Program-made: the position numbers and the translations under genes
In this document: in pieces, positions 1 through 64,000 of the stretch
Position numbering within the stretch: the first letter of the stretch is position 1
How the letters are laid out: each line of letters begins with the position of its first letter
From: a virus
Reading direction: 5' to 3' (one strand)
Virus record (IMG/VR): IMGVR_UViG_3300037852_000055
Coordinates: 36,045 to 100,044 of that record
DNA: 64,000 nt
Notes under the pieces: generated by a model
What the model saw: the letters and a program-made list of their open reading frames with translations, nothing else
Databases searched by the model: none
Told to the model about the DNA's origin: nothing

Positions 1-264
1 TTGCTCAGAGGCGTTGATAATCTTTGTAGTGTTGGTTACCCCATCTACTTCTTTAAGGTTCCCCAACACAGAGTCAACTAAAAAATAAACGTGGTCTTTG
101 TTTAGCTTGAGGTGGACAGTCCCATTGTATAACCATACGTCATCGTTGGTCATTCCAGTGAATCGGTTAATGAACGTGTCCAGTCCCTTTGCCTTTGGGG
201 AAGACTGTTCTATTAGCTCGGCAGAATCCTGAGGCGTACCCAAAGGATTGCCAAACTTTGCCAT
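1..264 (-). CDS. Partial ORF running off the left edge; possible PD-(D/E)XK exonuclease N-terminus
   Basis: Open frame MAKFGNPLGTPQD...DHVYFLVD...DGVTNTTKIIN; the HxY...GVT pattern resembles phage exonuclease N-termini; catalytic part not visible. Confidence 0.35.
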   Translation of the reverse strand, partial: MAKFGNPLGTPQDSAELIEQSSPKAKGLDTFINRFTGMTNDDVWLYNGTVHLKLNKDHVYFLVDSVLGNLKEVDGVTNTTKIINASEQ

Positions 265-278
265 TAATGTGCTAAAGG

Positions 279-503
279 TCATTCAGGTGTTTCTTCAATT
301 TTACCTTTCTTATCAGTGGCATAGTTTTCATCTTCAACTCCAGAGTGTTTTACTAGGTATAGCTTATTCTCTACAACCTTGAAGCTTACTATATCCCAAT
401 CTTGGTCTGCATCAGAGACAGTAATACAATCATTCAAAGTGTTTTTCTTAAGATTAAGACGAACTAAAGTCTCTGGTTTCTCTGTTGCTACTGTAACTTT
501 CAT
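279..503 (-). CDS. Hypothetical protein (start reassigned to MKVTV)
   Basis: GGAGG precedes ATG at 503, which overlaps the upstream stop. Confidence 0.6.
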   Translation of the reverse strand: MKVTVATEKPETLVRLNLKKNTLNDCITVSDADQDWDIVSFKVVENKLYLVKHSGVEDENYATDKKGKIEETPE

Positions 504-943
504 TGGGCCTCCTGTGTGTAAAGCAATGCAAATTCTTCGGTTCCTACAACGTGATCTGGCCTCCACTCAATTACATCTTCCCCTTGGTATTTCCTAGCAA
601 CTGGAATGGAAACCTTGGTAGTACCCTTAGGTGATTCATAGGCATAAAACCTATCATACCCTACGGCTTCTGCTGAGGTTTCCCGGCGCACGATGCCATC
701 GGTGCATACCAGTTCCCCAGGCAACACCTCGGCTGTATTACCTTGTGCTGATACCTTGTTTGCCTCAATGGTTCTGCCTATCTCCACTAACAGATCAACG
801 TCTACAGCACGTTCATCTAGCGCAACAATGGGTGTTCCACAGAACGTGCCTAGAACATCCTCTGCAAATAAACCATCGTGAGAGTAAGTTGGGCCAACGT
901 TTTTACTATGGGTATACAAGTTGTCTAGCTTAAGTGTACTCAT
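500..943 (-). CDS. Hypothetical protein, 147 aa
   Basis: ORF track; tightly packed in the leftward operon. Confidence 0.7.
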   Translation of the reverse strand: MSTLKLDNLYTHSKNVGPTYSHDGLFAEDVLGTFCGTPIVALDERAVDVDLLVEIGRTIEANKVSAQGNTAEVLPGELVCTDGIVRRETSAEAVGYDRFYAYESPKGTTKVSIPVARKYQGEDVIEWRPDHVVGTEEFALLYTQEAQ

Positions 944-946
944 TGT

Positions 947-1111
947 TTATGCCTTGGCTCCAAAGTGAAGTTCTACAAATTCACGCACTGTCTTTGCAAT
1001 GGCAATATCCAAGTCTCCCCCAAATATCTCTAGGAAGTTCTTGGCCTGCTCGGTAGACAATGTGCGGTCACTGACATTCTTAATTACAAGTCGCAGTTTC
1101 TCTGGGTTCAT
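947..1111 (-). CDS. Hypothetical protein, 54 aa (MNPEKLRL...)
   Basis: Fills the gap; ATG overlaps the upstream stop (ATGA). Confidence 0.55.
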   Translation of the reverse strand: MNPEKLRLVIKNVSDRTLSTEQAKNFLEIFGGDLDIAIAKTVREFVELHFGAKA

Positions 1112-2385
1112 TTCTTCTTTTTCTCCTTTGTGATTGCTTCGGCCCTACGCTTGGTTTCTTCCCTAGACTTAAACTCTGCAAGTTGCTTTGTAACAGTCAT
1201 GGTAGGAAGGAATAGGCTGCTCAGGAAATCATTATACCATGAGCCTCTCTTAAGTGTTGCAGACCTGAGGCGTTCCCTATCTTCAGGTGTAAGCTTCTTC
1301 CTTGATAGCGCCTTGGCTTCCTCAGTCCATGCCGGGTCATTTCCAAGCTTAAACAACAGGGTTTCCACTTCTCTACGGATGGGGGCGTACTCATTCTGTG
1401 TCCTTAGTTCTTTCTCCTTTTTCTTGGCGGCTTCTACCTTTTCATTCAGTACGCTTATGCGTATGCTGTCTACAACCTTCTTTTCCTCTAGGGCAGCGGC
1501 ATTTTCTTCACGTTCCTTTTGTAAACGTTTGACTTCTGCTTTGTCTTTTTCTCGGCGTGCTTCAGCTTCTTTCTTGATAGAAGCTTCGTACTCATCCTTG
1601 GCTTTCTTCTCTCGTTCCTTACGCTCTTTTTCCAACCTCAGAGATTCTTTTATAGCTTCTTGTTCGGCCTTGCGAATTTCCTCCTTAGTTTTGTCTACGC
1701 GGTCAACGTTGCGCTTTATTTCACTGGTGATCTTGAGCAATTCACTGGTAGTGATAGGTACCTTTTCCCCGGTACGATCCTTGGTTACCAATAGGTTCTC
1801 ATTGAAATGCCCTGTCTCTTGCAGATGCAAAGCATTAAGAGCAGCTACAACGCTGTCATCAGGCTTCACAGTGCCGTCCCCACGATCCTTTGTTCTTCCT
1901 AGGAATGTGGCTATGTTTTTAGCCGTGTAAGGTAGCTTGGGAAACGTTTTCCCAGGCTCCTTGCCGGGGACATAACTAGGGGCGTACCTGATGTGTGCTG
2001 CCGGAGTAAACTGCTCAATCTCAAACTTTATAATGCCCTTGGCAACACATTGCACAACTGCCTTGACAGACTCAATTAAAGACTGAGGAGTAGACCCATA
2101 GGTTTCCCGGTTCTCCGAGTCCATTACCTGAATCATCTGAGCATCAGTAAGGGTTTTTATTATGAAGTCTGCTTCGGTTATACCTGAGCGTTTTGCACTT
2201 TCAAGCCTGTGATGGCCATAGGCAAGCTCATATTTTCCCTGAGCATTTTTTCTCACCATAACGTTGCTCCAAAAACCTGTTAAGTTTATGGAAGCCATTA
2301 ATTCCGCTATGCGTTCTTCAATTAAGGGATTGGCCTTCAAATCTCTAAATGGATTATTTAGGATTTCTTTCAGCTTTAAGATCAT
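1108..2385 (-). CDS. ParB/Srx N-terminal-domain protein with long coiled coil
   Basis: NPFR...ELMASI...G...YELAYGHHRL...SENRE matches the ParB-N (GxxR) pattern; K/E-rich helical C-half. Confidence 0.8.
   Translation of the reverse strand: MILKLKEILNNPFRDLKANPLIEERIAELMASINLTGFWSNVMVRKNAQGKYELAYGHHRLESAKRSGITEADFIIKTLTDAQMIQVMDSENRETYGSTPQSLIESVKAVVQCVAKGIIKFEIEQFTPAAHIRYAPSYVPGKEPGKTFPKLPYTAKNIATFLGRTKDRGDGTVKPDDSVVAALNALHLQETGHFNENLLVTKDRTGEKVPITTSELLKITSEIKRNVDRVDKTKEEIRKAEQEAIKESLRLEKERKEREKKAKDEYEASIKKEAEARREKDKAEVKRLQKEREENAAALEEKKVVDSIRISVLNEKVEAAKKKEKELRTQNEYAPIRREVETLLFKLGNDPAWTEEAKALSRKKLTPEDRERLRSATLKRGSWYNDFLSSLFLPTMTVTKQLAEFKSREETKRRAEAITKEKKKK
1934..1958. promoter_or_regulatory. 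25-bp palindrome, copy 1 (inside parB-like gene)
   Basis: AGCTTGGGAAA-CGT-TTTCCCAGGCT; 24/25 identical to 23877-23901. Confidence 0.65.
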
Positions 2386-2681
2386 TGTCTCCCTTCTATT
2401 TCCTTGGCAATTTTCCCTTGGAGCTTCTTGGTATTACGCTTCTGTTGTTCCTGCGCCTGATACTGTAGGAATGCATAAGGCTTGTCTCCAAATTTGCTGG
2501 GAAGATTGCTGGGTGTCTGACAGGCCTCTACTACTTGTACACCCCCAAGTTTTACCCCTACTTTAGTAGCAGGTATTTTGTACTCCACTCCACCATCAGG
2601 ATAAATTGTCATTATGGTGGGCAATTCTACCCCGTACACTTTGACCAAACGCTTAAGAGGTTTGGTTAACAGTGCTGCCAT
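2382..2681 (-). CDS. Hypothetical protein, 99 aa
   Basis: AAGGAGG RBS; stop overlaps the parB-like start. Confidence 0.75.
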   Translation of the reverse strand: MAALLTKPLKRLVKVYGVELPTIMTIYPDGGVEYKIPATKVGVKLGGVQVVEACQTPSNLPSKFGDKPYAFLQYQAQEQQKRNTKKLQGKIAKEIEGRQ

Positions 2682-2827
2682 GGATTCCTCCTTTGTGAGA
2701 GAACAAAGCCATAGGGTCTGGAGGTGTCTAAGCTATCTCTCATTTGCCTAAAACCCCTATGGCTTCCCTGCTGCGAGTTTCCTCCAGCATCTTAAATAGT
2801 ATACCACAAAACCACTGGTTATTGCAA
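2682..2827 (-). promoter_or_regulatory. Sigma70-type promoter plus structured 5' leader
   Basis: TTGCAA-N18-(TGg)TATACT; 11-bp stem 2706-2716/2755-2765. Confidence 0.6.
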
Positions 2828-3211
2828 GGCCATTTCCTCAGGCTTACCTCCAGCATTGTAGAAGCGTACCCTTCGTACCCCAGCTACCCTGCATAGTTCT
2901 AAGCAATTGGCACAGGGCTTGGAACACCCAAGTGTACCATCAGCACGCCTACGAGCCACGTATAGGGTCAAGTTTCTATCACCCTCATAGTAGCGCCTTC
3001 TGACAAGGGCCTGGGCCTCAGCATGGGTGCTACGCACGAAGTCTTTTCCGTTGTCAGATGCCGGGTGTGACCGTGCATATATATTGGCACCTATGGAAAG
3101 AAGCCTAGGGCCGCTGTAGAGCGCAGAGCCTAACCGTAGGGCTTTCCTAGGGGCATCCGATAGTTCCGTAGCAGCCAGAGCAGTTTCGTAACCGCGCTCT
3201 TGTTGATTCAT
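2819..3211 (-). CDS. Cytidine/dCMP deaminase-family protein
   Basis: HAE and PCANC zinc-binding motifs. Confidence 0.85.
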   Translation of the reverse strand: MNQQERGYETALAATELSDAPRKALRLGSALYSGPRLLSIGANIYARSHPASDNGKDFVRSTHAEAQALVRRRYYEGDRNLTLYVARRRADGTLGCSKPCANCLELCRVAGVRRVRFYNAGGKPEEMALQ

Positions 3212-3350
3212 TTCTCTTGCAGAGCCTTAAGTTGCTGTACGACTTTGCCATAGTACACAATAGCTTTGTTTTCATTAACAGTGAAGTTTTCGCGGCCTTC
3301 CCTATTACGTCGTTTAAGTTGCTTGGAAACACTTCGCACGTACTGAGCAA

Positions 3351-3713
3351 TCACTTTTTCAAACATAGTCCCATCCTTTGTAATTCCTTTGTGAATTCCT
3401 TGGCCCCGGCCTCGGCCTTAAGCCGTTGCCAGAACGGAAGATTTAACCAGCCGCGCACTCCTTGGGGAACCTCAGCATCAAAGCAAAGGTTTTTGTACTC
3501 CACCCAACAATGCCCTACACCTTTGATGTTATGCCCTGCAATTTTTGAGCCTTCTACAAAGTCAAACACAATGGTCGCCCATTCAAAACACTGGCCATCG
3601 TTTATGTCCTGCTCCGGCATTCCTTTGAACAATAAGGTAGCGTGTAGACAAGCCTCGGTACACAAAAGCCTGTCCCGTTTCAATGCTAGGCGTGCCTTGA
3701 ACTTCTTGTCCAC
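3351..3713 (-). CDS. Hypothetical protein with Cys-His-Asp pattern (probable GTG start at 3713)
   Basis: NDGQCFEWA...GHCWV...FDAE; the longer track start overlaps another small ORF. Confidence 0.55.
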   Translation of the reverse strand: MDKKFKARLALKRDRLLCTEACLHATLLFKGMPEQDINDGQCFEWATIVFDFVEGSKIAGHNIKGVGHCWVEYKNLCFDAEVPQGVRGWLNLPFWQRLKAEAGAKEFTKELQRMGLCLKK

Positions 3714-4018
3714 CCTCTTAGTCAAAATTGCCCTCCATAGGGTTATCCTCGGTTTCTTCTTCGTAATCATCAAATGGATCGTCCCAAGGATAGTCATGGT
3801 CTTCTTCATACCATGGGGAAGCATAGTCCCAATCGTCATCTATGAAGTTCATTGTTCTACCTTTCTGGGAAGCATAATCTTTCCCCATTGCCCTGTAGAC
3901 TCATTGTACTGTTGCTGTGGTCTACCCTGGCATTTCCTTTGTTTCCACTCGGCAGCGGCCCGGTAGTTTTTCCGTGAATTATTTTTGGTTTTCTTAAGGA
4001 TTCCTTCTGGTCTAGCCA

Positions 4019-4234
4019 TTAAATTTTCTCCTCCCAATACCTTGTATGCTGTGCTGCCCACTCTGCATCTTTCTTGGGATACCCATCGCGCACAAGCGTA
4101 GCAGCCACGCTCAGGCCCTCCGGTAGGAATTGCTTGGGGAACCCATAGCGCCACCCACTAGGAGGGTCATAGATCGTCACAGTGTTTGGCTTGGCAATAA
4201 CCTCGTGTACTTCGGTCATGCTCAGCACTTTCAT
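4019..4234 (-). CDS. Hypothetical protein, 71 aa
   Basis: DPPSGWRYGFPK; coupled to the upstream stop. Confidence 0.65.
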   Translation of the reverse strand: MKVLSMTEVHEVIAKPNTVTIYDPPSGWRYGFPKQFLPEGLSVAATLVRDGYPKKDAEWAAQHTRYWEEKI

Positions 4235-4884
4235 CCTGTCACCAACTGTACACGGCCTTGGTTGTCTGCGCCGAATTCACGTTGGGCAAATTCAATGGCT
4301 TCTTTGTGGGTATGAAACACAGCAACATTTTGGAATGCACCCTCTGGATCACCAATAGCTTCTGATGTGGGAATGTCTACATAATAAGTTCTCTGTTCTT
4401 TTTCCATTTTAAGCCTCCATTTGGCCCACGTATCTGCTACGTTGTCGCTGTTTGTGCCTTCAAATAGATGAGAAAAACGCACACAAAGCCTGTTATCACA
4501 TTTATGCAAAGCTTGTGGGTTAGGCCATTTTCCTGTGGCTAAAAACCAAGCAACTCTGTGGGCCAGCTTAGTTACACGACGAGGTTCAATGCCAACACTT
4601 CCATATCCGCTTCCAGTTTTTGCTCCTGTCCAAAACCAACACCTTGTATCGGCAATATCCGGGTGCATTTTTGTAGACCTTTTGCTTGGCAAAGGGCCGC
4701 GTTTGTTCACTTTAGCCCAAAAACGCTCGTTTAATGGTTTTCTTTTTAGGCGGCTGTTATGCCCAGAAATAAACCTAATAGGTTGTCCTTTTACCCAGCC
4801 CATCCTTGAGCGTGTTCTAACAGCTATGGGGGCTGGTTTTCCACAGCCACATTCACATAGTTTTACTTTCCTTGTTCTAGCCAA
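4231..4884 (-). CDS. HNH homing endonuclease, in frame with a downstream small ORF
   Basis: CECGCG N-terminus; CWFWTG...GYG...AHRVAW...HKCDNRLCV...HL..GT..DN. Confidence 0.85.
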   Translation of the reverse strand: MARTRKVKLCECGCGKPAPIAVRTRSRMGWVKGQPIRFISGHNSRLKRKPLNERFWAKVNKRGPLPSKRSTKMHPDIADTRCWFWTGAKTGSGYGSVGIEPRRVTKLAHRVAWFLATGKWPNPQALHKCDNRLCVRFSHLFEGTNSDNVADTWAKWRLKMEKEQRTYYVDIPTSEAIGDPEGAFQNVAVFHTHKEAIEFAQREFGADNQGRVQLVTG

Positions 4885-5057
4885 TATGTGTACTGTCCTC
4901 TGCTTTCTTTGTTCATTCTGTTTATAAGCTGTAAACTTTCATACTCTGGCATTCCTATGCTCATGAATGGTATTCCCATGCGTGTAAAGTGCTCTCGTTC
5001 AAAGAATAGCTCCAAAGGTTTATCCCCGACTACAGTGAAGTACGTTTGGTATCGCAT
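4863..5057 (-). CDS. Hypothetical protein
   Basis: ORF track; AGGAG RBS. Confidence 0.55.
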   Translation of the reverse strand: MRYQTYFTVVGDKPLELFFEREHFTRMGIPFMSIGMPEYESLQLINRMNKESRGQYTYWLEQGK

Positions 5058-5242
5058 CTACGCTCCTTTCGATTGGGTCGTTTCTTAGACACGGCAACCA
5101 TGGCGTATACATGGGTATTAGAATGGCCCACCTTGGTTTCTCCCATGCGTGTCCTGAACCCTACCCTTCGGAGAGACACGGTTAACCCAAGGATAGTCGC
5201 TAGCCCGGCTTCGGTATGTGGGAAGATGTAGTGCTCGACCAT
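5030..5242 (-). CDS. Hypothetical protein
   Basis: ORF track; GGAGG RBS. Confidence 0.6.
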   Translation of the reverse strand: MVEHYIFPHTEAGLATILGLTVSLRRVGFRTRMGETKVGHSNTHVYAMVAVSKKRPNRKERRCDTKRTSL

Positions 5243-5479
5243 TTTATCCTCCAGTATATTTCAAGAAGTTTAACAGCGTGCTCACAAGCTCATGCACAGG
5301 AGTACTCAAGGATAATTGATCTACCTTTTCAATGAGCACCTGTAGTTCTGTTTTTTCGTATGCAAGGTATACAATTTCCTGCTGAGGTTCTGCCATGGTT
5401 CTCCTTTTCTCTCTGGGCAACAAAGGCTTTACCCGATGCAATTACCCTATGGATAAATGCAAGGTTTAGTTTAATGGGT

Positions 5480-5761
5480 TTAGTAGGCTTCAATTTTGAA
5501 CCCATACTTTTTCATATCATCTGGGTAAGTAGCAGCAAAAAATTGCTGTGCAGGAAGGGACAATTGACTCCACGTAGTATCTGGGTCTGCTTCGATATTG
5601 TCAAAGTCAATTATATCAGCTTGCCCTGTGTTCAATAGGTCTACCTGAGCATTGCCAACGTATTGCACTGTGCCACCATCTACAACTACAAAGAATGGCC
5701 CAAGGTTTGCCAAGGTTTCCTTAGTAGCATCACGCTCAAGTTTGTCGTTACGTCTTGTCAT
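5480..5761 (-). CDS. Hypothetical protein (start reassigned to MTRRND)
   Basis: The longer track start overlaps the flavoprotein gene; purine-rich RBS before 5761. Confidence 0.6.
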   Translation of the reverse strand: MTRRNDKLERDATKETLANLGPFFVVVDGGTVQYVGNAQVDLLNTGQADIIDFDNIEADPDTTWSQLSLPAQQFFAATYPDDMKKYGFKIEAY

Positions 5762-5835
5762 TTGCTTCCCCTTTCCTAATGGTGATAAATTCCACGCTTT
5801 GTAGCCCCAAGACAACATAGAACCCAAGGTTTTCA

Positions 5836-6795
5836 TCACACCCCCAGCGTAGCAATGTACGCATGAATTCTTGACACAACCATTGAACCTTCCCCGGCAC
5901 TTGCAGCGATACGCTTGACCGACCCTGAGCGTATGTCTCCTGCGGCAAATACCCCTAGGCATGAAGTCTGGTAATCACTGGTGTTTATAAACCCTAGGGA
6001 ATCCAGTTCACATGCCCCCTGTAACCAAGCAGTCCTAGGAATAGCCCCAATAAATACAAAGAGTCCATCTGTTTTCACTGTAGTTGCCTTGTCTTCCGAA
6101 GGCAAAGCATGGCTGTTGATTGTGATTGACTGCAAAACTTCACCGTTACCTGTAGCAGAGGTAACCTCTGAGTCAAGCAACACGGTGATGTTCTTGGTCT
6201 GCTCAATGCGTGCCAGTAGATAAGCACTCAGGTTAGTTCCCAAGGAAGTCGAGCGTACAACTAAGCTTACTCGCTCAGCAAACTTAGCTAACCACAAAGC
6301 AGCTTGCCCTGCGCTATTAGCCCCACCCACTACAGTTACTTTCTTGTCCTTGAATTCATAAGCAGAGTCCATATTTAACCCATAGAACACACCCTTGTGA
6401 ATGTATTCTTCAACACCTGGGGCTTCCAGTTTACGCCACTGCAATCCCTGAGCCAACAACACAGCTTTGCCAATGATCTTTGAGTCGTTGCTCAATGACA
6501 CAGTGCGGTAGTGACCGTCTATAGTCAATCCTGTGGCATTAACCCCGGTAATAAACTTGGCACCAAAACGTTTGGCTTGGGTATATGCTCTGGACATTAA
6601 TTGCGGCCCCGTAAGTCCATTGGGAAACCCAAGGTAGTTTTCGATGCGCGATGAATGCTTTGCTTGTCCTCCTACTTTGTCTTCTGCTTCGATTACTACA
6701 GTAGATATACCCTCGCTTGCAGAGTTCATTGCTGCGGAAAGCCCTGCTGGGCCTGCGCCAACAATTACCAGATCAGCAAATTGCATAGGTGTCAT
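5836..6795 (-). CDS. Thioredoxin-reductase-like FAD/NAD(P)H oxidoreductase lacking CxxC
   Basis: IVGAGPAGLSAA, IENYLGFP, VVGGANSA, GVFAAGD motifs. Confidence 0.9.
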   Translation of the reverse strand: MTPMQFADLVIVGAGPAGLSAAMNSASEGISTVVIEAEDKVGGQAKHSSRIENYLGFPNGLTGPQLMSRAYTQAKRFGAKFITGVNATGLTIDGHYRTVSLSNDSKIIGKAVLLAQGLQWRKLEAPGVEEYIHKGVFYGLNMDSAYEFKDKKVTVVGGANSAGQAALWLAKFAERVSLVVRSTSLGTNLSAYLLARIEQTKNITVLLDSEVTSATGNGEVLQSITINSHALPSEDKATTVKTDGLFVFIGAIPRTAWLQGACELDSLGFINTSDYQTSCLGVFAAGDIRSGSVKRIAASAGEGSMVVSRIHAYIATLGV

Positions 6796-7310
6796 AGGGT
6801 AGCTGGTTCAATTGCTTTGATGTACTTAGGCTCCACGGTACAGCGGCACACATAGCCATTGTAGTCACTGTTATCCCCTTCAAAGGCGCTGGCTAATGCA
6901 AGTGGTATATCAAAAGCTATTACTACAGGTTCTTCTTTGCACTTACAGGAGTCACCAAACTTAATAAACTCACTGCCATAAGTAGGGTGAACTAGTTTAT
7001 CTCCCTTGCTGGCCATTTCATATTCTGCCCTAAACACAGCATACCCCGTAGCTGCCAGTTTATCCTTGGTAACATATACAAAAGGCTCTTGTTCAGATGG
7101 GTAATCTTTCCATCGCCGCCGTTCATTCTCAATTCCAAAGAACATGCTAAGCATATCATGGGCACTCATATCATAGACGTATTCACGGTGAGGCACTAGG
7201 CCTTCACGTTGAATTGCCTCGGCTCTACGCTTTGTAGTTCCATGGTAATAAAGCACTGGTTTCTCCTTTAGTGAATGTAAATCAAACCCACTGCGAACAC
7301 TGTGAACCAC
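6792..7310 (-). CDS. ADP-ribosyltransferase-fold (Tpt1/KptA-like) protein
   Basis: YYHGT...AIQREGL...VYVT...VEPKYI; true start is probably downstream of the track start. Confidence 0.55.
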   Translation of the reverse strand: MVHSVRSGFDLHSLKEKPVLYYHGTTKRRAEAIQREGLVPHREYVYDMSAHDMLSMFFGIENERRRWKDYPSEQEPFVYVTKDKLAATGYAVFRAEYEMASKGDKLVHPTYGSEFIKFGDSCKCKEEPVVIAFDIPLALASAFEGDNSDYNGYVCRCTVEPKYIKAIEPATL

Positions 7311-7361
7311 AGGGCAACCACAAGGGCTGCAAGGAAAGTTTTGAATTGGTTATACATGGGC

Positions 7362-7733
7362 CTAATACCTCACTCTGGTATCGGTAAATGCCGTGGTCAA
7401 AGCTTGGGCAGCATGACGTTTAATGCTGTTCATACATTTTGACAATGCTGGCCCTACTTCCATGTGGCACGCACTGAAATCTACAGGTACAGCCATTGTA
7501 ACCTCGGGCTTGTGCGTTAAAGCTTCAAAACTGTCCTGTGGGTTACTCATGTAGTTTGCATACCACTCTGGCCAGTTTTCGTCTTTGCCATGAGCCTGTT
7601 CGTATACGTGGTGAGCATCAGCGGCCTTACGCATGGCTTGTGCCAATTCATCAACAGATTCAAATACAACATGCTTATGCCCTGCATGTGCCGAAGGTAC
7701 GTTGCTTGTAAATTTAGTCAACCAAGTAAACAT
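7362..7733 (-). CDS. Hypothetical protein
   Basis: FESVDELAQAMRKAADAH...WPEWYANYM resembles a helical domain seen appended to some glyoxalases; GGAGG RBS. Confidence 0.6.
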   Translation of the reverse strand: MFTWLTKFTSNVPSAHAGHKHVVFESVDELAQAMRKAADAHHVYEQAHGKDENWPEWYANYMSNPQDSFEALTHKPEVTMAVPVDFSACHMEVGPALSKCMNSIKRHAAQALTTAFTDTRVRY

Positions 7734-7747
7734 AGTTAAATGCCCTC

Positions 7748-7861
7748 CGTCACCTAGGCATCATAAGGGCTGTGCCTTGTATTGCCATCGTCTGCACGCA
7801 CTGAGTCAGGGAGAAAACCTAGTTACGCCTAGTGCAGCGGCAACTTGATACCTAGATGACG
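7748..7861 (-). other. Long-stem RNA hairpin directly 5' of an RBS
   Basis: 16-bp stem 7748-7763/7846-7861 with G-U pairs on the minus strand. Confidence 0.6.
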
Positions 7862-7886
7862 CAGAGCATTCGCTCTGCGCTAATAG

Positions 7887-8180
7887 TTATTTGTTTCTTA
7901 AAATATCAAAAGCTTCTGCTATGCCATGTTTAGCAAAATCATCAGGTAACCCCGCTGCACGCATAATTTCTTTAGCAAGGTCTACAAACTTATCGTGCCA
8001 GAAGTTTGCAGAGTTAACTTGATCATCCACAAGTTTAATCAATTCTTTTCGACTCTCAAGGAAATACATATCCCCATACTTGAGTCTTCCTTTTTCAGCG
8101 GCGAAGTCAAACAGTTGGAAGGCATATTGTTTCTCTGTGAACTTGGTATCAAACATAGACTCCTCCTTTAATACTTGCAT
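7887..8180 (-). CDS. Hypothetical protein
   Basis: ORF track; likely start is MFDTK after AGGAGG. Confidence 0.6.
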   Translation of the reverse strand: MQVLKEESMFDTKFTEKQYAFQLFDFAAEKGRLKYGDMYFLESRKELIKLVDDQVNSANFWHDKFVDLAKEIMRAAGLPDDFAKHGIAEAFDILRNK

Positions 8181-8617
8181 GGTACAGGCCGTTGCCTGTT
8201 GTTCTGTTGCTCCACCAGCTTAAGCACTGGTTCTACATAGTCGCGTGCTACGTCTATCTGAGGGTCAAGGTAGGTATCTCGGTAGGTTTTCGAGTCATTG
8301 TACGTGAGCACAGCTTTCTTGGTAACACGCACAGGTTTACGCTCAGACCAACGACACTCTGCACCTAAGCCTTGTATATCTACAAAACCCCAAGGGGATT
8401 TAACAATTACATGCCCCGGTGTTTCTTGTTCATCCAACTCATCCTCAGTGAACAAACCATATATCGGCCACTTGGTTTTCTCGTTCATTGCCAAGGCGAA
8501 ACTGTGGCACTGTCCTCTGGTAAAAACCTTCTCTACTTCTTTGCTAAGAATACCCTTGGGAATTTGAGTTTCATAGTCTGTTCCAAATACCAAGTAAGTG
8601 ACATTGCAGTATTCCAT
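8168..8617 (-). CDS. Hypothetical protein with Cys-His-Asp pattern
   Basis: FTRGQCHSFALA...GHVIV...VDIQG. Confidence 0.65.
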   Translation of the reverse strand: MEYCNVTYLVFGTDYETQIPKGILSKEVEKVFTRGQCHSFALAMNEKTKWPIYGLFTEDELDEQETPGHVIVKSPWGFVDIQGLGAECRWSERKPVRVTKKAVLTYNDSKTYRDTYLDPQIDVARDYVEPVLKLVEQQNNRQRPVPCKY

Positions 8618-8620
8618 GGC

Positions 8621-8869
8621 TTACTCCTCTGGTGTATTCACGGTTACCTTACCGCGTTTGCTTGGGGGCAGACACTCGATTAAGTCCCCAAGGGTTAGGT
8701 CTTTGATCTTGAGCCTAGGCAATAGGTCACGAAGATCGTAAGGCGTCTGTTGCATCACGGCATTGTCTGGGGATGCCCACAGTAGAAACTTGCCATCGTA
8801 GGTATACACAGTGCCTATCAGGTCTTGCAAGTGCTCAAGAATTGTCTTAGGCATAATGCCCTGTTGCAT
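8621..8869 (-). CDS. Hypothetical protein
   Basis: ORF track; packed operon. Confidence 0.55.
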   Translation of the reverse strand: MQQGIMPKTILEHLQDLIGTVYTYDGKFLLWASPDNAVMQQTPYDLRDLLPRLKIKDLTLGDLIECLPPSKRGKVTVNTPEE

Positions 8870-9086
8870 CCGAGAGTGTATCCACGTTTTCTACCCTTGG
8901 GGCTAAGTACATGATCTGCTCAGGCGTAAGTTCCCCAGAGCACGCCTTGAGGTACGTTGCTTCGTTCATCCATTCCCGGTGGGAATTGTCATAGGACAAA
9001 CCCTCGGATACCTCTAGTTCAGTGATAAGTGATTCGGCATCGTACACCCCAGAGCCGCACTCAGAAAAATCAACTCCGGCTCTCAC
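8847..9086 (-). CDS. Hypothetical protein
   Basis: ORF track; packed operon. Confidence 0.55.
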   Translation of the reverse strand: MRAGVDFSECGSGVYDAESLITELEVSEGLSYDNSHREWMNEATYLKACSGELTPEQIMYLAPRVENVDTLSDATGHYA

Positions 9087-9365
9087 TTAGCACCGCCTTT
9101 GGGTAATGCTTTGTACATTTCCTCGGTGAACATAACTTCCCCACGTTTACGCTTGGGCACAGTCTTGAGTGTTTCCCGGCGCTGCTTGTTGCTCAGTGGT
9201 TTCTTCATTGGATTCTCCTTTAATTTCCATCGCTTTGTGTTGTTTGTGTCTTGGGCAATAACTACCGTCACCTGTTTTCCATAGACAACGGTTTACAGGG
9301 CAGAGCTTCCATGGATGATTCAGCTTGTCCTCGGCCACTTTGCTAGCGGTACTCATTTGTCTACT

Positions 9366-9893
9366 CTACTTTCCTACTTTGACTGCATGGGCAATATGCA
9401 AACCATACTCCTTGATTTGATCCTCAGTGTATCCAGCAGCTTTGCCAATGGCTTTGTACTTCTTTTTCCACTCTGCAAACGTACGCACTTGGCAACCAAT
9501 TGCCAGTTGACCATAAGCACAGTTTGTAATGCTGTGCTTAGTGCCCTGAATATACAGAGGTGATGTTGCCCAAGCATCGCCAAACACCTGAGCATTGCCA
9601 TACACCCAAGCATTGCCATACACCCAAGCATTGCCATACACCCGAGCATAGCCATACACCTGAGCATAGCCATACACCTGAGCATAGCCATACACCTGAG
9701 CATTGCCATACACCCAAGCATCGCCAAACACCTGAGCATTGCCATACACCTGAGCATTGCCATACACCCGAGCATTTTCCCCAATAAAAGCTGTTTCCTC
9801 CACAGTGGCGGTATTAGCTACCCACCCGCCACCATTCTTATGCTGATGTTGTTCCTTTGGTTTTAGAAAAGTAATCACTTTGTAACCTCCCAA
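9366..9893 (-). CDS. Hexapeptide-repeat (left-handed beta-helix) protein
   Basis: Tandem V(Y/F)G(N/Y/D)A(Q/W/R) repeats. Confidence 0.85.
   Translation of the reverse strand: MGGYKVITFLKPKEQHQHKNGGGWVANTATVEETAFIGENARVYGNAQVYGNAQVFGDAWVYGNAQVYGYAQVYGYAQVYGYARVYGNAWVYGNAWVYGNAQVFGDAWATSPLYIQGTKHSITNCAYGQLAIGCQVRTFAEWKKKYKAIGKAAGYTEDQIKEYGLHIAHAVKVGK
9568..9775 (-). repeat. 18-bp coding tandem repeat, about 11 units
   Basis: Variants of GCATTGCCATACACCTGA. Confidence 0.9.
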
Positions 9894-10057
9894 ATTTTCT
9901 CAGGGTACTCGCACTGCACTTAAGCCAACCATCTACGCCGGGGCTGATGCGTTGTTGTATCCTCCACTTAAATGCAGTACACGTCCTGAGGCGTTGTTCC
10001 CTCATACTACAGGCATTGGTTATTTGTTCTCTGTAGCAGTTGTACCCGTTCCTCAGG

Positions 10058-10255
10058 CTAATTCACCTTGGCAATCAGGCCATCCTTCATTGTTACACTG
10101 GCAAACCACTTGCGCTGATAAGGGGAAGGCCCAACAACAGCAAAGGTGCCATTGTCTTTGTACTCAGGGCCAAAAAATCTTGTCTCAACATAGCGCAGTG
10201 CTTTACCAACAGATTCCTTCAAGGCTTTCTTAGTCGGATAGCTAGCTCCCATCAT
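10058..10255 (-). CDS. Small hypothetical protein (MMGASYPTKKALKESVG...)
   Basis: GGAGGG RBS; typical early phage peptide. Confidence 0.7.
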   Translation of the reverse strand: MMGASYPTKKALKESVGKALRYVETRFFGPEYKDNGTFAVVGPSPYQRKWFASVTMKDGLIAKVN

Positions 10256-10267
10256 TGTGATACCCTC

Positions 10268-10777
10268 CGTACACTCTGTAGCCAATCCACGAATGTCACG
10301 CGGCCACGTCTAGGAATTGTGCGTTTATCTACAGAGTGTACGCAAGGTATCACCCTTGCGTTACCAGTGCCATTGCGGAGTAATAGGATTAAGGTTTGCA
10401 GTTGTGCTCCCAGACACTACTCTGGTTTAGCTCCTAGCGTGGTAGTGTGTATACATGCTAGGCTTATTTGGCTGCGTACAAACGGGACGTTATCCCGTTC
10501 CTACTACTCAGTAATGGCACTGGTATTCCTTAGCACTATGCTGAGTCTTACAGGAGTCGAACCTGTATCACGCACTCGCCCTGCTATGGGTACTTCTAGA
10601 GTGCTGCTAGTCCCCTATGATCTAGCCAAAGTTTAAGACTCAGCATAGTGCTAAGGGTAGTCACCAGCACCTTAGTACTTAGCAGATACTTGGAAGGCTA
10701 CACCGTACATTTTTAAGCACCTTCCGGTGCCGTGGTAGTGATACATCGAAGGTCTGCTAAGAATTAAAGTGCTGGTG
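10268..10777 (-). ncRNA. Array of four closely spaced long-stem hairpins
   Basis: Inverted-repeat-closed units 10268-10342, 10362-10525, 10528-10656, 10662-10777. Confidence 0.6.
10528..10656 (-). ncRNA. tRNA-like element closed by a 23-bp perfect inverted repeat
   Basis: T-arm ACAGG-UUCGACU-CCUGU; D-like arm GCUAG/CUAGC; GCACUC/GAGUGC arm; no CCA. Confidence 0.55.
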
Positions 10778-11331
10778 GTAGTCACCTTGCATTGGCATCT
10801 TATTGTACATGCTGGTAGGTTTCTCAGATGGGTCACTCGCGTCTATACTCCTAGGCATTTTTCGGTTCATCCTGGGCACACAATGGACGGTTCACTCTGT
10901 CGTTCTCTTTGTCAGCTTGTACAAGACTTTGGACTGAGCCAATGCTTGTGGTGTCCTGCTTTATCCCCTGTCACTCTCTCGCGCAGTGGGAAGGTATATC
11001 AATCGTATACCTGTGATGTACGTTGCACAATACAGTCGCTTGGAGTGTGCCGTGTTTGCGGCCTAGCTGGTACTCAGGCGATTACACAGCCTTGTCCCAT
11101 GCTCCATGCCCGGTTTGTGCCCGGTTCATCCTCTGCCGTATCTTGATACCAGAGTGACAATCACGCCCTGTCACCACGATGTAGCCTTTGCGTTCTGGCC
11201 TCAACGGTTTAATTGTTGGAATGCGTACCGTCCGGTAATGGCGCTCTGTACGCTATCAGTTCGGCTATCCGTGGAACCGTCCGCTAAGGGCGCTCTGTCC
11301 ACTATCGGCTTACCCGCCGAACGTGAAGCTA

Positions 11332-11406
11332 GACTAGTGGAATAGCAAACCATTGTCAACCACAAAATGTAGTGGTCTAATCTTTGGGCATATACAATGG
11401 GTTGTG
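11332..11406 (-). promoter_or_regulatory. Early promoter with NrdR-box-like sites upstream of -35
   Basis: TTGACA-N17-TAGTCT; CACTACATTTTGTG at 11361-11374; weaker copy 32 bp away. Confidence 0.5.
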
Positions 11407-11424
11407 TCTTTGTTGAAACCAATG

Positions 11425-11449
11425 AAAAACCCCGGCACGGATGCCGGGG
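11425..11449 (-). terminator. Rho-independent terminator
   Basis: CCCCGGCA-tccg-TGCCGGGG followed by TTTTT on the minus strand. Confidence 0.75.
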
Positions 11450-11662
11450 CTGATCCAAAGTGCAGTCCCTAGTCCCTGAGCAATTCCCATACCCTACGGT
11501 CACCTTCAGAGTATGGGACAATGTATTTCACGCAACCCGGTGTCACTTCTCCACGCTCCACTGGAATGTGTGTGTGTGTACGCTTGAGTTTCGCTGTGTA
11601 TGGTTCCTTACCTTCTGTTGTGTGTACGATCTCTAGCATGGTTTCCTCCCGGCGTTATGCGC

Positions 11663-11881
11663 CTATTGTAATACCGCGTATACCCTTGAGTAACGCGGTG
11701 CTGGTGTCTTGGCTGTGCTAGGCACTTCCACAGGTGTCCCCGGCAGTTCCCTAGCTTTGGCTACGGTTTCGGCAATGTCCTGGTCTATGACTTCCAAGAC
11801 GTGTGCCGTGGTTCGCGCTATGCGTACACCCTGGGAGTGAACGTCATAGGTGTCAAGGCCTATGCGGGTGATGGTTGTCAT
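11663..11881 (-). CDS. Hypothetical early protein
   Basis: ORF track; TAATG coupling. Confidence 0.55.
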   Translation of the reverse strand: MTTITRIGLDTYDVHSQGVRIARTTAHVLEVIDQDIAETVAKARELPGTPVEVPSTAKTPAPRYSRVYAVLQ

Positions 11882-12261
11882 TAGAGTAAGTCCAAGTGGT
11901 CACTGCCGCACCGATTGCAAAGCCATCCGGCTTCGCCATCAGCCTCGTCAAAAGCCACTAGTTCAAAAGCAGGGTTCAGGTCATTGTTGAGTGTGCCGTT
12001 GCCACAGTCCTTGCATACGCCTTGCAGTGGCAGGGGTTCATTCTCATCTATTAACGCATAGACTGTGGCTGCATACGCATCATCATCTACAATGTGTCCT
12101 ACAGCTTCGCTCCATTCTGCCTCAGTGATTCTCTCACCTTGAGGGTTCCTGTAAATACCGTCCTCTGACATTGGTATACGCTCCGTTTTCCGGCCACCTA
12201 AGGCCTGTAGTCTAGTTAACTCGCACAGCACACTCCCAAGGTATGCTGTACACGTGCTCAT
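11881..12261 (-). CDS. Hypothetical zinc-ribbon protein (likely start MSEDG)
   Basis: CKDCG...CNRCG. Confidence 0.6.
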   Translation of the reverse strand: MSTCTAYLGSVLCELTRLQALGGRKTERIPMSEDGIYRNPQGERITEAEWSEAVGHIVDDDAYAATVYALIDENEPLPLQGVCKDCGNGTLNNDLNPAFELVAFDEADGEAGWLCNRCGSDHLDLL

Positions 12262-12577
12262 TCACAAACTCATAGCCCATGATGAACTTGAACTCCCCAA
12301 ACCCAACCAAGTCAACCTCGAACCCATTGGGTGTTTCTCTGACGTTCTTGGCTTCCGGCCAGTACAACCATGAGTCGTTGCCAGTGCGTGCATTCTTCAT
12401 GGCAATGGCATTGCTACGCACGATAACAACAGGCCGAATATCACCCACAGCAATTCCCGGCTTGATTACTGACTGCCCAAGGTTGCCATTGACAATCAAG
12501 GGTTTCAGCCAGTCATGGCGCACCAGTTTCAACAGTGTGCCCTTAACCACTTTGCGTTTGATCGAAGCTAGACTCAC
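12212..12577 (-). CDS. Hypothetical early protein
   Basis: GGAGG RBS; GTGA coupling. Confidence 0.65.
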   Translation of the reverse strand: MSLASIKRKVVKGTLLKLVRHDWLKPLIVNGNLGQSVIKPGIAVGDIRPVVIVRSNAIAMKNARTGNDSWLYWPEAKNVRETPNGFEVDLVGFGEFKFIMGYEFVNEHVYSIPWECAVRVN

Positions 12578-12807
12578 AGGCCACCTCCTATGGCTTTGAA
12601 AAATGTTTCTGGTTTGAACCTCGGGTTATCCCGTTCCAGTTCCCTTGCCAGCAACCTAGCAAGGCCTTTGATTGTTTCGGTACGCTCAACTTGCCAACCT
12701 TCGGATACAGCAAGTTCACGCCCAAGGAACCGCGCCAAGAATTCGTAATGCCGTTTCTGAAACTTTGCTGCCATTGTTCTACGCTCCTTGTTTCTGGCAC
12801 AGTACAT
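12574..12807 (-). CDS. Hypothetical early protein (likely start MAAKFQKRHY)
   Basis: DNPRFKPETF motif, common in small phage proteins. Confidence 0.7.
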   Translation of the reverse strand: MYCARNKERRTMAAKFQKRHYEFLARFLGRELAVSEGWQVERTETIKGLARLLARELERDNPRFKPETFFKAIGGGL

Positions 12808-12930
12808 GCCAAGGTGTCATACTGTCTAATTTTTGCATGAGGATGCCGCCATGCACTTCCCAATAAACCAAGGCATCCTCATAGGTAGGGAACACTCTGC
12901 GGTTAACTTCATACTTTGGGTAGGTTGTCA

Positions 12931-13131
12931 TTAGGCTGCCCATCCTATGTCACAAAGAACAAACCATTTTCCGGTAGCCAAGCATAACCCTAAGGTTTTC
13001 CCTTTGACCGACTTGGCTTTGATAATGCGATACCACTCCCCATCAGGGTCAATGCCTAGGACTTGAGGCCCATGGCCATTTTCATTTTCCCTAATGTCTC
13101 GGTTAATCTCACGTGGAGTCATCATAGACAA
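12931..13131 (-). CDS. Hypothetical protein, first gene of the leftward arm
   Basis: GGAGG RBS just downstream of a promoter. Confidence 0.6.
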   Translation of the reverse strand: MSMMTPREINRDIRENENGHGPQVLGIDPDGEWYRIIKAKSVKGKTLGLCLATGKWFVLCDIGWAA

Positions 13132-13145
13132 AACCCTCCAGTCTC

Positions 13146-13220
13146 ATTTTAGCAAACGCCTAGGCAATTGCAACAACATAATGTAGCGGTGCCAGACTCA
13201 GGTAACCACAATTAGTAGTG
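13146..13220 (-). promoter_or_regulatory. Early promoter with tandem NrdR-box-like sites
   Basis: TTGCAA and TGcTAAAAT; boxes starting at 13175 and 13207. Confidence 0.5.
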
Positions 13221-14409
13221 TATATTTGTACCACCAATAGTAAAGGCCTAACCCGAAGGCTAGGCCCTTGTGATTCGCTCGATATGTACAGGCTACTAAC
13301 CCTGCATAACCTAGCCCTCCTCTGGCTGTGTCCAGTTCCTCAAAAAGGTTGAAAAGACTCAAGCACCTTAGCATACCGCAAGGAACAAGTCAAGTGTACA
13401 TTTATACGCTTGTCTCCCGGCTTACAAAGGTCTGAATACTCTATAAGGACAGAGGAGTACACGATCATCGTTCCTAGGCCTTCCCTGTGCCAGCAAACAC
13501 TATCCTAGGCGTAAGACCTAATACCAGTATCTATGCTTCTTTTCCAGTGTAGTGCACCTAGCTTGGAACCATGGGTGTTGTAGTCAAGTATAACACCATA
13601 ACACACCTAAAGAATCATACACTTACAAACGCATGTAAAGTATGCTTGACAATGCTAGGCTATTGACCCATGGGTTTCCCTAAGCATTGTCCTTTGGATT
13701 CAATCACTTAGCTTTACCCAAGGGTTCACTGTGTATATACAGTTGCCCTGTCTCCTATTGCAAACCCTTGCGTATCCACGGCATAAACCCCATGGGAAAC
13801 CCTCAGGCAAACCCCCGGCATTCTCCCCTGTCCCTCTCCTCTAGCTCAGTACACAGGTGGCTCGGTTCCTAGGCGTACATATTTATGCGTTAACCCCAAC
13901 CTGGTGCCCTTCCTCAGGTTTGGCCCTAAACTTGCTCAGGCTTTCCCTTCGCTGTTTCTTCGCCCCGCTTCGCCTTTTGTTCCCTAGCTGGATTGCGTTC
14001 CTAGCCCCGTACAGCCCCGAACGTACACTTGTACGCCCTTGACCCCACCCACCTAATATCTGACGATCCTAGGGGAAATACAAGAATCCATATTTAGCGA
14101 AGACAAGGCGAACCCAGGCCCAGTTATCCACAGGTACTCAGTGGTTACCCTTTGGGCTGTGCCTATGCACATCCTAGGTAGTAACAGAGTAGTAACATTG
14201 GGAACACCCAATGGGTTAGAGCTTAGGTAGTAACCAATGGGTACTGCTTTGGGTTACCAGTGTTGACCCCAGAGGTACCCCTTGCAAGGCACTCCACCAC
14301 ACGTCGCGGGGGTGGTCACGTTTGGTTTTTTCCCTATGCGTGTGGGCCCCTATGATTTCCCTTGTATTCTTAGGCCTCTTATGGTATAATGTTTTTCATA
14401 GGGGAAAAT

Positions 14410-14913
14410 ATGCCTAGAAAAGAACGCTATGCACTTGTTAAGAAACACATGGCCGAAGACCCTGTGTTTGAAAAAGAATATAAAGCTATGAAAAAAGCTG
14501 AAGGTAAACGCCTGAGAGATGCTAAGCTAACACCTGAGGAACTAGAGCTTCGGAAGTTCCGTAGGGAGCATCCTAAGGAATATGAAAAGCAGAGAATCAA
14601 GAAGAAACGAGCAGAGGACCCTGAGTACAACACCAAGTATCTTAATCGTGTACACGCGAAGAGAAAAAGAATGAAGCACAAGAAGTGGGGTTGGACACCT
14701 GAAGCTTTAGAACTTGCTAGGAACACTCAAAATGAAAGATGTGCAGTATGTAACGAAATAGCTGAGCTTGTTCCCGACCACGAACACAGTGTTCCACCTA
14801 AGCCAAGGCAACTACTTTGTAAACTGTGCAACACTGGCCTAGGAATGTTTAGGGATGATCCCAAGCTCTTGGAACTAGCGGCATCTTATCTTAGAAAATG
14901 GGGTAAATCATAA
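14410..14913 (+). CDS. Endonuclease VII-family (His-Me) homing endonuclease
   Basis: Q..RCAVC...DHEH...RQLLCKLCNTGLG.FRDDP.LL..A..YL; own TGgTATAAT promoter element. Confidence 0.88.
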   Translation: MPRKERYALVKKHMAEDPVFEKEYKAMKKAEGKRLRDAKLTPEELELRKFRREHPKEYEKQRIKKKRAEDPEYNTKYLNRVHAKRKRMKHKKWGWTPEALELARNTQNERCAVCNEIAELVPDHEHSVPPKPRQLLCKLCNTGLGMFRDDPKLLELAASYLRKWGKS

Positions 14914-14993
14914 GGACACCCATAGCCCCCACCCTATGCATCTCTCTTGTTTTCATAGGCTATAACCTATGCAAGCACTTTAGGCAGGAGGCC

Positions 14994-15023
14994 TTGACTT
15001 CTTTGTGGGTAAGGTGGTATACT
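14994..15023 (+). promoter_or_regulatory. Sigma70-type promoter
   Basis: TTGACT-N18-(TGg)TATACT. Confidence 0.65.
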
Positions 15024-15068
15024 GTTCTTAGATGGGACGGAATTTTAAACGTACACAAAGGAGAAACA

Positions 15069-15290
15069 ATGAAACAAGTAGCCATCCTAGAGGGTGGAGA
15101 TTGGGCAGATGCAGGGGTACACCATTTTGCATTGTCAGACGATGCAAATCTAAAGGAACTTCACAAGGAATATAAAGATTTGTGCAAAACAACATGGAGA
15201 ACCCAAGGCAAATTCATAACTTTCCCAACATGGCTTGAGGAAGAGAAGGGAGCCCAAGAATCTTCAGTGGAAGAGTTCTGGGATGAATAA
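15069..15290 (+). CDS. Hypothetical protein
   Basis: AAGGAG RBS before ATG at 15069. Confidence 0.65.
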   Translation: MKQVAILEGGDWADAGVHHFALSDDANLKELHKEYKDLCKTTWRTQGKFITFPTWLEEEKGAQESSVEEFWDE

Positions 15291-15475
15291 TGGAAGAGAA
15301 AACTGAAAGCATGGTGCTGGCAACGGAACCGTGCCCAGACTGTGGTAGCAGTAAGCACAAGAGCTGCGATAGGTTTAGACCTCCGGTATGTGGAGAAGAT
15401 TTTTGTGATGCTTGTGGAGACTGCTTGTATTGCTATGCAGAGGATACGTGTGCAGTAACAGGAGACCACCATTGA
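15290..15475 (+). CDS. Small Cys-rich protein
   Basis: CPDC, CGEDFCDACGDCLYC; TAATG coupling. Confidence 0.6.
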   Translation: MEEKTESMVLATEPCPDCGSSKHKSCDRFRPPVCGEDFCDACGDCLYCYAEDTCAVTGDHH

Positions 15476-15626
15476 TTAAACCTGAGGATATTTACGAAGT
15501 TCTCAAAGAGCAACTACATTCTCCTTGGGGATACATAGGACTGGAAGGAAACTTTAAGGCAGTAGCCGTGGATGGCACAGTAGATTGCCAAGAAATTGCT
15601 AAGTTTTTAAATGAAAGGAATAAGAA

Positions 15627-16130
15627 TTGAAAACCATTGTGCTTGCAACACTAATGCTCTTGGTATCCCTAGGAATTTCACAAGGGCAGAACGCTGAACT
15701 ACCCGATGCACCTTCAGCTGTAATGGAAGCTGCATGGGCTCAGAACACCCCTAGCACACGCCCAGCATTGTCTTATGAAAAACCTACGGTTAAACCTAGG
15801 GGTAAGAAGAAGCTATTAGCTCTGGCCGGAGTTGTGGCTTTTTCCTTAGCGACTGAAGTATATGACATACGAGAGACAGAGAAAGGGCTCAAGGCTGGAG
15901 TGGCGCAGGAAGGGTATACATTTTTAGTCGGTAGTCACCCCTCGGCACATGCACTGTATACCCGAGACACGATAACCCTGGGGTTACTCACTATACCCTC
16001 ATTGTTGGGGTATTTTTATAGAAAGCCAGTGCTTTACTACAGCATGCTATCTATACCTGCGGCTCAAGGCATTGATCACATTCAAGGGGGAAACCAATGG
16101 AAGGATTTATTGCAGGAGGTGGGTAAGTAA
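15627..16130 (+). CDS. Secreted/membrane protein with LPDAPS linker
   Basis: Signal-peptide-like N-terminus; hydrophobic helices. Confidence 0.7.
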   Translation: MKTIVLATLMLLVSLGISQGQNAELPDAPSAVMEAAWAQNTPSTRPALSYEKPTVKPRGKKKLLALAGVVAFSLATEVYDIRETEKGLKAGVAQEGYTFLVGSHPSAHALYTRDTITLGLLTIPSLLGYFYRKPVLYYSMLSIPAAQGIDHIQGGNQWKDLLQEVGK

Positions 16131-16134
16131 GCCG

Positions 16135-16542
16135 ATGCATACCTTATTGTTAATCTTAGAGATCTTCTTTGGGTCTATAGCCGGGCTTATCGGTTTGGGG
16201 TTCATCGTGAGTGCGCTGAAATCAAACGTACATCAGATCGTAACCTGGAATCCTGCTGTGGATATACCCTACGCTATGAACCAGGCAGCGCACGAAGGTT
16301 GGCCCCACAGGGCTCTAGTAGCATTTGATATTTTTGTAAACGTAGTGCTATGTAAGGGACAGCAGGACGAAACCATTTCTACCCACAGCTGGCGTGCTGC
16401 ACAAGAAGGCAAAACTTGGGGAAAAGTAATGTGCTGGTGGCTGAATTTGTTTCAGGACAACCATGGCCCACAGGCGGCTTCTGGGGATTTACTCAGGGCT
16501 ACTGAACGGGTAGAAGTACTTAAGAAAGCTCTGGGACTATGA
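16135..16542 (+). CDS. Membrane-anchored hypothetical protein
   Basis: N-terminal TM segment; D..VN...G..DETIS...H pattern; GGAGG upstream. Confidence 0.65.
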   Translation: MHTLLLILEIFFGSIAGLIGLGFIVSALKSNVHQIVTWNPAVDIPYAMNQAAHEGWPHRALVAFDIFVNVVLCKGQQDETISTHSWRAAQEGKTWGKVMCWWLNLFQDNHGPQAASGDLLRATERVEVLKKALGL

Positions 16543-16695
16543 ATCAGCATGATGAAGTACGACTAAAACGCGCAAAGGAATGGATAAACCAGCAGGAATA
16601 CGAAGGGAAAAACCTAGAAGAAAACCTTGTAGATACCTTAGTAAAATACGAGCATTACTTAATGGAATGTGAAGCAAAGCGTATGAGTGAAAAAT

Positions 16696-16746
16696 AAAAA
16701 AGCCCTAGGAAACCTTTAATAGGAATCCTAGGGCTTTTCTTTTGTT
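16696..16746. terminator. Bidirectional terminator between convergent units
   Basis: A-tract, AGCCCTAGGA...TCCTAGGGCT, T-tract. Confidence 0.75.
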
Positions 16747-16751
16747 TATTT

Positions 16752-17377
16752 GGGAACTATATACATAACTCCCTAAGTACCTACTTTCGGCCCAGTTGTG
16801 CCGTCCATCTCGTACCAGACAAATTCCCCATCTTCGCCAATCGGAAAGTGGCCCCCGCATGTAGTGCAGAATGTGCCGGAGTAAAATGCCGGATCGCGGG
16901 CATACGTTTCCGAGATAGACCGACTCATGGTTGTGATCTTCCCGCACTTCAGGTGCCTATAAGCATCACGGTATGGCCGAACGAAACCCTTGCTTCTTTC
17001 TTCAGGACTCAACACCACGTAGCCTTCCTGCTGCCCATCGGCCCGCAGCGTCGTGTGGCTGCGATCTTCTGGGACAGGTGAGCCATCCGTAAGGATTTGA
17101 ACGCTGCGATCTACCGGGATTTTCGCGGCTTCCTGTCGTCGCTTTTCGATGATCTCTTCCTCCGCGCTATGTGCTTTCTGCTGGAGGAGAAAGGCTAGAG
17201 CGCGGGCCTGCTCAGGCGAAAATATGATGTGCCCGACACCGTTCTCATCCGGCTGCAAATCGGGATGATTGACCACCACTTCCCCTGCCCCGTTTGTGCC
17301 GACTTCTAGAGTGTTCTTTGCGATCTCCGTCATCGCTCTCCTTTCCAGTTTTCAAGGGAGTTAACTATATAATTCCC
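16752..17377. mobile_element. GC-rich single-gene cassette bounded by 23-bp imperfect inverted repeats
   Basis: 16752-16774 vs reverse complement of 17355-17377 match at 20/23; visible compositional shift. Confidence 0.45.
16773..17333 (-). CDS. Hypothetical zinc-ribbon protein
   Basis: HLKCG...ETYARDP.FY..TFCTTCGGHFP. Confidence 0.75.
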   Translation of the reverse strand: MTEIAKNTLEVGTNGAGEVVVNHPDLQPDENGVGHIIFSPEQARALAFLLQQKAHSAEEEIIEKRRQEAAKIPVDRSVQILTDGSPVPEDRSHTTLRADGQQEGYVVLSPEERSKGFVRPYRDAYRHLKCGKITTMSRSISETYARDPAFYSGTFCTTCGGHFPIGEDGEFVWYEMDGTTGPKVGT

Positions 17378-17542
17378 GTTTATTTAATTCTCACAACATT
17401 GGGAGAAACATAGGTTCCTCCAGAGCAACATACTAACGTACAACAGGGTTCACACAAGGGAGTAAGCTTAGCCACACTACAAGGGGTAGCTCCTCTGGCA
17501 CCACACCATGCACACTTAGTTGTTGCTATCTTAAGCTCACGC

Positions 17543-18010
17543 CTAAGCCACAGATACAGTACCCTGAGCTTTTGTTTCATTCCAGTTTGACCCCCTTGGT
17601 ACTTCATTGTCATCTAGCACTTTGTTACACAACCTATCCACGAATTCATTACCAGCATTCCCAGAGTGGCCCTTCACATGTTTAAGCACATGGCAACCTC
17701 TTACCAATAACCCATACGCCTTGCTCATGAGCGGACGTATTTCTGTGTTTATTACGTTCCACCTTTGGTTGACTTGCTCAACCACTAACTTTGAATCGCA
17801 ATGAATAAGCACATTCCTCCAGTTGTGCTTCTCTAGGTATTCGAGCAGATAGATCAGAGCCCAATATTCAGCAAAATTATTGGTATGCACTTCTTTCCCT
17901 AAGAAATACCCTTGGGACACTGCACCTCCCGGCAGTTCCACAAGCCAACTTGCCGAGCATATGCCAGGGTTTCCTACCCGGCACGCACCGTCACAGTACG
18001 CTTGTATCAT
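17543..18010 (-). CDS. rnhA: Ribonuclease HI
   Basis: YCDGA...GNPG, TNNFAEY, CDSKLV, VKGHSG...NE.VD. Confidence 0.9.
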   Translation of the reverse strand: MIQAYCDGACRVGNPGICSASWLVELPGGAVSQGYFLGKEVHTNNFAEYWALIYLLEYLEKHNWRNVLIHCDSKLVVEQVNQRWNVINTEIRPLMSKAYGLLVRGCHVLKHVKGHSGNAGNEFVDRLCNKVLDDNEVPRGSNWNETKAQGTVSVA

Positions 18011-18166
18011 AAGTCAGCTCCTCTTGCTGCTAAGCTGTCTAACCATTGGGTATACAACTTCTTTGCCTCGTACTCAGACTCAGGAATAACATAGGTTTCC
18101 CCAAGTTCTTTATTGATTCTTTCTAGGTTGTTTTGCACTGAGTCTCTCCAGTACTTAGGATAAACG

Positions 18167-18421
18167 TTAGTTGTAATGGGAATACCCTACACCTTCCTGT
18201 TGTCCCCAAGCTTCATCCACAAGTTTAAAACCTGCCGTAAAAGCTTTTCTCAAAAGGGTTTCAAAGTCTTCGGTTTGGCTTATGTTTTCTTCATTGTTTT
18301 TAAACCACTCATCATAAGCGTCATCAATAAGACTCTCTGTATAACCATTGTCTTCTTTGTTTAGCATATCTGTTGCGGTGTTTACAAGTCTCTGTAAATT
18401 CTGCAAATACTCTACACCCAT
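18167..18421 (-). CDS. Hypothetical acidic protein
   Basis: ORF track; GAGG RBS. Confidence 0.6.
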   Translation of the reverse strand: MGVEYLQNLQRLVNTATDMLNKEDNGYTESLIDDAYDEWFKNNEENISQTEDFETLLRKAFTAGFKLVDEAWGQQEGVGYSHYN

Positions 18422-18886
18422 CTAAAACCTCTTTCCATTGGCTTTGCTACGTTCTTCAAAGGTATGATCCTTGCGTTGTGCATTGTATCTGCGCTTCTCT
18501 ATAAAGGCTCCTCCTAGGTCTAACCCGTGCTCTGCCGCATAATCAAACGTGCGTATCAGTAGGTCTGCCAATTCTACCTCTACCATTTTACGGTGGGGCA
18601 GATGGGTATCCATAAGATCCTTCCGTTCACCCTCCATGGCTTCTGCAATTTCAGAAACCATGAGCATCAATAGTTCTCCCTTGTTTCTCTTAATGGGTTC
18701 CTTAGTGTGTGGATCATGCCACCACTTGTCATTGTCCTTTCGGCAAATGTTGGCAAGCGTATTGATCATGGACTTAGCCAACTGTTCAGAAGTGCCTACT
18801 CCATTGGTGCCTTGCATATACTCAAACGTTGGCGATGCTTCCACTTCGTATTCTCCCATGTAGTTTCCTTTGTTTTTATAATTCAC
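18422..18886 (-). CDS. MazG-like NTP pyrophosphohydrolase
   Basis: SEIAEAMEG.RK...VELADLLIR.FD...K..YN..R. Confidence 0.8.
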   Translation of the reverse strand: MNYKNKGNYMGEYEVEASPTFEYMQGTNGVGTSEQLAKSMINTLANICRKDNDKWWHDPHTKEPIKRNKGELLMLMVSEIAEAMEGERKDLMDTHLPHRKMVEVELADLLIRTFDYAAEHGLDLGGAFIEKRRYNAQRKDHTFEERSKANGKRF

Positions 18887-20762
18887 ATTTATCTCCTACA
18901 CATGCGTAGGTTTTTGCTCCGGTTGTGTGGTCTTCCTGTTCATACTTGCTCAGCTGTGCATAATCAATTTTGGGGAACTCTGCATCCAATTTCTTAAACG
19001 TGGGTTCATCAATTTCTTGATAAGGAGCTAATTGGTATATCCCAGCATCTTTGGGAAGAAACGAGACACCACATAAACTATCAAAGTGCTTATAGCACCA
19101 TGCTCCAGTGGTTAACCACTCATCTTGATCTACATATATAGTTATGGATGGATTATGTTCAGTCCAAAACTCCTTTACTACTAACCAATGTTCTAACTGC
19201 TGTATTGCATTTATATCGTGCCTAGTTTTCCCACCCTCCGGCGCAGAAATAGGAAAATCTAAAACAAACGTGTTGGCTGTGTTTGGTTCTTGTCCAACCT
19301 CAGGAGAATAGGGAACCCCTTGGTCTTTCAGTAGCTGGAACAAAGGGTCTGTAGCACTGATTCTGTAGCGTCTAATGTAATACTTAGCATATCTCGCATG
19401 AATACCGCTGGCTGAATTCACAAGTTGGCTAACCGTACCTGAAGGCTTAATGCATGTAATGGCGGCAGACATGTTTATCTTAAGTCTATCCGACCACTTC
19501 TCAGCTTCTCTAAGGGCTACTCCTTTTAAATCCCCAAGCCACTTCTTCATTGTGTCATTTACATTGTTTAAAACCTTGTGATCCATCATTCCTGTTAAAC
19601 TAACACCTAAAAGGCGTTCTTCTTCACAGTTCTTTTTCCACTCTGGACGTAGATAAGGAAATTTTGTGAATGTAGCCTGCCAAGACCCAAGCATAACTGC
19701 TGTGCGTACTTTTCTACGCAAAGTTTCAAGTGTGTCATCGGGACGTACAACTACTTCACTAAGATTACAGAACTCTTGATCACGCAGAATAATCTCTCCA
19801 CAAGGATTGGTACCAATGCAATCCCATGGTTTCCTACGGCTAGAGGCCAGCATTTGCTTAGCAGCGCCTTCTTTGTTAAAAATACCCCGTTCACCTGAAC
19901 CTGACTCCATCAGGTTTAACCATTCCTTCATAAAGGTTATTTCATCAGGCTTTCCTAGGTATATAGCACTGTTGTTACTCATACTTCTATGAGGTGCACT
20001 GTCCCAGAACTTACCACTTTTGGATGTGGCAATTTTTTGATCGTCTAAATCACTCAGACTAATTAGGCTAGATCTTCGTACCCCCCCTACCACAACAATT
20101 TCTGCTATCTTGCAGATCAAATCGTGACAATCAATGGGTCTAAGTTTTTGGCCTTGGCGAGACTTAAAAAGTTTCGTAGCAAACTCGATGAGGTTTTGCA
20201 GAGGCTCTGGGCCTGAAGCACGACCTCCCATGGTTAACAATCGGTTACCTCTGGGTCTAACTTTAGTATAGTCTACGTTTACGTTGCCACCAGAGTATAG
20301 TACTGTTAAAACAGTGTTTAGAGCTTTGGCCCACCCTTCTTTTGAGTCTTCAACTACAACATTTTCTACAGTATTCTTATTCAGGAACACCGTAGGTAAT
20401 TGCTCCGTATAGCTGTGTTCCACACTGAAGCCCACTCCAGTTCCACACATTAAAATGTACAGAATTTCACTGAACACCTTGAGGTTATTCACTGCCACAA
20501 ACGAACAGTTATACATTGTAATGTTGTTCTGCTTAGCAGCAGGGCCAGCAGCCCAGGCAACTCGCATAGAAGGCATAACTTCCTGAGCAAGCCACGCCTT
20601 CTTTGCAAAGTTTTTATGAACAGGAACAATGGCTTCACCTAGTTCATCACAAAAAAATCCGAGCCATCTATCCCCGGTTTCCTCATAGGTTTCCCTACGT
20701 TTTTCTTCTTCTAACCACCTAGAGTATGTCCGGGTGAATGTGAACAATTGACTCTGATTCAA
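18876..20762 (-). CDS. nrdJ: Class II (B12-dependent) ribonucleotide reductase
   Basis: YNCS, GTGVGFS, GGVRRS, TNPCGEI, CNLSE, KPSGTVS, C-terminal CVGDKC; no beta-subunit gene nearby. Confidence 0.92.
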   Translation of the reverse strand: MNQSQLFTFTRTYSRWLEEEKRRETYEETGDRWLGFFCDELGEAIVPVHKNFAKKAWLAQEVMPSMRVAWAAGPAAKQNNITMYNCSFVAVNNLKVFSEILYILMCGTGVGFSVEHSYTEQLPTVFLNKNTVENVVVEDSKEGWAKALNTVLTVLYSGGNVNVDYTKVRPRGNRLLTMGGRASGPEPLQNLIEFATKLFKSRQGQKLRPIDCHDLICKIAEIVVVGGVRRSSLISLSDLDDQKIATSKSGKFWDSAPHRSMSNNSAIYLGKPDEITFMKEWLNLMESGSGERGIFNKEGAAKQMLASSRRKPWDCIGTNPCGEIILRDQEFCNLSEVVVRPDDTLETLRRKVRTAVMLGSWQATFTKFPYLRPEWKKNCEEERLLGVSLTGMMDHKVLNNVNDTMKKWLGDLKGVALREAEKWSDRLKINMSAAITCIKPSGTVSQLVNSASGIHARYAKYYIRRYRISATDPLFQLLKDQGVPYSPEVGQEPNTANTFVLDFPISAPEGGKTRHDINAIQQLEHWLVVKEFWTEHNPSITIYVDQDEWLTTGAWCYKHFDSLCGVSFLPKDAGIYQLAPYQEIDEPTFKKLDAEFPKIDYAQLSKYEQEDHTTGAKTYACVGDKCEL

Positions 20763-21109
20763 TCTCTTTCTCTCTTTCTTTCTCTACGTAAAACGTATGC
20801 TTTGAAACACAACGGTACAAAACTAAGTCTGGTCTAATTTGCAAAACTCCTTTTTCTAGCGGCACAGGAAATGCCTGGGCAGGGCAGAACGGGCAGTTTA
20901 GATAACTCATTAGCATCCCTCGAATGCAAAGTCCCACTCTAACCAAAGGTAATCAAGGGCACGGTTTTCCAAATCTGTGCCTTTATACCCAACGATTCTA
21001 GGACGAATAACAAAACCTTTACCAACTTCATAGTTATTCTCAATTGTTTTTAAAGCAACTGAATCATCTTCAAATTCCTCTTGCAAATATGTTGGTGCTT
21101 GCGGCATAG

Positions 21110-23590
21110 TTACCCCTTTAACCACCTATTAGAAATATGATAGTCCGACTCCATAACTACTATATCACCCATAACTTCAGCAGCAGCCCTTTTAAAAGCA
21201 TCTGCTATTAATTCTGCTACTTGTTTAGCATAACGTAAGGGACAATGGGCTAAGATTTCATCATGAATCATTGCTTGAATTCTAGCACCGTATTGGGGCA
21301 AAGTGTGCCAAAGATAAGGCCTACCTTGCGTGTCGTGCCCCGCCCCCATAGCCCTCTTAATTATCGAAGCATTACTGCCTTGGATGCAATGGTTCTTCCC
21401 TCGTCTTCCAATGCTTCCCATCAAAGCCCTGTAGCCTTGCTTAATCTCGGATTCCGTAGGATTCCTATGGGTAAGCTTGTACTCCTCTTCAGCATTTGGT
21501 TCTCTTAAATTTTTAACTTTGAAATCAAAGATGTTTTTCTTTTGTACTTCCTCTTCAACCTCAAGCCTTTCAGTGTTTTCTTCTTCAAACCATTCCCTAG
21601 CCATCTGCCAAGTAGGTATGGGGAAAGAGCGACGGCGACCAAACATATCTCGTGCTTCTTTTTCTCTCTTAGCCCGTTCACCGGATTCTCTTAAGTAGTT
21701 CCATACATCTGGGAACTTTTCTTCGTGCAACTTCATTAACTCCTTGGCAGCATCAATGGTTACTCCAATTTGATCAGCCAAGGCATCCGGCCCTCCTCCA
21801 TAGCACAACAAGAAATTTACAGCTTTGGTATTATCCCTTAACTTCTTGTGGCCTTTGCATTTGCACTTTGCGTACTTTTGCTCTCCTTTTTCATTCAGAG
21901 CATAATACTCGCAGCCTTCTTCTCTAAGTTGTGGCCACTTCTCTGGGTACAAAATTTCTGTAGAGACAGAGTGTACGTCCCATCCTTTGTTAAATGCGTT
22001 GATCCATGTCTGAGCATTAGCAAGCACTGCAATGATTCGCAATTCAGCCCCAGACATATCAATAGTTACAATGCAGTTCTCTTCTCCAGTTACAGGGTCT
22101 GGTGGATCTGCAATAAAACAAGAACGAACCTCATCATCTTGTGGAAGGTTTTGCCCATTGGGTTTCTCCGAAGATGTACGCCCAGTTTCTGCCATCAACT
22201 GGTTGAAGATGCAGTGCAGCCTACCGTCCCCTGGGTGTCTCCAGCCTTCTGCCTTGGATGCTTTGGTTACCCATCGTTGTGTCCATTGTACGCCATAGGT
22301 TCCTGTATCTTTCTTGCCTTTTCGGAACTTACGTAATGTTTGGATCAGCGGACGATCATTGAAGCGCAGAAGTGTGTCATCTGTTACATCTTGAATCCCA
22401 CGCATACCCGGCAGCTTGCGAAGGGCCGCTAACATTTGCGGCTGAGAGTCATAGTTTAAATAAGCATCCCCTTCACATTTCTCAAGGTTGTTCAGGTACT
22501 TAGTTTTTTCTTTGCTTAATTCAGAAAAATTTTTACGGGCCTGCGCCTTAGCTTCTTTTCGTTTCTTCTCTTCTTCCTTCAGGAGCGCAGAAATTTCCGT
22601 TTTTTTAAGCTTGTCTTTTTCTTGGCGTTTTAACGCGGCAAGCTCTAGCTCCTTTGAAGATGCAGTTTCAAACCCATTGCGCCATAAGTTTTCTAACTCG
22701 GCAAGTTTCTTTTCATCAATCTGCTCAGTCTTTAGACCAACAATAGGAATAAATGCTTCGTCTAAAATCTTCAGTTCATCTTTACGCCTAGCCAAAACGT
22801 TTTCAATACGCTTAAGCCACCGTGCATCATCAAGGTTTTGCCCAATCAAATGCATGTCCTTGAATGTTCCAATAGCATCATTCTCAATTTGTGCTGTGGT
22901 TAACAACTGGTCTACTGTCATCAAATTGATTTGTGCTTGGCGTATAGCTAAAGGCATACGCACGTCAAATGCTGCGTATAAAACTTGTTCTTCAGTTAAA
23001 GAAGATTTGAGATCAAAGCTGGTCTGCTTGGTTTTATCAATGATTATACCAAAATATCTAGCAGCAATAGCTGACATGCTAAACTCTGCCATCTTTTTCA
23101 GTGGGATGGTTCCGGCACGTATAACTCGTTCTGCCATATCTGTGCTATACAGGTGCCAGATGCGATATCCAAAGTTCCAATGGAAAACCGAGTATTCAAA
23201 CTCAAGGCTCTGCCCAACTTTTAAAAAGTTGTTTGTGCAAAGTATGGGCTCAAGAATCTCAAAGATTTTCTTATAAGTATCTCCACAGTTTTTACCATAG
23301 TGCCCTTGGGTAGCAATAAGATTTTCTTCAGAACCTGCAAAGGGTAGCAGGTCAATCACGAACTGTCTGTCTCTGTCCCCTACCTGAATGGTTCTCACGT
23401 AGCGATAAAAAAAGTCGGACACCACGTTAGTTTCGGTGTCAATGCATAGCATCTTATCTGTTGTACCTTTGTACGCCAACCATTCCGCCAAAGACTGCAG
23501 GCCGGAGTCATCGGTGACAAGCGTGACATTCATCTTAGGATTCAAATCAGCCAGAACCAAGGGTTTCAACTGCTTTTCAATTTCTGCCAC
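21110..23590 (-). CDS. polA: Family A DNA polymerase with 3'-5' exonuclease
   Basis: ExoI DTET, YAAFD, TGRTSS..PN.QN, motif A DMSGAELR, motif B R...KAVNF...YG, motif C HDE. Confidence 0.95.
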   Translation of the reverse strand: MAEIEKQLKPLVLADLNPKMNVTLVTDDSGLQSLAEWLAYKGTTDKMLCIDTETNVVSDFFYRYVRTIQVGDRDRQFVIDLLPFAGSEENLIATQGHYGKNCGDTYKKIFEILEPILCTNNFLKVGQSLEFEYSVFHWNFGYRIWHLYSTDMAERVIRAGTIPLKKMAEFSMSAIAARYFGIIIDKTKQTSFDLKSSLTEEQVLYAAFDVRMPLAIRQAQINLMTVDQLLTTAQIENDAIGTFKDMHLIGQNLDDARWLKRIENVLARRKDELKILDEAFIPIVGLKTEQIDEKKLAELENLWRNGFETASSKELELAALKRQEKDKLKKTEISALLKEEEKKRKEAKAQARKNFSELSKEKTKYLNNLEKCEGDAYLNYDSQPQMLAALRKLPGMRGIQDVTDDTLLRFNDRPLIQTLRKFRKGKKDTGTYGVQWTQRWVTKASKAEGWRHPGDGRLHCIFNQLMAETGRTSSEKPNGQNLPQDDEVRSCFIADPPDPVTGEENCIVTIDMSGAELRIIAVLANAQTWINAFNKGWDVHSVSTEILYPEKWPQLREEGCEYYALNEKGEQKYAKCKCKGHKKLRDNTKAVNFLLCYGGGPDALADQIGVTIDAAKELMKLHEEKFPDVWNYLRESGERAKREKEARDMFGRRRSFPIPTWQMAREWFEEENTERLEVEEEVQKKNIFDFKVKNLREPNAEEEYKLTHRNPTESEIKQGYRALMGSIGRRGKNHCIQGSNASIIKRAMGAGHDTQGRPYLWHTLPQYGARIQAMIHDEILAHCPLRYAKQVAELIADAFKRAAAEVMGDIVVMESDYHISNRWLKG

Positions 23591-23616
23591 CTAGACTCCT
23601 TTCCTATTGATTTTAT

Positions 23617-23835
23617 TTAAATAAGGCCTAAATTAAACTCTGAGCGTAAATTTACCAGTGCTTGTTTTTCTTTTTGCTTACTAATTAAGGTTTTCTCTAG
23701 TGAATCTATCTCCTCCACCAGCTCATTGATACGATAATTTATATCAGATGTTGCACCTACAGATCTTCCATGTTCTGTTAAGCTGACATAAAAAGGTCTC
23801 CACTCTGTCTCCCACTCTTTAACTGTATACTTCAC
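23617..23835 (-). CDS. Hypothetical protein
   Basis: AAGGAG RBS after a TGaTACACT -10 element. Confidence 0.6.
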   Translation of the reverse strand: MKYTVKEWETEWRPFYVSLTEHGRSVGATSDINYRINELVEEIDSLEKTLISKQKEKQALVNLRSEFNLGLI

Positions 23836-23876
23836 TGTTTCTCCTTTGGATTAAGTGTATCACACCTATGTACCAG

Positions 23877-23901
23877 AGCTTGGGAAACGTTTTCCCAAGC
23901 T
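23877..23901. promoter_or_regulatory. 25-bp palindrome, copy 2, at the -35 position of the replication-operon promoter
   Basis: AGCTTGGGAAA-CGT-TTTCCCAAGCT (perfect 11-bp arms). Confidence 0.7.
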
Positions 23902-23965
23902 AAGGCAACCGGGGCTGAATTTGCCCCGCCTTACCTTTGGGTATATTTGTACGTTTGAATTCTGG

Positions 23966-24196
23966 TCAGCCAATTTTGCCGGAGGCCCATGATCTCTGCT
24001 TATACACAGAGCGGTCTAAGGATCGGGCCACCTTTTGGAGCTTAAGCACCTCGGCTTTGCAGTACCTAAGGGTTTCCTGATCATTGGCCCCAGGGTCAGC
24101 AACAATCTTGTACTCAATTTCTTTGACTTTTTGGAGCCATAGAGCCAGTTGCCTATGAACTTCTTGGCGTTCTTTGCTTAACTTCTTTCTTTTCAT
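23966..24196 (-). CDS. Hypothetical basic protein
   Basis: ORF track; GAGG RBS. Confidence 0.55.
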   Translation of the reverse strand: MKRKKLSKERQEVHRQLALWLQKVKEIEYKIVADPGANDQETLRYCKAEVLKLQKVARSLDRSVYKQRSWASGKIG

Positions 24197-24575
24197 AAGC
24201 TTAAGTACCTCTATGTATACTATGTATATGCCGGGAGGGGTTCATAAATTTATTTTATCACAGTACTGCCAAGATTTAGCGGGCATCAAAGCTGTGTTTT
24301 TCCTTTGTTTTGTTATACTTAGTTTATACATAGTTCCATATAGGAAGTAGGAACATCGGTGTTTTCATAGGTTTATAGGACTTTTGTGGTTGGCGTACCA
24401 AGTATTTTCTATGGTTTTCCATATGGTATGAAAATAACACTTGACAGGGTTAAAATTATACTTAACTCCTTTGTTTTCAGTATTATGTGTCATTATTATA
24501 CTCCGTAAGTGTATGAAAATAAAGGAAGCATGTACTAAAGATAAAAGAGTATAATTAGTTTAGAGATTGAATAAT

Positions 24576-24658
24576 ACCTAAGCCTTGATCAGCTTAGGTT
24601 AGAAGAAGGGGTAGCTATCCCTACCCCTTCTTCGACTTTGGATAGAAAGAAAATACAA
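24576..24658 (+). ncRNA. Endonuclease-leader pseudoknot RNA, copy A
   Basis: Hairpin 24576-24599; 13-bp stem 24602-24633; loop CUAUCC pairs with GGAUAG 24640-24645. Confidence 0.75.
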
Positions 24659-25144
24659 ATGAGAACTAAGTCTAACGCAAAAGATTACTATATTTATTTG
24701 ATGAGCTGTGGCCAGTATAACTGGCAAAAGATTGGAATATCTACTAGACCACAGGGTAGAGAGAAAGACATTACTGTACCTTTCAAGTTGGAACTAAGTG
24801 CCACACACGTTATAGCAAACAATTTATCAGACGCAGTAAGAGTTGAGTCAGAAGTACATAAATTGTTGCACTACTTAAGAATAAAGCAAGAATGGTTTCA
24901 TTCTGTGACGGTGGAAGTGTTTGAAGAAGCACTGAAAGAAGTCACTGACAACCCCAACAGAAGATACATAGGGGTTACTCATTCTAAACAAGGTAGTTAT
25001 GTAGCTAAAATACGTGTTCAAGGAGAGGTTAGGCACGTAGGGAGCTTTAGTACTGCTAAGAGAGCAGCAGAGGCCTATGATAGAGCTTCAAAACTGTGGT
25101 ATGGTAACAGTAGACCATTGAATTTCTCAATAGAAAATTCTTAA
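24659..25144 (+). CDS. GIY-YIG-like (T5orf172-type) endonuclease with AP2 domain
   Basis: YIYLM...KIGIS..P..R...E..VH...EWF; YIGV...YVAKI...GSF.T...AAEAYD.A...NF. Confidence 0.8.
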   Translation: MRTKSNAKDYYIYLMSCGQYNWQKIGISTRPQGREKDITVPFKLELSATHVIANNLSDAVRVESEVHKLLHYLRIKQEWFHSVTVEVFEEALKEVTDNPNRRYIGVTHSKQGSYVAKIRVQGEVRHVGSFSTAKRAAEAYDRASKLWYGNSRPLNFSIENS

Positions 25145-25584
25145 CCTCTCCTCCCCTCGTGCATGCAATGTGCACTTTCTATACGCGCTTCGCGCCTCCG
25201 GTTAACTCCTTTACCCGGTGGGGCGAAACCTAAGCGTATACCTGTACAGAATCTGCAGTGTGATCAGCGATTGCTATGACACTTATCCCCGCAAGGGTGC
25301 TACGTAACTGTCCAATGACAAGGTGTAGGTGCGAACGAGAATGGACGGACTGCAGATAAAGTTTAAAAAGTTTTGTATCAAGAGATCTTCAGCAGCGAAA
25401 TTAAAAGTTGTAAGTCTGATTTGGATTGAGATGCAAATGACCGCCCGTTGGGGCGAGGCCTATGCGCGGCGGCGCTTAGTGGTCTTGCCCAAAAAGAACC
25501 GAGATAGAGAGCAAGATTACCCCTTAGCCTAGCCAGTGAGTGTAAAGGGAAATTTCTACTTTCTGGTTCCACTGGCAAATTTAT

Positions 25585-25659
25585 TGGCCTGTAGCATAAC
25601 GGCAGTGCTTTTCACTGTTAATGAAACGGGTGTAGGTTCGAGTCCTACCGGGCCAGCCA
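25585..25659 (+). tRNA. tRNA-Asn(GTT)
   Basis: Acceptor TGGCCTG/CGGGCCA; anticodon arm TTTCA-CTGTTAA-TGAAA; GTAGG-TTCGAGT-CCTAC; discriminator G plus encoded CCA. Confidence 0.92.
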
Positions 25660-25744
25660 TTCCTTGTGAAAGGCAAATATGAACTCAGAGAAATGCAAAG
25701 AAGAACTTTTAGAAAATTTACTGAATACCCTAAGGAGAATACAC

Positions 25745-25933
25745 ATGAGCGTAACGCAACTTGATGCGGACATTCAAACATTGACAACCAACGTACAGGC
25801 CTTGATTACGCAGAGCGCGAACTCAGTGCCTCAATCCGAAGTGGATGCAGCCGATGCCCAAGTGGTTGCTCTGAACACAACTGTAGTTGCTGCGCTGGCA
25901 CCTCCTGCAGCTCCAGCAGCGGCCAAGGCCTAA
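25745..25933 (+). CDS. Small Ala-rich coiled-coil protein
   Basis: AAGGAG RBS before ATG at 25745. Confidence 0.6.
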   Translation: MSVTQLDADIQTLTTNVQALITQSANSVPQSEVDAADAQVVALNTTVVAALAPPAAPAAAKA

Positions 25934-26256
25934 GTTTAAAAAGATTAGGAACCGCATAGTCCTTTGACTCTTTAGAGCCAGGGAGAGGTTCCTAAAGAAG
26001 GAGTAAAGTTTCCTCCATGGCCAATCTGAAACTAACCCATTGGGAACCCTACGCCTTTGTGCAAAGAACCAGTGGCAGTCCGTCCTGTACTTGTACCACA
26101 GGCTCCGGCGCGGGGTAAGAAGGGAAACCGCTTTGTGCACATAGCGCAGCCTCCTGTCGCGCATTCTCAGTAGCGCATAAAATGAGAACCAAAGTTAGTA
26201 AGCCGCGTCCGTGCATGGACGTGCAGACAACAGGACACTTTTATTTGTAAAACCAA

Positions 26257-26287
26257 AGCTCTGCCAGAAATGGTAGGGCTATTTTTA
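26257..26287 (+). terminator. Rho-independent terminator
   Basis: AGCTCTGCCA-gaaa-TGGTAGGGCT-ATTTTT. Confidence 0.7.
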
Positions 26288-26360
26288 TGCGTTGAAGACT
26301 CAGGTGAACATACTTTGTCCAGATGATCCGCGCAAGCGGTGCGGACTTAGGAAAATCACT

Positions 26361-26669
26361 ATGAAATACGTATCACAAGCCTTGCTCGAAGCTACGTATA
26401 AAAAATACAACAAGAAATACTTTGGAAATTCTTTACCCAAAGATATTGACCTTCGTTTTGGTCATACCCAGGGAGATCTTGGGTATCAATTGGGTGAAGA
26501 AATTGTGTTGAACAAAAGCAAAGCGTATCGTAGGGATTCCATTTGGAAAGGTACGTTACTACACGAACTTGTCCACTTAAAAGTGGCAGAGAGCAACGAT
26601 CACGGCCCGAAGTTCCAAAAAGAAATGCTAAGACTTGCAAAGGCAGGAGCCTTCAAAGGAATTTGGTAG
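26361..26669 (+). CDS. SprT-like zinc metalloprotease domain protein
   Basis: YN..YF...LP...TLLHELVH...HGPKF. Confidence 0.8.
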   Translation: MKYVSQALLEATYKKYNKKYFGNSLPKDIDLRFGHTQGDLGYQLGEEIVLNKSKAYRRDSIWKGTLLHELVHLKVAESNDHGPKFQKEMLRLAKAGAFKGIW

Positions 26670-26698
26670 GTTAAATTAAAAAGACTCAGGAGAATACA

Positions 26699-27031
26699 AT
26701 GGCAGAAACAGTAGAAGCAGCGGCAGAACAACTAGGAACAGCAGTGGAGGGTTCAACGGTAGCGCCTGTGGAGAAGGCAGCAGTGGCTGCAAAAGTGGAA
26801 GTGACAACGGAAGAGAACCTATTTCTACGCACAACCGAGGCCGCGTTCTTACGCGCACAAGTACGCATTAGAGATGCACAGAAGGGCCTAGAAAACCTTG
26901 TAAAAGAAGCGGAAGCCCATAGCAAGACCTATAGTGAAAAAGTGGAGGCATTGTTTAAGAAGTATAGTGTGACTCCTGCAGAATTTTTATGGGATAACTT
27001 AGAGAATTCTTTTAAATCTATAAAGAAGTAA
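26699..27031 (+). CDS. Hypothetical protein
   Basis: AGGAG RBS; coiled coil. Confidence 0.7.
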   Translation: MAETVEAAAEQLGTAVEGSTVAPVEKAAVAAKVEVTTEENLFLRTTEAAFLRAQVRIRDAQKGLENLVKEAEAHSKTYSEKVEALFKKYSVTPAEFLWDNLENSFKSIKK

Positions 27032-27046
27032 AATTTAGACACACAT

Positions 27047-27125
27047 ATCGGAACTTATAATCCCGATTAGAGTTGGGCAGTGCTCGTTACACTGCCCTTC
27101 TCGACCTTAACGAGAGGAAAACACA
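27047..27125 (+). ncRNA. Endonuclease-leader pseudoknot RNA, copy B
   Basis: Stem GGGCAGUG/CACUGCCC; loop CUCGUUA pairs with UAACGAG 27108-27114. Confidence 0.78.
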
Positions 27126-27350
27126 ATGGGAAGAAAAGTAGTTAATTTTGTTGGGCAAGTTGTTGGTAGCCTTACTATTTTAAAAAGAGTTGAAAACGGT
27201 AATAGAGGAGAAGCCAGATGGCTACTAGAAAAAGCAGCAGCTTATCTTAGAGAATTTGGGTATAAAGATGCAAGACTCAGTGCCAGTGAATATATCCCAG
27301 GAACAAAAACCACAGGAAGTGCCTCAGGAAGTTCCAAAGGAATCTACTGA
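27126..27350 (+). pseudogene. Internally deleted homing endonuclease remnant
   Basis: GQVVGSLTILKRV...ARW N-terminus joined directly to an EndoVII-type LLEKAAAYL C-terminus. Confidence 0.6.
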
Positions 27351-27837
27351 GGAGAAACCTAAGGGGCCTTTGGAGTTAGTCGTACGTAATACAAACGGAA
27401 CTTTTAGCACGCGACTGAAAGACCCAAAGACTGGGCACTTCATGAAGAAGGATCGCCCACTTCCTAGTGCCAAGGAATTGGTCAGAGCAGGAAGGCAACT
27501 TCTTACAAGCGCAGAGGCTGGGCCGGATGGCAAGCTTATCAAAGGCAGTAAGACTCGGCATAGAAAGATATTTGACAACCTTGTGCGAATAGCTACATTG
27601 GAAACCGACGACCCCAAAGCACTCATGTCAATTATAAAGGCGGCAGAATTGCTGTACCTAAGGTTCTATGGGAAACCAGCAGTGTCAGACGACGAGCTAG
27701 ACGCGCTTCGTGTGCACGGTGTGAAAGTGGTAATCGTGCAAGCACCTGAGCTTCAAAACAAAGAAGTTGTTCAAGAAAAACCAAAGGAAATGCTTAAACC
27801 GTCATTCATTGAGGCTGAGGTGATTAGTACCAACTAG
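27268..27837 (+). CDS. Probable terminase small subunit
   Basis: Directly upstream of terL; helical; GK motif near the C-terminus (positional call). Confidence 0.55.
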   Translation: MQDSVPVNISQEQKPQEVPQEVPKESTEEKPKGPLELVVRNTNGTFSTRLKDPKTGHFMKKDRPLPSAKELVRAGRQLLTSAEAGPDGKLIKGSKTRHRKIFDNLVRIATLETDDPKALMSIIKAAELLYLRFYGKPAVSDDELDALRVHGVKVVIVQAPELQNKEVVQEKPKEMLKPSFIEAEVISTN

Positions 27838-27849
27838 GGGTAAAGAATA

Positions 27850-29562
27850 ATGCCACGGAAACAAGCTCAGGAAGTTGAAGAACGTCCAAAGTATATAGAT
27901 GAAAATGGCGTTCTTAACTTTGATAGTTTATTTAAGTTTCAACCCAAACAAACAGAGTTACTTTGCAATGTTATGCGTGGGGGTCATATGTATACCATGG
28001 CAAAGGCCCCTAAGTGTCTTTCAGTCGGAGGAATTCGCGGTGGAAAAACCTTAGGCTGGTTCATGTTTGGCGTACTTCACTATATTCTTAGGTATCCCGG
28101 TTGTAATATGCTGGTGTTGCGTAGGACATTCAAAGAAATTGAAAAGTCTGTAATTGTAGATGTAACTTCAGGAAAATTTATTCCTAAGGAACTGTTCACG
28201 TATGATCAAACAAAACATGTCATGACCTTTATGAATGGGTCACGAATTGTAATGGGCCATTGTGAACATAATTCTGAAAGAGATTTAGCCGCTTATCTGG
28301 GTTCGGCTTATCCAATAATTCTTCTAGATGAGTGTGGACAATTTTCTCCTGATGCTTGGCTTAGGTTGTACACAAGAAATACTGTTAATGCTGGGTGTGA
28401 AGAAGATGAGTTTGGTAATTTGCCAATTCCAGTTTTAATTGGTTGTACAAACCCTATAGGCCCATTCTATGAGTACTATCGCGCACTTTTTACTTTAAAG
28501 GAACCTTGGAATAAGCCTGAGGATGCACGTAAGGACGAAACCAATGGAACTTGGTGGGTGCCTGAGAGTGGTGAGTGGAGATGTATATATAATCCAAAGG
28601 AATATGCGTGTCAACGTTCCACGGTTTTAGATAACCAAGAACTATTGTTACGTGATCCTGGGATTCTTGCTCGTTTAAATAGTCTACCTAAAGCAAAACG
28701 AGACAAAGAACTTCTTGGGCTTGATGGTGCATATGAAGGACAATTTTTCGATGTGTGGTCTGACGATGCACACACAATAAATTTGAGAGAAGATCCAGAA
28801 GCAGTTATTTGGCAGGACTACCAACCATGCTGGGCTGGAGAAGATTGGGGAATGGGAAGCCAGACTTCAGGTAGCGCAAACGCAACATATTTGTTTACAA
28901 AAGCACTTGTGCGGCAGACCCCAGACTCTGATTACAAACAAAAAACAGTTTGTTTCCAAGAAATAGTTACGGTTGGTGGTAAGACATATAAAGAGCTTGC
29001 CGCTATTATACACAGCAAGTGCCGATTACCAAATGGAAAATCTATTCAACTTAAATCTATTCATTTCAGTCATGAGAAATTTGCACGGCAGATGGATAGG
29101 CATTCTCCTGCAGATGACTATTCAAGGGAATTGAGAACCTATGGACTACCTTCAGTTACTCCTGGTACAAGAGACCGTATAGGACGAGCATCTCTTTTGT
29201 ATAATATGTTAAAAAACGGGGATGTGGCAGTGATGGACACCTGCAAGGATATTATTCTTGCTATACCTTCATTGATGCGAGATCCTGATCATCCCGATGA
29301 TGTACTTAAAGTAAGTACACGTAGTGATGATTGCTACGATGGGTTTACCCTTGGTTTGTATGGGCAGCACGCCTCTAAGAAGAGGCCCACTGAAGAGACC
29401 ATAAGGGACAGGGCTCAGGAGCTGGCGCGTACAGATAAGGTTGCTGCTCACTTCTACCTTTTAAAGAAGGCGGCAGAGGAAGCAAACCGTACAGTTACGT
29501 TTGTTCCAAGAAAACAACCAGTGTGGGTGGGAAAAATGGGTATAACAGGAGACTCAGTGTGA
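27850..29562 (+). CDS. terL: Terminase large subunit
   Basis: Walker A GGIRGGKT, LRRT, Walker B ILLDE, CTNP, nuclease EDWG...DDCYD. Confidence 0.93.
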   Translation: MPRKQAQEVEERPKYIDENGVLNFDSLFKFQPKQTELLCNVMRGGHMYTMAKAPKCLSVGGIRGGKTLGWFMFGVLHYILRYPGCNMLVLRRTFKEIEKSVIVDVTSGKFIPKELFTYDQTKHVMTFMNGSRIVMGHCEHNSERDLAAYLGSAYPIILLDECGQFSPDAWLRLYTRNTVNAGCEEDEFGNLPIPVLIGCTNPIGPFYEYYRALFTLKEPWNKPEDARKDETNGTWWVPESGEWRCIYNPKEYACQRSTVLDNQELLLRDPGILARLNSLPKAKRDKELLGLDGAYEGQFFDVWSDDAHTINLREDPEAVIWQDYQPCWAGEDWGMGSQTSGSANATYLFTKALVRQTPDSDYKQKTVCFQEIVTVGGKTYKELAAIIHSKCRLPNGKSIQLKSIHFSHEKFARQMDRHSPADDYSRELRTYGLPSVTPGTRDRIGRASLLYNMLKNGDVAVMDTCKDIILAIPSLMRDPDHPDDVLKVSTRSDDCYDGFTLGLYGQHASKKRPTEETIRDRAQELARTDKVAAHFYLLKKAAEEANRTVTFVPRKQPVWVGKMGITGDSV

Positions 29563-29930
29563 CCATTGTAGAAGTAGCTCAGACAATTAGGGAAGTGTTC
29601 AGACAACTCTTTAGTACACGCCTAGTCGCGCAATTGACAATGGACTTAATGAATACCAGAGCAGATGCTGAGCGTATGCGTAGCGAATATCAGGGAATCA
29701 TAGCCGATTTGCGGCAGGATAAAGCACAGCTTATCGCAAGGCTTACTATGCACGAGAGCAAAATCGGATTGATTCCATTGGATCAAAAAAAGATAGTACC
29801 CCATTTTGATTTTAGTACATTCCCTCCAGTTAAAACAAGTTGGCAACTGCTTCAGGAAAAGCATGATGAGCAAATGCGACAAGAGTTGGCTGAGGAAGAA
29901 GCACAGAAAAACCAAGTATCAACTGTGTAA
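29559..29930 (+). CDS. Hypothetical coiled-coil protein
   Basis: GTGA coupling to terL. Confidence 0.65.
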   Translation: MTIVEVAQTIREVFRQLFSTRLVAQLTMDLMNTRADAERMRSEYQGIIADLRQDKAQLIARLTMHESKIGLIPLDQKKIVPHFDFSTFPPVKTSWQLLQEKHDEQMRQELAEEEAQKNQVSTV

Positions 29931-29940
29931 GGAGATAAAT

Positions 29941-30171
29941 GTGGCAGATAAGAAAGACAAAGGAACATTAACTCGTATCTACATTAATGTTGCTAAGAAC
30001 GGTTTTGAGCTAGAGTGTAGCTACGAGAAGAAAGCCACTTTATCTCAGAAGGCTGGGTGGGTGCCTTCACCTTATTGTGAACCAGAAAAATACGTAGCAA
30101 AAAGTAAGGCAGATTTAATCAAACAACTAAACGATGTTCTTAAAGACTGCAAAGACTGCAGCGAGAAATAA
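29941..30171 (+). CDS. Hypothetical protein
   Basis: AAGGAG RBS; GTG start. Confidence 0.65.
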   Translation: MADKKDKGTLTRIYINVAKNGFELECSYEKKATLSQKAGWVPSPYCEPEKYVAKSKADLIKQLNDVLKDCKDCSEK

Positions 30172-30183
30172 TAGGAGAATACC

Positions 30184-30618
30184 ATGGCTTTTAAGACCGC
30201 TGATGGAGAACGCAGTTTTGGTAGTGGGTTTCGTGCTAAGAAGTATGATGAGCACCATGCTCCCGCAGAACGCAAAGAAGAATCCCGTACAAATGCAATG
30301 GGCATGTCAAAGAAATCCCAACCTGCTGCAGAGAATAAAGAAGACGAAGGGATGAATCCAGAGTCTGTGGTTGCTGAGCACGGAAAAGCTACCACGGTTC
30401 ATGTTAAGCACGATCACGTAGCCAACAAGCACCACGTCACTAGTACGCACGAAGACGGCCACGTTCATGAATCTGATCATGCTTCTTCTGCCGACGCACA
30501 CGAACACGGAAAGAAACTCGCAGGAGCAGAGAATCCTGAGGAAAACCCAGACGAAATGGGTCAGGAAGACAATAGCTCTGGTATGGAAAGTTTTGGTCTA
30601 GGTAATCAACCTGTATAA
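30184..30618 (+). CDS. His-rich hypothetical protein
   Basis: HVKHDH...HHVTSTHEDGHVHESDH. Confidence 0.75.
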   Translation: MAFKTADGERSFGSGFRAKKYDEHHAPAERKEESRTNAMGMSKKSQPAAENKEDEGMNPESVVAEHGKATTVHVKHDHVANKHHVTSTHEDGHVHESDHASSADAHEHGKKLAGAENPEENPDEMGQEDNSSGMESFGLGNQPV

Positions 30619-30627
30619 AGGAGCAGT

Positions 30628-30975
30628 ATGAGCACTGCATTTAATATTAATGGAAACCCTGTTAATGTTGGTGATAGAGTTTCTATTTTAGGAGTGATTA
30701 CCGCAGTAGGCACAGGTTCAAACCCTAATGTAACAGTGCAGCCTCCTCTGTCTGCTTCTACGTTTGTAGTCACGGCACAAGATATTTATACTGTAGAGGG
30801 CACAGCTTGTGGTGGGTCTGCTGGAAATCTTCCCACGGTTGGAAATGATTGCACTACTTTTGGCATTGTTAAGTCAATAAGTGGTAGTGGAAACACGGCC
30901 ACCCTTACTGTTAAACCTAATGTAGCAGGACTTATTACTGTACCTAGCGGCGCGTGCCAAAGCGATTTAGTTTAG
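30628..30975 (+). CDS. Small beta-rich protein with two copies of a recurring domain
   Basis: G.PV.VGD.V...G.IT.V unit repeated. Confidence 0.7.
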   Translation: MSTAFNINGNPVNVGDRVSILGVITAVGTGSNPNVTVQPPLSASTFVVTAQDIYTVEGTACGGSAGNLPTVGNDCTTFGIVKSISGSGNTATLTVKPNVAGLITVPSGACQSDLV

Positions 30976-30984
30976 GAGAACCCT

Positions 30985-31143
30985 ATGCCTTTCAAAAGTC
31001 AAGCCCAGCAAAAGTTCATGTTTGCCAATAAAAAGGCTCTTGAGAAAAAAGGTGTAGATGTGCAAGAGTGGGCAGATGCTACGGATTACTCTAAACTTCC
31101 TAAAAAGGCTTCTGGGGTAGGCAGGAAGAGAACCCATGGGTAA
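30985..31143 (+). CDS. Small protein MPFKSQAQQKFMFA... (52 aa)
   Basis: AGGAG RBS; MPFKSxAQ N-terminus typical of phage head-cluster peptides. Confidence 0.7.
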   Translation: MPFKSQAQQKFMFANKKALEKKGVDVQEWADATDYSKLPKKASGVGRKRTHG

Positions 31144-31360
31144 ATTCGTACATATACAATTGAAACCTGAACCTAAAACTAGTTACGTGGATTATAAACC
31201 CGGTGGGCCTAAGCATTGTTTTAATTGTGAACACTTTTTACGAGAAGAAAACGGATGTGATGGGCCGAAGATGATGAAGCTAAGTGAACGGCCTAAGCTA
31301 GAAAATGGGCATGTTAAGGTTCATCCTGTGGGACTGTGTAAATTCTGGGAGGCAGACTGA
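31136..31360 (+). CDS. HiPIP-like small Cys protein
   Basis: Y...CFNCEHF...C...V.P.GLCKFW. Confidence 0.55.
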   Translation: MGKFVHIQLKPEPKTSYVDYKPGGPKHCFNCEHFLREENGCDGPKMMKLSERPKLENGHVKVHPVGLCKFWEAD

Positions 31361-31560
31361 TGATTGGTATTGCATCTACTAAGAAAAGACCAAAGCTTCC
31401 TCCTCCGGCTACTAATACTACTCCAAGTGTTAAGCAGGACTACCTCAGTGCTATGGGGCTTCCTCCTGTGCAACAACCAGAGGTTACTCCTGCAAAAAAG
31501 AAACGTGTGCACTTGGATTCCGGTGGACAATTGTTTCGTGGTGAATTAAGAGGTGCATAA
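31360..31560 (+). CDS. Hypothetical protein
   Basis: TGATG coupling. Confidence 0.55.
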   Translation: MIGIASTKKRPKLPPPATNTTPSVKQDYLSAMGLPPVQQPEVTPAKKKRVHLDSGGQLFRGELRGA

Positions 31561-31778
31561 TGCTAGGGATTGGTAGTAAGAAAAAGAAGAAGACACAAAG
31601 TGTAGACCTTGGAGAAAAAGGAAGTTTCACTACGCACCCTGGAAAGCTGCACCGTGCCCTTGGGATTCCTGAGGACGAAACCATTGGACAAGAAAGAATT
31701 TCCAAGGCATTACACTCAAATAAACCAGAAGTACGCAGAATGGCCGCTAGCGCAAAGGGCCTTACACATATGAAGTAA
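31560..31778 (+). CDS. Small basic hypothetical protein
   Basis: HPGKLHRALGIPE motif. Confidence 0.65.
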   Translation: MLGIGSKKKKKTQSVDLGEKGSFTTHPGKLHRALGIPEDETIGQERISKALHSNKPEVRRMAASAKGLTHMK

Positions 31779-31799
31779 AGAACGACAGGAGCAATTTAA

Positions 31800-34472
31800 A
31801 TGGCTGACAGTGAAAGCTTGGGATTACCTCAGCAAACCAGTGCTGGTACAGAAAACATGGCTCCTGAAACCCCAGATGATAGTGCCCTGGGTTTGTACTC
31901 TTGGTTCCCTTTCAGCCCAGAACCTTTTGTTAAATTGGGGCAAGAAGCACGAGCAGCATTAATTACCTTAGATCAAATTTCTACTCAGACAGATGAAGCT
32001 GCGCGTAGAATGGAGATTGAGCAATCCTGGGAGTCTTGGCACTTTGATCGAGGTTACCAACATTTGCTAAAAGGTAAGCGGGGTGGTTGGGTTATCCCTG
32101 GTCAAGGCACAGGTTTTGGTACAGATAAAAACTCAAATAGCACTACGTATGATACAAATATTTATGGGGCCAAAGGCGACATTATAGTAGCTGCCTTGTC
32201 CAGAGAAATACCCAAGGTAGAATTCTTTCCTGACAACCCTGAGTACGGGCCTGACATTGTGGCCGCTGAAGAAGCTAATAACTTTAAAGACATTTGGGCA
32301 CGTAACAATAATCTTCACGATTTACTGGTGAAATGCGCTAGAATATTTTGGAATGATGAACGGGTACTCCTGTGGACATACTATGAATTAAATGCCCAGA
32401 AATATGGTTTTGAAAAACCTGAAGAAGCACCAACTGTTCCTGAGAATGTGCTTGAGCCACCCAGTGCAGAGCCTACAGGACAGAATGAAGAAGACAACGT
32501 ACTAGACGCAGAAGAATCTGCGGTTACTGAGGAAAATTCTGAAGAATCTCCTGATGAAGAAAACGGAGAAGATATAGATGATATTCTTGGTGGAGTAGTG
32601 GATGAGAACCAAAAGCCACTAGGTATGGAAGTAACCAAGGTTTTTGGTGTGCTAGACCATAAAGTTCCTATTTCCACTGATCTAGTTAGTGACATGCCTT
32701 GGGCACAAATTTCTTTAGATGTAGACGTTACTATTGCCAAAGCTATGTTCCCATGGATTGCTGAGAAGATTAACCCCGGCACCGATGGGCAGTCAGACAC
32801 TCAGTTGGATCGTATTGCGCGTCAAAATGTACGCCAAGCGGTGCTGGGTGCTTATGTAACTGGGGACTCATTATCTAGACAGACTACTATAAAGTTTACT
32901 TGGTTAAGGCCTTCGATGTTTTTGGACAAGCAAGTAAACGATGCGGCCAGAGCAGAGTTGTTAGAGAATTTTCCCAACGGCTGTCTTATGGTTAAGGCTG
33001 GGTCTGAATTGGCGTTTGCTAGAAATGAAAGCATGGATGATCACCTAGCAATAGGCCACGCATTTTCTGGCATGGGACAAAATAGACGATCCCTTGGATC
33101 GGCTTTGATTTCTATTCAAAAAAGAATCAATGACTGGGTAGACCTATTGGATGACTTTTTCAAACGCACTGTACCTAAGAAATGGTACAATGCTGAAGCT
33201 TTTGATATGGAAGCTATGAAGAAGGAACCAAATGTACCCGGCAGTAGTGGCCCGTTCCAACCACAACCTGGAATGGCTTCTACAGAGCAGTATATAATGG
33301 TGGAACCCACACCACAACCACAAGCTGCACTAGCAGACTTTATTAAGTGGTTTATAACCGGGTTGTCTGAAGAAATTTGTGGGGCTCTCCCATCGTTATT
33401 CGGAGCAGCTACTGGGGAGCAAACAGCTACCAACGGTTTGTTACAAAATTCTTCAGCCCTGCAACGCATTGGGTGTCCTTGGAATTCTATTCAGGATTTA
33501 TTTGCAGTTGCTGCTAAGCAAGCAGTTAAATGCGCGGCAGAATGCCGAGATGGTAAGAGGATTTCTCAGAACCTTCCCGGTAGAGGAATTGTAAATGTAA
33601 ATAGTGCTAATCTTTTGCGTGGCAATGTGTTGTGTTATCCAGAGTCTAATCCTAGTATTCCTGAGTCTTGGGAACAACGGGAAATGAAACTGCTTAACAT
33701 GATTGATGCCAGTTCCCAAAACCCAATGCTTCAAGCTTGGCTTATGAGTCCTGATAATATTTCTGCGCTAGCCGATGGCATACGTATGAAACAATTCAAG
33801 GTTCCCGGAGCAGTCTCTGTCACTAAACAGAAGTGTGAACTGGAGCTGTTGCTACGTTCTGGGCCTCAGGATAACCCTAAGGTTCTACAAGGCAAACAGG
33901 CACTGGAGCAAGCAACGCAAGGCATGCAACAAAGTCAATTGGCAGGACAACCTGTTCCTCCACAAGCTGGGGCAATGGTTGCCCAAGTTACACAAATGCT
34001 GCAAAGCTTACCACCAATGGTTAGTAGCGTTCCAGTTGCTCAGGATGATAGCGAAAACCATGTGGTTGAGGCCTCCTACCTCTTTGACTGGCTCAACGGG
34101 CCAGAAGGTCAGAAGTTTCGTTTTGGGACGCCACAACAAAAAGCTGCATTTGCAAATGTTGGATTGCACCGTACTGAGCATTTGGCAGTTGCTAAAAAAT
34201 TAGCAGCACAAAATGCTCCCCCACCTCCAGTGAAGCCTGCATCCTTTAGCGGAGCAATTGATAAGCTTCCTCCAGAGGTGAGTTCTCAAATTTTAGCTAA
34301 GTCTGGAATAAAGGCACCTCCACAAGCGTTTGCTCAACATACGCAGGATATGCTACAAGAGAAGATATATGCTAAAACTATCCCCGACGTGTTAACTAAT
34401 GATGGTGGAAATAAACCTACGCCACAACCGGGACAAGAACAACAGCAGCAACCAAGGCAATTACGGAGATAA
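31800..34472 (+). CDS. Portal protein (podovirus-type)
   Basis: 890 aa; lies after terL; SIQKRIND, GALPSLFG; Q/P-rich C-terminus. Confidence 0.8.
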   Translation: MADSESLGLPQQTSAGTENMAPETPDDSALGLYSWFPFSPEPFVKLGQEARAALITLDQISTQTDEAARRMEIEQSWESWHFDRGYQHLLKGKRGGWVIPGQGTGFGTDKNSNSTTYDTNIYGAKGDIIVAALSREIPKVEFFPDNPEYGPDIVAAEEANNFKDIWARNNNLHDLLVKCARIFWNDERVLLWTYYELNAQKYGFEKPEEAPTVPENVLEPPSAEPTGQNEEDNVLDAEESAVTEENSEESPDEENGEDIDDILGGVVDENQKPLGMEVTKVFGVLDHKVPISTDLVSDMPWAQISLDVDVTIAKAMFPWIAEKINPGTDGQSDTQLDRIARQNVRQAVLGAYVTGDSLSRQTTIKFTWLRPSMFLDKQVNDAARAELLENFPNGCLMVKAGSELAFARNESMDDHLAIGHAFSGMGQNRRSLGSALISIQKRINDWVDLLDDFFKRTVPKKWYNAEAFDMEAMKKEPNVPGSSGPFQPQPGMASTEQYIMVEPTPQPQAALADFIKWFITGLSEEICGALPSLFGAATGEQTATNGLLQNSSALQRIGCPWNSIQDLFAVAAKQAVKCAAECRDGKRISQNLPGRGIVNVNSANLLRGNVLCYPESNPSIPESWEQREMKLLNMIDASSQNPMLQAWLMSPDNISALADGIRMKQFKVPGAVSVTKQKCELELLLRSGPQDNPKVLQGKQALEQATQGMQQSQLAGQPVPPQAGAMVAQVTQMLQSLPPMVSSVPVAQDDSENHVVEASYLFDWLNGPEGQKFRFGTPQQKAAFANVGLHRTEHLAVAKKLAAQNAPPPPVKPASFSGAIDKLPPEVSSQILAKSGIKAPPQAFAQHTQDMLQEKIYAKTIPDVLTNDGGNKPTPQPGQEQQQQPRQLRR

Positions 34473-34478
34473 CAGGCT

Positions 34479-35105
34479 ATGGCGAACACAAAGACACTAG
34501 TAGGCATTTGCGTTCGCCATGGTTCTACTACTGTAAACAAAGACAATTGCTTCCGTAGCAGGCTCGACCCCCCTTTGGATGAGGCTGGTATAGAGCAAGC
34601 AAAGAAAGCAGCAGAGGATGTTGCTAAAGAGCACAAAGGATTTGTTAAGAAGATCGTTTCATCCCCAATGCTTAGAGCATTACAAACTGCGGACTTTTTA
34701 GCAGAAAAGTTAGGTTTAGAAGTTGTACAAGAAAGAGGCTTGATAAGCTGGAATCTTGGATTTTTGAGTGGGAAAAACAAAGATGAATACAATGATATAC
34801 TAAATTACTATGTGGATCACCCAAAGAAAGTAATTCCTGAGGGAGAAGCATTAGATGATTTAGAAACACGTATTCAAGAATTCTTTGAAAAGGAGCTACG
34901 TACAGAAGGAACTGTATACTTCACTCATAACAGCAACCTCGTGACGATAGAGAACCTAATAAGAGGAAACAAAGATGGAAGACCAGAAAGCTCAGAAACC
35001 TCGGTGGACACCGGGGGTATCATTGGTATCTATGTTGACGAAGATGGAAAATACTCAACTGAAGTACTCTTTGGTAAAGAAGAAGCCGCAGTCTTTGGAT
35101 CTTAA
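34479..35105 (+). CDS. Histidine phosphatase family protein
   Basis: VRHG.T..N, L...G..QA, SSPMLRALQTA, PEGE, THN. Confidence 0.88.
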   Translation: MANTKTLVGICVRHGSTTVNKDNCFRSRLDPPLDEAGIEQAKKAAEDVAKEHKGFVKKIVSSPMLRALQTADFLAEKLGLEVVQERGLISWNLGFLSGKNKDEYNDILNYYVDHPKKVIPEGEALDDLETRIQEFFEKELRTEGTVYFTHNSNLVTIENLIRGNKDGRPESSETSVDTGGIIGIYVDEDGKYSTEVLFGKEEAAVFGS

Positions 35106-35172
35106 GTATCCGAAGCTATGGGAACATGCATCATTTTTTAGAGACTCAGAATAAGACTCAAGGAGCCAATTA

Positions 35173-36720
35173 ATGGCAGCAAGTGATAGTGCAATCGTGG
35201 ACTTCGCAATTGCGGAGGAAGCAGCAGCAACAGCCGTTGTGGATGCAACGGTAGACTCAACAACAGATGACTCAGCAGTAACCACGGACGAAACCACTGC
35301 AACTACAGAGGACACAAGCACTGTAGACTCAGGTAAAAACGCAGACGGTACCGATAAAACTCAGGAACAAAAGGACGAAGAAGCACGAGTCGTTGCCGCA
35401 GGTAAGGGCAAGACTCAGACCACAGTTGATGGCAAAGGTACTCCAGATAGTATTAGCAAAGTTCTAAAAGCAATTAAAGATGCTGACCCAAACAATGCCG
35501 GGGCTGTAAAGACCCTGCGTGACTCATATTTTGGAGAACAAGCGTACAAAAAGACTTTTCCTACGGTGCAATCTGCGAGAGAAGCCAAGGCGTTTATTGA
35601 TGCTGTTGGGGGCGCAGAAGGCTGGGAAAGTACCCAAGGGATTATTCAGAGTATTAAGCAGTCTGATGAACTGTTGCACGCTGGAGACCCCAAGATTTGG
35701 GACAACATTGTAGATGACTTAAAGACTGAAAACCATTTAGATGCGTTGCCAAAACTCGCATCCGGTGGGTTGGACACGCTTAAGAAAAACAATGCAGATC
35801 AGTACTATGAAGTAATTGCCCCACATTTCCTTGCAGGCTTGGAAACTGTACGTCTTCCTAATGCCGTGGCTTCCCTAGGAAAATATCTAGGAATTGCTAA
35901 AGAAGAACTGGCAAAGGCCGAGTACAAAGGTGACACCAAGGGTATTCAGGCTCTTGAACAAATCACTAAGGATATGGACGAGTGGATCAAGGGCTTACAA
36001 TCGGAAGAAAAGAACCGTAAGGAAGCTGCCACCAAAGTTGATCCAGAGCGTTTGAAGTTAGAGGCAGATCGCAAGGCATTTACTGAGCAGCAAACCAAGG
36101 CAGAACAAACCAAGGCTACTGAGTTTAAACAAGGGGTTGCTAAGGAATTAGATAGCCACAGCAATGTGTCCCTAGGGAAAGAGCTTACATCATATCTTTC
36201 CATGCCATTTTTCAAAGGAATGCCCCAAAAGGGTGCCGATGGTGGGCATGCCCCATGGAAGATTGATTTAGGCAACGGAATTAAGCAGGCATTGTACAGT
36301 GCGTTGGAAGCAGACAAGTCATACCAAATTGCAATGAAGGCCCAGTGGGGTGCTAAGGTACCTGATAAAGCTAAGATCCAAGAAATTCACAAAACATTCT
36401 TAGCAAATAATGGGGCTGATATTGTTAAACAGGTTATTGAAAGCCGTTACCCAGGATATGCTAAGGGTGGTAGTGCAGCTGGACGTGTAGCTGCCGCCGC
36501 TGTCAAGAAGGATAAGGAAACAAAAATTACTGATACCAGTGTATCCACAGGGAAGCCAGTTTATGTTGCGGTAAAACCCAAGGAATTGGTTAGGGATACA
36601 ATCCGCGTGGCCGGGAAAGAGTACAGTCCATCGGATTTGACAATGCTGGAAATCGGTGGTAAGGGATTCGTGAAGACCTCTGATAACAAGGTGCGCTACA
36701 TCACCTGGAGAAAGCCTTAG
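35173..36720 (+). CDS. Probable scaffolding/head assembly protein
   Basis: Acidic low-complexity N-terminus, coiled coils; between portal and capsid. Confidence 0.6.
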   Translation: MAASDSAIVDFAIAEEAAATAVVDATVDSTTDDSAVTTDETTATTEDTSTVDSGKNADGTDKTQEQKDEEARVVAAGKGKTQTTVDGKGTPDSISKVLKAIKDADPNNAGAVKTLRDSYFGEQAYKKTFPTVQSAREAKAFIDAVGGAEGWESTQGIIQSIKQSDELLHAGDPKIWDNIVDDLKTENHLDALPKLASGGLDTLKKNNADQYYEVIAPHFLAGLETVRLPNAVASLGKYLGIAKEELAKAEYKGDTKGIQALEQITKDMDEWIKGLQSEEKNRKEAATKVDPERLKLEADRKAFTEQQTKAEQTKATEFKQGVAKELDSHSNVSLGKELTSYLSMPFFKGMPQKGADGGHAPWKIDLGNGIKQALYSALEADKSYQIAMKAQWGAKVPDKAKIQEIHKTFLANNGADIVKQVIESRYPGYAKGGSAAGRVAAAAVKKDKETKITDTSVSTGKPVYVAVKPKELVRDTIRVAGKEYSPSDLTMLEIGGKGFVKTSDNKVRYITWRKP

Positions 36721-36757
36721 TAAATAAATACGCTCAGGGGCCGGGAGAATACCCAAT

Positions 36758-36940
36758 GTGCAACTTGATTACAATGTTATTATCGTAGCCCTGATCGTAG
36801 CTGTTCCTCCTACTATTTTGTCTCTTATAAACAGAGGCAAATTGCAGGATATACACATAGACATGAACAGCAGATTGTCACAATTAATAACCGCGTCTAA
36901 AGCGTTAGGGGCGCAAGAAGAACGAGATAAAAAGAAGTAA
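36758..36940 (+). CDS. Small membrane protein
   Basis: One TM segment followed by H..MNSRL. Confidence 0.55.
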   Translation: MQLDYNVIIVALIVAVPPTILSLINRGKLQDIHIDMNSRLSQLITASKALGAQEERDKKK

Positions 36941-36952
36941 CAAGGAGATTCT

Positions 36953-37138
36953 ATGGCACAAGCAGTTGACCGTGCAGGAAAACCGATAAATACGGGAGAT
37001 GGAGCTACAATTGTAGGTTCAGTAACCGCAATTACTGGCAGTGGCCCTACAGCTACTATTGCAATTACCCTAGCAGGTTCAGGGGTATCAGTGAATGTAC
37101 AAGCGCAAGACATTGGCGCTACCACACAAACGCTTTAA
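36953..37138 (+). CDS. Small beta-domain protein (paralog of 30628 and 55551)
   Basis: DRAGKPINTGD...GSVTAI. Confidence 0.7.
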   Translation: MAQAVDRAGKPINTGDGATIVGSVTAITGSGPTATIAITLAGSGVSVNVQAQDIGATTQTL

Positions 37139-37274
37139 CAAGATTGCCCTAGGATTATCCATGTGTGCCTAGGGGACGGGACGGTGGGTGCTGCCATGGA
37201 CAGTTCACCACCGCTCCACCAATTAAAAAACCAAAGGAGGCTCTATGTCAATTCACCGTTAGGGAGGATTGCAA

Positions 37275-37640
37275 ATGAGTCGAAGCTTTAGACACCAACC
37301 GTTTCAAGCGATATGTGGCAGTGGAAGTGCAAAACACGATAAACAGTTAGCAAACCGTGGTGTACGCAAGGCACATCGCTCCGCTCTGCATAAGGCAGTT
37401 ATTGAGCAAGACTATGATGTACTTTTGCCACATCGTTTGGAGTGCAGTTGGAATCAAGTATATAGTTGGGGCAGGGATGGGCACCAAAATTACGAAGGGT
37501 TAGATGCTAGGGATTGGTTTAGGTATTTAAAAGCTATTGACCCTGAGCTTCACCCTAGGTATCCTTGGGATGAGAGAAGGTACAATAAGTACCCAGAGAC
37601 TTGGCCACCTCAATGGTATGTTGAAATGATGAGAAAGTAA
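37275..37640 (+). CDS. Hypothetical protein
   Basis: MSRSFRH.P...S.K.DK..ANR..R; GGAGG RBS. Confidence 0.7.
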   Translation: MSRSFRHQPFQAICGSGSAKHDKQLANRGVRKAHRSALHKAVIEQDYDVLLPHRLECSWNQVYSWGRDGHQNYEGLDARDWFRYLKAIDPELHPRYPWDERRYNKYPETWPPQWYVEMMRK

Positions 37641-37804
37641 CAAGGAAGATACCCTATGTATCTCCTTAGTAACTAGAATTAGGTGCTTGCACAAAAGAGT
37701 GCAAGGTAAATCCCAAGAATAGCTACTAAGGAGCTACATAGCTCTTTGTTAAATCAACAGACTTAAATATACGCCCTTAGTCTGTGGGCGGTATAAGGAA
37801 AACA

Positions 37805-38653
37805 ATGATGATGTACCAAGATAAATTAGTTGCTGCTATAAAAGTCAATGGTAAGGTTTTGCGTGAACAAGGGGACACAGTAACAATTCCCTTTGGTTCA
37901 GAGTACTCAGTGCTACTTAAGAATTTGAACTCAGTTCGCGTGCAGGCTAAGGTTTCTGTGGACGGCAAGGATGCTACAGAGGGAACTTGGCTTATTATTG
38001 AGCCTAACTCAAGTTTAGAGTTAGAGAGATTCATTAAGAATGGAAACTTAGACTCAGGAAATAAGTTGAAGTTCATTGAACGTACAAAAGTAATTGAAGA
38101 CCATCGCGGAATCAAGGAAGACGATGGCATTGTACGTATTGAGTATAAAACAGAGCGTAAACCTAAGGTTGTTGACAAGACAATTGTGCGAGAGCACTAT
38201 GTAGATAACTATCATTACTGGGATTACTACTGGCCTTATCATTATTGGCCTTATACTAAACCATGCACCCCATATAATAGACCAGGGCTTTGGATGAGCA
38301 CCCTTAGCAAGTCTTCAGGCCTTACAGGTACTATACAAACAAGCTCTGGTGTGCAATGCATGGCCATGAATTCTTCAGGAGATTCTGGGGCTACGCTGGA
38401 TTCTTCTTTTAATGACTCAGGGATTACAGTCCCTGGCAGCAAGAGCGAACAAAAGTTCACCTCAGTTTCCGGCTTCGACACGTATGAACAAAGCCAAGTA
38501 TTAGTGATTAGGCTCAGGGGGGAAGTAAAAGGTAAACCAGTTAGTAAACCAGTGTTTGTTGCTACAAAGTTAGTATGTGAAACCTGTGGTAAAACCAGTG
38601 GAAGTGACTCAAGGTTTTGCAATGGGTGTGGCACAGCATTGGAGATAGTTTAA
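37805..38653 (+). CDS. Hypothetical protein with C-terminal double zinc ribbon
   Basis: CETCG...FCNGCG. Confidence 0.75.
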   Translation: MMMYQDKLVAAIKVNGKVLREQGDTVTIPFGSEYSVLLKNLNSVRVQAKVSVDGKDATEGTWLIIEPNSSLELERFIKNGNLDSGNKLKFIERTKVIEDHRGIKEDDGIVRIEYKTERKPKVVDKTIVREHYVDNYHYWDYYWPYHYWPYTKPCTPYNRPGLWMSTLSKSSGLTGTIQTSSGVQCMAMNSSGDSGATLDSSFNDSGITVPGSKSEQKFTSVSGFDTYEQSQVLVIRLRGEVKGKPVSKPVFVATKLVCETCGKTSGSDSRFCNGCGTALEIV

Positions 38654-38665
38654 GTTACAAAGAAT

Positions 38666-38745
38666 ACCCAAGGGTTGCTCCTTGGGTTAGAGCTTGGGGG
38701 TGCTCGTACACCCCTAGGCTCGACCTTACGAGAGGAAATAGAGAA
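38666..38745 (+). ncRNA. Endonuclease-leader pseudoknot RNA, copy C
   Basis: Hairpin 38666-38687; stem 38690-38721; loop CUCGUA pairs with UACGAG 38727-38732. Confidence 0.8.
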
Positions 38746-39348
38746 ATGTTTGGTATTATTTACAGGATTACAAATAAAATTACAGACATGTCCTATGTGG
38801 GACAAACTGTGCAAACCTTAAGAGAGCGGTGGGTGGAGCACGTTTCTCATGCTAAGAACAAAACCACCGATTCCTATATTGCTAAGGCAATACTTAAGTA
38901 CGGAGCAGAAAACTTTGAAATAGCAATCCTGCAAGAGTGTGAAAGTAGAGAAGAGTTGGATTTCTCAGAAGTATTCTATGTATCTCTGCTTAATACTAAA
39001 GTGCCCAATGGGTATAACTTAGCTGATGGTGGTGGAGGAGTATCTGGGTGGGCCAATGGAAAAGGTTGGGTACCTACCGAGGAAACGCGCAGGAAGCTCA
39101 GTGAAGCAGGAAAAGGAAATACCAATGCTTTAGGCAAAAAGTATTCTGCTGAGTTTAGAGTTAAGGTTAGTGCAGCTTTAAAAAGAAGAATACGTAGGAA
39201 AGAATCTTATGAAAAGGCAGCACGAACTGCAATAGAGAACCAAAGCCACAAGCGACCTCTTACTGCTAAACAAATAGCAGGCAACACATCAAGAAGAGGA
39301 AAGCCGTGGTCAGCAGCACGAAGAGAAGCACAAAATAAACGGAGATAG
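38746..39348 (+). CDS. GIY-YIG homing endonuclease with NUMOD3-type repeats
   Basis: GIIYRITN...YVGQT...R..EH...AILKYG.ENF...E...GYNL..GG; TEETRRKLS. Confidence 0.9.
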   Translation: MFGIIYRITNKITDMSYVGQTVQTLRERWVEHVSHAKNKTTDSYIAKAILKYGAENFEIAILQECESREELDFSEVFYVSLLNTKVPNGYNLADGGGGVSGWANGKGWVPTEETRRKLSEAGKGNTNALGKKYSAEFRVKVSAALKRRIRRKESYEKAARTAIENQSHKRPLTAKQIAGNTSRRGKPWSAARREAQNKRR

Positions 39349-39614
39349 TGTATCTCCTCAGCACTTGCATCCAGAAACGGGATGTTCAAGCCGGAATCTA
39401 GGTGAATGCTAGACAGGTGCTAAGGAGCTATACGCTCAGATTTCTGGCCTTCAAAACGTTTAGCCCGAACCAATCCCTAAAGATTTAAAACTTGATAAGG
39501 CAGAGCGCAGAGAAGCGATTAAGAAACAAACTCAGGCGGAAAAGCCCCGGTAAATGTTCAGAAATATTTACCATACATACGTGTGGGTTAACCGAAGTAG
39601 TAGGTAATAAGTAT

Positions 39615-41632
39615 ATGGCACTATTAGAGGCTTAACAACAGCAGGCCTCGTTAAATTTCTCCTGATTGTCTTGGAACCTGTGACGGTAACAAGGCGGAAG
39701 ATTTAGAAAAAGTAGCACACAATTTCTAAATCACCGTGAGAGACTAAGCGGAGAAACGTCCAAGGACGATGCGATAGTCCGAGCTTTACGAGAACAGAAT
39801 CGTAAGAGGTTGGCAGAAATGACTAACCATGCATTTTACAATGCATTAACAAAATGGCTGTAGAAGCAGTCGAACTGGACGCCTTTGCTAAGGAAATTCC
39901 TGATTTGGTTTTCCATGGCACAACGGCCTACAGTATGTTCAAAAACGAAGCTACGAAGATCCCTGTGTCTAACCAGAGTAACGCTGGTGGCGTGCAGAGA
40001 CCAAGCTTCAGAGTACCTTTCCGGGTACAGGCTGGTGCTGCAATTAGCCAAGGCACTGGCAACGCAGATTCAATGAACCGGGGAACTGGTAGCCAATGGG
40101 CTTCCTTTGCTCTGGCTCCCGTATATCTGTTTAATGTCTGTGAAATTTCTTGGCTGGCCCAGGCTTCAACGGACAGTAAGCAGAAGGGTTTGTTCGCTGT
40201 CAAAGCCCAGGAGATGAAGAATTCTCTGGATGCGGCTATGCAAGGCATCGAGGGCCTAATCAACTCCGATGGTTCTGGTATGATTGACCAGATTCCTAGC
40301 ACTGCGACCATTGTGCTTTCTGGTGGTTCCCCTGCTTCACAAACTGCTAGTATCGCAGGAGTGAACGTTGCTGTGGCCTTTACGGATCAGCAAGTAGTTC
40401 AGTTCTTCAGTACTGGCGGGGTTCAGCGTACAGGTGGACGTACAACTGCGACCATCTCCTATTCTGATGGCCCAAGCAACACTTTGTACTTCAGTACCGC
40501 TCTCCCTACCGACGTAGTTGTTACCGATTACATCGTTGTGGCTGGCGCAACTTATGGAGCTGGTAACTCCATTCTGGGTATTAAGGCTTGGGATGTGAAT
40601 AGCAATACTGGAACTATCGGCGGATTGAATCGCAATGCTTATCCTGGCCGTTTGAGCACCCCAACCATTAATTTGGCTGGAGCAGCTTTGACCCCAGGCA
40701 TCGGGCAACGCGCAGAAGTACTCCTAGGCCGCGCCCTAGGACCAGATGCGGACAGCATTAAGTCGGGCATTTGGTATGGCCCACCTGAGCAAGCATTCGC
40801 ACAGAGCAATTTGATGTACAATGTGCAAATTGCAAATGCCCAGGATATTAAGGGAGACAAAACCCTTGACATGGGTAAGAAGTACTTCAGTGATACGTTC
40901 TGCGGACGCAAGTATCACAAGAGCTGGACTGCGATTAACAACCGCATGGATTTGCTTGTACTAGACAACTGGTACATTGGAGAGTTGAGCCCACTTGAGC
41001 TGTACGACTTCGGTGGCGGTGAGAAATAACGCTGCTCTATTCAGAAATGAATATTGTGAATCGAGAGAATTCAGGGAAACTCCTTAATGGACAATCCTGA
41101 GCCGAGCCTCGCAAGGGGAAGGTGCAACGACTATTCCGAAAGGAAGTAGGGAACAGTGTTCCCGAAGTACTCGATACCCGTTAGGGTAATGATATAGTCT
41201 GATCTTACAAGGAATTGTGAGAGAGCAAATGGAAACGATTTGCTCGTAACATGAATGAACGTAGTTGCTCCTGTTCCAGACATTAATGGTCAAGCTGGAA
41301 CTTCTAGTTATTTGACCTCGCACATGTTTGCGTATAATACGTGCTTGTCCCAAAAGGTTAGAGCACTTTAAATTCAATCTGATTGACTCGAACCCTGAGA
41401 TGGCAACGAGGCGGAAGGCAAGTTTTTTTGTAACAAAACTTGACACCGTGAGAGACTAAGCGATTGAACACAGTAATGTGATGCAATAGTCCGAGCTTTA
41501 CGAGAACAAAATCGTAAGAGTGTAGCAGAAATGACTACACCATGCTTAAGCATGCAACAATAACGTAACCTAGCAAACGCCGCTCCCAGAGCGGGTCTTT
41601 ATGTGCAAAATGCTGCGGTTCCAACAGTATAA
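39615..41632 (+). CDS. Major capsid protein, spliced: join(39615..39632,39857..41020,41258..41346,41566..41632), 445 aa
   Basis: Removing three introns gives MALLEA|AVEAVELD...FGGG|NVVAPV...YNTCF|NLANAAPRAG...VPTV*; position after portal and scaffold. Confidence 0.85.
39633..39856 (+). ncRNA. Group I intron 1 (ORF-less, 224 nt)
   Basis: P1 GAGGCU/GGCCUC with U-G; P10 ACAGC/GCUGU; P3 UUUCUCC/GGAGAAA; P7 GACUA/UAGUC; terminal G. Confidence 0.9.
41021..41257 (+). ncRNA. Group I intron 2 (ORF-less, 237 nt)
   Basis: P1 GGCGGU/GCUGCU; core AAUUCAGGGAAAC, AAUCCUGAGCC, GGUGCAACGACUA, GAUAUAGUC; 3' site inferred from frame plus terminal G. Confidence 0.88.
41347..41565 (+). ncRNA. Group I intron 3 (ORF-less, 219 nt)
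   Basis: P1 GUGCUU/GAGCAC; P10 AGGUUA/UAACCU; P3 UUCAAUC/GAUUGAA; P7 GACUA/UAGUC; terminal G. Confidence 0.9.
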
Positions 41633-41649
41633 TTGGAACAATACTTAAG

Positions 41650-41759
41650 TTGACTTAGCCTCATGAACTTTGTTATACTAAGTATAGTAACAAATTGGGA
41701 AAGGGAGCAGCCTGACACTGCTCCCGATTCCATAAATCGTGTCAGGAGATTTTATTAGG
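41650..41759 (+). promoter_or_regulatory. Promoter plus variant pseudoknot leader (copy E)
   Basis: TTGACT...TGtTATACT; stem GGGAGCAG/CUGCUCCC; loop CCUGACA pairs with UGUCAGG 41740-41746. Confidence 0.65.
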
Positions 41760-42299
41760 ATGCCAACCAGCAAAGGAACATTGCATTTAAGTAGTACAAA
41801 ACTTGAGAAGTATGGAATTACAGCAGAGATGTACAGGGAGTCTAGAGAAAAAGGGCTAAAGTGGTGTGGATGGCACAAGAGGTTTGAAGAGCCTTTGTTG
41901 TTTAATAAAGGGTGTAAGTTGTGTAGAGAAGGTGCCAAAGAAAGAGACAGGGAACTTTATGGTAAGTTTGGGAATGCAAGAAAACACCATGCTCCTAAAA
42001 ACCACTATGAAGATACTTTGTTAAAGCAAGACGGACACTGTGCATTATGCTCAGCAACTGAAGGAACAGGTCTTCATATTAGGCTACACATTGACCATGA
42101 CCACAAGTGCTGTAACAAAAAATCTTCCTGTGGCAAGTGCTTACGGGGTCTTCTTTGTTGGGAATGCAACCATCAATTGGGAAGATTAGAAGAACTGCTA
42201 ACACAAGTAGAAACCATTGTTCCCGCCCCCGGTACGTGGCTAGAGAAAGCCTTGGGGTATCTTAAGCATTGGCAAGAGGTTCATAATGGTACTCACTGA
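41760..42299 (+). CDS. Endonuclease VII-family homing endonuclease
   Basis: QDGHCALC...LHIDHDH.CC...SCGKCLRGLLCWECN..LG. Confidence 0.9.
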   Translation: MPTSKGTLHLSSTKLEKYGITAEMYRESREKGLKWCGWHKRFEEPLLFNKGCKLCREGAKERDRELYGKFGNARKHHAPKNHYEDTLLKQDGHCALCSATEGTGLHIRLHIDHDHKCCNKKSSCGKCLRGLLCWECNHQLGRLEELLTQVETIVPAPGTWLEKALGYLKHWQEVHNGTH

Positions 42300-42624
42300 A
42301 CAACAAAAAGTAGAGACTAAGAACTTCCTAGCAGGCCTAGAAGAAACCGAAGGTTATGCCTGTGAATGTGAGCAGTGTGAAGAACTCAGGGAAGCAATTA
42401 AAGATTCGACTCAGGATATCCATAGTGAAACCTAATGAGCATGACTTACCTCACAGTGATGCTGGGCACAACCCTTTGTGGTGTGGTGGTGATTGCAATG
42501 GGCAGTGCTGCGGTGATGACCCTTGTTGGTCTTGTATTTTATGGGCATTTGATAAGCTAGTTGATTTAGAGCATGGCGTTCCTAAGGCTAACCCTTGTCC
42601 AGAATGCCATGAGGAGATGACTCA

Positions 42625-43092
42625 GTGAATGACTTTTATTTAAATATGTCAGGAGCTATGATTGCTCCCGGTAACATAGATTTGTTACTTATGCGCTCAG
42701 GATTGCAGTGGGAAATGCACCCGGCGCAGGTATTTGCCTTGGAACTTAGGGCTATAGAGATGGGTACCCAAGTTTACATAGAATATGATGAGACAAAACC
42801 TTTTGACATTGAAGATACTAAGGAATTATTTAAGCCTACCCCACACACACTCATGGGTATACCTGTAGTACTTAAGCAAAACTATCCCATGTCTCTTATA
42901 CGCCTAATGTATGAGGGCCGGGAAATTAGCCGTATAGAAAACGCAGCTATTCCTTATGGATGGGCAGATCTTGCTAATTATGATGAATGGCAGAAGTCTG
43001 AGGTTGAAAAGTTCCAAAAGATTGGACTAAGAAGCAAGTTAAACCCACGGTGTAAAGAGTGCAACCAGGAACTCCCATGCGTGAATTCTTAA
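42625..43092 (+). CDS. Hypothetical protein
   Basis: ORF track; GTGA coupling. Confidence 0.65.
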   Translation: MNDFYLNMSGAMIAPGNIDLLLMRSGLQWEMHPAQVFALELRAIEMGTQVYIEYDETKPFDIEDTKELFKPTPHTLMGIPVVLKQNYPMSLIRLMYEGREISRIENAAIPYGWADLANYDEWQKSEVEKFQKIGLRSKLNPRCKECNQELPCVNS

Positions 43093-43203
43093 TATATGCA
43101 GTGATGTTCGTGGCATTTATGTTTGGTATAGGGCAGTGGAATTTTAAGAGATTAAGACCTAAGATTGCGCGGAGAGAGCGTACAAAGATTCAGGAGAATA
43201 AGT

Positions 43204-43452
43204 ATGAGTAGATTTTCAGAAATTATGGATGACATTGGAAGCAATGGTCACCTACCGATTGGCTTGGTAATGTTCCTTGTAGGTGCGGTGGTGTATTTAC
43301 GGCATGGACTCGATGCATCTTTTGTGACGTTCTCAGGGAGTATTTTGACATTCTTAGGTGGGCATATGTTTATACAAAACAATAATAAAGGAAGCGACAG
43401 CACTCCCATCACTAATAGTACGCCAACGGTTCCGCCTACACCGAAACCATAA
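43204..43452 (+). CDS. Small two-TM protein (holin-like)
   Basis: Two hydrophobic segments and a polar tail; AGGAG RBS. Confidence 0.5.
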   Translation: MSRFSEIMDDIGSNGHLPIGLVMFLVGAVVYLRHGLDASFVTFSGSILTFLGGHMFIQNNNKGSDSTPITNSTPTVPPTPKP

Positions 43453-43560
43453 GTTTCTGTTCCTTTGGATGCATATCTATACAGGGACAGACTAGCCCTG
43501 CGGGGTTCCCTGTATGCAAAGTGTGAACCCCGCCGTGGGCATAATTGTAAGACTCAGGAG

Positions 43561-44391
43561 ATGACTCAGATGTGGTTTAAGAAAAAGCCCAAGGTGGAAC
43601 CTAAGGTTGTACCTTTGGAGCCTGTAGAAGAAAAAGAAGAGCCACTAGAACCTGTATGTTCTATTAGGTATAGTAGAGAATTAACCTCAGGGCTAAATAG
43701 GGGACATGCTTTTCCTCCAGTATTTGCAAATGTGCCAGAGTATAATTATCTCAATAGGGTGTGGGTATACAACGTAAGTACTATGGATTTTGAAGTTGAT
43801 AACCCAGTACTTAAAGTAGCTAAGATACCAGGAAGAACTTTAGAAGAGAAATACTCTGTATACACTAGTTTTCCAATGGCAATGAAGATGCCCAAAGAAA
43901 ATGTGGATAATGGAGAAGTTCAGTTTGTGTTTATGGATGGCAGACGTTTTGCAATGGATCTTATAAACCCAGACAATTTAGGCCTAGATCAAGATGCTAA
44001 GTTAATATACATCACTTCCCCAGGAAGAGACCTAGGAGCAAAGGGAGTTTTCTGGTCATTACAAAATCCTCCTCCTAAAGAAGCAATAGATGCGGCTAGG
44101 AAACGCATGGTTAAGCGTTACAAAATGCTTCTGGAGCAAGTTGGTACTAAAATTTTTGTAACAGGTATGTCTTTTAACCAGAAAGTAAAAGCATTGGTTA
44201 GTGAGTTTAAGAAGACTAAGTACTATGCTCAGTATAAACCTAAGCAGCTTAAGCAAATGGCTGAAGACCGTATAAAGTTTCAATTGGGAATTACACCGGA
44301 GCACCATGCAGCCGCAGAGCATTATAAGTTGAAGACCGAGTGGCACCCAGCATTAGAACCTAGACTCAGGAGAACTCAGAAATGCCAGTAG
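43561..44391 (+). CDS. Hypothetical protein, paralog of 46560-47474
   Basis: Shared D.INPDNLG..QDA, DLGAKG.FWSL and PEHHAAAE motifs. Confidence 0.75.
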   Translation: MTQMWFKKKPKVEPKVVPLEPVEEKEEPLEPVCSIRYSRELTSGLNRGHAFPPVFANVPEYNYLNRVWVYNVSTMDFEVDNPVLKVAKIPGRTLEEKYSVYTSFPMAMKMPKENVDNGEVQFVFMDGRRFAMDLINPDNLGLDQDAKLIYITSPGRDLGAKGVFWSLQNPPPKEAIDAARKRMVKRYKMLLEQVGTKIFVTGMSFNQKVKALVSEFKKTKYYAQYKPKQLKQMAEDRIKFQLGITPEHHAAAEHYKLKTEWHPALEPRLRRTQKCQ

Positions 44392-45158
44392 GGGATCGTT
44401 TAGCAAGAGGTGATGCCAGTGCTCAGTTTACTACTGGGTCTGGACTCAGTGATTTTCAGCATGACCTAGCTGTACGACCAGAAATTGTGTCTGAGAAGTA
44501 TGGGCTAAGTCAAGTAGAAGTAGCTCAATACATGGTGCAAAGAGAGCGTGGGGAAGCCCTGCCAGACCTTAAGGCTGTAGATACGGATGAATCTCAGGAC
44601 ATTGCTGGGGGTATATCTGTAGTAGATAAAAGACATACCTATGACTCTAAGCCTATAAAGAAAGCAGAGAAAAAGTTTCAGGATAAGGAGTATTCAGATC
44701 CTTCTACAATTCTTGACCGTATCTTAGTTAAGCGCATTCCAGAGGATGAGGAGAGGTTTGAAATTCTTGAGGATGGAAGTCTAAGAAACAAGGAAACAGG
44801 ATTTGTTATTCCTTACGCTTACCGCCAACACAACAACATTGGTATTGTATTAGCAGTGGGGCAATTTGTAGTCCTTGGAGGACTCAGGGTGCCCATGGGT
44901 GCAATTGTACGCCCAGGTGATCGCGTGACGTTCGGTGATTACAATTCAGAGGTTTATAAACAACCAACAGAAAAGACTAAGAAAATGTGTGATGCAGTAC
45001 AGATGAACTATGAGGCAGATGAAGAAGGACTACGAGTGGTTCGTGTACAGGATATACGTACTGTAGAGCGTCCTAAGCAAATGTCATGGTTTAAAACTCT
45101 GTTAGTTTCATTTCGTACTCTATACCTTACTCAGGGGGTTTACGATGGGAGAACCTAG
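44382..45158 (+). CDS. GroES-like co-chaperonin domain with N-terminal extension
   Basis: LDRILVKR...GFVIP...GIVLAVG...VRPGDRV.F..Y...VR..DI. Confidence 0.7.
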   Translation: MPVGDRLARGDASAQFTTGSGLSDFQHDLAVRPEIVSEKYGLSQVEVAQYMVQRERGEALPDLKAVDTDESQDIAGGISVVDKRHTYDSKPIKKAEKKFQDKEYSDPSTILDRILVKRIPEDEERFEILEDGSLRNKETGFVIPYAYRQHNNIGIVLAVGQFVVLGGLRVPMGAIVRPGDRVTFGDYNSEVYKQPTEKTKKMCDAVQMNYEADEEGLRVVRVQDIRTVERPKQMSWFKTLLVSFRTLYLTQGVYDGRT

Positions 45159-45420
45159 TGAATTGGTTCAACCTGCCTTCGATAAATTCTGGGACAACCC
45201 CCCATCTCGCAGAGAACTACAGAAGGCCTTCAACAAGATTGGTCAGAACCAAGACTACTTGTTTGGTGCTGTTGATACTCAGGCCCTTGTTGGAAACTTC
45301 CTTTGTGAAACCCTAGGAGTTACTAAGGGTCAACTTGATGCTTATGTTGCCAAGAAAGCTGCAGAGTTAGAAGAGCAAAGGAAAAAAGCTGAAGAGGAAG
45401 CAAAGATAAATGCTCAGTAG
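45145..45420 (+). CDS. Hypothetical protein
   Basis: ORF track. Confidence 0.65.
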   Translation: MGEPSELVQPAFDKFWDNPPSRRELQKAFNKIGQNQDYLFGAVDTQALVGNFLCETLGVTKGQLDAYVAKKAAELEEQRKKAEEEAKINAQ

Positions 45421-45784
45421 AGTTGAAAAAAAGAAGGCTTCTATAAGAGCATCAAAGTGGAACAAAGAAAACCCTAAACGCCATAAAGAGATACACAAAG
45501 CTATGAGAGCACGTAGAAAGTTGGATGTGCTTACACATTATGGCCCTAAAGGAAAACTTGGGTGTTGTTGGAAGGGTTGTAAAGTTATTGACATTGATAT
45601 GCTATCTTTAGACCATATGAACAATGATGGCCATCTTCATCTTAAGAACGGTTTAAAAGTTCAGGGACAAGCCTTGTATTTAGATGTAAAGAACAGGAAT
45701 TTTCCAAAGGGTTTTCAAACTCTGTGCCACAATCATCAACAAAAGAAGATGATTATGTTAGCGAGAGGAGAACCCCTTGTATAG
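45410..45784 (+). CDS. HNH-like endonuclease
   Basis: HYG...CC..GC...LSLDH.NNDG...FP.GFQTLCHNH. Confidence 0.7.
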   Translation: MLSRVEKKKASIRASKWNKENPKRHKEIHKAMRARRKLDVLTHYGPKGKLGCCWKGCKVIDIDMLSLDHMNNDGHLHLKNGLKVQGQALYLDVKNRNFPKGFQTLCHNHQQKKMIMLARGEPLV

Positions 45785-46544
45785 TGATGTTGAAAAATAT
45801 CAATGTTATATATGTCCAGAGGAATTTCAACAACGATTAACGGATGTAGGAGGTATTAACTCTTATGATGAGCCAAATTTTCGCCTCGTGTGGTCTCAGG
45901 GAGGAGATGAGCATGCTCTGTATCGTGCTGGAGGAGCTTGGGACATAGAAGGATTACCCTCCTTTCGTGGTTATAGGGATCTTCTTGTTGGTGGAGGAAC
46001 ACCAAGTTGGGCACTTCTTCAATGGCATCCTGCTATAGAATATGGAACCCCTGAGAGCTATTATGTGATGAATCACGATGGTGATACTGGGCTGCAAGAC
46101 TTAGGAGAGTTTCCTTATTCAGGACGATACCAGCTTCTGTATAATCTTCGTTGGAGTGAACGTCGAGGCAATAAGCTTTACTTTGAAGCTATGCCATTAA
46201 ATTCTTTCCTTTTGGAGACTGTCATACCCATTATTACTCAGGCTAGGGAAATTTCTTGGGAAAAAACTAAGGCAGCTTTACAAGACCAAAAGAACAAAGA
46301 AGATCAAGCAGATATTAGTATGATTGAGGACGTAATGCACGACAATAAGGTGCCCTTTGGGGGAAACCCTGTGTCGTATACCAAACAAGGGTGCAGAACC
46401 TCACTTATAGACAAAAAAATAGAAGCAATGACTCGGAATATGAACACCATTATGTTCAATGCTAAATCCTTGGGGAAAGGTTTGGCTAATCCAGACCAGA
46501 ATTCCCCAACAGTACAAGCAGAACTCAGAAGACGAGCAACTTAG
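45777..46544 (+). CDS. Hypothetical (probably virion-associated) protein
   Basis: ORF track; late cluster. Confidence 0.7.
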   Translation: MYSDVEKYQCYICPEEFQQRLTDVGGINSYDEPNFRLVWSQGGDEHALYRAGGAWDIEGLPSFRGYRDLLVGGGTPSWALLQWHPAIEYGTPESYYVMNHDGDTGLQDLGEFPYSGRYQLLYNLRWSERRGNKLYFEAMPLNSFLLETVIPIITQAREISWEKTKAALQDQKNKEDQADISMIEDVMHDNKVPFGGNPVSYTKQGCRTSLIDKKIEAMTRNMNTIMFNAKSLGKGLANPDQNSPTVQAELRRRAT

Positions 46545-46559
46545 ACTCAAGGAGATATA

Positions 46560-47474
46560 ATGCCAGAAGTACAAGCATCAGTAAAATATAGTGAAGGACT
46601 CAGTAGAAGCCAGACCACAGCACATAACGATGGTTTTTCAGTATTTGGTAGTCAGAACTATGCGTTTAGCCGCCCACCCGACTATTTAGTTTATGTGTAC
46701 AACATTTCGGAGCAAGAGCATGTAGTTTCTCGTCCTCCTTTGTTTTCTGAGATGAAACTCAAAGGACGTTTGCCTAGTGAGGAGTATAGATTGGTTGCCG
46801 TGTTTCCGCAGCCCTTAAACCTGCCGAAGGGAAACGTAGATTCAAACGAAGTAGATTTCTTCGTACAAGACACGCGCCGCTTTGTGACAGACATGATTAA
46901 CCCTGATAACCTTGGGATTAACCAGGATGCGTTCATTGAAAAAAGCACTTCAGGTGGAACCAATGATTTAGGTGCCAAGGGATTGTTTTGGAGTCTCAAT
47001 GGGCCTAGTAACAAAGCTTACAAGAATCCTTATGGGGAGGCTCCAACTGCTGAAGAAGTTTTAGCAGCTCGTAAACGCCTAGAGAAGCGTTACCGTCATC
47101 TTTTGGATCAAGCCAAGGCAACAGAAGTATCAAACCCAGCAAATCTTAGGGAAATACTTAGTCCTGAGCACCATGCGGCTGCTGAGTACTTCGGAGAAAC
47201 CTACAGCTGGCACAATAAGCAGGTACGAGCAGACTACTGCCCTCAGTGTGGTGAAAAGGTACGCGCAGGAGCGGCCTTCCATAAAACAGAGGACGGTGGG
47301 TACTGTGTGCTTGATTGGGATAGAACTATTAAAGCTGGTGTCCGTACCCGAGCGCAGGCTTATGAAGCTACGGAAAACCCAAAGTATGCGCCTAAGGTCG
47401 CTGGCCCAGTAGTGGGAACAGGAACTGCTGGAGACCTAGGAAGAGGCTCAGCAGTCCCTCAGGAAAAACTTTAG
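46560..47474 (+). CDS. Hypothetical protein with CPQCG zinc ribbon
   Basis: AAGGAG RBS; paralog of 43561. Confidence 0.75.
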   Translation: MPEVQASVKYSEGLSRSQTTAHNDGFSVFGSQNYAFSRPPDYLVYVYNISEQEHVVSRPPLFSEMKLKGRLPSEEYRLVAVFPQPLNLPKGNVDSNEVDFFVQDTRRFVTDMINPDNLGINQDAFIEKSTSGGTNDLGAKGLFWSLNGPSNKAYKNPYGEAPTAEEVLAARKRLEKRYRHLLDQAKATEVSNPANLREILSPEHHAAAEYFGETYSWHNKQVRADYCPQCGEKVRAGAAFHKTEDGGYCVLDWDRTIKAGVRTRAQAYEATENPKYAPKVAGPVVGTGTAGDLGRGSAVPQEKL

Positions 47475-47650
47475 TAACAAAGCTTGTCATCCAAAAGACG
47501 TGCAGCCCAGTTCGTCCTGAGTCCGAACTATAAGCAGGTCTTAGGGTGACATGTAATTTCAGTAAATATCAATGGGGTATCCAAAGGAGAGCGATTAAAT
47601 CCGCATAGACTTCTTACGGATACCCCATTTTTGTGTTTTAAGGAGAGTTA

Positions 47651-48508
47651 ATGTCATCCCCAACAATTAATAGTACGCAGGCATTTGGCTCAACTTCCCT
47701 TGAAACCATTATGAACCTTGCGCGAAGTTTAGTGAACGACACACAGCCTGGCTCCCAAGGAATTGTTGGTGAGGGCCAGATCCTGGTGGATAACCCACAA
47801 ATTTCAGCTTTTACCCTACCGTTTCTTATGGCTTCTATCAGGGAAGTATATAGAGAGCTAAGGAATGTTGGAGATCCAGAACTTATTTTTGATAACGTAA
47901 TTATAGAGAACTTACCCATTGTAAATTCTCCTGTAAATGGCCCCGGCTCCAGTGACCCGGCAGTGCAGACAATTTTATCAACCAATGGGTACTTCGATGG
48001 TGTGCAACAGTGGCCTAATTTTTTACTTCCGGCAAACATGCTTTACCCAGAGAAGCTGTGGGAACGAGCCTCTGGTACTAACAATAATTTTCATGAGATG
48101 ACCCAAGTGCAAAGTGGTCTGCCTTCTAGAGCACAGCAGCCTGACTTAGTGCACTGGGAGTGGCGTAACAACAACCTTAATTTTTGTGGTGCTACACAGA
48201 ACAGGGACATTCGGATGAGATACTATGGTACTCTTCCAGTTCCCTATGGTACTACTTTGAATTTTGAAACAACCTATGTTCCAATTTTTGACTGCACGGA
48301 AGCGGTGGCATATAAAGTGGCTGTAAAGTATGCTCGTATGCTTGGGTCTCCTGGGTTACAAGACCTTGTAGGAGAAGCCAAGGAGCAGATGTTTCAACTA
48401 AAGAATCAAGTTACACGTAGAATGCAGTCCATTGATTACCACAGAATACCTTTTGGTAATTCCGATGGTGATATAAACAATGCTACTACCAATTTTGGTT
48501 TTTGGTAA
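47651..48508 (+). CDS. Probable head-tail adaptor
   Basis: Size and position; I...AR.L.ND N-terminal helix; AVAYKVA..Y C-terminal helix. Confidence 0.55.
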   Translation: MSSPTINSTQAFGSTSLETIMNLARSLVNDTQPGSQGIVGEGQILVDNPQISAFTLPFLMASIREVYRELRNVGDPELIFDNVIIENLPIVNSPVNGPGSSDPAVQTILSTNGYFDGVQQWPNFLLPANMLYPEKLWERASGTNNNFHEMTQVQSGLPSRAQQPDLVHWEWRNNNLNFCGATQNRDIRMRYYGTLPVPYGTTLNFETTYVPIFDCTEAVAYKVAVKYARMLGSPGLQDLVGEAKEQMFQLKNQVTRRMQSIDYHRIPFGNSDGDINNATTNFGFW

Positions 48509-48513
48509 ACCTT

Positions 48514-48609
48514 ATGTGGGTGCGTGTTTGTCCGGTCTGTGGAAGAGAACTTAGAAAAGAAAGCCTAGCAGAAACTTTGAAATGTTTCTGTGGATGGGTC
48601 TGGGGTTAA
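48514..48609 (+). CDS. 31-aa zinc-ribbon peptide
   Basis: CPVCG...CFCGW; fills the gap; no clear RBS. Confidence 0.35.
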   Translation: MWVRVCPVCGRELRKESLAETLKCFCGWVWG

Positions 48610-48612
48610 ACA

Positions 48613-50070
48613 ATGTTATTTAGATACGATGCATGGGTTAAGGCTGCAAACGGCCCAGCTGTTGCCGGAGCACAAGTGTATGTGCTGGGACAGCCTGCTA
48701 ATTTGAATAGTTCCCCATCTCCTTTGCTCTCAGTTTTTGCAGATGTGAACGGTTTGTTGCCCTTGTCGCAACCCTTGGTAACGGATGGTTTTGGTCATGT
48801 AGATTTCTACATCTCCGGTGGGCCATTTACAGTTGGCTCTTATTTTAATGGAGTACTACAGAATAGTTATGCTGATCAATACCCCATGGGGGCTTCTGTA
48901 AGCACCGCTATTCTTTTGGAAACCAACGGGACTACTAATCCTGTACAGAATGTACTGAATTTAGTAGCAGGAAGCAATGTTACTTTAGCTTCAGATAACA
49001 GCGGGGATGTAACTATATCTTCAGCACTAGGTACCTCTATACTGCTACAAACCAATGGGACTTCTAATGTTTCTCAAACAAAGCTAAATCTCGTAGCGGG
49101 GACTAATATTTCTCTAGCTTCTGACGGATCTGGTGATGTTACCATTACCAATAGTTTGTCTCCTTTGACTTTGCAGACTAACGGCACCAACAACACTTCT
49201 CAAGCAAAACTTAATTTAGTAGCTGGAACAAATGTTACTTTGTCTTCCGATGGCTCTGGTGATGTTACTATAAACTCTTCTGCTTCTTCTGGCCTCCCTT
49301 CATCTCCTCAAATTGGAGACACTATACGCTACAATGTGTATGGTAACAGTGTGTGGAATGCTACACAACAAGCATTCAGGGGTTCTGTTAGCTATTTTTA
49401 TGACCCATTGGGTGGTGGACATTATGTGTTCGGGGCTACAGAGACTACTATACTTTTAACAGCTACAGGATCTACAGCTATTGTATTTCCAAACGCCACA
49501 GACATTGCTGGACTTACTTACACTTCAGCGGCAACTTCTTCTGCAAGCACAGTGATAGGTGCTTCTTTAGGAACAGGGGCTAATTATGGGCAGTGGTCTT
49601 TTGGTAGTATATACCGTTGGTCAATAAAGTTTGCTGCTGCTGCCAGTGTAACCAACACTCGGTACTGGATGGGCACCACTGTATATAATACAGGAGGAAG
49701 TGGTGGAGAAACTTCCATATCTGGAGGAACTACTAGTTTTGCTTCTAATAACCCTAACAGATCAATGATTGGTTTTAGATATTCTAATGGAACAGATGCA
49801 CACTGGGTTGCAGTAACACAAGTTACAGGTGGAGCACAAACTATTGTTGATACAGGTGTTTCTGTGGATGCTAATTCTCATTTGTTTGAGTATGCATACA
49901 ATGGAGGTGCAGTAGGATTTTACATTGACGGGTCTTTGGTTGCTACTATAAATACTAATGTCCCAACCGCAGCGACTTTCCGTGTATATATGTTTTGGTG
50001 TGGGGATAACGAGGCAACAAACACTGCCGTTTCTGGAACAGACTATGGAATGGCTATATCAACCAAGTAA
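48613..50070 (+). CDS. Tail fibre/spike-like protein
   Basis: Three about 40-aa repeats L.TNGT.N..Q..LNLVAG.N..L.SD.SGDVTI; beta-rich C-terminal domain. Confidence 0.7.
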   Translation: MLFRYDAWVKAANGPAVAGAQVYVLGQPANLNSSPSPLLSVFADVNGLLPLSQPLVTDGFGHVDFYISGGPFTVGSYFNGVLQNSYADQYPMGASVSTAILLETNGTTNPVQNVLNLVAGSNVTLASDNSGDVTISSALGTSILLQTNGTSNVSQTKLNLVAGTNISLASDGSGDVTITNSLSPLTLQTNGTNNTSQAKLNLVAGTNVTLSSDGSGDVTINSSASSGLPSSPQIGDTIRYNVYGNSVWNATQQAFRGSVSYFYDPLGGGHYVFGATETTILLTATGSTAIVFPNATDIAGLTYTSAATSSASTVIGASLGTGANYGQWSFGSIYRWSIKFAAAASVTNTRYWMGTTVYNTGGSGGETSISGGTTSFASNNPNRSMIGFRYSNGTDAHWVAVTQVTGGAQTIVDTGVSVDANSHLFEYAYNGGAVGFYIDGSLVATINTNVPTAATFRVYMFWCGDNEATNTAVSGTDYGMAISTK

Positions 50071-50079
50071 AGGATACCT

Positions 50080-51489
50080 ATGGCAAAACTTTTTGTAGTA
50101 TTTCCTCCCGGCAATGGTAGTTCTAGTTTAGACACAATATATGCCAACGCAGATGGAGCAACCCTTAGCATTCCATGGTCAGCAGACAATGTAAGTGCTA
50201 CTTTAGGAGGCTGGGAAACTTCCAACGGAGGAGGCACAGCTAGTGCAGGGTATAATTATACTCAGATGGACGCAATCATTAACCGCCATTTGGGATACGG
50301 AGCAAAATCTATAGGTCTTATCTTGCAGCCTGTTACAGGCACTTCTCCCAACCAGTTTACACCAAATTATGTGTTTACTACAAATTGGTCTACAGCAATA
50401 GGATCACCTACTGGACAGCTATACACTGGGTCTAGTACTAATTACCCAGGTGCCGGAACTATTCCAAATAACACAGCGGCCCAGGGCGTGGATAATACTG
50501 CTTTTCCAATGTGTTTCCAAGCTCCTTTTTACACAGCATGGTTCAATGCCGTAACTGATGTTCTTAAGCACATTAAAAACTCTAGCTACGCAGGTCAAAT
50601 TGCCTATGTTAGAGTAGGGACAAGTACGGGCGGTGAAGCATGGATCTATGCCCTTGCAGCTATGGAGACTTTGTGTACTCCAGCTACTGTAGTTGGAGCT
50701 AGACATGCATGGGCAACTTATCGTTCATCACTGGAAAACATCATATTAGCCAATAAGGGGCCTATAAATGTTTTCATGTCCCTTAGCGGAGGGGCAACTG
50801 CTCCTATAAGTGTTCCATATTATTTTGCAGATGACCAAGCCTCTATTACCCTTGGTAATAACATGGGAATAAGTGAGTCTGGATTGCAAAACAATGACAT
50901 ACTTACCTACCAAAACAATGGAACTAATTCTGGCGGCAGTGCTCTTACAGGATTTTCTTCCAATGATTTTATATACAATTGGACAGCAGGAGGGGCTCCT
51001 ACAGGTGCTCCTGCATTCCTTTGTCAAACATATAAAGCCAGTGATCCAACATACCCTACAAACAGCATACCCCCTCGAAATACCATGGGATCGTTGGTTC
51101 CTCTGCTTCCTTTTGCAGTTAAGTTAGGTACTACTTATTTTGAACTGTACTATACAGACTGGCAAGTAGCCTATGATCCTACCAATGCCAATTATGCATT
51201 GTATAGTTCTACGTATATTAATCTATTTGACCAGATAAGGGAAGAAGTTGCCCCTAATACGGTGGTTGAACGAGATAAGTTTGGGGCTACGTTTGGGGTT
51301 GGAGATTACGTGGCTGTACGTTGTTTAGTGTCTAGCATTACTGCGGTACCTTCTAACGGTACAGGTGGGGCGGCTGATTTGGTAAATCTTACAGTGCAAA
51401 CTCCAGGTAATATTGGAGAACAGCAAGGAGTTACCCTTGTAGTCAGCCCTACACAATGTAAGAAAGCAGGATCAACAGAGCAAGCATAA
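50080..51489 (+). CDS. Virion protein, possibly glycoside-hydrolase-like, with C-terminal small beta domain
   Basis: I.W...E...YNY..MD...TP..V...GGE pattern; C-terminus similar to 55551-55769. Confidence 0.5.
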   Translation: MAKLFVVFPPGNGSSSLDTIYANADGATLSIPWSADNVSATLGGWETSNGGGTASAGYNYTQMDAIINRHLGYGAKSIGLILQPVTGTSPNQFTPNYVFTTNWSTAIGSPTGQLYTGSSTNYPGAGTIPNNTAAQGVDNTAFPMCFQAPFYTAWFNAVTDVLKHIKNSSYAGQIAYVRVGTSTGGEAWIYALAAMETLCTPATVVGARHAWATYRSSLENIILANKGPINVFMSLSGGATAPISVPYYFADDQASITLGNNMGISESGLQNNDILTYQNNGTNSGGSALTGFSSNDFIYNWTAGGAPTGAPAFLCQTYKASDPTYPTNSIPPRNTMGSLVPLLPFAVKLGTTYFELYYTDWQVAYDPTNANYALYSSTYINLFDQIREEVAPNTVVERDKFGATFGVGDYVAVRCLVSSITAVPSNGTGGAADLVNLTVQTPGNIGEQQGVTLVVSPTQCKKAGSTEQA

Positions 51490-52163
51490 TGAAAACCCTT
51501 ATTTCTGTCATTAGTTGCTTTTCTTTACGACACTGGCACGAAGCCATAAAAAGCACATGGCATAAAGATATACCCCACGAAGTGGATTGTAGGTTTTTCT
51601 TAGGTAATCAGAAGGGTTTTGCAGAGAAGGGTGAAGTGTTTTTAAACGTGGGGGATACTCTGCAAGATCTTTCTCATAAAACTGTAGCTACCTTTGGATG
51701 GGCATTGGAGTACGATTATGATTTTTGTCTAAAAATAGATCTAGACACACTAGTTAACCCTGTTTTGTTCTCCAAAAGTGGTTACGAAGACTATGATTGG
51801 GTAGGTGGGCAGAACAGTTTTTTTGCAAGTGGAGGAGCTGGATATTGTTTAAGCAAAAAAGCAATGAAGGCAGTTGTAGCCCACTTGATAGAGCCGGGGC
51901 CTGCTGAAGATGTTAATACAGCTCATGCACTTTTAGAAAAAGGCATAAAATTACATTCTGATAGTAGATATAAGTTTGTGCCTGGGGATAGATTGGAACC
52001 CAACACTATAACTTATCATTTATCTAGCGTTAAAGGGTGGGATCAAAAATCTACACCAGAGGAATTAGTAAAGGTTTATACAGAAGCTAAGAACGGTTTA
52101 TATGTACCACAAACCGCTGTTGTACCTATGACTAGAACGTGGAAAAGGCTCAGGAGACCATGA
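51489..52163 (+). CDS. Glycosyltransferase, GT31/Fringe-like
   Basis: AI..TW, KIDLDT, ASGGAGY.LS..AM, EDV. Confidence 0.8.
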   Translation: MKTLISVISCFSLRHWHEAIKSTWHKDIPHEVDCRFFLGNQKGFAEKGEVFLNVGDTLQDLSHKTVATFGWALEYDYDFCLKIDLDTLVNPVLFSKSGYEDYDWVGGQNSFFASGGAGYCLSKKAMKAVVAHLIEPGPAEDVNTAHALLEKGIKLHSDSRYKFVPGDRLEPNTITYHLSSVKGWDQKSTPEELVKVYTEAKNGLYVPQTAVVPMTRTWKRLRRP

Positions 52164-53023
52164 TGGATGCGTTAACTATTTTTGGGGGGCATGGATTTGT
52201 TGGTACTGCTTATACTAAGCAGTTTTATGACGCTGCCATCGGCAACATAGTAAGCGTGAATAGAAGAGATGATCACAAGATATACAGTGAAGATGTTTTG
52301 TATTTGCTATCTACTGTGCATAACTATCACATATTCAATGATCCACACTTAGACATAAACACAAACCTTAATACTCTTGTAACAATCTTAGAGAATTGGA
52401 AAGAGTATCAAGAAAAACAAGGGAAAAAAGGGGTGTTCAATTTTATTAGCTCGTGGTCAGTGTACGGGAACCAGGGGCTTGATGTAAAGGAAACTTCACA
52501 ATGTGATCCCCACGGTTGGTATATTATTACCAAGAGATGTGCTGAACAGTTACTTGTAGAGTATTGCGATACCTTTGGTTTACAGTATAGAATCTTAAGG
52601 TTAGGAAATGTAGTTGGGCTGGGGGATAAGAAAGTATCAGAAAAGAAGAATGTTCTACAGCACAATATAAACCTTCTTAAGAACAACAAGAATGTTGAGC
52701 TATATGGTACGGGTAGGTTTTACAGGGACTTTATTCATATAGAGGATGTTGTTAGGGCCATAGAGCTTGTAATGTGCAAAGGCAATGTCAATGAGGTATA
52801 TAACATTGGTAATGGGAAGCCTGCTAATTACTATATAGATCTTTTGCGATACATCAAGGGACAATTGGATTCCACAGGAGATATACTGCTTAAAGAGCCA
52901 ACGGAGTTTCAGAAGAAAGTGCCTGTTCAGAGTTTTTACATGGACAACACTAAGCTTAAAAATTTAGGGTATGTACCAGAGTACTTAGGAAATAAGTTAT
53001 ATGACTCCCTTATTAAAGGTTAG
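52160..53023 (+). CDS. NAD-dependent epimerase/dehydratase
   Basis: GGHGFVG, ISS.SVYG, YIITK, RDFIHIEDV, YNIG. Confidence 0.9.
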   Translation: MMDALTIFGGHGFVGTAYTKQFYDAAIGNIVSVNRRDDHKIYSEDVLYLLSTVHNYHIFNDPHLDINTNLNTLVTILENWKEYQEKQGKKGVFNFISSWSVYGNQGLDVKETSQCDPHGWYIITKRCAEQLLVEYCDTFGLQYRILRLGNVVGLGDKKVSEKKNVLQHNINLLKNNKNVELYGTGRFYRDFIHIEDVVRAIELVMCKGNVNEVYNIGNGKPANYYIDLLRYIKGQLDSTGDILLKEPTEFQKKVPVQSFYMDNTKLKNLGYVPEYLGNKLYDSLIKG

Positions 53024-53025
53024 AA

Positions 53026-54162
53026 ATGGATCGAACTCAGGATGTAATATTAGGAGTTCTTACTGGTCAGCAGTATTTATTTAAGTACCCCGGTATAGAA
53101 GCCTACGTGGAGAGCATAAGACGGTCTGGGTTTACAGGACGCAAAGTTATGTTGTCTTGGAACTTGAACCCAGCAACAAGAGAAACTTTTGTAAAGTATG
53201 GCTTTGAGGTAATAGACTTGTTGCCATGGCCACCAGAGAGTTTTTTCCACGCAAGGATGAGAGTCGCCTGGGAATACCTTAGAGATCACCATAAAGAGTT
53301 TAGATATGTTTTGTGGTTGGATATTAAGGACTTAGTACTACAGACAGATCCCAGCATTTGGCTGGAGAACCACATTAAAAACTACAAACTCATAGGCTCA
53401 ACAGAATGTGTTACGATTAAACAAGAAGAAACTAACCAGCTGTGGGCCAAGAGCATTCTTGGAGAAGACAAATACCAAGAAATAAAAAATGAGGAAGTGA
53501 TTAACGGAGGAACTTGGGCCGGGGATTCAGAGACAATGACAGAGGTTTTCCATCAAGTTCACTTAGGGTGTCAGACTTATAGTGGAGGATTTCCTCCATG
53601 CCAAATATGGATAAACTACGTAATGAGACAAAGCCCTTTTAAACAGGTTTTGCACATTCCCCGGTGGGCTGAGGGATTTGCGGCCTGTTTGCACCCTTGT
53701 TGGTCTCCTTGGCGCACTCCTTGCTGGCCCTATATGAGAGATCCACACCCAGTACTGCACTTGGACAGCTGCGTATTGTACCCAGGACTTGCTTTGAATC
53801 CAGATCACAGAATGCTGTCGTTTAATAACAGAGATAATTTTGAACGTGCATGGATACACAACAAAGGGATGCAGATTATAAAAGCCTCTTCAGGGTGTTT
53901 ACAAGGAATAGAGCTTATAGATACACCAAACAATAAACCTTTTTCTATAGTCCATGGGTATGATAGGGATTATAATACTAGAGAAATGTTTGAGTTTAAA
54001 TATAGGTTTCACAGAGATTTTGATTGGGAAGCTTTTAAAAGAGAAAAAGCGGAGTTAATGGCAAATGCTAGGCCAGAGTTTAGACGCTTGAGAGACCCAA
54101 AGATTTATGAGGAAATAAGGTCGGCAGCTGCAGCAGGAAGACCTTTAAGGCGCAAAATATGA
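53026..54162 (+). CDS. Putative glycosyltransferase (GT-A)
   Basis: VLWLDIKDLVLQTDP, INGG..AG, IVHGYDR. Confidence 0.65.
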   Translation: MDRTQDVILGVLTGQQYLFKYPGIEAYVESIRRSGFTGRKVMLSWNLNPATRETFVKYGFEVIDLLPWPPESFFHARMRVAWEYLRDHHKEFRYVLWLDIKDLVLQTDPSIWLENHIKNYKLIGSTECVTIKQEETNQLWAKSILGEDKYQEIKNEEVINGGTWAGDSETMTEVFHQVHLGCQTYSGGFPPCQIWINYVMRQSPFKQVLHIPRWAEGFAACLHPCWSPWRTPCWPYMRDPHPVLHLDSCVLYPGLALNPDHRMLSFNNRDNFERAWIHNKGMQIIKASSGCLQGIELIDTPNNKPFSIVHGYDRDYNTREMFEFKYRFHRDFDWEAFKREKAELMANARPEFRRLRDPKIYEEIRSAAAAGRPLRRKI

Positions 54163-54887
54163 AGGCACTAATAGCCATAGTAAACGCGCACTGCAGAGAA
54201 GAGTTCGCAGACACAGTGAGATCTACATGGGTTCCTAAAGTTCCAAACACAACGGATGTTAAGTTTTTTAGAGGCAGAGGAGCACAACGAGAGCCTAAAG
54301 AAGATGAAGTGTTCTTGGATTGTGATGACACCTATCTGGGGTTACCTGATAAAGTACGCTCTATTGTTCGTTGGGCGTATAACCATGGTTATGACTACGT
54401 TTTAAAGTGCGACGATGACGTAGTATTGAAGCCTGTGGAAATGTTGGTCTCTGGTTTTGATAGGCATGATTTTACAGGAAGTCAAGATCCTAAGGTTGTA
54501 TCTGGAGAAATAAGAACTCCTTGGGGTTTTTGTTATTGGCTGTCTAGAAAGGCCATGAAGTTAGTAGTGGATGCTCCTTTGCCTGGAGAGCCTGGAAGCA
54601 CACATTCTTATGTACACAACAACGATGAGGCTTGGGTTAGTACTGTACTTTATGTAAATGGCATTTTCTTGAACAATGACCAAAGGTACTTTTTGTACCG
54701 TGGTAAAGTAGACTGCCCACGTAAAGATAACCCCAGGGCTTTACGTAGACACAAAGAAAGACCATATCAAGAGCCTTATCCTGTGGGTACATTTGCATGG
54801 TGCCTTTACATAGACGCAGGTTTACACCATTTACCTGCTCACGTTATATTAACAGAGTTTAGAAAAATATTTGAAGAGAATAAATAA
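54159..54887 (+). CDS. Glycosyltransferase, GT31/Fringe-like
   Basis: VRSTW, D.Y..LP.K, KCDDD, G.CYWLSRKAM. Confidence 0.8.
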   Translation: MKALIAIVNAHCREEFADTVRSTWVPKVPNTTDVKFFRGRGAQREPKEDEVFLDCDDTYLGLPDKVRSIVRWAYNHGYDYVLKCDDDVVLKPVEMLVSGFDRHDFTGSQDPKVVSGEIRTPWGFCYWLSRKAMKLVVDAPLPGEPGSTHSYVHNNDEAWVSTVLYVNGIFLNNDQRYFLYRGKVDCPRKDNPRALRRHKERPYQEPYPVGTFAWCLYIDAGLHHLPAHVILTEFRKIFEENK

Positions 54888-54899
54888 GAGGCTCAGTGA

Positions 54900-55085
54900 A
54901 TGTCCACTATAGATATTATAAAGAAAAACAATGAGGAGCAGGTTCAGGAAAAACATGACTCAGCTCTAGAGTACATGGAAGAGCTAGAAAGAAAGCGTGT
55001 AGCTGCTGAGGGATATACAGACCCACACTTGGCGCTTTTCAAAGAGAAGCGCAAGAAGTATGCTATGCGTAATAAGAGATTCTAA
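54900..55085 (+). CDS. Hypothetical protein
   Basis: ORF track. Confidence 0.55.
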   Translation: MSTIDIIKKNNEEQVQEKHDSALEYMEELERKRVAAEGYTDPHLALFKEKRKKYAMRNKRF

Positions 55086-55163
55086 CTGAGCAATCAGTAG
55101 AACAACGACAACGTATCCGATAGGCTGGGTATACCCAAGCCGAGGCGGGGAAAAGAGAAAAGT

Positions 55164-55541
55164 ATGAGTTCAGTAAATGCATCAGTAACACTTTCAATCT
55201 TGTGTTTCCCAGACATTACCGGAGCCACTATTAAGGCTTGGCTGCTTGTAACAGTCAATTCTGGTACCTATGTAACTGGTGGCATTCCTTTTGGTTTGCT
55301 AGCTTTTGCAGATACACACACAGTGGATTTCAATGGATTCTTGGATTGTGCAGTTAAGTCTGAACTGCCTTTAGTTGTGGGTACTAGCGGAGAGTACACT
55401 TACCGCTACTCACCTTCAACTGACGGTCTGCAGATCCTAAAAAATGGAACAGAGATTGCAGCCGGGGCCATCCCAGCTGAAGTGTTGGCAGATGATATTA
55501 TTGCCCAAGCAACTTGGAATCGTACAACTGTTCTTGGATAA
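55164..55541 (+). CDS. Probable structural protein
   Basis: Y.TGG...Y.Y......LQI...G.E pattern. Confidence 0.55.
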   Translation: MSSVNASVTLSILCFPDITGATIKAWLLVTVNSGTYVTGGIPFGLLAFADTHTVDFNGFLDCAVKSELPLVVGTSGEYTYRYSPSTDGLQILKNGTEIAAGAIPAEVLADDIIAQATWNRTTVLG

Positions 55542-55550
55542 GGAGCACTA

Positions 55551-55769
55551 ATGGCGGTGATAGAGCGTGATAAATCTGGGGCACCATTCTCTGTAGGAAC
55601 CTATGTATATGTCCGTTGTTTGGTCACAGCCATAGAAACAGTGTCGGAGAATGGCACAGGTGGGGCAGCAGACTTCGTTACCTGCCTAGTTGATACCCCT
55701 GGTAATGTAGGAGAACAGGCTAATGTGTTTTTTGTAGTTAGCCCTGTTCAATGTAAGAAGTCTAGTTAA
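55551..55769 (+). CDS. Small beta-domain protein
   Basis: ERDKSGA.F.VG.YV.VRCLV...GTGGAAD; close to the C-terminus of 50080-51489. Confidence 0.7.
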   Translation: MAVIERDKSGAPFSVGTYVYVRCLVTAIETVSENGTGGAADFVTCLVDTPGNVGEQANVFFVVSPVQCKKSS

Positions 55770-55838
55770 ACACAGAATCTACTCTGGATAAGTAGAGATG
55801 GCCGTGAGAATCGGCCTACATTTTAGGAGGAGAACACA

Positions 55839-58800
55839 GTGGGCCACAACCTTGAGCAATTAGGTACAGCTTCTTTAGATACGATGGGTGGTCTCTATGC
55901 ACAGGCTAATCCTCAGGATCTTCCAGAGGGAGCTTCTCCTCGAACCTATGATACAGATTTTATTGTAGGCAGTGTGTTTACTCGACCAGGCCTTGTTTCT
56001 ATATACACATACACTAACACTCTAAACATTACCAAAGTGATCATTGGTAGCGGTAATGTTGGTATGTTTTCTTACAATGGGGCAACAATCCCAGTTATAA
56101 ACGAAGGCTTTTTACTACAGGGATTTACTGGTGCAGCTGAGTTTCTTAACGATCAAGTAGTGTATGTATTAGCTACCAACACTATGCTAGGCATATTCAC
56201 TGCAGTTGTTGTGGGGCCTTCTGGAGCGTATATAAATTTATCAGGAACTGCTATATCTACTGTGGGGCAGTTTGTCGGCCCCAATGCCCCAACGGTTGCA
56301 GTCAATGCAGTTTTAGATGGGGTTCCTTGGAGTAACCCAGGGGGTATTCTTGGGGACACTAGTTATGCTTCTGTGGCTTCTTCTGGACTAGTAAACTCAG
56401 AACTGATACCAGAAGTGTCTGTGAATGACGGTTCAGGGACAACTTCAAAGCCTGCTTGGTCTAATCCCAGTAATGTGACTTCTACTTCTAGTTTAGCAAC
56501 TGTAGTGTTGACCAGTTCGCCTTTGCAGCTTAGCTCTGTAGATATAGTTTCTACAGGACTTGGATTAGAGTTGCCTAGTAATGCGGTTATAGAAGGGCTT
56601 TCAATATCTTTACAATCGGCCTTTGCATTTTCCGGCACCACTACAGGAAATCAAGGCCCTTTAGAGGGTAGTGTGTCATCAGGAGCAGGGTGGTCTGGTT
56701 CTATAGCTTCTGGAGGCTCAGCCTCTATAGTTGTAAACCCTGGAACACAATCTTCAGTACTAACAGGCTCTTCCTTTGGTTTTAGTATTCCTACTACAGC
56801 CACTATAACGGGGATTTCTGCTACAGTGACAGCTTCTACTATAAATGGGGCAAACCAAATAGGGACTTTGATTCTTCACTTAACTTTAGGAGGAGAAAAG
56901 GTACAGCTTCTAACGTCTTCCCCAGTAAGAACTACATATGGAGGAAGTACAGACCTTTGGAGTATTCCAAGTGTTTCTGTTTCTCAAATAAATTCTTCTA
57001 GTTTTGGAATAGAACTACAAGGCTCGGCCCCTGTATCTACAGACCCCCCACACTTTGTAGCTGGGACTGCGGACATAACTGTTAGTGATGTAGTTTTGAC
57101 TGTGTATTATAACAATGGTGGGGCGTCTGGAAATGCTTCTGTAAGCCTACAGCTTACCCAGGCCGGGACAGCTATAGGGTCAGTAACAAGTTTTGCTTTG
57201 ACTAACTCCCTTACCACCTATGTGGCAGGGTCTCCTTTTTATCTTTGGGGAACAGCATTAACTCCGTCTGTGGTAAATGATCCAACTTTTGGGGTTTTAA
57301 TTGGAGCACAATCTGGGGTGTTTGAACCTAACACTTCTTACACCATTGATGCTAACAATCTTCAATTTACTTTGTACTACAGTGTTACTGGTACAGACGG
57401 TTTACAAGCCAAAGCTTTTAATTTTTCAATACAACCCACTAACGGAGTGACAGGTTTAGAAACTACTTATCAAGCTTATAGTAGTTCTTCCAATACATTA
57501 ACTTTCCAGTTGATAAAGAATGGGGTAGCCGTAGGTGTGCCTAAGGTGCAAACTATTACTACTACACCTACTATTTATTCTCTAGGAGGAGGAAATGATC
57601 TCTGGGGAACTGCATGGTCTTACTCTGACATAAACAGCGTAGGGTTTGGATGGCAGGTTACTTCTTCTGGCGGTGGCACAGCGTTTATAAATGATGTTGA
57701 TATGCTTGTATTTATCACGCCTGGACTAGCAGACTTTAACTACATAAAATCTTACATACAGAACAACGAGAGAATCACTACGTTAGCTTTAGATTCTCTT
57801 GGAAATATGTGGGGTGAAGATGTAACGGATCTCCCTGGTATTTTTTCTTTGGAGAGCATTTATATAACCCCTGGAACTTATGCTAAGAGCGCAACTTCAG
57901 ACAATCAAGAGTATATTGTATTCTCTAATCTAAGAGTTGGAACGGACAGACCTAGGGTAGCAAGTATAAATTCATCGGATGAAGTACAATTTTTGCCGTT
58001 GTCACAAATAGGCCCAGGGGCTCCCCCATCGTTTACAGCTTCTTTAGGCAATGGTATTAATGCTCTGGTAGTAACCGCATACTCTATAGTATCTGGGGTA
58101 GCAACTTTTACATTTACTGCCGTAGCAGGATTTACACCTTCCGTGGGGTCTCTATATTTGATCTCAGGAACAGGAAACACTGGGTTGGATGGAAATACTT
58201 TTATAGTTCTTGGAACCCCAGCACCAACTTCTACTACGTTTTCTGTTTCAACAACTGCAGTGGGGTCTGGATCAGGCCTAAGTGCCGAAGCAACTCCAGC
58301 CTATAGCTACAGCATTTCTTCTATAACACAACCAGCGGCAGCGCCATTTAACGGACAAATACTTCTATGGAGTGCTGGCCCTAGTTCTACCACCCCAGGA
58401 ACTACTCTTACATTTTTCTATGGGGGAGCAGGGCAAGCAGAGAACCCCGGCATATTAACAGCTTTTAACTCTAATAACCCATGTATAGTTTACATTACAG
58501 GGGTTCCAGCCGGAGCGCCTGGAAACGGTACATGGTTAGTTACAAGCCACGGCATAGGGGTTCCTCCTAGTGAAAACCTTAGTGTTCCTTTCTTTACTGT
58601 AACTTATACCTCCTCTAATTACCAAAGGTATGGTGGGCCAGGAGGTTCTGGGCCAAACGGCCCCGGAAATGATGGTAACTTCCAAATAACTTTAGCCACT
58701 ATAGACACAAACACTTTTGTGGCAGACTTATCTTCAGGGGATACCATACAAATTACCGGAGCAATTCCGGCTGGATGGAACAGTAGTTGGACAGTACAAA

Positions 58801-61409
58801 GCCCTCTTAAGAGCGCAACGCTTAATATCACTTCCAGTGCTATGAGTTCTGGAGGAGTTGCAACCTATGGGTATACCATCACTAGTACCCCAGCAGTGTC
58901 CCCTGTTAATGGGCAATTGGTTACCACCAGCAACTTAACCAACGCTGCAGTATTTAATACTACAGGGGTTATGTCTAATGTAACTGGGTCAACTTTCCAA
59001 ATTTCGGGGTTTCCAGCAGGAAATGCAATACTCCAAGCAGTGGAAGATGGACAAGCAGTTACATTTGGAACTTCCTTTACATTTGATCCTGGTACTAATG
59101 ATGTTGGCACTACTACTCCTTCCCCTATATTTGGAAATGATACAGGAACGGGACTGTTATCGGTGGTGGGGTCTTCTATTGTTCCTATAGGAGCAGGTAC
59201 ACGGCAGGGTGTAGTGTTTTTTATAACGGAAAGTGGGTATGAAACTGCAGCATCTGCCCCAGCAGTATTTACTACGTCAGAGGATGCTAATTTTATCTTT
59301 GCTAGTAATCTTCCTATTGGCCCTCCCAATGTTATTGCAAGAGGCATTGCTTTTACAGAGGCAGGGCAAAACGGTGTACCTGGAGAAAATTTTTATGTAA
59401 TACCAAATCCAGTAACCATTACCGTAGGAAACACATCAACAACCTACACAGCTACTATTGTACAAGATAACACCACAACTAGTGCTAAGTTTTCGTTTAC
59501 AGATGCTGTTCTTCTTAAATCTCAAGCCATAGATATACAAGGTAATGACCTGTTTAACTTGGTTGAGCTTGGAAGTTCTGCTTGGTGTTTGCCTTATGCT
59601 GGTCGTATGTTTTATGGGTTACAATTAAACAAAATTAACAACTGGACTTCCGGTGGAGGACTTACCTTTGACGGAGGCTACTTGTCCAACGGGGTAAATG
59701 GCAGTGCTGCTAGCGAGAACGTTGCACTCCTTGGTGGCCCCTATGCTAATTTACAGCCTTTAGGTTGGAACATAGGCACGGCTGTTGACCAAACATTAGT
59801 AACTAGTCCTATTGCTGGGCAGTCCTTGTATATAAAAGACACATATCCTGGCACAACTGCTAAGGTGGGACTTATATGGCAAACTGCATACAGAGATCCA
59901 TACCAAGTTGCTATCATAAACCCTAATACAGAATACTCGGTTAGAGTAACCGCAGAGTGTCCTTCCGGTGTAAACCAAGGAACATTAGTGATTGATCTTA
60001 CTGACTATAACCCAGGCATTGGCTTTGGCCAAACTTATGGGTCATTTTCTGTGCCACTGATTAGCATGACTTCTAACATGCAGGTATTTGTAGGAGCATT
60101 GTTGACCACTCCATTTACAACAGGAGTATCACAAAATTTACAGATACGTATGTATGTACAAAACATGGGATACTTATCGGACTGCCTTGTGGATAGAGTA
60201 GAGGTTTTCCCCACGGCACAACCTTATATACTCGCCCAGGTGTATGGGTCTTACGCAGACGATCTAGAAGCAATTGATGCGTCTGGTTCTGGTGGAATCA
60301 TTAATACCACATCAGAGAATCCCCAAGCATGTCTGGGTGGTTTTGTAATGCACGATGAGATGTATCTTCTAAAGTTAAACTCATGGTATGCAGCACAGGA
60401 CAACCCAAACTCTGAGCCGGGAGGCTGGTCTCTTAGGGAGATCTCTAATAGAGTTGGTACCTGCGGCATAAATGCCTATGATACTGGAGAAGAGTGGGCG
60501 GTCACTGCTTGTAGAGAAGGAATCTACGGCTTTAACGGTGGACAGCCAGTTAAGCTGATGCAAGAACTGTGGAATCTTTGGGAAACAATTAATTGGGAAG
60601 CTGGGAATACAATTTGGCTTCGCAATGACATTGTTAACAAGAGAATCCTATGTGCTGTGCCTTTACCTACGGGCACTAATCCTGTTACAGGGGTTCCAAC
60701 AGCCACTACCCTATGGTTGCCTAATTCACCATACAACCCTGCTCCGGTTTCCCCAAACGTAATGCTCATGCTCAATTACCAAGCATTTGCCACGTTTGAT
60801 GAAATGATCAGCGGCATGCCTGTCCACTCTACTATGTTTGGCACCTTAGCGGCTCCAGACATGAGGAGAAAGTGGTCTATTTGGCAGATACCTAGTCCAT
60901 ACGCTGATTTTATTACAAGGCAAGATGGGTTAGATCAACCTTTATTCATAGGGAACGGAATAGACTCTTCTAAGATTTATAGGTTAGACAATAACCAAAA
61001 ATCTGACGATGGTGTTGCTATAGATTCTCTTTATTGTACCTATGGGTTTACGAACGCGACGAAGAGCACTACCATCCCCATACTAGGCATGCACCGAAAA
61101 CAGTTTTCTGTTTTTCAAACAACTATTGAAGGTGCAGGAAATGCTAGTGTTACTTTGTACCCAGATACATTGGGAGCTAAGTATCCCTATGTTATACCAG
61201 GAGGAATAAACCTAAGTAACCCTGCAATGCAAGATGCATTTAGACCTTTGAATGTGGTTGGCAATAGACTCTTTGTAGAGACTAGAACCAATGCAGTTGG
61301 AAGCTGGTTCAACCTTGATAAACTGTTGCTTACTGGCAGAAGTGCTCCTTACTCTAACCTCAATCCTCTTGGAGGAATGAATAGAGGCATAGTTGCAGGA
61401 GCTACATAG
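55839..61409 (+). CDS. Large tail (nozzle/stabilisation-type) protein with inserted beta domains, 1856 aa
   Basis: GGL......DLP.GASP...D...G...RPG N-terminus; repeated GG..DLWG domains. Confidence 0.65.
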   Translation: MGHNLEQLGTASLDTMGGLYAQANPQDLPEGASPRTYDTDFIVGSVFTRPGLVSIYTYTNTLNITKVIIGSGNVGMFSYNGATIPVINEGFLLQGFTGAAEFLNDQVVYVLATNTMLGIFTAVVVGPSGAYINLSGTAISTVGQFVGPNAPTVAVNAVLDGVPWSNPGGILGDTSYASVASSGLVNSELIPEVSVNDGSGTTSKPAWSNPSNVTSTSSLATVVLTSSPLQLSSVDIVSTGLGLELPSNAVIEGLSISLQSAFAFSGTTTGNQGPLEGSVSSGAGWSGSIASGGSASIVVNPGTQSSVLTGSSFGFSIPTTATITGISATVTASTINGANQIGTLILHLTLGGEKVQLLTSSPVRTTYGGSTDLWSIPSVSVSQINSSSFGIELQGSAPVSTDPPHFVAGTADITVSDVVLTVYYNNGGASGNASVSLQLTQAGTAIGSVTSFALTNSLTTYVAGSPFYLWGTALTPSVVNDPTFGVLIGAQSGVFEPNTSYTIDANNLQFTLYYSVTGTDGLQAKAFNFSIQPTNGVTGLETTYQAYSSSSNTLTFQLIKNGVAVGVPKVQTITTTPTIYSLGGGNDLWGTAWSYSDINSVGFGWQVTSSGGGTAFINDVDMLVFITPGLADFNYIKSYIQNNERITTLALDSLGNMWGEDVTDLPGIFSLESIYITPGTYAKSATSDNQEYIVFSNLRVGTDRPRVASINSSDEVQFLPLSQIGPGAPPSFTASLGNGINALVVTAYSIVSGVATFTFTAVAGFTPSVGSLYLISGTGNTGLDGNTFIVLGTPAPTSTTFSVSTTAVGSGSGLSAEATPAYSYSISSITQPAAAPFNGQILLWSAGPSSTTPGTTLTFFYGGAGQAENPGILTAFNSNNPCIVYITGVPAGAPGNGTWLVTSHGIGVPPSENLSVPFFTVTYTSSNYQRYGGPGGSGPNGPGNDGNFQITLATIDTNTFVADLSSGDTIQITGAIPAGWNSSWTVQSPLKSATLNITSSAMSSGGVATYGYTITSTPAVSPVNGQLVTTSNLTNAAVFNTTGVMSNVTGSTFQISGFPAGNAILQAVEDGQAVTFGTSFTFDPGTNDVGTTTPSPIFGNDTGTGLLSVVGSSIVPIGAGTRQGVVFFITESGYETAASAPAVFTTSEDANFIFASNLPIGPPNVIARGIAFTEAGQNGVPGENFYVIPNPVTITVGNTSTTYTATIVQDNTTTSAKFSFTDAVLLKSQAIDIQGNDLFNLVELGSSAWCLPYAGRMFYGLQLNKINNWTSGGGLTFDGGYLSNGVNGSAASENVALLGGPYANLQPLGWNIGTAVDQTLVTSPIAGQSLYIKDTYPGTTAKVGLIWQTAYRDPYQVAIINPNTEYSVRVTAECPSGVNQGTLVIDLTDYNPGIGFGQTYGSFSVPLISMTSNMQVFVGALLTTPFTTGVSQNLQIRMYVQNMGYLSDCLVDRVEVFPTAQPYILAQVYGSYADDLEAIDASGSGGIINTTSENPQACLGGFVMHDEMYLLKLNSWYAAQDNPNSEPGGWSLREISNRVGTCGINAYDTGEEWAVTACREGIYGFNGGQPVKLMQELWNLWETINWEAGNTIWLRNDIVNKRILCAVPLPTGTNPVTGVPTATTLWLPNSPYNPAPVSPNVMLMLNYQAFATFDEMISGMPVHSTMFGTLAAPDMRRKWSIWQIPSPYADFITRQDGLDQPLFIGNGIDSSKIYRLDNNQKSDDGVAIDSLYCTYGFTNATKSTTIPILGMHRKQFSVFQTTIEGAGNASVTLYPDTLGAKYPYVIPGGINLSNPAMQDAFRPLNVVGNRLFVETRTNAVGSWFNLDKLLLTGRSAPYSNLNPLGGMNRGIVAGAT

Positions 61410-61410
61410 T

Positions 61411-61517
61411 TTGTGGTATACTAAAGTTAGGTGAGAAATCCTAAGGCTTAGCGGCCTTAGGCTAGAGTTTGGGAGGTGCCTGATACACCTCCCTTCTCGA
61501 CCTTATCAGGAGGAAAA
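61411..61517 (+). ncRNA. Extended -10 element plus endonuclease-leader pseudoknot RNA, copy D
   Basis: TGTGgTATACT; hairpin 61440-61461; stem GGGAGGUG/CACCUCCC; loop CCUGAUA pairs with UAUCAGG 61504-61510. Confidence 0.8.
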
Positions 61518-62237
61518 ATGCAAGTGTACTTAATTACGAACAAAGTTAATGGTAAACAATATGTAGGACAGACCACCAAGACACTGAGTCATAGGTGGAC
61601 AGAGCATTTAGATTACAGTAATAACCCAAACAAAAGATTAACAGTTTTTCATAAAGCCCTTTTTAAATATGGAAAAGACGCTTTTTCTATAGAGCCTCTG
61701 CACGGTTGTGTTAGTAAATTTGAAATGGATTTTGTTGAAACTTTCTACATACACTTTTTAGGCACTAAACTTCCTAATGGTTACAACATGACAGAGGGTG
61801 GGGACGGAGTTTTTGGGTACAAAGCCACAGATGGTACTATACAGAAAATAAAAGAAGCACGTGCTAAGCAAGTTATGCCTCCTGTAACTGAAGAGACTAG
61901 ACGTAAAATGAGCATAGGCATAAGTGCAGCTAAGCCTTGGAAACATGGAACTAAAACTGGGAGAGTAAATCACAAATGTGATTGTGAGCTGTGCAGACAG
62001 TGGGCTAGAGATAAGTGGCAGAGAGATAAAGCCAAGATAATTCAAAAGAAAATAGAACAAGGGTTGCCTTTAGAACGGCAATCATGGAACAAAGGCACTG
62101 CCAGAGGTTACTACAAAACTACAAATAATAACTGGCAAATAACCTTTTGGATAAAAGGAAAACTAAAAAGCTTTGGTACTTTTGATAAAAAGAGAGATGC
62201 CAAAGCTTGGGCAGACATTATTAAAAAGGACATATAA
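61518..62237 (+). CDS. GIY-YIG homing endonuclease (NUMOD3-type, AP2-like tail)
   Basis: VYLITN.VNGK.YVGQT...GYNMTEGG; TEETRRKMS. Confidence 0.9.
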   Translation: MQVYLITNKVNGKQYVGQTTKTLSHRWTEHLDYSNNPNKRLTVFHKALFKYGKDAFSIEPLHGCVSKFEMDFVETFYIHFLGTKLPNGYNMTEGGDGVFGYKATDGTIQKIKEARAKQVMPPVTEETRRKMSIGISAAKPWKHGTKTGRVNHKCDCELCRQWARDKWQRDKAKIIQKKIEQGLPLERQSWNKGTARGYYKTTNNNWQITFWIKGKLKSFGTFDKKRDAKAWADIIKKDI

Positions 62238-62240
62238 CCC

Positions 62241-62867
62241 ATGGCACTTGGCAAAACAGCTCAACTTGAATATGGCAGGGAAATACCCTACTTAGATCAA
62301 AAGGACTCATACCTTGGGTCAATCCTTAGGAGAGTCGTGGATGCAGTTAATCAAGTAGCTACTTCCTCTGGTGTTGCTGCTGTGGGTAAAGTAGCTCTCC
62401 CACCTAATGTGGATTCGGTTCAAGTCCAAGGTGCTCAAGCTGGGAACGTGATCACTTGCCCATCAGAAGTTTTGCATTGGACAATTGCCCATAATCAAAC
62501 TGTTAGTAAAAATATTAGGTATTTCTCGGAGATAGATACTACTCCAAACTTTACACAACCTCACGTAGTTGACCACGGTACTTCCCGTACAGGGTTCTTG
62601 ACACTACCAACGTTTTCAAGTGCAGGAGTTAAAACTAATTACTATTTACGAAGTTACGCGCAATACCCAGGATCAGACCCATGCAGGCCAACGGTGGTAG
62701 GTAATCTTACGGGAGCAACACAAATAAACATGGGAGGAACCAGTGTTACTGCCTTACTTCCTTCCACAGGTTCAGGAACAGCAAGTTTTAGTGGTGAGCA
62801 GGGTGGTCAGGGTCTTGGTGCAAACCAACAACGCCCTAAACCTCAACCAAAGAGAAATGTAACTTAG
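62241..62867 (+). CDS. Hypothetical virion protein
   Basis: ORF track; late cluster. Confidence 0.65.
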   Translation: MALGKTAQLEYGREIPYLDQKDSYLGSILRRVVDAVNQVATSSGVAAVGKVALPPNVDSVQVQGAQAGNVITCPSEVLHWTIAHNQTVSKNIRYFSEIDTTPNFTQPHVVDHGTSRTGFLTLPTFSSAGVKTNYYLRSYAQYPGSDPCRPTVVGNLTGATQINMGGTSVTALLPSTGSGTASFSGEQGGQGLGANQQRPKPQPKRNVT

Positions 62868-62874
62868 GAAGGCA

Positions 62875-63528
62875 ATGATGAACGTTATTTATAAGTTTTG
62901 GTTACAGCAGTTTTTACAAATGATATGCCCAGCCTTCTTGGGTTTAGGTTCTGGCACGTTTTCTGGGCAAGCGTCTAATCAATATAATCAAGCAAACACA
63001 GCTGCTGGTCAGTATGGACAGGGTGCACAAGCTGAGAGTGCTCAGCTCAATCCTTTTTTCTCTCAAGAGATGAAAGCCAAGCATCTCTATGACCCAAATC
63101 AAATAAACGAAATGCTTACGGCGTCCGAAGCAGGAAGCGGGGGAGCTGCTGGTGCACTCACTGGTCAAGCTGGGTTAGAAGCTCAGCGTACTAGAAACGC
63201 CTCTGGGTTTACTAAGTCACTCGATGAGATTGCTAGGGATCAAACCAAAGCATCTGCAGGAACTTCCGAAGGAATTGCCGCTGAAGATATAATGGGAGCA
63301 AAGAAACTAAATCAAGAAGGGGCCGCAGGAATGCAGGGCCTCTATGGTACAAATGTTGGCGCTCAATTGAAAGCCATGGGTCAAGCCAACGAAGACATTG
63401 GTACAGAAATGAAAGCCCAACAGCAAGGGCCAACTTGGTTGCAAGGGTTAAAACAATTTAGCCAAGCAACCGATACTTTGGGCAACATAGCTGGAAATGC
63501 TACTATGATCCCAGGCGTAGACTTTTAA
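62875..63528 (+). CDS. Probable ejection/internal virion protein
   Basis: A/G/Q-rich helical composition; position after tail genes. Confidence 0.55.
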   Translation: MMNVIYKFWLQQFLQMICPAFLGLGSGTFSGQASNQYNQANTAAGQYGQGAQAESAQLNPFFSQEMKAKHLYDPNQINEMLTASEAGSGGAAGALTGQAGLEAQRTRNASGFTKSLDEIARDQTKASAGTSEGIAAEDIMGAKKLNQEGAAGMQGLYGTNVGAQLKAMGQANEDIGTEMKAQQQGPTWLQGLKQFSQATDTLGNIAGNATMIPGVDF

Positions 63529-63546
63529 TTTTACACAGGAGAAAAC

Positions 63547-64000
63547 ATGACTACATCAATGATGAAACGATTGGATACTCCTAAGGGAATCCCTGTGTAT
63601 GATAGAGGAGGAGAAGTTGACACTAAGGGCAAAGAACCCACAGGAATGCACACTAAGAGGGGTGGAAGTGCAGCTACAGGCATGGAAGGGTATAAGCCTG
63701 GGTTTTGGAACAGAGTTAAATACAATGTTCAGCACCCTGAGAATGAAAAGGACAAAACCAAAACTGATCCTAATTTAGAAGAAATGGACAAGGAAAACAC
63801 TAATCAGCCTGACCCTTCTAGACAAAGCCCTATTTACAATCCTTCTACTCCTAATTATGATTCTGGAGGTGAAGTACCTGAGCCAAATAATGAAAAACAG
63901 GTTGACGTAGCCGATGGGCAGCATCAATTAGCTGTGCTCAAAGACGGGGAAAAGGTATTGTCTCCTGAGGAATCCGTTGCGTACAAAGCTGGACAACAAA
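63547..64000 (+). CDS. Partial ORF running off the right edge; probable internal virion protein
   Basis: AGGAG RBS; open frame with repeated YD.GGEV. Confidence 0.6.
   Translation, partial: MTTSMMKRLDTPKGIPVYDRGGEVDTKGKEPTGMHTKRGGSAATGMEGYKPGFWNRVKYNVQHPENEKDKTKTDPNLEEMDKENTNQPDPSRQSPIYNPSTPNYDSGGEVPEPNNEKQVDVADGQHQLAVLKDGEKVLSPEESVAYKAGQQ

Follow-up and report, generated by a model that had tools for sequence, protein, structure and literature searches.

Homing endonucleases have to be expressed at a level high enough to spread and low enough to spare the phage. To our knowledge, control of these genes by RNA structure has until now been known from a few gene-specific hairpins of T-even phages. 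Loop–loop kissing is used by ColE1 RNAI/RNAII, by the phage P1/P7 c4 RNA with its same-strand targets and by the phi29 pRNA, and in these systems the intermolecular pairing was shown by experiment. The leader family described here shares with them 6–7-nt hairpin loops that are fully complementary and covary, and such loops are the specificity determinants of kissing systems; in the leader, however, intermolecular pairing is one reading of a steric conflict.

In T-even phages, structures sequestering the ribosome-binding site control the expression of the homing-endonuclease genes I-TevI, I-TevII, I-TevIII, segB and Aeh1 mobE (PMC2988022). The leader resembles them as a cis RNA structure at the ribosome site of phage homing-endonuclease genes in polycistronic messages, and the presumed purpose on both sides is to limit nuclease translation. 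The T-even hairpins are single and gene-specific, and late promoters with start points within the hairpin relieve them (PMC2988022), whereas the leader is one conserved multi-helix RNA with loop–loop complementarity, common to unrelated nuclease families. The E. coli rpsO (S15) operator also adopts a two-hairpin or a pseudoknot fold with a loop that pairs downstream at the ribosome site, but its sequence and gene are unrelated to the leader and S15 is the effector there (PMC3985624). The Rfam S15 model gave only a chance-level match, elsewhere and on the other strand.

A pseudoknot switch in repZ/repA of IncI-alpha, IncB and IncL/M plasmids (Asano & Mizobuchi 1998; Praszkier & Pittard 2002, as cited in PMC8053102 and PMC10724649) is similar in layout. 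As described there, the loop of an upstream hairpin has its pairing partner immediately 5' of the Shine–Dalgarno sequence (SD), and these partner bases and the ribosome-binding site otherwise lie in a local hairpin. The leader matches this account in that its anti-loop is the loop, and its SD core the 3' strand, of the third hairpin, P3. In these plasmids, formation of the pseudoknot turns translation on, the local hairpin is opened by a leader peptide that terminates there, and the loop is contested by an antisense RNA, whereas the stop codon upstream of the phage leader lies 60–70 nt from P3 and not at the local hairpin.

Results

The DNA comes from IMG/VR record IMGVR_UViG_3300037852_000055, the 100,044-bp genome of an uncultured phage. 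The window, on which all coordinates are based, is one strand of 64,000 nt (positions 36,045–100,044 of the record). Four full copies of the leader and one variant were found in it.

24576–24658, + strand: leader copy 1 (60.3 bits; minimum free energy (MFE) fold P1+P2+P3, z −6.9)
24576–24583/24592–24599, + strand: P1 of copy 1
24602–24614/24621–24633, + strand: P2 of copy 1, 13 bp, loop CUAUCC at 24615–24620
24636–24639 (CUUU) : 24646–24649 (AAAG), + strand: P3 of copy 1, whose loop is the anti-loop GGAUAG, 24640–24645
24659, + strand: start codon AUG behind copy 1
27047–27125, + strand: leader copy 2 (69.6 bits)
27047–27051/27063–27067, + strand: P1 of copy 2
27070–27072 (GAG) : 27100–27102 (CUC), + strand: lower P2 of copy 2
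27075–27082/27090–27097, + strand: upper P2 of copy 2, loop CUCGUUA at 27083–27089
27105–27107, 27108–27114 and 27115–27117, + strand: anti-SD CCU, anti-loop UAACGAG and SD AGG of copy 2
27126, + strand: start codon AUG behind copy 2
38666–38745, + strand: leader copy 3 (64.8 bits)
38666–38673/38680–38687, + strand: P1 of copy 3
38690–38702/38709–38721, + strand: P2 of copy 3, a perfect 13 bp, loop CUCGUA at 38703–38708
38724–38726, 38727–38732 and 38733–38735, + strand: CCU, anti-loop UACGAG and AGG of copy 3
38746, + strand: start codon AUG behind copy 3
61440–61517, + strand: leader copy 4 (91.8 bits)
61440–61447/61454–61461, + strand: P1 of copy 4
61465–61467 (GAG) : 61496–61498 (CUC), + strand: lower P2 of copy 4
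61471–61478/61486–61493, + strand: upper P2 of copy 4, loop CCUGAUA at 61479–61485
61501–61503, 61504–61510 and 61511–61513, + strand: CCU, anti-loop UAUCAGG and AGG of copy 4
61518, + strand: start codon AUG behind copy 4
41696–41759, + strand: variant leader, copy 5, without P1 (16 bits with covariance model R1, over the P2 part only)
Within copy 5, + strand: lower helix UGGGA:UUCCA
41703–41710/41718–41725, + strand: upper P2 of copy 5, loop CCUGACA at 41711–41717
41740–41746, + strand: anti-loop UGUCAGG of copy 5, inside a P3-like hairpin AAAUC:GAUUU
Upstream of copy 5: sigma-70-like promoter TTGACT-17-TATACT

The initial annotation had placed four copies at 24576–24645, 27047–27114, 38666–38732 and 61440–61510, with the loop/anti-loop pairs CUAUCC/GGAUAG, CUCGUUA/UAACGAG, CUCGUA/UACGAG and CCUGAUA/UAUCAGG, and a fifth variant at 41703–41746 with CCUGACA/UGUCAGG; all of these positions and pairs were confirmed. 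The pattern TAGA-N25-45-TCGACYT matched the window at 24600, 27068, 38688 and 61463 only, and four matches were reached in 0 of 100 shuffles. The four full copies scored 60–92 bits with R1 (E 1e-16 to 1e-26). A search with a covariance model had been proposed as a check, and scans with R1 and the pattern yielded 73 distinct leader matches in related phages, on about 45 viral or metagenome contigs. The contigs with a leader belong to one clade of uncultured phages of ~100 kb (TerL identity 59–62%). When the 100,044-bp genome was scanned blind to genes for hairpins with a loop of at least 6 nt fully complementary to nearby downstream sequence, six were found, namely the five leaders and one other with its complement 28 nt away, a probable chance match. 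The MFE z-scores of the five leaders of the genome range from −2.9 to −6.9.

A weak R1 match at 62161–62231 was rejected because it lies inside the GIY-YIG coding sequence and lacks the structure, and L421 was rejected as a terminator-like false positive. When genome contigs were scanned with the strict pattern, a single locus among the matches listed, L101, survived the structural filter, and it is probably a chance match. The isolate-phage collection yielded neither DNA nor protein relatives of the region, nor the leader, and PHROGs families were found for 0 of 10 neighbouring late genes. At Rfam gathering thresholds the window gave a tRNA and a group I intron only, and at E up to 10 the leaders gave chance-level matches to miRNA, sRNA and frameshift-element models, with no riboswitch or ribozyme model among them. 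The int-alpA model (RF02996, gathering score 35.8 bits), a closed three-way junction unlike the three serial hairpins of the leader, matched neither this genome at E up to 10 nor the related genomes G001, G002, G009 and G010 at E up to 1, and was absent from the cmscans of three contigs with 14 leader copies together (L423, L439 and L037). The annotation had recognised no named RNA family in the leader, and the Rfam scan, int-alpA included, agrees with this. No description of the leader was found in the literature, although it may be listed unnamed in supplements of RNA-motif surveys. The leader is an uncatalogued RNA family that matches no Rfam 15 family at gathering score.

Anatomy and covariation

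The leader is about 80 nt long and consists of P1, a junction YUA, P2, 0–2 nt and P3, followed 4–5 nt later by AUG. P2 has a constant 13 layers, made up of GAG:CUC, a small U-rich internal loop or bulge and 8–10 G-rich pairs, and is closed by a 6–7-nt loop. P3 is a hairpin of 3–4 bp that pairs an anti-SD (CCU/CCUU) on its 5' side with the SD core (AGG/GAGG) on its 3' side, and the P3 loop between them complements the P2 loop exactly, by Watson–Crick pairs. The SD core therefore lies in the P3 stem (CCU:AGG and covarying variants) just upstream of the nuclease start codon, which is 7–8 nt past the anti-loop in most leaders. Simple masking of the SD does not account for P1, for the YUA junction or for the strict length of 13 layers.

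All helices covary. In alignment A3, which was fitted to R1, P1 and lower and upper P2 were 95.9% paired with changes on both sides in 17 of 18 pairs, values that 0 of 500 shuffles reached, and this bears out the covarying stems of the initial annotation. Even GAG:CUC is replaced by GCG:CGC in L003:2795. P3 is the helix missed in that earlier reading. It is present in the MFE folds of all four full copies and occurs in compensated forms (ACCU:AGGA, AUCU:AGAU, GUCC:GGAC, AACU:AGUU, CUUU:AAAG, CUCU:AGAG and CCUU:AAGG). The fixed junction bases had been taken as a hint of a ligand- or protein-operated switch; the bases are indeed conserved, but the seemingly fixed CCU(U) is the anti-SD, whose partner in P3 is AGG at the ribosome site.

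A perfect complement of the whole P2 loop was present in 70 of the 73 matches, with about 41 distinct loops. It lay 17–19 nt downstream in 67 and 16–20 nt downstream in 68; one of the 70 has it at 10 nt and is probably a false positive. The mean complement was 6.4 nt with the leader's own tail vs 3.1 nt with the tails of other leaders, and scans anchored on the 5' half of the leader alone also recovered perfect anti-loops. The loop and anti-loop diverge 4–8 times faster than their flanks. Since G.U cells far outnumber A.C cells in the P1/P2 stems (99 vs 16), the leader is an RNA of the sense strand. P3 also uses U.G pairs, and G.U is entirely absent from the loop–loop pairs.

Downstream genes and genomic setting

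The open reading frames behind the five leaders in the window are as follows.

24659–25144, + strand: T5orf172/MUG113 nuclease-type gene, behind copy 1
27126–27350, + strand: remnant ORF of 74 aa without a Pfam family, behind copy 2
38746–39348, + strand: GIY-YIG + NUMOD3 homing-endonuclease gene, behind copy 3
41760–42299, + strand: Endonuclease_7-type gene, behind copy 5
61518–62237, + strand: GIY-YIG homing-endonuclease gene, behind copy 4

Leaders are associated with nuclease genes. At the curated Pfam cut-off the domains behind them are GIY-YIG, T5orf172, HNH, EndoVII and NUMOD3, and every hit at or above that cut-off is a nuclease or homing-endonuclease domain. In two genomes, eight of nine gene-blind motif matches lie ahead of nuclease genes, and the two leaders without an anti-loop are also without a nuclease ORF. 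Not every nuclease gene of the genome is preceded by a leader; the one at 14411–14913 is without it. At the site of 61518–62237, relatives carry different nuclease genes or none, which, together with the gene association, supports the proposal that the leader travels with nucleases.

The Pfam domains support the earlier assignment of two GIY-YIG genes and one EndoVII gene. For the gene behind copy 1 the T5orf172/MUG113 assignment held, while the AP2 domain also ascribed to it was not detected in 24659–25144. The ORF behind copy 2 had been read as an EndoVII-type remnant; over its first 32 residues it shares 44% identity with the protein encoded behind leader L178, and by this similarity it is the remnant of a leader-associated ORF.

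In most leaders an upstream stop codon lies 1–14 nt before P1 and 60–70 nt from P3. An own promoter or a long spacer is found at copies 1, 4 and 5, at L208 and at L247:1462, and where sigma-70-like promoters are present they lie upstream of the whole leader. The conserved junction octamer is nearly confined to leaders (YTCGACYT occurs five times in the window, four of them in leaders), and no conserved promoter-like motif was found within them; relief by an internal promoter in the manner of T4 found no support.

Geometry and energetics of the folds

The initial annotation described a pseudoknot that includes the long stem. In an A-form model, a 13-bp stem 1 would leave 47 Å to be spanned by a 5-nt linker, or 9.5 Å per nucleotide, and a static classical H-type pseudoknot on the full 13-bp P2 was rejected as sterically impossible. 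Intramolecular kissing of P2 and P3 was rejected on the same geometry, with a coaxial P2–kiss–P3 stack 67 Å long vs a linker of 0–2 nt. A pseudoknot becomes feasible in this model once at least 3 bp of P2 and all of P3 are open. On this modelling, the 13-bp P2, P3 and the loop–loop helix are mutually exclusive within one molecule, so that the leader either switches between two states or pairs between molecules.

By nearest-neighbour estimates, lower P2 and P3 together amount to about −7 to −9 kcal/mol, and loop–loop stacking to about −10.8 kcal/mol before any pseudoknot penalty; with the penalty left out, the two folds differ by no more than a few kcal/mol. On its own, P3 contributes little stability (about −1 to −3 kcal/mol). 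In the leaders with a perfect P2 of 13–14 bp (copies 1 and 3, L178 and G001:107004), the cost of opening the base equals or exceeds the gain of the loop–loop helix. These leaders still keep a perfect loop complement. Opening cost and loop–loop stability are weakly correlated (rho −0.25 to −0.32, ignoring relatedness), in the direction contrary to that of a balance model, and the correlation is uninformative.

Discussion

We see an about even chance that this leader family of free-standing homing-endonuclease cassettes is a toggle between two folds that gates nuclease translation. In the three-hairpin fold the SD core would be masked in P3. In the pseudoknot fold, the base of P2 and P3 would be open, and a loop–loop helix of 6–7 bp would form and bury those bases that adjoin the SD or overlap its 5' part. 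By toggling between these folds the leader may act as a brake that keeps a potentially harmful nuclease low despite the heavily expressed late operons around the cassette. A cis-acting brake or gate on nuclease translation is the most likely function; we infer the control, its direction and any trigger.

The pseudoknot leaves AGG free and could therefore be the ON instead of the OFF state, with the P2 loop capturing the anti-loop, holding the SD-masking P3 open and activating translation; as a trigger, ribosomes terminating just before P1 might disturb the P1/P2 junction. The SD core is paired by P3 only, the end of the anti-loop is always immediately 5' of AGG, most leaders follow an upstream stop within 1–14 nt, and RepZ translation needs a pseudoknot according to the account of it in PMC8053102. 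However, a ribosome terminating there reaches P1 only, several leaders have an own promoter or a long spacer, and in most copies the pseudoknot takes up the first GG of GGAGG. We regard activation as unlikely. Somewhat less doubtful is pairing between molecules: two RNAs with the same leader would kiss through the P2 loop of one and the P3 loop of the other, or P3 would be targeted in trans by a processed P1–P2 fragment, in the manner of the phage P1/P7 c4 RNA. P2 and P3 would then be stacked base to base with the complementary loops at opposite ends, and P3 would be locked shut in a concentration-dependent manner specific to each cassette. This would explain why three covarying helices that cannot coexist in one molecule are conserved and why the two loops are equal-sized, fully complementary and stem-closed like known kissing complexes. 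Loop pairs that are strictly Watson–Crick and diverge 4–8 times faster than their flanks are no less in keeping with a specificity code than with a plain cis helix, the cis pseudoknot is disfavoured in leaders with a perfect P2, and 6 of 10 distinct long P1 loops contain 6-nt palindromes vs 1.25 expected. On the other hand, a cis rearrangement is simpler and energetically within reach, most P1 have plain tetraloops, and some genomes (L423, L439) have two leaders with the same loop, so that orthogonality is not strict. If pairing between molecules were true, each cassette would have a private 6–7-nt address and nuclease translation would be self-limiting and cassette-specific, by an RNA-only, same-strand antisense logic that diversifies rapidly.

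Alternatively, P1/P2 could be a site for RNase III, RNase E or RNase P, or a protective 5' stem–loop, by which the nuclease message is set apart from the late polycistron. Stable hairpins at the 5' edge and the position directly behind an upstream stop codon are consistent with this, and a 7-nt loop on a helix of 13 bp, with RACCU after it, might be compared loosely with a tRNA minihelix. ARAGORN and Rfam, however, detected nothing tRNA-like or ribozyme-like at the leaders, leaving the idea of a tRNA-like RNase P substrate unsupported, and covariation of loop with anti-loop and of anti-SD with SD, centred on the ribosome site, would be left unexplained; we consider processing or stability quite improbable. 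Still less credible is a DNA-level element, such as a recombination or homing signal, a protein-binding palindrome or a cruciform, with complementarity kept by template switching. It would accommodate the strictly Watson–Crick loop complement, the palindromes in some P1 loops and the different nuclease genes at the same site in relatives, but the excess of G.U over A.C cells in P1/P2 and the U.G pairs in P3 point to sense-strand RNA, and the leader is always in register with the SD and the start codon. The conserved junction bases and a pseudoknot beside the SD recall a riboswitch or self-cleaving ribozyme, to which we give equally little credence: most conserved bases are paired (GAG:CUC, CCU:AGG) and few unpaired ones are left (YUA, RA), and no such Rfam model scores at E up to 10.

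A single conserved, modular leader is thus common to nuclease genes that come from at least two catalytic superfamilies, unrelated to each other, and lie at many insertion sites. This suggests that the mobile cassette includes its own control element. The leader is unusual in design, in that the loop of its SD hairpin is a fast-evolving but exact complement of a neighbouring loop beyond its reach. The leader is a compact natural model for switching between pseudoknot and hairpin or for specific RNA–RNA recognition, and it can be used as a marker for free-standing nuclease cassettes in the genomes of uncultured phages.

Leader copies and the RNA family

The four elements described in the initial annotation lie exactly where it placed them (full leader copies 1-4, at 24576-24658, 27047-27125, 38666-38745 and 61440-61517), and its fifth, looser element is present at 41703-41746, within copy 5 (41696-41759). 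Copy 5 builds the same three parts from different sequences and lacks P1, the first of the leader hairpins P1, P2 and P3. The pattern TAGA-N25-45-TCGACYT matches the window four times, always within the four full leaders, and none of 100 shuffles reached four. A gene-blind scan of the whole genome, for a stem of at least 8 bp with a 6-7-nt loop whose full reverse complement follows shortly downstream, returned the five leader sites and one other, with its complement 28 nt away, which is probably a chance match.

A strict pattern scan of IMG/VR gave 43 loci, about 18 of them with the complete fold and new loop/anti-loop pairs. The covariance model R1, a check proposed in the initial annotation, was built from 14 sequences. 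It scored the window copies at 60-92 bits and detected additional copies in whole records of the same contigs, in metagenome contigs and in loci retrieved by patterns anchored solely on P1 and the 5' junction. In total, 73 distinct R1 matches were found on about 45 contigs, with up to six copies per contig (L423). Rfam returned no match even at E = 10, in agreement with the initial annotation, which did not recognise the leader as a named RNA family. The int-alpA model RF02996 had no match in the window's own genome or in four relatives, and cmscan over three contigs jointly holding 14 leader copies found no int-alpA. Therefore, the leader family is separate and uncatalogued. A literature search found no publication describing the leader. 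Our data strongly support that the leader is real and that it represents a new family of structured RNAs specific to the cassettes of homing endonucleases.

The carrier phages

IMGVR_UViG_3300037852_000055 is a single contig of 100,044 bp that ends with the 64 kb of the window. The minus strand of the window carries a family-A DNA polymerase gene and the plus strand a late module including a T4-type large terminase. No relative of the window was found among isolate phages, and no PHROG family for any of ten late genes. The large terminases of four other leader-carrying contigs show 59-62% identity to that of the window, which indicates that leader carriers form one fairly deep phage clade. In the related genome G003 (C1:11208-13619) the terminase large-subunit gene is interrupted by about 700 nt, between query residues ~139 and ~126, and in G001 (C1:9717-11384) it contains a TAA within the reading frame; introns, inteins or inserted nuclease genes may account for both.

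Two further features lie among the leader copies:
25585-25659, plus strand: tRNA-Asn (GUU), between leader copies 1 and 2
41011-41221, plus strand: group I intron (Rfam, 73 bits), directly 3' of a 391-aa ORF (39854-41029)

A terminator-like hairpin with a U-run is located at 26257-26285, 3' of the tRNA. The nuclease gene behind copy 5 is just downstream of the intron region (surroundings 39615-41632).

Base pairing in the leader

The relation between the P2 loop and its downstream complement, the anti-loop, is the strongest signal in the leader family. In 70 of the 73 matches the anti-loop is perfectly Watson-Crick complementary to the whole loop; it lies 17-19 nt 3' of the loop in 67 of them, and there are 41 different loop sequences. 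One of the 70, with its complement at 10 nt, is probably a false positive. The pairs noted in the window as differing yet staying complementary show this relation. Of the three matches without an anti-loop, one is truncated by the end of its contig and two are degenerate and have no nuclease ORF. Mean complement length was 6.4 nt between a loop and its own tail and 3.1 nt against the tails of other leaders.

Covariation of the stems, also claimed earlier, was borne out in the leader alignment A3 (36 distinct rows), where P1, lower P2 (GAG:CUC) and upper P2 are 95.9% paired and both partners have changed in 17 of 18 pairs, figures that come from an alignment fitted to the model. No shuffle or slid register was comparable. 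One member replaces GAG:CUC with GCG:CGC. The length of P2 is nearly constant (5' arm of 12-13 nt in 52 of 65 leaders). G.U outnumbers A.C by 99 to 16 in the stems, and the structure is therefore formed by sense-strand RNA. P1 (loop at 24584-24591 in copy 1, for example) is capped by UAGC or UUGC tetraloops or by 7-9-nt loops containing 6-nt palindromes, namely UGAUCA, UAAUUA, UUAUAA and AUUAAU.

RNAfold also predicted a small hairpin, P3, 3' of P2 in all four full window copies and most relatives, which had been overlooked in the initial annotation. In P3, CCU(U) of the junction GACCU pairs with (G)AGG, the Shine-Dalgarno (SD) core after the anti-loop, and the anti-loop forms the hairpin loop. 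P3 covaries, with AUCU:AGAU, GUCC:GGAC, AACU:AGUU, CUCU:AGAG and CCUU:AAGG as alternatives to CCU:AGG, and with CUUU:AAAG in window copy 1. The anti-loop is 7-8 nt from the start codon in most leaders. Most of the conserved junction is thus paired sequence (GAG:CUC and anti-SD), and the ligand-type pocket suggested by its fixed bases is not apparent.

Genes and insertion sites

Four of the five ORFs behind the window leaders encode nuclease domains, and the remaining one, of 74 aa, is a remnant that resembles at its N-terminus the product encoded after another leader; the initial annotation had read all five as endonucleases or a remnant. In about 65 more downstream ORFs, all Pfam hits reaching the curated cut-off were nuclease or homing-endonuclease domains (GIY-YIG, SegE_GIY-YIG, NUMOD3, HNH/HNH_3/HNH_5, Endonuclease_7 and T5orf172). 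Below the cut-off there were a few weak zinc-ribbon, treble-clef and HTH matches, in ORFs also matching Endonuclease_7. Many no-hit ORFs share the N-terminus MFYTYLWLR...YYVGKG with NUMOD3-positive members.

In the related complete genome G001 (IMGVR_UViG_3300050821_002136), the gene-blind scan found three full motifs, preceding a GIY-YIG-like, an Endonuclease_7 and a T5orf172 gene. Two of them are promoter-proximal and were overlooked by R1:
G001 107004, minus strand: leader L490, before the Endonuclease_7 gene
G001 14667, minus strand: leader L485, before the T5orf172 gene

Both lack P1 and lie directly 3' of TGGTA-type promoters. They have the long hairpin, a complement to all 7 nt of its loop, and anti-SD:SD hairpins (GUCU:AGAU and CCCU:AGGG).

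The copy-4 site is occupied in relatives by a GIY-YIG gene, an HNH-like gene or another nuclease-type gene, or is empty. From these alleles, presence and absence at the site follow the pattern expected of mobile cassettes.
G001 ~82706-82760, minus strand: nuclease-free allele of the copy-4 site (locus L484/L489)

The 60-nt spacer of this allele retains a P2-like hairpin (GGGGAGGUG / CACCUCCUC, loop CUAAGCA), with a loop match of only 4 nt (CUAA:UUAG) 5' of the SD of the structural gene. The hairpin could be either the scar of a lost cassette or an ancestral hairpin that gave rise to the leader.

Since leaders usually start within 1-14 nt of the preceding gene's stop codon, most cassettes lack their own promoter. 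In some, an extended -10 promoter lies 5' of the entire leader. One nuclease-type gene of the window stands apart:
14411-14913, plus strand: Endonuclease_7-type gene without a structured leader, in the early/replication region

Its N-terminus is homing-endonuclease-like and it has its own extended -10 promoter, TGGTATAAT.

Alternative folds and function

The leader had been described as a pseudoknot. The loop/anti-loop complementarity of that proposal stands, but its coexistence with the full 13-bp P2 does not. With standard A-form parameters, a 5-nt linker would have to cross about 47 Å, an impossible 9.5 Å per nucleotide, whereas opening the three GAG:CUC pairs makes the pseudoknot comfortable. 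A coaxial P2-kiss-P3 stack in one molecule was also rejected, being 67 Å long against a P2-P3 joint of 0-2 nt. Therefore, the three covarying interactions are never simultaneous in one molecule. The leader either switches between a three-hairpin fold and a pseudoknot, or forms its loop-loop pairs with other molecules instead of in cis. By rough nearest-neighbour sums, the cis folds differ by no more than a few kcal/mol (lower P2 plus P3, about -7 to -9 kcal/mol; loop-loop stacking, about -10.8 kcal/mol before any pseudoknot penalty). In the three-hairpin fold P3 would mask the SD core, though P3 is weak. The pseudoknot would bury the bases just 5' of AGG together with, in most copies, the first GG of GGAGG. 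Pairing between molecules is kept as a rival by the lack of any G.U among loop-loop pairs, by their divergence 4-8 times faster than that of the flanks, and by the enrichment of 6-nt palindromes in long P1 loops (6 of 10 distinct loops, 1.25 expected from shuffles).

The best-supported function that we infer for the leader is to control how translation of the nuclease genes is initiated. This is based on the variable pairings, all of which are in register with the SD and start codon, on anti-loop loss in the copies that lack a nuclease ORF, and on the RBS-sequestering structures known from homing-endonuclease genes of T-even phages (PMC2988022). In mechanism, its nearest precedents are the rpsO operator, with a double-hairpin and a pseudoknot form (PMC3985624), and the pseudoknot switch of repZ/repA in I-complex plasmids. 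RNA control in cis of phage homing-endonuclease translation is known, and the leader family would be a variant of it.
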